A stretch of 28,497 nt of DNA. Source: a virus (taxonomy: Duplodnaviria; Caudoviricetes). The first letter of the stretch is position 1; each line of letters opens with the position of its first letter. The stretch is taken from positions 1 to 28,497 of IMG/VR virus record IMGVR_UViG_3300005805_000019; one strand, 5' to 3'. Shown here one piece after another: positions 1 to 28,497 of this stretch. The translations under genes were made by a program, and so were the position numbers. Below the pieces are notes generated by a model. That model saw nothing but the letters and a program-made list of their open reading frames with translations, did no database searches and had not been told where the DNA came from.

Positions 1-99
1 AGCAACCATTGCTCAAACAGCGGTAACTCAAGGGTTGACCGCAGCAACGAGATTGTTATTTGCAACCTTTGCGGCAAACCCATTCGGTGCTATTTTAGC
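1..99. repeat. 99-bp terminal direct repeat, left copy (assembly circularisation overlap)
   Basis: nt 1-99 are identical to nt 28399-28497 (agcaaccattgctcaaac...ggtgctattttagc). The repeat lies inside a reading frame that continues across the junction. Confidence 0.97.
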
Positions 100-2224
100 C
101 GTCATTGGATTAGTCATCGGTGCTATTGTTACTTTGACTGATGAAACAAATAATGCTGAAGCTGCAGAAAAGAAATATCAAGCAACTTTACAGAAAACAA
201 AATCAGAAAGAGAGTTTCAGATCTCCCTTATTCAAGCACAAGGGGCAACTGAACTTGAGGTCGCTCAAACCCGAAGAGCAAACGCTGAACGTGATTTAAG
301 AGACGCAAGAGCTCGTCTATTGGTTTATAAAGAAACAGGTGCTAGTGAAAAACAGATTAACCAAGAACTCACAGTTATTGCTGAAAGTAAAAGGATCATC
401 GCTTTAGAAAACGCTCGTATTGACCGAATGGCTACTGAAGAGCAAATAGAGAATGCTGAGAAGTTGACAGAAGCTCAAAAGAAAGCTGCTGAGGAACGTA
501 AGGCACAACTCCTTGATGAACTTAAACTATTGGGGGATATTAGACGAGAAGAACTCCAAAGAACAACCCGTGGTTTAGAGGTTAATCTACCTGAATACAA
601 CTCAGATCTTAAAGAACAGAATGACTTATTAAAGTCATTGGCAAAGTCACAAGGTGAATATAACGACGTATTTGATGAGTATGCAAAACTATTCAGAAAA
701 GGTGGAGAGGTTGCTGCTGCAATAGAAACTAATAAGATGATTTATGAACTTCCAAAAGAAGCACAAAATATTATTAAGATTAATACCGAATTAATTAAAT
801 CATCTTTAGAACTTGCGGGTTACAATGCATCAGATGTAGAAAGTAAAATTCTTCAGGCTTTATTATTTACCCAATCTCAGTTTTTAAAAGGTGTTTCTGA
901 CGACACTGAATTTTATATACAAAACCAAGAAAAACTTCTAACTTTTGAACGTTACTTCATTAGCTCATTTGTAAATACAAATATTAAAGGTTTCCAAGGT
1001 TCAACCGAAGCGATAGCGGAACAAAGAAAAATATTAACAGATCAAGCACAAGTGGTTTTTGCTAACCTCATTGCTAGTGGTAATGAATTGGTAAAGGTTA
1101 GAGAATATTACAAAGATGCCGCTGGAGCCATAAGAAACCTTAGTGATGAAAATCTAAAACTTTCTCAATCTACGGAAGTTTTAAACGGATTCCTGAGAAA
1201 TACTGGTGATTTAATCACAAGATCATTTGACCTACCAGTATCTTTTGGGAACTCTGCTAAAAACGCATTACAGAAAATAACAGATGAAATATCCAAGGGG
1301 ACATTTGATGCTGCTCGTGAGTTCGGATCAGATATTGAACAACTTGAATACACCTTACTTCAAAATGGTATAGACATTAGAAACGCTTCGTATGAAGAAA
1401 AACTAATGTTACTTAAAAAGTTCCTTGAGAAAGAGGTCAAGGAAACCGAAGATGCTGAGTCTAAGAAACAAGATGCTCAACAAAAAACCATTGAAAAGTT
1501 TCAACAAAATGTTCAATCATTTCAATCAGCTCTCAATGCATTTGCTCAGAGTTTAGGTGACTTCTACGAACTTCAGTTTGCAAAAATAGAAAATAATTAC
1601 TCTAAACTACAATCAGAGATCAATGACTCAACAGAAGAGGGACAACAGAAAAGATTAGAACTTGAAAAACAATACACTGGTGAGGTTGAGGCACTACAGA
1701 AGAAACAAGCAAAAGCACAACTAAGAATAAGTTTAGCACAGACCTTAGCAAACACAGCTGAAGCTGCATCGAAGATCAATGCTCAACTCGGTGCGTTTGG
1801 TATCATTGCTCAAGGTATTGTAGTTGCTGCGGGTATTGCTCAGGCAGCGATTATCACCGCTCAGTTAAATCAGATTGACTCTTTTGCAAGAGGTGGTAGA
1901 TTACCAAAGATGGCTGGTGGAGGATACCTACAAGGTCCTAGTCACAATAATGGAGGAATTAAATACCAAGGTGGGGGAGTAGAACTTGAAGGTCGTGAAT
2001 CAGTTATCAACAGAATATCAACTGTTCAATACGCAGATCTCCTATCGAGTATTAACATGGCTGGTGGTGGTAAACCTATTGTGATGAATAACTTTGATGA
2101 TTCAAGGATTGTGGAAGCAATAGCAAGACAGAGAAAAGAACCAATCAGAGCATACGTAGTTGAAAGTGATATTACACAAAAACAAACAGTGACTAAACGA
2201 CTTGAACAGCTCAGTCAAATTTAA
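2..2224 (+). CDS. Tail tape measure protein, 3' part (true start at 27977, about 881 aa in total)
   Basis: Long Ala/Gln/Glu/Lys-rich helical protein. It has an ANPFGAILAVIGLVIGAI hydrophobic segment and a C-terminal FARGG...GPSHNNGGI...ELEGRESVIN...IRAYVVESDI signature typical of TMPs. In frame with the ORF starting at 27977. Confidence 0.88.
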   Translation, partial: ATIAQTAVTQGLTAATRLLFATFAANPFGAILAVIGLVIGAIVTLTDETNNAEAAEKKYQATLQKTKSEREFQISLIQAQGATELEVAQTRRANAERDLRDARARLLVYKETGASEKQINQELTVIAESKRIIALENARIDRMATEEQIENAEKLTEAQKKAAEERKAQLLDELKLLGDIRREELQRTTRGLEVNLPEYNSDLKEQNDLLKSLAKSQGEYNDVFDEYAKLFRKGGEVAAAIETNKMIYELPKEAQNIIKINTELIKSSLELAGYNASDVESKILQALLFTQSQFLKGVSDDTEFYIQNQEKLLTFERYFISSFVNTNIKGFQGSTEAIAEQRKILTDQAQVVFANLIASGNELVKVREYYKDAAGAIRNLSDENLKLSQSTEVLNGFLRNTGDLITRSFDLPVSFGNSAKNALQKITDEISKGTFDAAREFGSDIEQLEYTLLQNGIDIRNASYEEKLMLLKKFLEKEVKETEDAESKKQDAQQKTIEKFQQNVQSFQSALNAFAQSLGDFYELQFAKIENNYSKLQSEINDSTEEGQQKRLELEKQYTGEVEALQKKQAKAQLRISLAQTLANTAEAASKINAQLGAFGIIAQGIVVAAGIAQAAIITAQLNQIDSFARGGRLPKMAGGGYLQGPSHNNGGIKYQGGGVELEGRESVINRISTVQYADLLSSINMAGGGKPIVMNNFDDSRIVEAIARQRKEPIRAYVVESDITQKQTVTKRLEQLSQI

Positions 2225-2230
2225 AAAAGA

Positions 2231-2238
2231 TATTTATA
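2231..2238 (+). promoter_or_regulatory. TATTTATA motif, candidate promoter of the head operon
   Basis: Lies in the 18-nt gap just before ATG 2243. The same motif recurs before several other genes. Confidence 0.45.
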
Positions 2239-2242
2239 TACA

Positions 2243-4789
2243 ATGTTAAAAATTATCGAGTTATTGATAGATCCCCTAAGTGGTGATACTGGTGTATTTG
2301 AAGTGGGTTGGGTCGCTCAGCCAGCTATTGAACAAGAGTTAATGTTCTTTGGTCGTCAGAAGTTTTACAAAGCACCTGAGGAGGTTGCTGCTAAAGCGTG
2401 TAGAGCAATAAAGGAAAACGAAGAAAGAGGTAATCCAGCATCCACTCAGGTGGGAAAAGTTCGTGGTCAGCAATTGTGTTCAAGATCTGAAATTTCCTTA
2501 GAAACAATCAAAAGAATGAAGTCATACCTCGAGAGAGCAGAGACTTACTACACCGGTGACTATGATGACAATGGTACTATTGCTTATGACCTTTGGGGTG
2601 GAAAACCAGCCAAGGATTGGACTACAAGAATTCTATCAAAAATAGAAGAGGAAAAAATGCAAGATGAAGGTCTTGAAGATGCTTGTTGGGAAGGTTATGT
2701 TGCCATTGGAATGAAACCAGCAAATGATGGTTCAGGTAGAATGGTTCCAAACTGTGTTCCAAAAGATTCAGTTCAAGAGTTTGTTTATCCTGAAGGTGGG
2801 GAAAATGAGAATGAGTTCATCTCACGTTGTATGGGTTCTGCACAAATGATTGGTGAATTCCCTGATCAATCTCAACGTGCTGCGGTGTGTTATTCTTATT
2901 GGAGAAATAACAAATTTTCCTCAAATAGAGTTGGATTTGATTGGGAAGTATTAAAAACTGATGAAGGTATTAATTTATTTGAAAGAGAGTTAGCAAGAGG
3001 TTCCTTACCAGTTTTATTTCATTTGGGATTAGTTAGTCCTGAACTTATTGATTTTACACGTCGTTATAGGATCCCTGTCAGTGCGATTAATATGTACTCC
3101 AACAGGGGCGAGAAAGTCCAACTGATAAAAGATATGGGACTTCCTCGTCATTATGATTTGGATCGTCAAGTTAGAAATGAACTTAGAAATGTTGCCATTG
3201 AGTTTGACTACGTTGTAACAGCATTACCATCATACGAGAATGTAACTGGTGATACTGACAATATGTTAATCAAACCATTCCTATCGGATTGTGGGTGTAT
3301 GAAAGAGGAGTTTGCTCCATATCCTTGGGATGAGTGTATTGCTGATCAGTTAGAAAAAGGATACTCTCAAGAGGTTGCTGAGAAAATCTGTGGGAAAATT
3401 AAAGCAATGAACAACTCACAACAAGAGTTTGAACTCCTTGGATATGTGGATGGTTTACCCGTATTCTCAACAAAAGAAGAAGCTGAGGAGTGGGGAAGAC
3501 AAATGGGTTGTCAAGGATCTCACAAGCACATCGATGAGAACGGTAATGTAACCTATATGGGTTGTGAAATTCACCCTGAAGAAGACGAGTTCGACTTTAG
3601 TGATTATACCAATGAAGAACTCGAAGCTGTTAAACTTATGGGTGAACTCGCAAAGGTCGCACCTGAAAAGTTTGAAGCTGTTGTCCCATCACTTGTTCAA
3701 GGTGTAACCTCAATGGAGATCGTAGGTACAAACTATCAAACACCAACTAAATTCTACAGATACGTAAGAAAGAAGTTTGATACTGTAACTAACGAGAACA
3801 GAGACTTCTGTATGAGTATAGAAGGTTATTTCTTCCGTAGGTTTGCTATTGATGCTATGAGAAACTACAATGTGGAGTTTGGTCATAATCGTCAACCTTA
3901 TAGCAAATGGCTATGGGCTGGGGGTCCCAATTGTGTCCACGCTTGGGAGGAGTGGGAAGCTAAGGGTAGAGACTTCCGTCCAACCGGTAGAGACTTAGGA
4001 CAAGCCGGTATCCCACCAGCAAACAAACCAAATAATGGTTACTATTCAGCTGAGACCAAAAGAAAATCTCAGAAAGCATATTGGGCTCAAAGGAACGAGC
4101 AGATGAGCAAACAGGACTTTGAACTCATTGGTGATTTGGAACCTATCGGATGGGATGATGAATACCCCATTTACGATGATATGGTGATGGCTCAAGACGC
4201 ATCTTACAAGATGGGATGTGGTGGTACATACGAGGAGATAATGTACAAGGAGAAGAGAAGTTTTAGAGCCTGTAATACCAAAGCAGTTAAAACAGAAATG
4301 AGGAAGCAGTTATTTGCTTCTGATGAAGAAAAACGAATGATCTACACTCCACTTATGATCCCTAATATTCTTATCCCAAGAATGTCTGAGGATGGGGAAA
4401 GATACTTCGTCAAATTCACACCAGATACAATCCGTCAAATCCAACAGAAGTTTATGATGGAACAAAGACTACGTGATAACAACTACGAACACTCCGATCA
4501 GAAGTGGAGAGACATTGTTATGGTTGAGTCTTGGATTGTAGATGGGGAAAGTGATAAAGCCTATTCCTTAGGTTTTAGTAAGGAAGACATCCCAACGGGT
4601 ACTTGGATGGGTGGATATAAAGTTCTCGACACCAAAGAAGGTGATATGATATGGAACAAATATATCAAACCAGGAGTAGTTCGTGGGGCAAGCGTCGAAG
4701 GGAATTTCATACTAAATTTTTCAGAGCAAACAAGCGATGACTATTTATTGAAAACCATAATAAATATTCTAAAAAGTATAACTAAATGA
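2243..4789 (+). CDS. Prohead protease (XkdF-like serine peptidase domain at the C-terminus) with a ~650-aa modular insertion
   Basis: C-terminal DEEKRMIYTPLMIP...NNYEHS...MVESWIV...GTWMGGYKV...GASVEGNF resembles XkdF/Peptidase_S78_2-type phage proteases. It sits immediately upstream of the scaffold and capsid genes. Confidence 0.75.
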   Translation: MLKIIELLIDPLSGDTGVFEVGWVAQPAIEQELMFFGRQKFYKAPEEVAAKACRAIKENEERGNPASTQVGKVRGQQLCSRSEISLETIKRMKSYLERAETYYTGDYDDNGTIAYDLWGGKPAKDWTTRILSKIEEEKMQDEGLEDACWEGYVAIGMKPANDGSGRMVPNCVPKDSVQEFVYPEGGENENEFISRCMGSAQMIGEFPDQSQRAAVCYSYWRNNKFSSNRVGFDWEVLKTDEGINLFERELARGSLPVLFHLGLVSPELIDFTRRYRIPVSAINMYSNRGEKVQLIKDMGLPRHYDLDRQVRNELRNVAIEFDYVVTALPSYENVTGDTDNMLIKPFLSDCGCMKEEFAPYPWDECIADQLEKGYSQEVAEKICGKIKAMNNSQQEFELLGYVDGLPVFSTKEEAEEWGRQMGCQGSHKHIDENGNVTYMGCEIHPEEDEFDFSDYTNEELEAVKLMGELAKVAPEKFEAVVPSLVQGVTSMEIVGTNYQTPTKFYRYVRKKFDTVTNENRDFCMSIEGYFFRRFAIDAMRNYNVEFGHNRQPYSKWLWAGGPNCVHAWEEWEAKGRDFRPTGRDLGQAGIPPANKPNNGYYSAETKRKSQKAYWAQRNEQMSKQDFELIGDLEPIGWDDEYPIYDDMVMAQDASYKMGCGGTYEEIMYKEKRSFRACNTKAVKTEMRKQLFASDEEKRMIYTPLMIPNILIPRMSEDGERYFVKFTPDTIRQIQQKFMMEQRLRDNNYEHSDQKWRDIVMVESWIVDGESDKAYSLGFSKEDIPTGTWMGGYKVLDTKEGDMIWNKYIKPGVVRGASVEGNFILNFSEQTSDDYLLKTIINILKSITK

Positions 4790-5553
4790 ATACCACAGAA
4801 GCGTTGAGTAAAATCGCTGAGTTGTTAGGAATGAAGTTCAAGTCAGAGAAGTTTTTTCAAACCAAACTTGTTGACGGGGAAACAGTTATCACAAATAATC
4901 ATGAAGGTCCTTTCACAGTTGGGGAACCTCTTTTTGTTGTTGGAGAAGGATCTATCCTTTTACCAGCACCAGCAGGAGAGCACACCACAAGAGAAGGTCT
5001 TGTATTGGAAGTTAGTGAGGACGGTGTAATCCGTGAGATAAGTGAGGCATCAAGAGAAGAAGAATCTCGTGTGGAGGAAGCAGAGACAGAAATTGAGGTT
5101 GACACCGAAGTTATGTCAAAAGCTAAACTCGCAGACGGAACTGAAATCGAAACAGATTCAGAAGGCGAATTTGCTGTTGGTCAGAAACTATTTGTTATTA
5201 CAGAAGCTGGAGAGAAAGTTGGAGCACCTGAGGGTATGCACACAACTGAATCTGGTATTGTTCTAACTGTAGATACTGAGTCAATGATCACAGGTGTAAA
5301 GTATCCCGATACAGAGGGAGAAGGATCACTGGGTGATTACAAAAAAAATATGGAGGACATGAAAAAGGCAATGACAGAAATGATGTCAGTAATGTCTACG
5401 TTCTCCAAGGACCTTGAGTCCTATAAAAAAGATTATGAGGAGTTCAAGAAGCAACCAAACTTCACTGAACCAGTCGTTAAAAAATCATTCGGTAAGGTAA
5501 ATCTTATCGATGCAAAATACGAGTTCCTCAAACAAAATTCATTAAATAAATAA
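4786..5553 (+). CDS. Capsid scaffolding-like protein with a two-copy internal repeat
   Basis: Very acidic, located between protease and capsid. Repeats KLVDGE...FTVGEPLFV...PAPAGEHTTREG and KLADGT...FAVGQKLFV...GAPEGMHTTESG, then a C-terminal coiled coil. Confidence 0.65.
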   Translation: MNTTEALSKIAELLGMKFKSEKFFQTKLVDGETVITNNHEGPFTVGEPLFVVGEGSILLPAPAGEHTTREGLVLEVSEDGVIREISEASREEESRVEEAETEIEVDTEVMSKAKLADGTEIETDSEGEFAVGQKLFVITEAGEKVGAPEGMHTTESGIVLTVDTESMITGVKYPDTEGEGSLGDYKKNMEDMKKAMTEMMSVMSTFSKDLESYKKDYEEFKKQPNFTEPVVKKSFGKVNLIDAKYEFLKQNSLNK

Positions 5554-5573
5554 AATAAAAACATTTTAACAAA

Positions 5574-6548
5574 ATGAGTAATAAACTAACAAAAATCGAA
5601 AAGGGTTCACCAAAGTCTTTCAAGTTCAACTATGACTTGTCTGCCCTTCCTGACTACGAGAACTACGGTTCAGAGATGTTAATTAAGGCATTCCTTGGAT
5701 TAACCTTGACTAAGTACTCTTCAATCAGACCAAATTTACGCGGAACTACTGAATTAGTAGGTTTCACCGAGACTGATGTCATCTTACAAGACCTTAGTTG
5801 CGGATTTGATCCGACAGGTTCAACTGTACAAAATGTAGTTGAAGTAAAACTATGTAATAAAAAAGCAAACGTTCAGTTCTGTCCTTATGACCTTTACAAC
5901 ACTTATTTGAGTGAGTACTTGTCTAATGGTAACTTCCAAGAGGAAATTCCTTTTGCTGAGGCTATCCTACAAGACGTTTCTAACAGAACGGCTAACCAAA
6001 TCGAGCTTCAACTTTGGAGAAACTCAACCGCAACTGGTGCTACTCAATACGATAATCAGTGTTTCAACGGTCTTATCAAGTTGATCACAACTGGTAATGG
6101 TGCAACTTCAGTTGCTTACACCGCGGCTACTGCTACTAACGGTCTTGATGTTTTCACATCTTACTACGAAGCGATCCCTGAGAACGTTCTTCACAGAGAC
6201 GACCTCGTTATCTACTGTGGTTACGCTGACTACCGTGCTCTTGTAAGCTCAATGAGAAACAACTCATTCATTAACTTGTTTGACTTCAACTCAGCTGACT
6301 CAGCTCAAGGTATGGATTGGGGAGTTATGCTACCCGCCACGAACGTGCGCGTAATTCCATCTCAAGGTCTAAGTGGCCAATCTAAAGTATACGCAGGTCC
6401 TGCTCAATACATCATGGTTGGTATGAACGACGAGATGATGACAACTAAATTGATGTACGATCCCTTCTCTGATATTGTGAAGCTGAATTTGCACTCGACG
6501 TACGGTTGCGGCGTGTTCGATCCATCAGCTTTCGTTGTAGCACAATAA
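5574..6548 (+). CDS. Major capsid protein
   Basis: 324 aa, directly after the scaffold, with codon usage suggestive of high expression (ttc/aac/tac/gct). Motifs FCPYDLYNTY, EIPFAEAIL...ANQIELQLW and FNGLIK resemble capsids of Bacteroidota siphophages. Confidence 0.8.
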   Translation: MSNKLTKIEKGSPKSFKFNYDLSALPDYENYGSEMLIKAFLGLTLTKYSSIRPNLRGTTELVGFTETDVILQDLSCGFDPTGSTVQNVVEVKLCNKKANVQFCPYDLYNTYLSEYLSNGNFQEEIPFAEAILQDVSNRTANQIELQLWRNSTATGATQYDNQCFNGLIKLITTGNGATSVAYTAATATNGLDVFTSYYEAIPENVLHRDDLVIYCGYADYRALVSSMRNNSFINLFDFNSADSAQGMDWGVMLPATNVRVIPSQGLSGQSKVYAGPAQYIMVGMNDEMMTTKLMYDPFSDIVKLNLHSTYGCGVFDPSAFVVAQ

Positions 6549-6580
6549 TAAACCACAAACATTAAAAAAACTTATAAATT

Positions 6581-7123
6581 ATGTCATGTTATATTAGCAG
6601 CGGCTATACCTTAGATTGTAGAAATGCTTCTACGGGTGGAGTCAAAACTCTATGGCTATTGGGTGGTTCAGGTTCAGTTATTACTGGTTTTACTGAAGAC
6701 GTTCAAGAGCGTGTGGTTAGTGCAAGCGGAACAGGGACGATGTACAAGTTCGAGCTCACAAAGCAAGGAACAAGTCTAACCGAAAATATTGCGGTTAACA
6801 CTACTTCTCAGTCTATTGTATTCGAACCTACCCTTGTAGTAAACTTACCTAAACTCGATTGGGAGTTAAGAAAACTCTTCCAAGAACTTGTGTCACAGAA
6901 CTCAGTAGTGGGAATGGTGCAGGATAACAACGGACGTTACTTCACATTTGCGTGGAGAAACGGAGCGTTGGCTACCTCAGGTGGTATTCAAACTGGTCTT
7001 GCTTACGCTGACCTCAATGGTATGAATGCTCTAACATTCGTTGGAGGAGAACCAAACGCAACACAGGAAATACTTGTTACCACAACGCTTCAAGCAGTGT
7101 TCTCAGGTATTACTGTTCAATAA
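6581..7123 (+). CDS. Major tail tube protein (probable)
   Basis: 180 aa, Ser/Thr/Gly-rich. MSCYISSGYTLDCRNASTGGVK start, VQDNNGRYF and TGLAYADLNG...LTFVGGEP motifs. Follows the capsid gene and precedes a strong terminator. Confidence 0.68.
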   Translation: MSCYISSGYTLDCRNASTGGVKTLWLLGGSGSVITGFTEDVQERVVSASGTGTMYKFELTKQGTSLTENIAVNTTSQSIVFEPTLVVNLPKLDWELRKLFQELVSQNSVVGMVQDNNGRYFTFAWRNGALATSGGIQTGLAYADLNGMNALTFVGGEPNATQEILVTTTLQAVFSGITVQ

Positions 7124-7150
7124 TAAAAACGATAACCTATCGTTAAATCG

Positions 7151-7176
7151 GGGGGAGGATTTCCTCCCCCTTTTTT
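7151..7176 (+). terminator. Rho-independent terminator after the capsid/tail tube genes
   Basis: gggggagg-attt-cctccccc stem-loop followed by tttttt. Confidence 0.9.
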
Positions 7177-7196
7177 AAAGCCAAGAATAATAGAAA

Positions 7197-8195
7197 ATGA
7201 GGTGGAACGGAAAGAATATTAGACCTATAGCACCGTCCTTTAGGGTTTACTTAAATAATGATAGACCAGCTGAGAATAGTTTCAAAAGGAGACCTATTCC
7301 TGTATGGCAAACTGTGATGAGTGTTCAACCACAAAGTTCTGCGGTTCCTTCGCCAAGTCCAACACCAACGCCAGCACCAGTCAACTGTGAATGGTCTGCA
7401 ATCACGGCTCAATGGAACTATAACACCAATGAATGGGATGAATGTTTACCTGTTCCACAAATCACTCCAACGCAGACCCCAACGATTAGTTTAACTCCAT
7501 CTATTTCATCAACACCACAGGTGACTCCAACAACAACAATAACTCCTAGTCCATCTCAACCTGGAACTGGTGGTTATATCGATTATTTTGATGCAGCATT
7601 TTATGATGGTGATGGTTATTGGGATTCATTGACAACAAATAAATCATTTAAGTTAATCAATTCACCTACTTATATCTCGGATTTCTCTGGTATGATTAGT
7701 TTTGATGGGGTTAATGATTATGCAGTTTCGGACGCTCAAATAATCCCTAATACTTCAGCCTGGTCAATCGAGTTTTGGTATAGATTCAATAGTGCCTCGT
7801 GTTCTTATTCACAAAATAGAATGTTTAATGATGGTAAACTTGGTTCATCAAATACCAATAATTTTACAGACGATAGAGACTGTTTTGGAAGTGCAAGGTG
7901 GCAATTTGATGGTATTGCAGATGCACCAGGCATTAACTATGGTGTTGCTGTTCCAGCTCAAGTTGTTTATACTTACTCTGGTGGAACGGTTGAGGTATTT
8001 TTAAATGGAGTTAATCAATATTCTAACACTGGATATGCTTATACTTGGAGTGCAAACAGGTTAAGTATGCTCACTACCAATGATGTAAATAAATCAGCAG
8101 TGGATTTTTCTATTATTAAAACTTATGGGTTTAAACTCACTTCAACTGAAGTTTTAAATAACTTCAATCAACTAAAAGCAAGATTTGGATTATGA
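7197..8195 (+). CDS. Virion adhesin with Pro/Thr linkers and a C-terminal LamG/concanavalin A-like lectin domain
   Basis: FDGVNDY...WSIEFWY...QVVYTYSGGTVEVFLNGV...LTSTEVLNNFNQLKARFGL is a typical phage LamG-like domain. PSPSPTPTP linkers precede it. Confidence 0.78.
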   Translation: MRWNGKNIRPIAPSFRVYLNNDRPAENSFKRRPIPVWQTVMSVQPQSSAVPSPSPTPTPAPVNCEWSAITAQWNYNTNEWDECLPVPQITPTQTPTISLTPSISSTPQVTPTTTITPSPSQPGTGGYIDYFDAAFYDGDGYWDSLTTNKSFKLINSPTYISDFSGMISFDGVNDYAVSDAQIIPNTSAWSIEFWYRFNSASCSYSQNRMFNDGKLGSSNTNNFTDDRDCFGSARWQFDGIADAPGINYGVAVPAQVVYTYSGGTVEVFLNGVNQYSNTGYAYTWSANRLSMLTTNDVNKSAVDFSIIKTYGFKLTSTEVLNNFNQLKARFGL

Positions 8196-8452
8196 AATAT
8201 GTAATATTTTTATACAATGAAGTTGGTAAAATAAACTTCAATGAAGTATTAGATGATGCTCCTGATACATTGAGAATAAGCCTAGAAGGTAAATCTATAA
8301 TCAAGTATACAGGAGAAATGCCAGAGAGTGTTAAATCTTTAAAATGGAAAAGTCTAGAATATTCCAAGCAAGAGATACTTAATATTATCTATACTGAATC
8401 CGAATGGATAGTTCCATTGGAAAACATAAACAAACAAACAACAACAAACTAA
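8192..8452 (+). CDS. Small conserved phage protein, possibly a fibre-associated chaperone
   Basis: ATGA overlap with the LamG gene. INFNEVL...TLRISLEG..IIKY.GEMP...EILNII...EW pattern recalled from small genes next to phage LamG genes. Confidence 0.55.
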   Translation: MKYVIFLYNEVGKINFNEVLDDAPDTLRISLEGKSIIKYTGEMPESVKSLKWKSLEYSKQEILNIIYTESEWIVPLENINKQTTTN

Positions 8453-8458
8453 GACAAT

Positions 8459-9259
8459 ATGTCTAATTTATCAAACCTTCAAATCAATCAATCTTTCCAG
8501 GGGTTATTGAAACTTGCTGATAGCACTACAGGTATTACTCAATCTCTACAATCAGTTCAAGATGGGTTGGGTAATAACACTGGAATCAAACTTGCACAAG
8601 ATTTTCTTGCTGCTCCGTCTTTAATATCTTTTAAACCATTGGGTAAAGCAACTGGTGGTCCTGGTATTGCCACTGGTGCAGGAACGGCGAATATTGCTAG
8701 TTCTCAAGATAAAATCTTTGCTGCTTATTTTCTTGATGATGGTCTTAGTTCTTATTCAGGTATTACGTTTCGCGTAGGTACGGTGACTAGTACTGCAGAC
8801 CAAATGAACTTTGCTTTTTACTCTGTTGCTCAAACAAATCAATATGGATTGGCTCCTGAGAATCTCATAATGTCAGGTATTACATTAAATGCTGCAGATT
8901 TAGCTGCAACAGGATTGGTCACAAAATCACTACCATCAACATTAACATTTGGTGAACCTAGTGTTTATGCTCTACTATGGTATACAACAAATGCTGGTAA
9001 CGTGACACCAACAGCAAGAATCACTGCTGGTGCTGACCCAAACGGTCTGACTACTTTACTTGGTAATATGTATGGTTATGTGGTTTCTGTTGATGGAACA
9101 GCTGCACAGTCTGTGATGTATGGACCGAATAGTGAATCTACTTCAGTTTATTATTCTACAACAAATGCACCATTTTTAGTTTCTTATACACCAGCTACCA
9201 TTGCAGCAACTGCGAGCTCATCAATCTTTGCTTCAGGAGGATTTCTTTTAAGAAAATAA
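8459..9259 (+). CDS. Tail fibre/spike-like structural protein
   Basis: N-terminus MSNLSNLQINQSFQGLLKL...QDGLGNNTGIKL resembles fibre attachment segments. The rest is Ala/Thr/Gly/Ser-rich beta-type sequence. Confidence 0.55.
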   Translation: MSNLSNLQINQSFQGLLKLADSTTGITQSLQSVQDGLGNNTGIKLAQDFLAAPSLISFKPLGKATGGPGIATGAGTANIASSQDKIFAAYFLDDGLSSYSGITFRVGTVTSTADQMNFAFYSVAQTNQYGLAPENLIMSGITLNAADLAATGLVTKSLPSTLTFGEPSVYALLWYTTNAGNVTPTARITAGADPNGLTTLLGNMYGYVVSVDGTAAQSVMYGPNSESTSVYYSTTNAPFLVSYTPATIAATASSSIFASGGFLLRK

Positions 9260-9269
9260 GTTTTAGGTG

Positions 9270-10970
9270 ATGGCTAAAGTTTGGAGAAACAAACAATTTT
9301 CAAATTATCTTGGTGAGAACCGAGCGATATTGGATATTTACACAAATTTTATAAGTGGAGCAACTCCAACACCAAGTTACACTCCAACAAATACCCCAAC
9401 TGCGTCATTTACACCAACCCCAACTCCACTTGGATTATTTTGTGTTGGTCAAGGATTTGACTTTGGACCACAAACCATTGAATACTATAATGGTGATTAT
9501 TATGTTGCTGGTTCATTTGAGTTTTATCAAGGAAACCGAGCTCCTTTGATTGTAAAGATAGATGCAAATACAGGAAACATTGCAACTGATTTTTATTCAT
9601 CAATACCATCAACTTTTGGAAATACTAGTGCGGTTGTGTATGATATTGAGTTAATGTCATCTGGAAAGTTGTTTGCTGGTGGTCTTTATAACTTAGGTGG
9701 TTCATATAAGGGTTTAAACTTGTTGAATGCAGATGGAAGTTTAGACTCCTCATTCAATCAAGCAGATGGTCCATTAAACTTAGAGATTAGAGATATTCAT
9801 ATCAATACTGGAGAAACCGTTGTTTATGTTGTTGGAAACTTTACAGGAACTCCAAACAGAATACGTGCTTATGATATGACTGGTGCTGTATGGGGTAGTT
9901 CAAACTTTGGTACAGGTTTTAATAGTGCGGTTTTTTCAATAATAGGTGATGCAAGTGATAATCTATTCATTGGTGGAGGCTTTACTCAATACAAAGGAAT
10001 AACAAGAAACCGACTTGTAAAAACCGACCAATTTGGAAATATTGATGCAACATTCATGACTGGTTTAGGAACTGGATTTAATGGACCACCCACAAATATG
10101 ATTTTAGATGGGGGTTATTTATATTGTGTTGGAACCTTTACCGTTGTTAATGGCGTCACAAAAAATAGAATATGTAGAATAGATGCTACGACTGGTGTTC
10201 TTGATGCTGCTTGGGCAGGAACAGGAATAACAATCCCAGCGGGAGTTTTTCAAAGAATAGCAATAGAAAAAAATCCTATAACCACAGATTTTGTTATTAC
10301 AATAACCCAAACAATCCCAACCAACCAAGCAAACTTCAATGGAACCAATTTTTATGGTTCAGTGTTTTCTGTTGATGCTGGCGGAAACTTTGTTAATACA
10401 TTTGGTTCTCCTAATGACCCTAACTATGGTTTTAATGATTTTGCCCAAAATACAGCATTGAGTGCTGAAGAGATTGCGGTAAATTCTGTCAATGGAGATA
10501 TTTGTTTTGTTGGAGATTTTTATTCTTTCAATGGTCAGTATTTCCCAAGCATTGTATTGACTGATTTGAATGGTGATTTGAATAGCACCTCAGTTTGTTG
10601 CCCAGTGAGGATTACATCTACGCCTACACCAACGCCAACATTGACTCCAACAAATACACCAACACCGAGTCCAACACAACCGCTTGGTTTGTCATTCTTA
10701 GTAGCATCAGGAGCAACAAGCTTAGAAGCGTGTAATAATCTTTTGACCGGAACAACATTTACAATATATGCCGCAAACATAGGAAACTGTGGACCTTGTC
10801 TTCCATTCAACTGCTGGCCTTGCTTAGATACAACACAACAAGTATTCTCTAACATTGCACAGACAATATTGATTGGAGATGGTTATTATGCCAATAATAC
10901 TGGTAGTGGAAATAACTGGTGGTTAATGCAAACTGGTCAACCTCAACCTGGTGGATATGGAAGTTGTTAA
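9270..10970 (+). CDS. Beta-propeller (delta-60/DUF5122-like repeat) virion protein with PT linkers and a Cys-rich C-terminal module
   Basis: Repeats LLNADGSLDSSFN, RNRLVKTDQFGNIDATF, KNRICRIDATTGVLDAAW and GGGFT/VGNFT/VGTFT. Two PTPT tracts. ATG 9270 preferred over GTG 9267. Confidence 0.72.
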   Translation: MAKVWRNKQFSNYLGENRAILDIYTNFISGATPTPSYTPTNTPTASFTPTPTPLGLFCVGQGFDFGPQTIEYYNGDYYVAGSFEFYQGNRAPLIVKIDANTGNIATDFYSSIPSTFGNTSAVVYDIELMSSGKLFAGGLYNLGGSYKGLNLLNADGSLDSSFNQADGPLNLEIRDIHINTGETVVYVVGNFTGTPNRIRAYDMTGAVWGSSNFGTGFNSAVFSIIGDASDNLFIGGGFTQYKGITRNRLVKTDQFGNIDATFMTGLGTGFNGPPTNMILDGGYLYCVGTFTVVNGVTKNRICRIDATTGVLDAAWAGTGITIPAGVFQRIAIEKNPITTDFVITITQTIPTNQANFNGTNFYGSVFSVDAGGNFVNTFGSPNDPNYGFNDFAQNTALSAEEIAVNSVNGDICFVGDFYSFNGQYFPSIVLTDLNGDLNSTSVCCPVRITSTPTPTPTLTPTNTPTPSPTQPLGLSFLVASGATSLEACNNLLTGTTFTIYAANIGNCGPCLPFNCWPCLDTTQQVFSNIAQTILIGDGYYANNTGSGNNWWLMQTGQPQPGGYGSC

Positions 10971-10982
10971 AAAAATGAAGAA

Positions 10983-11429
10983 ATGATATATCTAAACCAA
11001 GGTCAACAAAACCAAGCTGCGGCTGTATGTACTCGAAACGCTAGTTTAACTGGTGGTACGATTGTCTATTTATGGAACCTACAACACAAATTAAGTGGTA
11101 GGGTTTTTAACTTTATTCCCTTTAGATTAATACCATCAGTTACGTACAAACCAGCTTATGATTTGTTTTGTATAGATATTGATGATTCAATACCACAGGT
11201 TTTAACTGGTGCTACACAATGCGGTCAAACCAATGTTCACTTGATTCCTGGTGAATATGCCTTAACTGTTTATCAACAACTTTCCACATCAAACCTTAAT
11301 CCATCGTTGTCAAGTGGGATTGTCTATCAAACACTAGTGATTGTAGACGGAGTTAATCAGAACAACCCAACGGTTTATACCGGTGGAACCGATGGAGTAT
11401 TTATAATATATAATTCAGATAATGATTAA
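10983..11429 (+). CDS. Hypothetical structural protein (possible head closure/neck)
   Basis: 148 aa, overlaps the portal start. GEYALTVYQQLSTSNLNP motif. Function inferred from position only. Confidence 0.45.
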   Translation: MIYLNQGQQNQAAAVCTRNASLTGGTIVYLWNLQHKLSGRVFNFIPFRLIPSVTYKPAYDLFCIDIDDSIPQVLTGATQCGQTNVHLIPGEYALTVYQQLSTSNLNPSLSSGIVYQTLVIVDGVNQNNPTVYTGGTDGVFIIYNSDND

Positions 11430-12495
11430 ACTCGATACGATAAACTTCGGAGTAGATACATCAACAAGATTTGTTGAGAAAATTGTAAAATCTTTACCCT
11501 TTGTGAGTTGGGGGATAGATAACATGGAAGTGGAGCGTCTCTATGACTACGCTTTAGATGCTTCTCCTATTCACTCAAGTGCTATTAGAACCAAAGTAGA
11601 TAATGCTTCGGGAATGGGTTTTGAGAAGGATTTTAAGATCAACAACAAGGAAACCCTAAATGATGTTATCAAACAACTTTTTTGGGAGTATATTGTCAGT
11701 GGCAACTTATTTTTTGAGGTTGTATGGAAAGCAAAACGTAGTGAGGGTATTCACTCAATCCACGTTATCCCATCAAAGTTTATCAGAGCTAAGTCTCCTG
11801 ACAACAACGAACTTTATTCTAACAAGTGGTTCTACTGTCACGATTGGGCAAACTGGAGAAAAGCTGGTATTGTAGAGATGGTTGAGTTTGATCCAAACAA
11901 CTACACTGATAGGCAGATTCTGCACGTACGCAATTACCAACCTGGATTTATTTTCTACGGAGCACCATCTTACCTTTCATCCCTTTTAGATATTAGATTA
12001 TCGAGAGCCATTTCAGCTTTCAATTTAGCTAACATCGAGAATGGGGCACAACCCTCACTTTGGATAAATTTCCCTCAGGAGGTCGATTCACAAGAGGATC
12101 AAGAGGATATCCTCAGAAGATTGGAAGGACGTTACACAGGTCCTTATAATGGGGGTAGAATCATTGTTTCATACGGTAGTGATGGGGTAAGACCTGAGAT
12201 CACCACATTAGCCCCAACTTTGGAGGGTGGTATGTTTGCTGAGATCTTTGGATTGGTTAGAGAAAACATTTTAGCTGGTCACCAAATCCCCGATCCAAGT
12301 ATCTGTGGACTTCCAAGCCCATCAGGATTTTCCTCTCAAGCTGATCAGTTGAAAACTGCGCATCAGTTGTTTATGAAAACCACAATAAATCCCCTTCAGA
12401 ACTTTATGTTAAAGGAGTTGAACCCATTAGTCCAACTTCTGTATCCAAATGAAGTGGTGAACCTTAAAATCATTCCTAACGAGTTTATTGTATGA
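11422..12495 (+). CDS. Portal protein
   Basis: WGIDN...SPIHSSAIRTK, FYGAPSY, FNLANIENGAQPS...YTGPYNGGRIIV...ILAGHQI...INPLQ pattern of phage portal proteins; 357 aa. Confidence 0.85.
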   Translation: MIKLDTINFGVDTSTRFVEKIVKSLPFVSWGIDNMEVERLYDYALDASPIHSSAIRTKVDNASGMGFEKDFKINNKETLNDVIKQLFWEYIVSGNLFFEVVWKAKRSEGIHSIHVIPSKFIRAKSPDNNELYSNKWFYCHDWANWRKAGIVEMVEFDPNNYTDRQILHVRNYQPGFIFYGAPSYLSSLLDIRLSRAISAFNLANIENGAQPSLWINFPQEVDSQEDQEDILRRLEGRYTGPYNGGRIIVSYGSDGVRPEITTLAPTLEGGMFAEIFGLVRENILAGHQIPDPSICGLPSPSGFSSQADQLKTAHQLFMKTTINPLQNFMLKELNPLVQLLYPNEVVNLKIIPNEFIV

Positions 12496-13115
12496 TCTAC
12501 AACGTATTATTAATATCCGAGCAACGCCTCAAGGACAATACCAGTATCAACGACAACGTAGATTCTTCTGAACTTCGTTTTAGTATTCAAATGGCTCAGA
12601 ATATATTTCTTCAAGAGTCACTTGGAACAAACCTGTTTGAAAAGATTTTAAGTTTAGTTCAAACCAGTAATATCGACTTAGCAGGTAATATCAACTACAA
12701 GGAACTGTTGAATAACTTTATTCAACCAATGCTTATTCAGTATTCTTTTTATTTGAGTTTGGACAACTTTTTTGTCAAGTTTGTAAACGTAGGTCTTCAG
12801 TCTTTTAGATCAGAACAATCCAACCCCATTGGAATAAAAGAGTTTACGTATTTAAAAAACAACGCAAGAGACCAAGCCCAATTCTTGGACAATCTCCTGC
12901 GTCGTCATTTGGTTTTTGAATCTTCTAAGTATCCTGAATACACCGAGATCAAAAATAATGGGGAGTTACCCCCAAATTTTGGTGGAGCATTTAAGTCTTC
13001 AATCACCTTACCTTATGGATACAGAACAACCAAGGGTGGTTATTCTGCGGGTAATGTATTTTATGATTGTCCCTACCCCTGGTGGTATAATGGACAAACT
13101 GGTAATATCTCCTGA
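12492..13115 (+). CDS. Head-tail adaptor-like protein (DUF6712-like)
   Basis: LLISEQRLK..TSINDNVD...IQMAQ..FLQESLGTNLFEKI motif. ATGA-coupled to the portal gene. Confidence 0.55.
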   Translation: MIYNVLLISEQRLKDNTSINDNVDSSELRFSIQMAQNIFLQESLGTNLFEKILSLVQTSNIDLAGNINYKELLNNFIQPMLIQYSFYLSLDNFFVKFVNVGLQSFRSEQSNPIGIKEFTYLKNNARDQAQFLDNLLRRHLVFESSKYPEYTEIKNNGELPPNFGGAFKSSITLPYGYRTTKGGYSAGNVFYDCPYPWWYNGQTGNIS

Positions 13116-13325
13116 TTATTTCTTTTCAGAGATAAACTGATCCACTTTTTTTGTCTTTTCAACAATCTCTTTGTTCAATCCTTTTTCAATGTATTGAGCA
13201 AAGTGATCTGCTGTTGCTATTAACTCAAGTACGGTGGGTTTTACTCCGATCATTGTGTAGTATTCAATCGCACGCTCCATTTGAGATTGACGTGCAATAA
13301 TTCTTGCTCTTTCTAGTTCATTCAT
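13116..13325 (-). CDS. Hypothetical protein (IARQSQ...AD.F.QYI motif)
   Basis: 69-aa ORF, last gene of the minus-strand cluster. Its stop abuts the adaptor gene stop. Confidence 0.65.
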   Translation of the reverse strand: MNELERARIIARQSQMERAIEYYTMIGVKPTVLELIATADHFAQYIEKGLNKEIVEKTKKVDQFISEKK

Positions 13326-13444
13326 TTTTTGTTTGGTTTTTGTGATTTGTCTTTAGCGAAAATAAGGAAGTCGAGTTCCTTTGCGAACTCCTGTTTCTTT
13401 AAAACAGGTATCGTTTTGTCGTATTGTCTATTGTGTGTTCCCAT
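13322..13444 (-). CDS. Small basic hypothetical protein, 40 aa (not in the ORF track)
   Basis: Translated by hand as MGTHNRQYDKTIPVLKKQEFAKELDFLIFAKDKSQKPNKK*. It fills the gap and has an ATGA overlap with the 13325 start. Confidence 0.6.
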   Translation of the reverse strand: MGTHNRQYDKTIPVLKKQEFAKELDFLIFAKDKSQKPNKK

Positions 13445-13475
13445 AGTTAAAATATAATAAATCTGTTTTACCAAA

Positions 13476-13691
13476 TCAAATTTTGGGGACAAGTCTGTTG
13501 AGAACTTCTTGTTCTTTTTCCAAAAGTGATTTGATTAGTTTGTGGAAGTTATTGTCCGTTGCTGGTAGTTTTATTTGCCATTTGTCTTGAAACTCTCTTC
13601 TCCAACGGATGGCAGCGTGTAGATGATCAATCGTATAACTCTTATTGAGGAGTCTTAAGATGGTTTCGTATTCTTTTTCTAAATCGTTCAT
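13476..13691 (-). CDS. Hypothetical protein
   Basis: 71-aa ORF, ATGA-coupled within the minus-strand operon. Confidence 0.65.
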   Translation of the reverse strand: MNDLEKEYETILRLLNKSYTIDHLHAAIRWRREFQDKWQIKLPATDNNFHKLIKSLLEKEQEVLNRLVPKI

Positions 13692-13978
13692 AGTTTAAAT
13701 TTGTTTTTAAATTGAAGATGAATGGGTATTGTACTTTTGGTATTATAACCCATCCTTTCTAATAGTTCGTGTGCTAAGATTAAATCCCTTGCGTTCTCCA
13801 CCCACAAATCCCCTCTCTCACCCACTTTATTCTTTGTTACACAAACTTTGCAGGAGTTATGGTATCCGTGGTCATTCACATCACTTTGGAAGAAGTTAGA
13901 GCAAGGAAAATAGTTTCGTTGAGTTACGCACCAACAATGTTCAATATCATCTTTGACTATCTTCCTTTCAATACTCAT
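13688..13978 (-). CDS. Zn-finger-like protein, paralogue of 14399-14731
   Basis: HCWC...F...HGYHNSCKVC plus C-terminal ELLERMGY...IHLQFKNKFKL. Confidence 0.65.
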   Translation of the reverse strand: MSIERKIVKDDIEHCWCVTQRNYFPCSNFFQSDVNDHGYHNSCKVCVTKNKVGERGDLWVENARDLILAHELLERMGYNTKSTIPIHLQFKNKFKL

Positions 13979-14385
13979 TTTACAATATTTTTGTGATGTT
14001 CCAAAATTTCCTCTACAGTGGGTTTTTTATTCATCAATGACACTCTACTATTATTTATAACCTGATCGTTCTTATAATCAAGAAAAACGTAGTAAAAAAT
14101 AGATTCTGTTGCTAGTATTCCAACCTCAGTTCTAAATGTATTATTTTTTTGTTTGGTTGTCACGTTATTGGATTGTTCAAGTTCGGTCTTCATAAGAAAA
14201 CTTCTACGTTGAGGATTCCACTTTAAACCTCTACGGGTTTGGGAGATGTGTGTTCTCGATAGTGTATGACCATTGTTGGTCGTAAATTCTCTTGCGATTT
14301 TTGAGTTTGATAACCCTTGTTCAAAGAGTTGAAATAGACGTTCTAAGTCGTCTGAGTGTTCATCGATTTTGTAAGCGCCAATCAT
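13975..14385 (-). CDS. Putative helix-turn-helix DNA-binding protein
   Basis: LFEQGLSNSKIAREF...LSRTHISQTRRGLKW resembles the HTH modules appended to homing endonucleases. Confidence 0.55.
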   Translation of the reverse strand: MIGAYKIDEHSDDLERLFQLFEQGLSNSKIAREFTTNNGHTLSRTHISQTRRGLKWNPQRRSFLMKTELEQSNNVTTKQKNNTFRTEVGILATESIFYYVFLDYKNDQVINNSRVSLMNKKPTVEEILEHHKNIVK

Positions 14386-14398
14386 TTTACTTGTTCTT

Positions 14399-14731
14399 TT
14401 ATTTTAGTTTATGTTTTATTTCAAACTGTCTCCACACAGGTAGTTGACCTTTTCCAAATTTGTATCCCAAAACCTCAAGTAGTCTTTGTGTTTGTTCAAA
14501 GTCTGAATCTGTGACATTGACTAACTTGATATATTCTGTTGTTGGATCAATGGGGGTTTTGTCTTTCTTATAATGAATTTTACATTTGTAAGTAAGACCA
14601 AAAGGATTTTGTTTTGATTTGTAGAACTCGGTTTCAAGTTTGTAATCCCCACATAGACTACAGAAATAAACCCATCCTTCATCTGTCAACATCCTCCTTT
14701 TGAGGTATGCCTGTATTTTGCTGTTTCCCAT
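14399..14731 (-). CDS. Zn-finger-like protein, 110 aa (start reassigned to ATG 14731)
   Basis: CSLC..YK.ETEFYK...FGLTYKCKIH plus LLEVLGY...VWRQFEIKHKLK. The upstream extension to 14803 reads through A/T-rich intergenic-like sequence. Confidence 0.65.
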   Translation of the reverse strand: MGNSKIQAYLKRRMLTDEGWVYFCSLCGDYKLETEFYKSKQNPFGLTYKCKIHYKKDKTPIDPTTEYIKLVNVTDSDFEQTQRLLEVLGYKFGKGQLPVWRQFEIKHKLK

Positions 14732-14742
14732 ATTTATAAATA
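14731..14742. promoter_or_regulatory. Palindromic TATTTATAAATA at the divergence point, candidate bidirectional promoter element
   Basis: Perfect 12-bp palindrome containing TATTTATA on both strands, at the switch from minus- to plus-strand genes. Confidence 0.4.
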
Positions 14743-14799
14743 TATAAAAAAAATAAATTGTTTCAACTTTACATATAAAAATGGGATGATATGTTTTAA

Positions 14800-15046
14800 C
14801 CATCTTGTCGGACGCACTTCATTTAAGAGCACCTGGGATAAGAGGGAACAAGTAGTTACCAGGGGGAAAAACAAAGCTACAACTGAGAACAAGGAAGAAA
14901 CAGTGTTGAAGGACTGATTAGAGTCTGAGAAGTAGTCTTCAAGTTGAATACCTAATCTGTATTCAATCTAACCTCAAGAATAGGTTTGGGTTCTAACTCA
15001 GTGTGTGAGCACTGGGAAAGAACTCACTTACCTAAGAATAGGGTAA
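14800..15046 (+). ncRNA. Candidate structured RNA (leader, primer or ncRNA) with an H-type pseudoknot and consecutive hairpins
   Basis: Helices 14832-36/14859-63 and 14852-57/14875-80 (pseudoknot), 14906-16/14933-42, 14944-51/14959-66, 14970-74/14982-86, 14988-94/15019-25 enclosing 14997-15004/15009-16 with a GUGA tetraloop, and 15028-33/15041-46. G-U pairs favour the plus strand. Confidence 0.55.
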
Positions 15047-15110
15047 ATAAGAATTTGATAGTATAGAATTAATTGATTAGAATTTACTAATAACTTTAAA
15101 ATTTAACTAA

Positions 15111-15734
15111 ATGCATTACCTAAGAGAGTTCAATAGACATATAAGAAGTTTAATTGATCCTAAAAAACCTATTCTTTATAGAAGTAATATTAATTATCTT
15201 AAAACATATTTTGATTATATTGTTTCTATTTCTAATGATAATGAAAAACTCATTATGTCTTTTTTACAACATTTTGATTCAATAGAGTCAATTACTGTTA
15301 ATAACATAGAAAAGAAGTTTTCAGAGTTCATTTTATTTAACTCAGTAGAGAAGGATTATTACATTTTAGATCTAAAAGAAGTACCAACTGGTAGGGGGAT
15401 TTACTTTTTAATGGATGAGACTGGTGAAATTCTGTACATCGGTAAAAGTAAAAATTTAACTAACAGAGTTATTGAATCATACTTAATGAAACTACCACAC
15501 GGAGTAAGTTATTTTGAATATCTCAACGTTGATAACTACAATGAAGGTGCTGAGGATATATTTGAAGCGATAGCCATAGACTATTACCTACCTATACTCA
15601 ATAATCAGTTTGAAACTTTCAAGGTAAGTCATAAAACATATCACATCGCAATGAAAAAAATTGAGGAAGAAGTAGTAGGTTATAACTTAATTTGTGTTGA
15701 TATTTCGTATAACAATAATATTATTAAAGAGTAG
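15111..15734 (+). CDS. GIY-YIG nuclease domain protein
   Basis: GRGIYFLMDETGEILYIGKSKNLTNRV...E...I....PILN is the canonical GIY-YIG core, preceded by ~85 aa of unknown function. The gene is markedly AT-rich. Confidence 0.82.
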   Translation: MHYLREFNRHIRSLIDPKKPILYRSNINYLKTYFDYIVSISNDNEKLIMSFLQHFDSIESITVNNIEKKFSEFILFNSVEKDYYILDLKEVPTGRGIYFLMDETGEILYIGKSKNLTNRVIESYLMKLPHGVSYFEYLNVDNYNEGAEDIFEAIAIDYYLPILNNQFETFKVSHKTYHIAMKKIEEEVVGYNLICVDISYNNNIIKE

Positions 15735-15756
15735 TCCCACAGGATTATATTTTATT

Positions 15757-15798
15757 GAGCCCACCCCTTTCCGACAAGATATACAGGGGTGGGTTTTT
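15757..15798 (+). terminator. GC-rich hairpin plus T tract with a 16-nt loop (terminator or small RNA)
   Basis: gagcccacccct/aggggtgggttt stem, loop ttccgacaagatatac, T run at the 3' end. Confidence 0.7.
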
Positions 15799-15841
15799 AA
15801 ATTCATACAGGTGATATTTATTAACAACTAATCCACACCCA

Positions 15842-16117
15842 ATGGAACTAACAGATATAATCATTCCGGCAATAACGAGTGTAATAACTTTTTTCTTAGG
15901 TCTTCAACGAGGAAAGAAAGAAGTTGATGGACTACACCTCTCTAACCTTGAGAAATCCATTGAGATATACCAAACCATCATCAAGGATCTAAAAATGGAA
16001 ATGGAGTCCCTACAGAGGAAAGTAGATGATCTTCAAGGTAAGGTAGATCTAATGGTTGTAGAAAATCAAAAGTTAAAGAAACTTGTCTCTAAAAAAGATT
16101 TACAGATTATTAAGTAA
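15842..16117 (+). CDS. Holin-like membrane protein (one N-terminal TM helix plus coiled coil)
   Basis: IIIPAITSVITFFLG hydrophobic segment followed by heptad repeats. TATTTAT at 15815-15821 upstream. Confidence 0.5.
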   Translation: MELTDIIIPAITSVITFFLGLQRGKKEVDGLHLSNLEKSIEIYQTIIKDLKMEMESLQRKVDDLQGKVDLMVVENQKLKKLVSKKDLQIIK

Positions 16118-16130
16118 GTGTATATTTATA

Positions 16131-16207
16131 AGAGAGACTAATATTTGTTCCCAATATTATATTTTAGTTTCGGTCATTTCCCCTCATCGCTTGATGGGGG
16201 GTTTTTT
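16131..16207 (+). ncRNA. Candidate ~75-nt small RNA unit (promoter motif, hairpin, terminator)
   Basis: TATTTATA at 16123-16130, stem gagactaa/ttagtttc exposing ugUUCCC, then a terminator. No ORF. Confidence 0.4.
16180..16207 (+). terminator. Rho-independent terminator
   Basis: cccctcatc-gctt-gatgggggg stem followed by tttttt. Confidence 0.8.
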
Positions 16208-16234
16208 ATTTTATATATTTAAAGAAAAAAAACC

Positions 16235-16420
16235 ATGGGAACAAAAAACTTTATTCTAATCACTCTACTTGACATTAACTCCAACGATATCATCCGTGTA
16301 TTCGAGGGAAATGAAAATGATGTCTTACTATTTAAAAATAACATCACTGAAGTATTTCCTAATACAACTGGTGGTATTACAATTCGTATTGTCTTGAAGG
16401 TAGATCTTAGTGAACTCTAA
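16235..16420 (+). CDS. Hypothetical protein, 61 aa
   Basis: A-rich upstream region, bounded by terminators on both sides. Confidence 0.55.
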   Translation: MGTKNFILITLLDINSNDIIRVFEGNENDVLLFKNNITEVFPNTTGGITIRIVLKVDLSEL

Positions 16421-16445
16421 ACACTTTCGGCATTTATTTTTTTTG

Positions 16446-16470
16446 AAGGGGGATTATGTCCCCCTTTTTT
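16446..16470 (+). terminator. Rho-independent terminator
   Basis: aagggggat-tat-gtccccctt stem followed by a T run. Confidence 0.82.
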
Positions 16471-16522
16471 ATTCTTTTTTTTCCCTTTATAGAGTATATT
16501 TATTTAGTAAAACAAACCGAAT

Positions 16523-16801
16523 ATGAGTTGTAACTGTAAAGGAAAGAAATCAACATTAAATAACATAGACTCTGTGGATCATTTAGCAATGGCAAGTGAT
16601 GTATATCTAAATCACATTGATGGTAAGGATACTTCAACTCTATCTGAGAATGATACGTTCATTATCCTTCAAACATACCGAAGTCTATACCCCAATCAAA
16701 AAATGGATGTAACCTTGGAACAAGCCCTAATAACATTGGGGGAGGCTCATAACAAATATATTTCTACACAAAATGGAAAAAAAACCTATAGGAAGACCTA
16801 G
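16523..16801 (+). CDS. Hypothetical protein with an MSCNCK N-terminus
   Basis: 92 aa. TATTTAT at 16497-16503 upstream. First gene of the TerS operon. Confidence 0.65.
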   Translation: MSCNCKGKKSTLNNIDSVDHLAMASDVYLNHIDGKDTSTLSENDTFIILQTYRSLYPNQKMDVTLEQALITLGEAHNKYISTQNGKKTYRKT

Positions 16802-17192
16802 AATAGAAACAACCCTCACTCCAATGTGGAAAGAGATAATCTTAGATGCAGGTCGAAACGGAAGACACATAACACAATTTCTCAACGAACTTGGGATCTC
16901 TTGGGAAGGACATTATAAACTACTGGTAAGACATAGAGGGTATAATGAAGCCGTTAAGGAATACGAAAGATTATGTGAGAACTTTTGGTATGAAATGGCA
17001 CTAAACTCAATGGTGACCAGTGAAGGTAAAAACTTTAACTCACGTCTTTGGAGTTTGATTGTAAGAAACAAGTTCCCTGAAAGATGGAGTGAATCACAGA
17101 AGATTGATATCTCTTCAATGGGGGAGAAAATATCAGAGAAGAAAATAGAGGTTGAGATAATAAGAAGAAAAATAGAAGATGAAGAAATTTAG
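16773..17192 (+). CDS. terS: Terminase small subunit (probable)
   Basis: N-terminal GRP motif, HTH-like middle, FNSRLW..IVRNKF...WSESQKIDISS.GEKI C-terminus typical of small terminases. Confidence 0.7.
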   Translation: MEKKPIGRPRIETTLTPMWKEIILDAGRNGRHITQFLNELGISWEGHYKLLVRHRGYNEAVKEYERLCENFWYEMALNSMVTSEGKNFNSRLWSLIVRNKFPERWSESQKIDISSMGEKISEKKIEVEIIRRKIEDEEI

Positions 17193-17613
17193 ATCATACT
17201 ACTACACTTTGAAGGATCAGTACCCCAAGGTGGAATTTGAAGTTTCCACTGTGGATGCGAACCAACAAAAGTCAGTGAACTACATTATCAAGTTTTGGAA
17301 GAAAGACCCTGAGTTCTACGATAAGAAGAATACTCAACTACTTTTAACCAAAATAAGAAATGAGGTATATCTAAAACAATCTAAGTTTTTCAAAGACCGA
17401 TTCATCACCAATACCTTCTACCCTGATGTTTGTGTGAATAACAAAGAGTATTTCGTTTCAGAGGAGTTCACTTTCTTTAAGTCTAAGGACTTCAAACACT
17501 CTGAAATAACCACATACTTCACTGACTTGTCAAAACATCTTTATTTCAAGTTTTTTGACAATGATGTGCGTGTCACAAGAAAAAAAAGAAAACGAAATGA
17601 AAGTAAAAGCTAA
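17179..17613 (+). CDS. Hypothetical basic/aromatic protein
   Basis: 144-aa ORF overlapping both neighbours. Confidence 0.65.
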   Translation: MKKFRSYYYTLKDQYPKVEFEVSTVDANQQKSVNYIIKFWKKDPEFYDKKNTQLLLTKIRNEVYLKQSKFFKDRFITNTFYPDVCVNNKEYFVSEEFTFFKSKDFKHSEITTYFTDLSKHLYFKFFDNDVRVTRKKRKRNESKS

Positions 17614-17749
17614 GAACGGAAAAAGTTATTACTACGACTATAAGTCACTGGTATTACACCCAAGGGTTCATGAGAGGATTAAAAAGGCTGCTGAGAAACG
17701 TGGAATAACAATGAGCAAACTTCTATACGATACTTTCAGTGATGAGTGA
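17597..17749 (+). CDS. Small ribbon-helix-helix-like DNA-binding protein, 50 aa
   Basis: KSLVLHPRVHERIKKAAEKRGITMSKLL fits an RHH/CopG pattern. ATG 17597 follows an A-rich leader. Confidence 0.6.
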   Translation: MKVKAKNGKSYYYDYKSLVLHPRVHERIKKAAEKRGITMSKLLYDTFSDE

Positions 17750-17987
17750 TCAAGAAAAAGACTTGGGTAAATTGGTGATGGTAGTTTATATTCCCGACTC
17801 AATACAAAACAAAACAATGATGAAAAAAATCATTTACTCAGTGGGGGAAGACAATCCCGATTATCATTTCTTGGTAATGGAGGATGACAACTTTATCGGT
17901 GTGGAGGTAGTACCCCTACTTCCAAACAAAGAAATGAATGAAGAAGCTAAAAAAATAAAAGAACAGATATTAGACAGGATTTTATGA
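17739..17987 (+). CDS. Hypothetical protein
   Basis: 82-aa ORF, coupled to the methyltransferase gene by an ATGA overlap. Confidence 0.6.
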   Translation: MMSDQEKDLGKLVMVVYIPDSIQNKTMMKKIIYSVGEDNPDYHFLVMEDDNFIGVEVVPLLPNKEMNEEAKKIKEQILDRIL

Positions 17988-18811
17988 TGGAACAACACTT
18001 ATTACTTGGAGACAGCAAAGATGTCTTAAAAACGATAAAAGACGGGTCTATTGACCTATTAGCGACCGACCCCCCATACGGAATAGAGTTTATGGGAAAG
18101 AGTTGGGATAAGGTATTACCACCAAAGGAAATATGGACGGAGTGTTATAGGGTCTTGAAACCTGGTTCGTTTATTGCGGTTATGTCCTCACCAAGAAGTG
18201 ATGTATTGTATCGTATGATAAAGGACTTGGAAGATGCGGGGTTTGATATGAGTTTCTCACCAATTCTTTGGACATACCATACTGGATTTCCAAAGGCGAG
18301 TGATACAAGTAAGATGATAGATAAGAGGGGGGAAAATGGTGAGAAATACGAAGGTAGTAAGTTAGGTTTCCAACCCAAACCAGCGGTGGAACATATCATT
18401 ATCGGTATGAAACCACACGGACAAAAGAGTTATATTGATAATGTATTAAACTTTGAGGCACTACCCGACAATATCAAAATGACTTATCCGTTTCTACAAG
18501 TTCCAAAACCAGCAAAGAAGGAAAAAAATATGGGGGTTGATAAGAACAACCACCCCACCACCAAACCAGTTAAACTAATGTCCTACATTATTACCCTTTT
18601 TACAAGGGAGGGGGATTGGGTATTAGACCCCTTCTTGGGTAGTGGAACGACAGGGGTTGCTTCCAAACTCATCAACCGAAACTTTGTGGGTATTGAAAGG
18701 GAACAAGAGTATATGGATATTGTAAGAGAAAGATGTGAGGTTGATAGGGACGAACTTATAAAGTTTTTCAAGATGGAAAAAGACACACAGACAAAGTTGG
18801 AGAGGTTATGA
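17984..18811 (+). CDS. DNA N6-adenine/N4-cytosine methyltransferase (beta class)
   Basis: Catalytic TDPPY near the N-terminus, HPTTKPVKLM, and SAM-binding VLDPFLGSGTTG near the C-terminus. Confidence 0.93.
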   Translation: MMEQHLLLGDSKDVLKTIKDGSIDLLATDPPYGIEFMGKSWDKVLPPKEIWTECYRVLKPGSFIAVMSSPRSDVLYRMIKDLEDAGFDMSFSPILWTYHTGFPKASDTSKMIDKRGENGEKYEGSKLGFQPKPAVEHIIIGMKPHGQKSYIDNVLNFEALPDNIKMTYPFLQVPKPAKKEKNMGVDKNNHPTTKPVKLMSYIITLFTREGDWVLDPFLGSGTTGVASKLINRNFVGIEREQEYMDIVRERCEVDRDELIKFFKMEKDTQTKLERL

Positions 18812-19185
18812 GTTATAGTAAGGGGATAATGTGGTTGGACGATTGTAGAATACCTTTTGTTGATGAGGTTAGAACAATACCAGTTCATAGTGAAGATAAA
18901 AAAACTGATGAAACTTTATTTGGATTACACCCAACTATTCAACACAAAAGAGAAATAACAACACAAGGTCGTTTCACCCCCAACCTACTTGTCTGTGATG
19001 ATATGTTAAATGATGGTAGTATAACTTTATCACAAGGCGGGAACTCAACAAATATCGGGGGTTTTATTACAGCATACGCAGATGAAAGTAAAAGAGGTGT
19101 AAAGAGTGGATTTGGTGATAAAGGAACAAATAGTAGATACTACGACCTTGACCTATGGTTTGATAAAATGTTGGAGGGGTTATGA
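18808..19185 (+). CDS. Methyltransferase-associated module, copy 1
   Basis: KGIMWLDDCRIPF...QGRFTPNLLVCDDMLNDG...SRYYDLDLWFDKM. Confidence 0.75.
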   Translation: MSYSKGIMWLDDCRIPFVDEVRTIPVHSEDKKTDETLFGLHPTIQHKREITTQGRFTPNLLVCDDMLNDGSITLSQGGNSTNIGGFITAYADESKRGVKSGFGDKGTNSRYYDLDLWFDKMLEGL

Positions 19186-19550
19186 GTTATAGCAAGGGGA
19201 TAATGTGGTTAGACGATTGTCGTATTCCGTTTGTTGATAATGATATTCCAAGTGGTGGCTATGGTAGTGCTTCAATAGGATATGGTAATGAGTATGAATA
19301 TTCTGGGGGTGCTGGTAAGTCAAATCAACAAGGTAGATTTACCCCCAACCTACTTGTCTGTGATGATATGTTGAACGATGGTATAAAACCAAATAAGGGA
19401 CACAGAGCGAAAAGTAAGGTCACTGGTTATGGTGAGTTTGGTGGGGGTAAAAGTGAATATCACGGAGTAGGTGAATATATGGAGGTTGATAGTAAAAGTA
19501 GATACTACGACCTTGACCTTTGGTTTGATAAAATGATTGAAAAGTTATGA
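19182..19550 (+). CDS. Methyltransferase-associated module, copy 2
   Basis: Same three conserved blocks as copy 1, with unrelated Gly-rich intervening segments. Confidence 0.75.
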   Translation: MSYSKGIMWLDDCRIPFVDNDIPSGGYGSASIGYGNEYEYSGGAGKSNQQGRFTPNLLVCDDMLNDGIKPNKGHRAKSKVTGYGEFGGGKSEYHGVGEYMEVDSKSRYYDLDLWFDKMIEKL

Positions 19551-19708
19551 ATACAGAAAATAATCAGTTAATAAGCATCTTCTCAAGGTTTGAGATTCAA
19601 AGACCAATAATGGGAAAACAGGAGGGGTATAATGTACCCACAACTTATTTTTACCAAGACAAGGTCATTAAAGAATACTATTACCGAGTTTTAAGATTGT
19701 TAAAATGA
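19547..19708 (+). CDS. Small hypothetical protein, 53 aa (not in the ORF track)
   Basis: Translated by hand as MNTENNQLISIFSRFEIQRP...YYRVLRLLK*. ATGA overlaps at both ends. Confidence 0.6.
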   Translation: MNTENNQLISIFSRFEIQRPIMGKQEGYNVPTTYFYQDKVIKEYYYRVLRLLK

Positions 19709-20847
19709 AGATTAAAACAACGGTCGTCTATGAACAATTAATATCCACTGATAAACGCATCTGTGTTTTTCAGGGTTCATCACGTGCATCCAAGACCTAC
19801 AACATTTTAATCTATTGGATCGTTAGACTACTTCAAGAGGATAACAAAACTCTCTCTATCGTCAGGAAAACCTTACCAGCACTTAAGGGATCTATACTTA
19901 GGGATTTGAAAGAAATACTCATTAACTTAGATCTATTCATTCCTGAAAACTTTCACTCAGTTGATGGTTACTACCAGTTGGGGACAAACACCATTGAATG
20001 GTTCTCTGTGGATGATGAGACAAAACTACGTGGTCGTAAAAGGGATTATCTGTTTATCAACGAAGCAACAGAAATATCTGAGGAGGAATACATCCAACTA
20101 GCACTTCGTACCTCAGACAGAATAACCATTGATCTTAACCCATCCCTATGGAAGTCGTGGATCTATGAACTCGAGGGTAAAGAAGATGTATTCTATACCA
20201 TTGTGACATATAAGGACAATCCATTTTTAAATAAAGTTCAAGTAAAAGAGATTGAAAAACTCAAAGACAAAGATGCGAATCTATATAGAGTTTTTGGTTT
20301 AGGTCAGAAAGGTATTCCAACAAGACTGGTCTTTAACCACCACAAACTATGTGATAGAGTTGCATCAGAGGCAAAACTACTGGCTTACGGAATAGACTTC
20401 GGATGGGAAGATCCAAATGTTTTAGTTGCTGTGTATCAACTCGGGGAAGACATTTATTGTGATGAGTTATTACATTTAACTCACACCACACTTCCTGACT
20501 TCATTTATAAAATAAAGGACTTAGGATTGAATCTAAGAGACGATTTTATCTGTGATAGTGCATCACCCCAATCCATTGAAGAACTCAAGAGAAATGGGAT
20601 AAATGCAAAGCCAGTAGTTAAGGGGTCTATCCTTCACGGAATAGATCTTATAAAAAGACACAACCTATACCTTACCCCAACCTCACTGAATCTCATCGAT
20701 GAGTTTAACTCCTATGTTTGGAAACAAGATAAGGATCTTAAAAACTTAGATGAACCAGTAGATAAAAATAACCACCTCATTGACTCAATCCGATATGTGA
20801 TGCAAATGAAAGTGGGACAAAAACAAAAGAAATTCGTAGTCGTATGA
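19705..20847 (+). CDS. terL: Terminase large subunit (PBSX/Terminase_3-like)
   Basis: Walker A-like QGSSRASKT, Walker B YLFINEATE, DLNP motif, TYKDNPFL, and nuclease motifs YGIDFG and NHLIDSIRY. Confidence 0.95.
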   Translation: MKIKTTVVYEQLISTDKRICVFQGSSRASKTYNILIYWIVRLLQEDNKTLSIVRKTLPALKGSILRDLKEILINLDLFIPENFHSVDGYYQLGTNTIEWFSVDDETKLRGRKRDYLFINEATEISEEEYIQLALRTSDRITIDLNPSLWKSWIYELEGKEDVFYTIVTYKDNPFLNKVQVKEIEKLKDKDANLYRVFGLGQKGIPTRLVFNHHKLCDRVASEAKLLAYGIDFGWEDPNVLVAVYQLGEDIYCDELLHLTHTTLPDFIYKIKDLGLNLRDDFICDSASPQSIEELKRNGINAKPVVKGSILHGIDLIKRHNLYLTPTSLNLIDEFNSYVWKQDKDLKNLDEPVDKNNHLIDSIRYVMQMKVGQKQKKFVVV

Positions 20848-21521
20848 TACAAGTAAAAATAGACAACCAAACCTATAAGATTAATCCTGAACTAACCGTT
20901 AGAAGGTATCAGAAGATTAAGAAAAACCCTGAGAAGTATGAGGACGTAGCAGAACTACTGGCTCTGTATATGGATTTAGATGCTGTTGATATTAAAAACC
21001 TACCAGCAGCTGAGATAAAATACATTGAAGATCTTTTAACCCTACATCAGTCTCAACCCACAAATGAGATAATCTTCACCTTTGAACACGATGGTGTTCT
21101 TTATGGTTTAGAAAATGATTGGGGAAATATGACTTGGGGACAGTTCACTGACTTGGAGGTATTCTCTCAACGAGATAAAATTGATGACAACATACACATC
21201 ATCTTAGCATTGTTATACAGACCCATTGAGATCAATAAGGACGGTACAAACTACAAACTTGCTAAGTATAACGACAAAACCGTTATGACACGTGCTGGTA
21301 TTATGTTGGATGTTCCCGTTCAGATATGGCTTGGTTGTGCGACTTTTTTTTTGCTAATCTCGCGAGAATACATCAACAATTCAAGAACCTCTTTGGAGCG
21401 GACGATGAGCAAACAGATACTCAAGAATCTGATGTGGATGATAGTCCCGAGATCTCTGCGTCCGAAGCAGCTGCGAGATACTACTTTCAGCTCACTTATG
21501 AGCTCGGTAAAAAAGATCTGA
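20844..21521 (+). CDS. Tail assembly chaperone-like protein (G form)
   Basis: MTWGQFTDLE...HIILALLYRP motif. Contains a T9 slippery run at 21344-21352. Confidence 0.62.
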   Translation: MIQVKIDNQTYKINPELTVRRYQKIKKNPEKYEDVAELLALYMDLDAVDIKNLPAAEIKYIEDLLTLHQSQPTNEIIFTFEHDGVLYGLENDWGNMTWGQFTDLEVFSQRDKIDDNIHIILALLYRPIEINKDGTNYKLAKYNDKTVMTRAGIMLDVPVQIWLGCATFFLLISREYINNSRTSLERTMSKQILKNLMWMIVPRSLRPKQLRDTTFSSLMSSVKKI

Positions 21522-21649
21522 CTAAAGTAAAAAAAATAAATAAACTCAATATGTACCTGTGTTTAAACGCAGCGTCACTAATAAAGGACAGAGCCATCGC
21601 AAGGGAAAACGAACTCAAAAAAATGAAACAGAATATCCGAAACACTTAA
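21350..21649 (+). CDS. -1 frameshift extension (GT form) of the tail chaperone
   Basis: Open -1 frame through the T9 run, giving ...CATFF-FANLARIHQQFKNLFG...; fusion of about 268 aa. Confidence 0.65.
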   Translation, partial: FANLARIHQQFKNLFGADDEQTDTQESDVDDSPEISASEAAARYYFQLTYELGKKDLTKVKKINKLNMYLCLNAASLIKDRAIARENELKKMKQNIRNT

Positions 21650-21698
21650 GTCTCGGCTTACAAGGTTAATAAACTATTTATCACTAAGAATAAAAATA

Positions 21699-22754
21699 AT
21701 GAATGAGTATATAACATTTCATAAAGTTCTTGATTTAATTCAACAATTTCAGGAACAATCCCCCATCTTGAACTCGTTCGGTTACGGTAACTTGGTAGAC
21801 TTCTCAAGAACGATATCAGGGAATACCGTGAACTACCCATATCTGTTTGCTGTACCTCAGAGTATGCAATACGATGAAAATACAACAACATACCAAATAT
21901 CATTGATATTTGCTGACATATTGAATTACGACTTAACAAACGAGAAGGATGCGGTAAGTGATATGAGTTTGGAGGCGAGACGTTTCTTGTCTTACATTAA
22001 AAGGGGGATGAGGACATTTCCTGAGTTATACAATAACTTGGATGTTCAGTTACCGGCAGCGGCAATACCCTATATGGAAAGAATGGGTGATCACGTAGCT
22101 GGTGTTGCTTTGGATTGTAATATACTGGTCTTTGAAGATATTAATGCTTGTGATTATTACCCAACTCCAACACCAACAATATCCTTAACCCCAACCAATA
22201 CACCTACTCCAACTCATACCCCTACAAATACTCCAACAAATACCCAAACACCAACATTAACACCATCATCAACTTGTCCACAAACAACGCAATATCTTGA
22301 AGTAGAACTTAGTGAAAATACAAAGTTTAAACTGATATTGTGGAATACAGCAAACTTTACTTCACCGGCAACTGCTAAATGTGATTATTCAGTTTCAGGA
22401 ACGGCATACGGAGATCTTGGAACCATTTACACAGGAACAGAAAGTATAAGTCAAACACAACATCAACATCAGTTTGATTTAGCACCAGTATTATTACCAG
22501 GAGAGACCGTATCAGGATTTACCGTTCATTCAGTATCAACGGTTGGTTGTCAATGTCCAGTTGAAGTTAAGTTTTGTAGAGAATACTATATTGATGGACC
22601 ATTTGCTCCTAGATTCGATTGGGTTGATTGCAATGGAATTAATCAGTTTTATGCAAGTGGTGGTGGTATTGCTATTTGTGCTTTAGAAGATACGGTAGTT
22701 TTAACCACTGGTTCAGGAACCATAACTGAACTTGGAGATTGCAAGCAAACATAA
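21699..22754 (+). CDS. Tail terminator-like protein with a PT linker and Cys-rich extension
   Basis: ~150-aa N-domain (NSFGYG...YPYLFAVP...D.VAGV) of tail completion type, then a PTPT tract and Cys modules. TATTTAT at 21675-21681. Confidence 0.55.
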   Translation: MNEYITFHKVLDLIQQFQEQSPILNSFGYGNLVDFSRTISGNTVNYPYLFAVPQSMQYDENTTTYQISLIFADILNYDLTNEKDAVSDMSLEARRFLSYIKRGMRTFPELYNNLDVQLPAAAIPYMERMGDHVAGVALDCNILVFEDINACDYYPTPTPTISLTPTNTPTPTHTPTNTPTNTQTPTLTPSSTCPQTTQYLEVELSENTKFKLILWNTANFTSPATAKCDYSVSGTAYGDLGTIYTGTESISQTQHQHQFDLAPVLLPGETVSGFTVHSVSTVGCQCPVEVKFCREYYIDGPFAPRFDWVDCNGINQFYASGGGIAICALEDTVVLTTGSGTITELGDCKQT

Positions 22755-22761
22755 ATAAAAG

Positions 22762-23325
22762 ATGTCACAAGAAGCACTCAATAAAGCAGCACTCATCCTT
22801 CAGAATACCCTTAAGGATTCACTTCTTCGTCAGAGGGAGTCAAGGGGGTTTTATGGTCAAACAAAACCAACATCAGGAAACTACCCAACACCTATCTCAA
22901 GTAAGATAGCATCGGGTAGTCTTTATGATTCGATCGAGGTATATCCTGAGTTTGACTATGAAAGAGGAAGACTTCGTATGGTTGTTGAGATGTTAGACTA
23001 TGGAAAGTATGTTAATAATGGACGTAGACCCAATGGAAAATATCCCCCATTAGCAGCAATTGACCGATGGGTACTTCAGAAACCAGGTTTTGGAAACTTG
23101 GTAAGAAATGCACAAGGTCAGTTCATTTCAAGAAAGTCTTTAGTATTCTTAATAAGACGTAGTATTGCTCGTGATGGTATATTCCCCACTAAGTTTATAG
23201 ATCGTTCAATAGAGGATACTTTGGATACTATTTACCAATCGTTTGAACAATCTAGTTATGAGTTAATAGAAGATCTTGTAAGACAAGCCAGAATTGAAAT
23301 AGAGTTTAAAAAGAAAACAAAATGA
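22762..23325 (+). CDS. Neck/tail completion protein (HK97 gp10-like)
   Basis: ASGSLYDSI...DYGKYVNNGRRP.GKYPP...IARDGI.PTKF motif; basic protein. Confidence 0.62.
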   Translation: MSQEALNKAALILQNTLKDSLLRQRESRGFYGQTKPTSGNYPTPISSKIASGSLYDSIEVYPEFDYERGRLRMVVEMLDYGKYVNNGRRPNGKYPPLAAIDRWVLQKPGFGNLVRNAQGQFISRKSLVFLIRRSIARDGIFPTKFIDRSIEDTLDTIYQSFEQSSYELIEDLVRQARIEIEFKKKTK

Positions 23326-24842
23326 GTGTAGCATTCACCAACATCCCAACAGAGTTCCAACCTGTATTATCAGATGGAATATTTTTTACTTTTACATCAG
23401 CAACCTATAACGTAGCAACGACTTTTAAGTTCCGTTACGTTTATGAGTTGTATGTAGAGGACGCATTAGTATTTGAGGGTAAATGTACCCCCAACCCATT
23501 TGGATATGGTATTGCTGATCTCCAACAGATCTTAGAAACCTATACCAACTCATTACCCATATCATATTGGGATACTACACCGATTTATACTCACCAAACA
23601 TTTCCATTCTCAAGACCAGCAAACGATGAGGTTATTAACTACTACGTCAAAGTAGGATACGAATATGCTGACAGTGAAATTTCCCCTCTAACGGGTTTTA
23701 CAGGTATTGGTAATAACGTTGGGACACCAGCGTTTCAAAGTGACGTATATAAGGTCTTTAGGTCTACTATGGGTACAAATGGTAGAGCAACCCAACAGAG
23801 CTTTAATATAGATCCATTTATTTTATCAGGAGCACCCCAAGGAATATATCCAACCACATCAGGATTGTTTTTAACCAATGCTCCAAGAATCCTTGATGTA
23901 AGTCCAACTGATTATTTTACCTTAGGTTTTACCAACTATTATCTTTGGAGTGGTGCAACCTCAGGATTGTCAGAGGGATACTACGTCAACTATAACTTTT
24001 ATGATGATCAAGGATCCCTTATTACCGGTGTGACCGTTGATAATATTGTGGCAAATGGGGGAGGTCCTAAATCAGGATGTACCCAAGTATATCAACAATA
24101 TTACTTGATTGATCCGGTATCAGCAACCACTGACTACAATACTTTGTATGTGGGTGCGGGTCCTGCTAACATACCATTCTTACCTGCAAACGCTGCACAA
24201 TACACGGTTCAGTTATTTGGTAAGTTCACGGGAACAACATCACCAATACAACCAACTCCAACACCGACTCCTACCCCTACTCAAGGAGCGGTCACAGCAA
24301 CTCCAACTCCTACTCCAAGTGCGACACCAGTATGTTCAGGTTGTACTGAATATAGTGTGGAATATACCGGTGAATCATCATCCACAGTGATCACGATCAA
24401 GAACTGTAATACAGGAGCATTCCAAAACTTAACAATCTTAAAAACTGCAATCTATGTTGTTTGTTCTTGTCAGGAACCATTCCACGCAGGAGAGGTTGAA
24501 GTTATAGCTCTTGGACCTTGTGGAGTAACGCCAACACCAACACCAACGAAAACACCGACAAGTACACCAACTCCTACCCCATCGGCTTGTTCATTCAAGT
24601 CATGGGTGATTAGTGAATGTTCGGATACTTGTCCAGGTGGTACTTGTTTCTGTGAAGGAGCAACAAGTATAACCGTATACACAGATTGTTCTGTAACAGA
24701 CATTACAGCTCTATCCACTCAACTATACGATACTTCATCACTGATTAGTCCTTGGACTGGTGACTTCCAAAGAAATGGTCGTATTTGGACCTCTTCAGGT
24801 GCTGACGTCACATTAGTTTGTGTGATCGGAGGACCTTGTTAA
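23322..24842 (+). CDS. Minor tail/distal tail protein, N-terminal part, with PT linkers and Cys modules
   Basis: FKFRYVYELYV...PNP.GYGIADLQ..L...FLTNAP motifs. Located upstream of the hub and TMP genes. Confidence 0.6.
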   Translation: MSVAFTNIPTEFQPVLSDGIFFTFTSATYNVATTFKFRYVYELYVEDALVFEGKCTPNPFGYGIADLQQILETYTNSLPISYWDTTPIYTHQTFPFSRPANDEVINYYVKVGYEYADSEISPLTGFTGIGNNVGTPAFQSDVYKVFRSTMGTNGRATQQSFNIDPFILSGAPQGIYPTTSGLFLTNAPRILDVSPTDYFTLGFTNYYLWSGATSGLSEGYYVNYNFYDDQGSLITGVTVDNIVANGGGPKSGCTQVYQQYYLIDPVSATTDYNTLYVGAGPANIPFLPANAAQYTVQLFGKFTGTTSPIQPTPTPTPTPTQGAVTATPTPTPSATPVCSGCTEYSVEYTGESSSTVITIKNCNTGAFQNLTILKTAIYVVCSCQEPFHAGEVEVIALGPCGVTPTPTPTKTPTSTPTPTPSACSFKSWVISECSDTCPGGTCFCEGATSITVYTDCSVTDITALSTQLYDTSSLISPWTGDFQRNGRIWTSSGADVTLVCVIGGPC

Positions 24843-24854
24843 AATATTATTGAT

Positions 24855-25388
24855 ATGACTTTAATCCCACAACCCGTCCCAACTTCATACATCTTAGGTA
24901 ACTGTGTGACCTACACTCCTGTGAGTGAGGTCTTCACCTTTAATGTAAATTGTCAACCAACTCGTTCTGAGAACCAACATCTTCAACTTATGTGGTTGAA
25001 TAGATATGGTCATTACGACTATTACACATTCTTGTTTAACCGCTATGAGGGTATGAGCATAGATCGTCAGACCTATAACTCAATGAATATTCAATGGGGT
25101 ACAACCGATTTTGTTAAGACACAATATTCAAGAGGATTAAACGATAGTGATATTGTTATGGTTCAGACAAATATTATTAACTCAGGATTTGTTAACCAAC
25201 CCACATTCGAATGGTTGGAAGAACTCTATACCTCAAACTTAGTTTATGAGATTCAACCTGATGGGGGAATATATCCTGTCAATATTTTGAACACAGAATT
25301 TGAGAGAAAGATCCAAGGGAATAGAACCATCTATAACTTGGAACTTCAGTATGTGAATAGCAATAATATCAAACTTCTTGGAATATAA
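24855..25388 (+). CDS. Minor tail/distal tail protein, C-terminal domain
   Basis: LMWLNRYGHYDYYTF...NSGFV...WLEELYTS..VY motif typical of pre-hub tail proteins of Bacteroidota siphophages. Confidence 0.6.
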   Translation: MTLIPQPVPTSYILGNCVTYTPVSEVFTFNVNCQPTRSENQHLQLMWLNRYGHYDYYTFLFNRYEGMSIDRQTYNSMNIQWGTTDFVKTQYSRGLNDSDIVMVQTNIINSGFVNQPTFEWLEELYTSNLVYEIQPDGGIYPVNILNTEFERKIQGNRTIYNLELQYVNSNNIKLLGI

Positions 25389-27973
25389 TGGATACAAGAC
25401 TACTTGTCAGTATAGTAGATAATACGTATGAATCAGTTGATCTTTTTGATGAAATTCCAATCACCCTGACGATTCAACAGAGTGACTTAACGAATTTAAC
25501 CGCAAGGAGAACTCCCTATTCTAAGACCATTCAGGTTCCTGATACTTCAAATAACGCTCTTGTATTTGAGCATTACTATGAGGTAAATGGTTTGGACTTT
25601 AATCCATTGAATAAACTCCCCTGTGTTGTTCAATATAGGGGTACTGATATTTTTACTGGTGTCCTTAGATTAAATGCGGTCATTGAGAAAAAAGGAATGA
25701 GGTATTATGAGATTTTTATCTTAGGTGAGGTCGCTGACTTTACAGCTCAGTTCAAAGATCTTGAACTCCAAGATTTAGATTATACAGATCTTAATCACAA
25801 TCTTCAGTACTCAGCCATCACTCAGTCGTGGGAAAATGTTAATGATGGTATGAGTGGTTTGTTCAATGGACAAATCCTTTACCCACTGATCAACTACGGA
25901 TTGGATTATCAAGGAACAGGAACTGGTGCTACCCCAACATTCACTTATACATTCGATGAGACACGTTCTTTTGATCAGAGTGGATTCTCTGTACCTCCGA
26001 GTATTTTTAAACCTTCTATTCAAATCAAAAGTGTATTAGATAGAATTTTTGCGAGAACCAACTATAACATCGTATCTGATTTTTTAGATTCTGATTATTT
26101 CAAATCCATTTATATGGATACATTTCAGAACGGTAAGTTGGGTATTATTAGTGGTACAGACATTCAAAACCAAAACATTTTTAGGGTTTACACCAACAAC
26201 CAAAACCAGCAAAGTCCTATCTTTCAACAGACTTCTTCAAGTTTAACTTTTGCTTTAAACTTTAGAGGGGAGTTCCCTGATGGATATGATCCGTTGAATA
26301 ACTTTGCTTTAGGAACCACCACACAAATCGCAGTTCCCAATGAAGGTTTCTTTCAAGTACCCTATGCTGGTGATTATTTCTTTAACTTTAGATGTAACTA
26401 TTCCAATCCAAATGCTGCGCTTGGAACGAGTATCTTTAGGATAGCCGCAGTTGCTCAATCCACAAATAACGTTAACTCGGTTGGTTCAACATTCTTTTTA
26501 ACACCACAACTTGTATGTGCAGGTGATGGTAGTGAACTCCCCTTGGATTTATATTTCTCAGGATCATTATTAACAGGTCAGTTCATAAGACTTTATGTTT
26601 TGTTGGATGGGGGTTCAAACTTTGGAACTCAAGTTAAGTTAAGTGGTTTTAATAACTTTGGTGTAACAACAGCCTTCCCTATGTGGGATCTCTACACATC
26701 CCCAATCATCCCTTCAGATCTTGTGGATATGAAAGTGGGGGTACCCAATATTAGGTGTATAGATTTTTTCAGGAGTTTAATCACCATGTTTAACCTTGTG
26801 GTTCAACAGGATGAGAGCAGTAAGGTTGTGCGTATTGAACCTTATAACTGGTATTATGATGATGTGGATAGACCAAGAAAGGATTGGACAAATATTCTTG
26901 ATTTGGATAATGAAAAGAAAATAGAACCATTATCATTTGATCTAAGTAAAGAACTTACTTGGACTTACCAAGAAACGGGTTTTGAGAATTTACCTTATGA
27001 GTTTTCTACACGTTTCGATTATGTCTTTGGTAGAAAGAGATATACCACGGGTAATGATATTTTCACAGACGAACAAGTCTATGAAGTTCCCTTTGGATCT
27101 TGTCCTACATCAGGAGTAACAAATGCTCCTAACTTTATCATACCTCAGTATTTTTACCTCAACAATGGACAACAAGCTCCATACGCCACAAAACCACACC
27201 TATTCTTTTGGGTGGGTAATAGATATTCCTACAAGGATATTTTTAAGTCTGTTCAAGGTCCTTGGTATTTGACTAGTGGTGCGACACCAGTGGAACAAAC
27301 CACTTATCCTTGTGTATCTCACTTATCAACATTGGAGAGTCAAATATCAGAGGTTATATCAGATTTGAACTTTGAGTCAACTTTTGACTTCTTTGCAAAC
27401 GATACAAACCTGATTCAACAGTTCACCCCATTTACCTTGTATAACACATTTTGGGCAACTTATGTGGATAATCTATATTCATACGAAAGTAGAAGATTGA
27501 CTGGTTATTTCTATTTTAGACCCATTGATGTTTACGAAACCTCACTCAAGGATAAAATATGGATAAAAGATGCTGCATACACGATTGAGAAATTAACCGA
27601 TGCTAATTTGGTGAATAAAGTCCTTACTCAAATTTCTTTGATTAAAGAGACTTATCCTTACTACAAGATAGAGCCACCAGCTCCGATCTATATCTTGTCT
27701 CCTAACGAACCTTATCCATCTCCTGAACCATTCTACAACACCGTATGCTTTGTATCAACTGACAAAGACTTAGTTTGTGCTGGTACAACCCCAACGTTGA
27801 CGGTTGTATATACATTCGGTTCAGGCACTATTGGGAACTTAGATAAAGTATATATTGATACTGGCACCTCATTCCAACTCTTACCACAAGGAACCTATGT
27901 TCGACAACAGAGTGAACCTACAACCTTTGTGGTGGTGAATAACTTGGGTCAAGTATTACAAACAACCTGTTAA
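25388..27973 (+). CDS. Tail tip/baseplate hub protein
   Basis: 861 aa. VDLFDE.PI.LT...YSKTI.VP...NN..F.HYY N-terminus, YPLINYG, DF..SLI.MFNL...IEP...DWT motifs. Directly precedes the TMP gene. Confidence 0.7.
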   Translation: MDTRLLVSIVDNTYESVDLFDEIPITLTIQQSDLTNLTARRTPYSKTIQVPDTSNNALVFEHYYEVNGLDFNPLNKLPCVVQYRGTDIFTGVLRLNAVIEKKGMRYYEIFILGEVADFTAQFKDLELQDLDYTDLNHNLQYSAITQSWENVNDGMSGLFNGQILYPLINYGLDYQGTGTGATPTFTYTFDETRSFDQSGFSVPPSIFKPSIQIKSVLDRIFARTNYNIVSDFLDSDYFKSIYMDTFQNGKLGIISGTDIQNQNIFRVYTNNQNQQSPIFQQTSSSLTFALNFRGEFPDGYDPLNNFALGTTTQIAVPNEGFFQVPYAGDYFFNFRCNYSNPNAALGTSIFRIAAVAQSTNNVNSVGSTFFLTPQLVCAGDGSELPLDLYFSGSLLTGQFIRLYVLLDGGSNFGTQVKLSGFNNFGVTTAFPMWDLYTSPIIPSDLVDMKVGVPNIRCIDFFRSLITMFNLVVQQDESSKVVRIEPYNWYYDDVDRPRKDWTNILDLDNEKKIEPLSFDLSKELTWTYQETGFENLPYEFSTRFDYVFGRKRYTTGNDIFTDEQVYEVPFGSCPTSGVTNAPNFIIPQYFYLNNGQQAPYATKPHLFFWVGNRYSYKDIFKSVQGPWYLTSGATPVEQTTYPCVSHLSTLESQISEVISDLNFESTFDFFANDTNLIQQFTPFTLYNTFWATYVDNLYSYESRRLTGYFYFRPIDVYETSLKDKIWIKDAAYTIEKLTDANLVNKVLTQISLIKETYPYYKIEPPAPIYILSPNEPYPSPEPFYNTVCFVSTDKDLVCAGTTPTLTVVYTFGSGTIGNLDKVYIDTGTSFQLLPQGTYVRQQSEPTTFVVVNNLGQVLQTTC

Positions 27974-27976
27974 TAA

Positions 27977-28497
27977 ATGGCAGATCCTATTCAAATTCCG
28001 TTAGAAGTAACCGGTATACCTAAATCCAAAAGGGAGGTAGAAGAGTTATTAGACAAAATTAAACTCTTATCCCTTGCTTTGGGGTCAATGGCAGATAAAG
28101 AAAGTGCTGCTTACAAAGAGACCGAAGCTGCTGTAAAACAACTTCAAGGAACCGTTGACTCATACAACAACTCAAAGGGTACTAAGAATGTTGAGAATAC
28201 CGCAAGGAGTTTTGTAAAAATCGGTAGTGCTATTACAAGTTCATTTGCTGCGGCTCAAGCGGCAATATCCCTATTTGGTAGTGAGAGTGAAGCGGTTGCT
28301 CAAGCTGCGGCAAAAGCACAAGGATTATTAACTTTAGCCCTTGCTTCAAGGGAAATAGCAGAAGCAGGTGCGGCTGTTAAAACGGTTGTTCTAACTACAG
28401 CAACCATTGCTCAAACAGCGGTAACTCAAGGGTTGACCGCAGCAACGAGATTGTTATTTGCAACCTTTGCGGCAAACCCATTCGGTGCTATTTTAGC
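27977..28497 (+). CDS. Tape measure protein, 5' part (continues at nt 100 through the circular junction)
   Basis: MADPIQIPLEVTG...FAAAQAAISLFGSESEAV...TAVTQGLTAATRLLF with no stop. Adds 152 codons upstream of the ORF-track start at nt 35. Confidence 0.88.
   Translation, partial: MADPIQIPLEVTGIPKSKREVEELLDKIKLLSLALGSMADKESAAYKETEAAVKQLQGTVDSYNNSKGTKNVENTARSFVKIGSAITSSFAAAQAAISLFGSESEAVAQAAAKAQGLLTLALASREIAEAGAAVKTVVLTTATIAQTAVTQGLTAATRLLFATFAANPFGAIL
28399..28497. repeat. 99-bp terminal direct repeat, right copy
   Basis: Identical to nt 1-99. Confidence 0.97.

Follow-up and report, generated by a model that had tools for sequence, protein, structure and literature searches.

Late expression of the satellite P4 depends on its helper phage. 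As far as the accessible part of the source goes, satellites of the P4, PICI and cf-PICI types integrate, keep a replication gene and borrow a capsid or a tail (PMC13587820). The inverse arrangement is already known: the accessible sections of PMC10690885 describe Streptomyces satellite phages that have their own capsid and no replication genes, whose helper is a large virulent phage, and present one of them, MiniFlayer, as being without a lysogeny module. For phage T4, the available text of PMC3016281 describes two origins, oriF and oriG, in which a promoter is combined with an AT-rich unwinding element (DUE), the transcript forms a priming R-loop, and plasmids are driven in T4-infected cells. 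Whether satellites become commoner as helper genomes grow is called unclear in the accessible portion of a 2026 review, which names few cases (PMC13359090).

The window studied here is the whole stretch of viral DNA that was analysed, 28,497 nt long. The original prediction took it for a complete phage building its own virion and possibly borrowing replication, late transcription and lysis. With moderate confidence, we favour the reading that it is a virion-complete satellite of T4-like jumbo phages, with borrowed late transcription and lysis and an RNA-primed origin. The genome is siphovirus-like, and the proposed helpers are likely T4-like jumbo myoviruses of freshwater Bacteroidota. Its features are collected in Table 1.

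Table 1. Features of the window, with coordinates, strand and basis of the assignment.
Feature	Position	Strand	Basis or remark
Tape-measure protein, 881 aa	27977..28497 (N-terminal) + 1..2224 (C-terminal)	+	phrog_9959, E 8e-8
TATTTAT before head operon	2231..2237	+	late-promoter-like
Prohead protease, XkdF-type domain at C-terminus	2243..4789	+	PF14550, E 1e-11
Probable scaffold protein	4786..5553	+	by position; in 22/22 genomes; putative function
Probable major capsid protein	5574..6548	+	position, size; homolog of P12024S gp02; putative function
Probable tail tube protein	6581..7123	+	homolog of P12024S gp03; putative function
Variable tail-fibre/receptor-binding block: LamG-like, DUF5122 propeller, PT repeats	7197..11429	+	
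Portal protein	11422..12495	+	PF04860; TATTTAT at 11398
DUF6712 protein, probable head-tail adaptor	12492..13115	+	putative function
Six small ORFs in a leftward operon, including two Zn-finger paralogs and an HTH protein	13116..14731	-	
Type I structured non-coding RNA, ~250 nt	14805..15057	+	covarying helices, probable pseudoknot; proposed origin primer
AT-rich tract, 87% A+T; candidate unwinding element	15058..15110	+	putative role
GIY-YIG nuclease-like protein	15111..15734	+	N-terminal 80 aa: only a weak DUF6291-like match
Protein with hydrophobic N-terminus and coiled coil; holin/spanin-like candidate	15842..16117	+	TATTTAT at 15815
TATTTAT, conserved Cys-rich ORF 16523 and probable small terminase 16773	16497..17192	+	
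Predicted ferredoxin-like protein, homolog of jumbo gene	17179..17613	+	
RHH-like ORF (by-eye label), DNA methyltransferase (17984-18811), tandem paralogs 18808 and 19182	17555..19708	+	
Terminase large subunit (Terminase_3)	19705..20847	+	
Neck, tail and hub genes, conserved family-wide	20844..27973	+	TATTTAT at 21675; individual functions putative

The claim that the window represents a complete circle was borne out. Its two ends carry 99 identical bases, giving a circle of 28,398 bp, the tape-measure ORF reads 881 aa without interruption across the circular junction, and IMG/VR classes the record as having direct terminal repeats and being 100% complete. The junction is bridged by contig X1 (11,493 nt, corresponding to window positions 21707-28497 plus 100-4801) and also crossed by contig X2 (7,588 nt), both of which may come from the source study itself; in a second study, contig X5 (4,095 nt) carries a ~96% strain across it. 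An assembly artefact, with the circle standing for a larger phage that had been collapsed or only partly assembled, could be suspected from the read depth at 14.0-16.7 kb, which is 5-8x against 13-14x in X1 and X2; however, the depth of X7 is flat, at 18x, through the same region. Since the junction is bridged in two studies, the relatives' contigs are small (the longest measures 31,681 nt among the best 120 of 571 capsid relatives, and the family ranges from 28 to 36 kb) and five of 21 related records have terminal repeats, this explanation is already largely refuted and we consider it extremely improbable. The depth dip coincides with the lowest G+C. The four sequencing runs that best hold the window are lake water from one study, and none of the listed runs holding it is an RNA run.

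The window belongs to a large freshwater family. The comparison set comprised 22 genomes, namely the window and 21 near-complete relatives of 27.8-36.2 kb (20 of 23 searched records plus G001, G002 being omitted as partial), and the same virion genes are present in all 21 relatives. Searches with the capsid gave no match among 50,697 GenBank phage records and no relative in 185,579 prokaryote genomes. Among cultured phages, the closest relative found is the Bacteroidota siphovirus Nonlabens phage P12024S (Inhavirus). Judging from the cultured relatives and from sites of the TAnnTTTG consensus type, the host is probably a member of the Bacteroidota. A literature search of mostly open-access main texts returned no description of the family, the motif or the RNA reported below.

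The virion module is full, as originally stated: portal, TerL, protease and tape measure were recognized by profile, capsid and tube by position and homology to P12024S, whose capsid-position, tube, portal, TerL and hub proteins each have homologs in 21-22 of the 22 genomes. The 13.1-19.7 kb region had been described as non-structural, with proteins of at most 275 aa; this is not wholly so, as it includes the probable small terminase 16773 (phrog_309, E 0.006). The 275-aa ORF is the DNA methyltransferase. The window contains no tRNA or tmRNA. In the leftward operon, ORF 14399 most likely starts at 14731, and the Zn-finger family is present in 22/22 genomes.

As originally stated, no polymerase, primase, helicase, recombinase, integrase or CI repressor was recognised when the 38 window proteins were scanned with Pfam and PHROGs. 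When 140 accessory and 64 larger proteins of the relatives were added (one to three representatives per shared cluster, and singletons of at least 85 aa), neither polymerase, primase, replicative helicase and integrase nor peptidoglycan hydrolase was found in the 38+140+64 profile-scanned proteins; both of two control lysins were detected as positive controls. A single contrary match, that of phrog_971 'endolysin' to the tape-measure N-terminus (E 2.6e-5, profile positions 390-524 of 1338), was read as tape-measure similarity, Pfam giving no hydrolase there. The model of the Zn-finger protein 14731 (pLDDT 82, pTM 0.42) had no match at E<=0.001, and the weak matches were nuclease-associated Zn fingers. 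The endolysin, holin, Erf, exonuclease, SSB, primase, helicase and sigma factor of P12024S have matches in 0/22 genomes.

As the proteins scanned from the 22 genomes included no lysin while the positive controls were detected, the idea of borrowed lysis received circumstantial support, and helper lysins would release the satellite. The window could instead be an independent minimal lytic or plasmid-like phage, lysing its host by an unrecognised small protein or by a holin-like protein alone, a reading that we consider rather unlikely. Membrane-protein candidates such as protein 15842, which could be holin- or spanin-like from its hydrophobic N-terminus, argue for it, whereas the lack of a lysin in the scanned proteins argues against it, given that one was shown in three small cultured control phages or their annotations.

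The replication slot is located right of the divergent Zn-finger promoter. It holds an initiator-like gene in 13 of the 22 genomes (DUF6291 in seven, winged-helix-like in four, HTH_36 in two), and the DUF6291, HTH_36 and wHTH clusters in this position are putative initiators. The DUF6291 proteins exceed the Pfam cut-off in two of three tested, and no paper in the literature searched was found to name DUF6291; one HTH_36 protein has a weak DnaD_N match and the other lies beside an AAA ATPase. These genes, including the one with an adjacent ATPase, favour an independent phage that would recruit the host replisome from its slot cassette. Together with the structured RNA that the window carries in the same slot, they make the original claim of borrowed replication only half right; the window itself has no initiator-like gene. 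No tandem iterons were detected at 14.6-16.6 kb. Three of the 22 genomes show neither slot state. Of the records that carry the Zn-finger gene (129, partly redundant), 58 contain only an initiator-like gene, 42 only a non-coding element, 29 neither and none both. The association persists across 70 dereplicated groups (p 6e-4), and within five groups of near-identical strains some members show one state and some the other.

The non-coding stretch in the slot of the window is 79% like its counterpart in genome G014 over 90 nt, and iterative search grew it into the ~250-nt type I family. Two further element types (II and III), most with a long G-tract, fill the slot in other members. In the type I structure, which was derived from the same ten related sequences on which it was scored (RNAalifold minus one long-range helix, plus one by-eye helix forming the pseudoknot), 26 of 31 pairs are changed on both sides and 92.5% of cells are paired. 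None of 500 shuffles reached the score of this structure and slid controls paired at 50.5% or less; folding z-scores were modest, from -0.7 to -2.9. As the G-U pairs of one helix favour the + strand in 10/10 sequences, the element probably acts as an RNA. No Rfam match at E<=1 was found in the window at 13000-22000 or in five loci representing element types I, II and III, and the RNA models returned nothing in the jumbo loci. An RNA pattern search gave mostly chance hits, with true matches in 2/6 viral and 2/24 metagenome cases. Two other identities were rejected for this region. A decayed ORF at 14.8-15.1 kb is contradicted by out-of-frame indels and stops in all frames. ORF 15111, the best non-member of the DUF6291 model (E 0.076), was discarded as a hidden initiator at an hhalign probability of 3.7%; the Atlas call for it is GIY-YIG.

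The structured RNA is proposed to act as an origin primer, because it is interchangeable with initiator-like genes and lies in the layout of an R-loop origin. An imperfect host-type promoter was the only one seen 5' of the RNA; transcription from it would produce the RNA after infection, which would then form an R-loop at the downstream AT-rich tract and prime the host or helper replisome, as in T4 oriF/oriG or ColE1. With such a promoter, the genome may replicate without the helper and might persist, plasmid-like, from one helper infection to the next. The unrecognised initiation mode that the original prediction had offered as an alternative is fitted by this RNA. With its imperfect promoter, putative transcript and downstream AT-rich tract but no initiator gene, the window would resemble T4 oriF/oriG, in the accessible text of PMC3016281, and the ColE1 primer. 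Sequence similarity to them is not expected, and the window RNA differs in being highly structured, without an Rfam match and interchangeable with initiator-like genes.

Alternatively, the window may be a satellite in which the RNA serves as a regulator, a decoy, an anti-helper agent or a ribozyme, the initiator-less members using recombination-dependent replication of the helper, possibly started by the GIY-YIG protein. A pseudoknotted 250-nt RNA indeed exceeds the structure needed by T4 R-loop origins, the GIY-YIG ORF adjoins it in the window and jumbo phages encode UvsX. T4 moreover copies origin-less plasmids by recombination, according to the available part of PMC3016281. However, the zero co-occurrence in 129 records and the swapping among near-identical strains would be left unexplained, and none of the other 21 genomes has the GIY-YIG ORF. 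This possibility appears quite improbable to us, and the primer role is retained in our preferred reading.

Late transcription is suggested by the heptamer TATTTAT, which lies on the + strand just upstream of the protease, the portal, 15842, the 16523-terminase operon and 21699, and on the - strand at 14736-14742, 4 nt before the Zn-finger ATG at 14731. The motif occurs at the same genes throughout the family. Counted within 40 nt upstream of ORF starts, it was found at 5/35 ORFs in the window and 99/755 in the other 21 family genomes, compared with less than 1% of coding windows. In three jumbo contigs no other upstream heptamer is as frequent (46/166, 31/113 and 36/136). In the cultured Flavobacterium phage immuto, where it likewise ranks first, it stands upstream of 19/125 (100 of its 160 kb), preceding TerL, portal, sheath, tail completion and hub genes; the small early-type ORFs of immuto mostly have TAnnTTTAG. 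Because the jumbo contigs had been found by a pattern containing the motif itself, immuto, found via its sigma homolog, is the cleaner test. The controls showed no enrichment: five small cultured phages of Bacteroidota had the motif before 3/263 genes and 58 chromosome loci of Bacteroidota before 15/825 (13th-18th of 21 permutations), and P12024S has it upstream of 0/49. Common to sigma-encoding T4-like phages and not enriched in controls, the motif gives circumstantial support to borrowed late transcription: the virion genes would not be expressed before a jumbo phage delivers its sigma factor, which would switch on the TATTTAT late promoters.

An independent phage would have these promoters read by host sigma, perhaps with a Zn-finger activator, and would owe the motif and ORF 17179 to shared hosts and gene flow. 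In its favour, TATATTTAT differs by one base from the -7 element of Bacteroidota housekeeping promoters, TAnnTTTG. A TTG -33 box is present in several slot promoters, and some sites have a TTG box ~20 nt upstream. Given the one-base difference, the TAnnTTTA usage of immuto and the TTG boxes, host sigma may read some sites. However, most late sites lack the -33 box and the first T, and host loci and the five small cultured phages show no enrichment. A further point for independence is a sigma-like gene (by-eye label) in 7/22 genomes, where the same motif is still used (39/250). The window lacks this gene, whose product has no Pfam, PHROG or convincing PDB match and no profile similarity to the jumbo sigma. 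The Zn-finger protein of 22/22 genomes could be a novel late activator.

Large contigs from the motif pattern scan encode a T4-type Gp23 in three of five tested; the positive contigs measure 106-156 kb and are estimated to be 34-52% complete. One of the jumbo contigs encodes a polymerase, DnaB-like helicase, exonuclease, UvsX and SSB together with a T4-like portal, protease and capsid. All three jumbo contigs carry a sigma-like protein, grouped by Atlas with phage sigma factors (0.99), which has a homolog in immuto, gp153 (E 6e-7), and no PHROG or PDB match. ORF 17179, located between the small and large terminase genes, belongs to a family present in 8/22 genomes that matches a jumbo gene over its full length (E 6.5e-20 to 4.6e-13); in three large contigs, this homolog is flanked by the portal and head protease genes of the jumbo head operon. 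Sharing a gene with that operon adds circumstantial support to borrowed late transcription and lysis. Homologs of the tail genes 7197 and 8192 likewise occur in a jumbo contig. The ORF 17179 model is ferredoxin-like (pLDDT 85) without a specific match. It was rejected as an HUH Rep: relaxases reached only Z 5.4-5.5 among many ties, there was no Foldseek match at E<=0.001, and the alignment has no HxH motif. From its position, we would guess that it modulates helper head assembly or expression. The TATTTAT motif, the homology of ORF 17179 and the slot exclusion had been overlooked in the original prediction.

More tentatively, the family may represent fully tailed freshwater hyperparasites that follow the late sigma switch of jumbo phages, use a copy of a head-operon gene for interference and carry a swappable cassette of an initiator or one of at least three unrelated structured RNAs. 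If so, some apparently normal metagenomic phages would be hyperparasites awaiting jumbo phages and could be found by a promoter motif; this family alone comprises hundreds of capsid variants, outwardly ordinary small siphoviruses. The initiator-or-RNA cassette would provide new structured RNA classes with a direct and cheap function test. Immuto on Flavobacterium LMO8 is a cultured candidate for the helper type, and the promoter claim is testable now.

Among known systems, P12024S is alike in its capsid-position, tail tube, portal, adaptor, TerL and hub homologs (22-33% identity) and in having its tail genes after TerL. It differs in possessing its own endolysin, holin, Erf, exonuclease, SSB, primase, helicase and sigma-70 region-2 gene. 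With P4, PICIs and cf-PICIs, the window would share helper-dependent late expression, as known for P4, and possibly interference with helper head assembly. None of the three traits for which these satellites were introduced above holds for it: profile scans gave no integrase and prokaryote genomes no capsid relative, which argues against chromosomal residence, and in place of a primase of its own with a borrowed capsid or tail it has no primase and a full tail module.

The Streptomyces satellites come closest. MiniFlayer and MulchRoom (PMC10690885) and Ando (PMC13587820) are, in the accessible text of both sources, likewise small, with terminase, portal, scaffold and capsid and no primase, and the window shares two hallmarks of the MiniFlayer type, encoding its own virion proteins and no primase, helicase or polymerase. 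MulchRoom has a GIY-YIG gene, as the window does (PMC10690885), and Ando, like the window, is described in the part consulted as lacking lysis and replication genes (PMC13587820). As far as the same texts go, however, these satellites measure 13-17 kb and have no full tail, MulchRoom and Ando using helper tails, whereas the window and its family, at 28-36 kb, have tape-measure and tail modules of their own. Dependence of the Streptomyces satellites was established by their failure to be plaque-purified; that of the window is deduced from a motif and gene sharing. Unlike the Streptomyces satellites as described there, the window family probably infects Bacteroidota and combines a T4-like promoter motif with an initiator/RNA cassette.

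Two further non-coding elements, each about 170 nt long, were found at the slot adjoining the Zn-finger gene, the site occupied in the window by the type I RNA. These elements, designated type II and type III, are previously undescribed, and neither matched any Rfam family. A GGGGGG-A-GGGGG tract is present in most of them, and GGGACTTA occurs twice in type III elements. Of two other non-coding stretches, both from genomes without an initiator, the one in G009 resembles by eye a diverged type I RNA; it fell below acceptance in the type I RNA model search.

Positions and carriers of the features described
Feature	Record and position	Strand	Context
Type II element	L117, L145, L147, L149, L168		slot next to Zn-finger gene
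Type III element	G001, L098, L158, L513, L527, L549		slot next to Zn-finger gene
Non-coding stretch	G009 27105-27610	-	genome without initiator
Non-coding stretch	G007 21912-22436		genome without initiator
Motif and hairpin	window 16123-16200
Paralog block	window 18808-19550		downstream of methyltransferase
DruA-like gene	L179:4096-5214	-	G010, G011
G-rich tract	L338:13082, L343:14558, L281:16724		near early-gene region

In eight related genomes (G001, G007, G009, G012, G014, G018, G019, G023), the genes for the small and the large terminase subunit flank a swappable DNA-modification cassette, whose contents include methyltransferases, Dam, Mom, Tet/JBP oxygenase, TET-associated glycosyltransferases and thymidylate-synthase-like, MazG and ParB-like proteins. 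In the sub-lineage with a divergent capsid (G017, G018, G021-G025), a wHTH and sigma-like gene pair lies directly upstream of the terminase operon. The window itself carries a tandem pair of paralogs with identical ends; since numerous joints and elevated depth were observed there in assemblies, this block varies and is shared among lake phages.

In the jumbo phage contigs, a shared G-rich non-coding tract (GGGGGGATACGGG...) may represent an origin or a genome end. Two of these contigs (L269, L338) also contain long runs of short paralogous genes starting MKKIV(R/K)LTESDL, many with an individual TATTTAT motif.

In the window, one copy of the same late-promoter-like motif precedes a stretch devoid of ORFs, made up of roughly 75 nt and a hairpin resembling a terminator; this segment is possibly a small RNA. 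Two small phages encode a protein similar to DruA of Druantia (PF14236, E 5e-12), which might have an anti-helper function, the presumed helper being a jumbo phage. The window hairpin, for its part, is similar to one in the jumbo phage G031.
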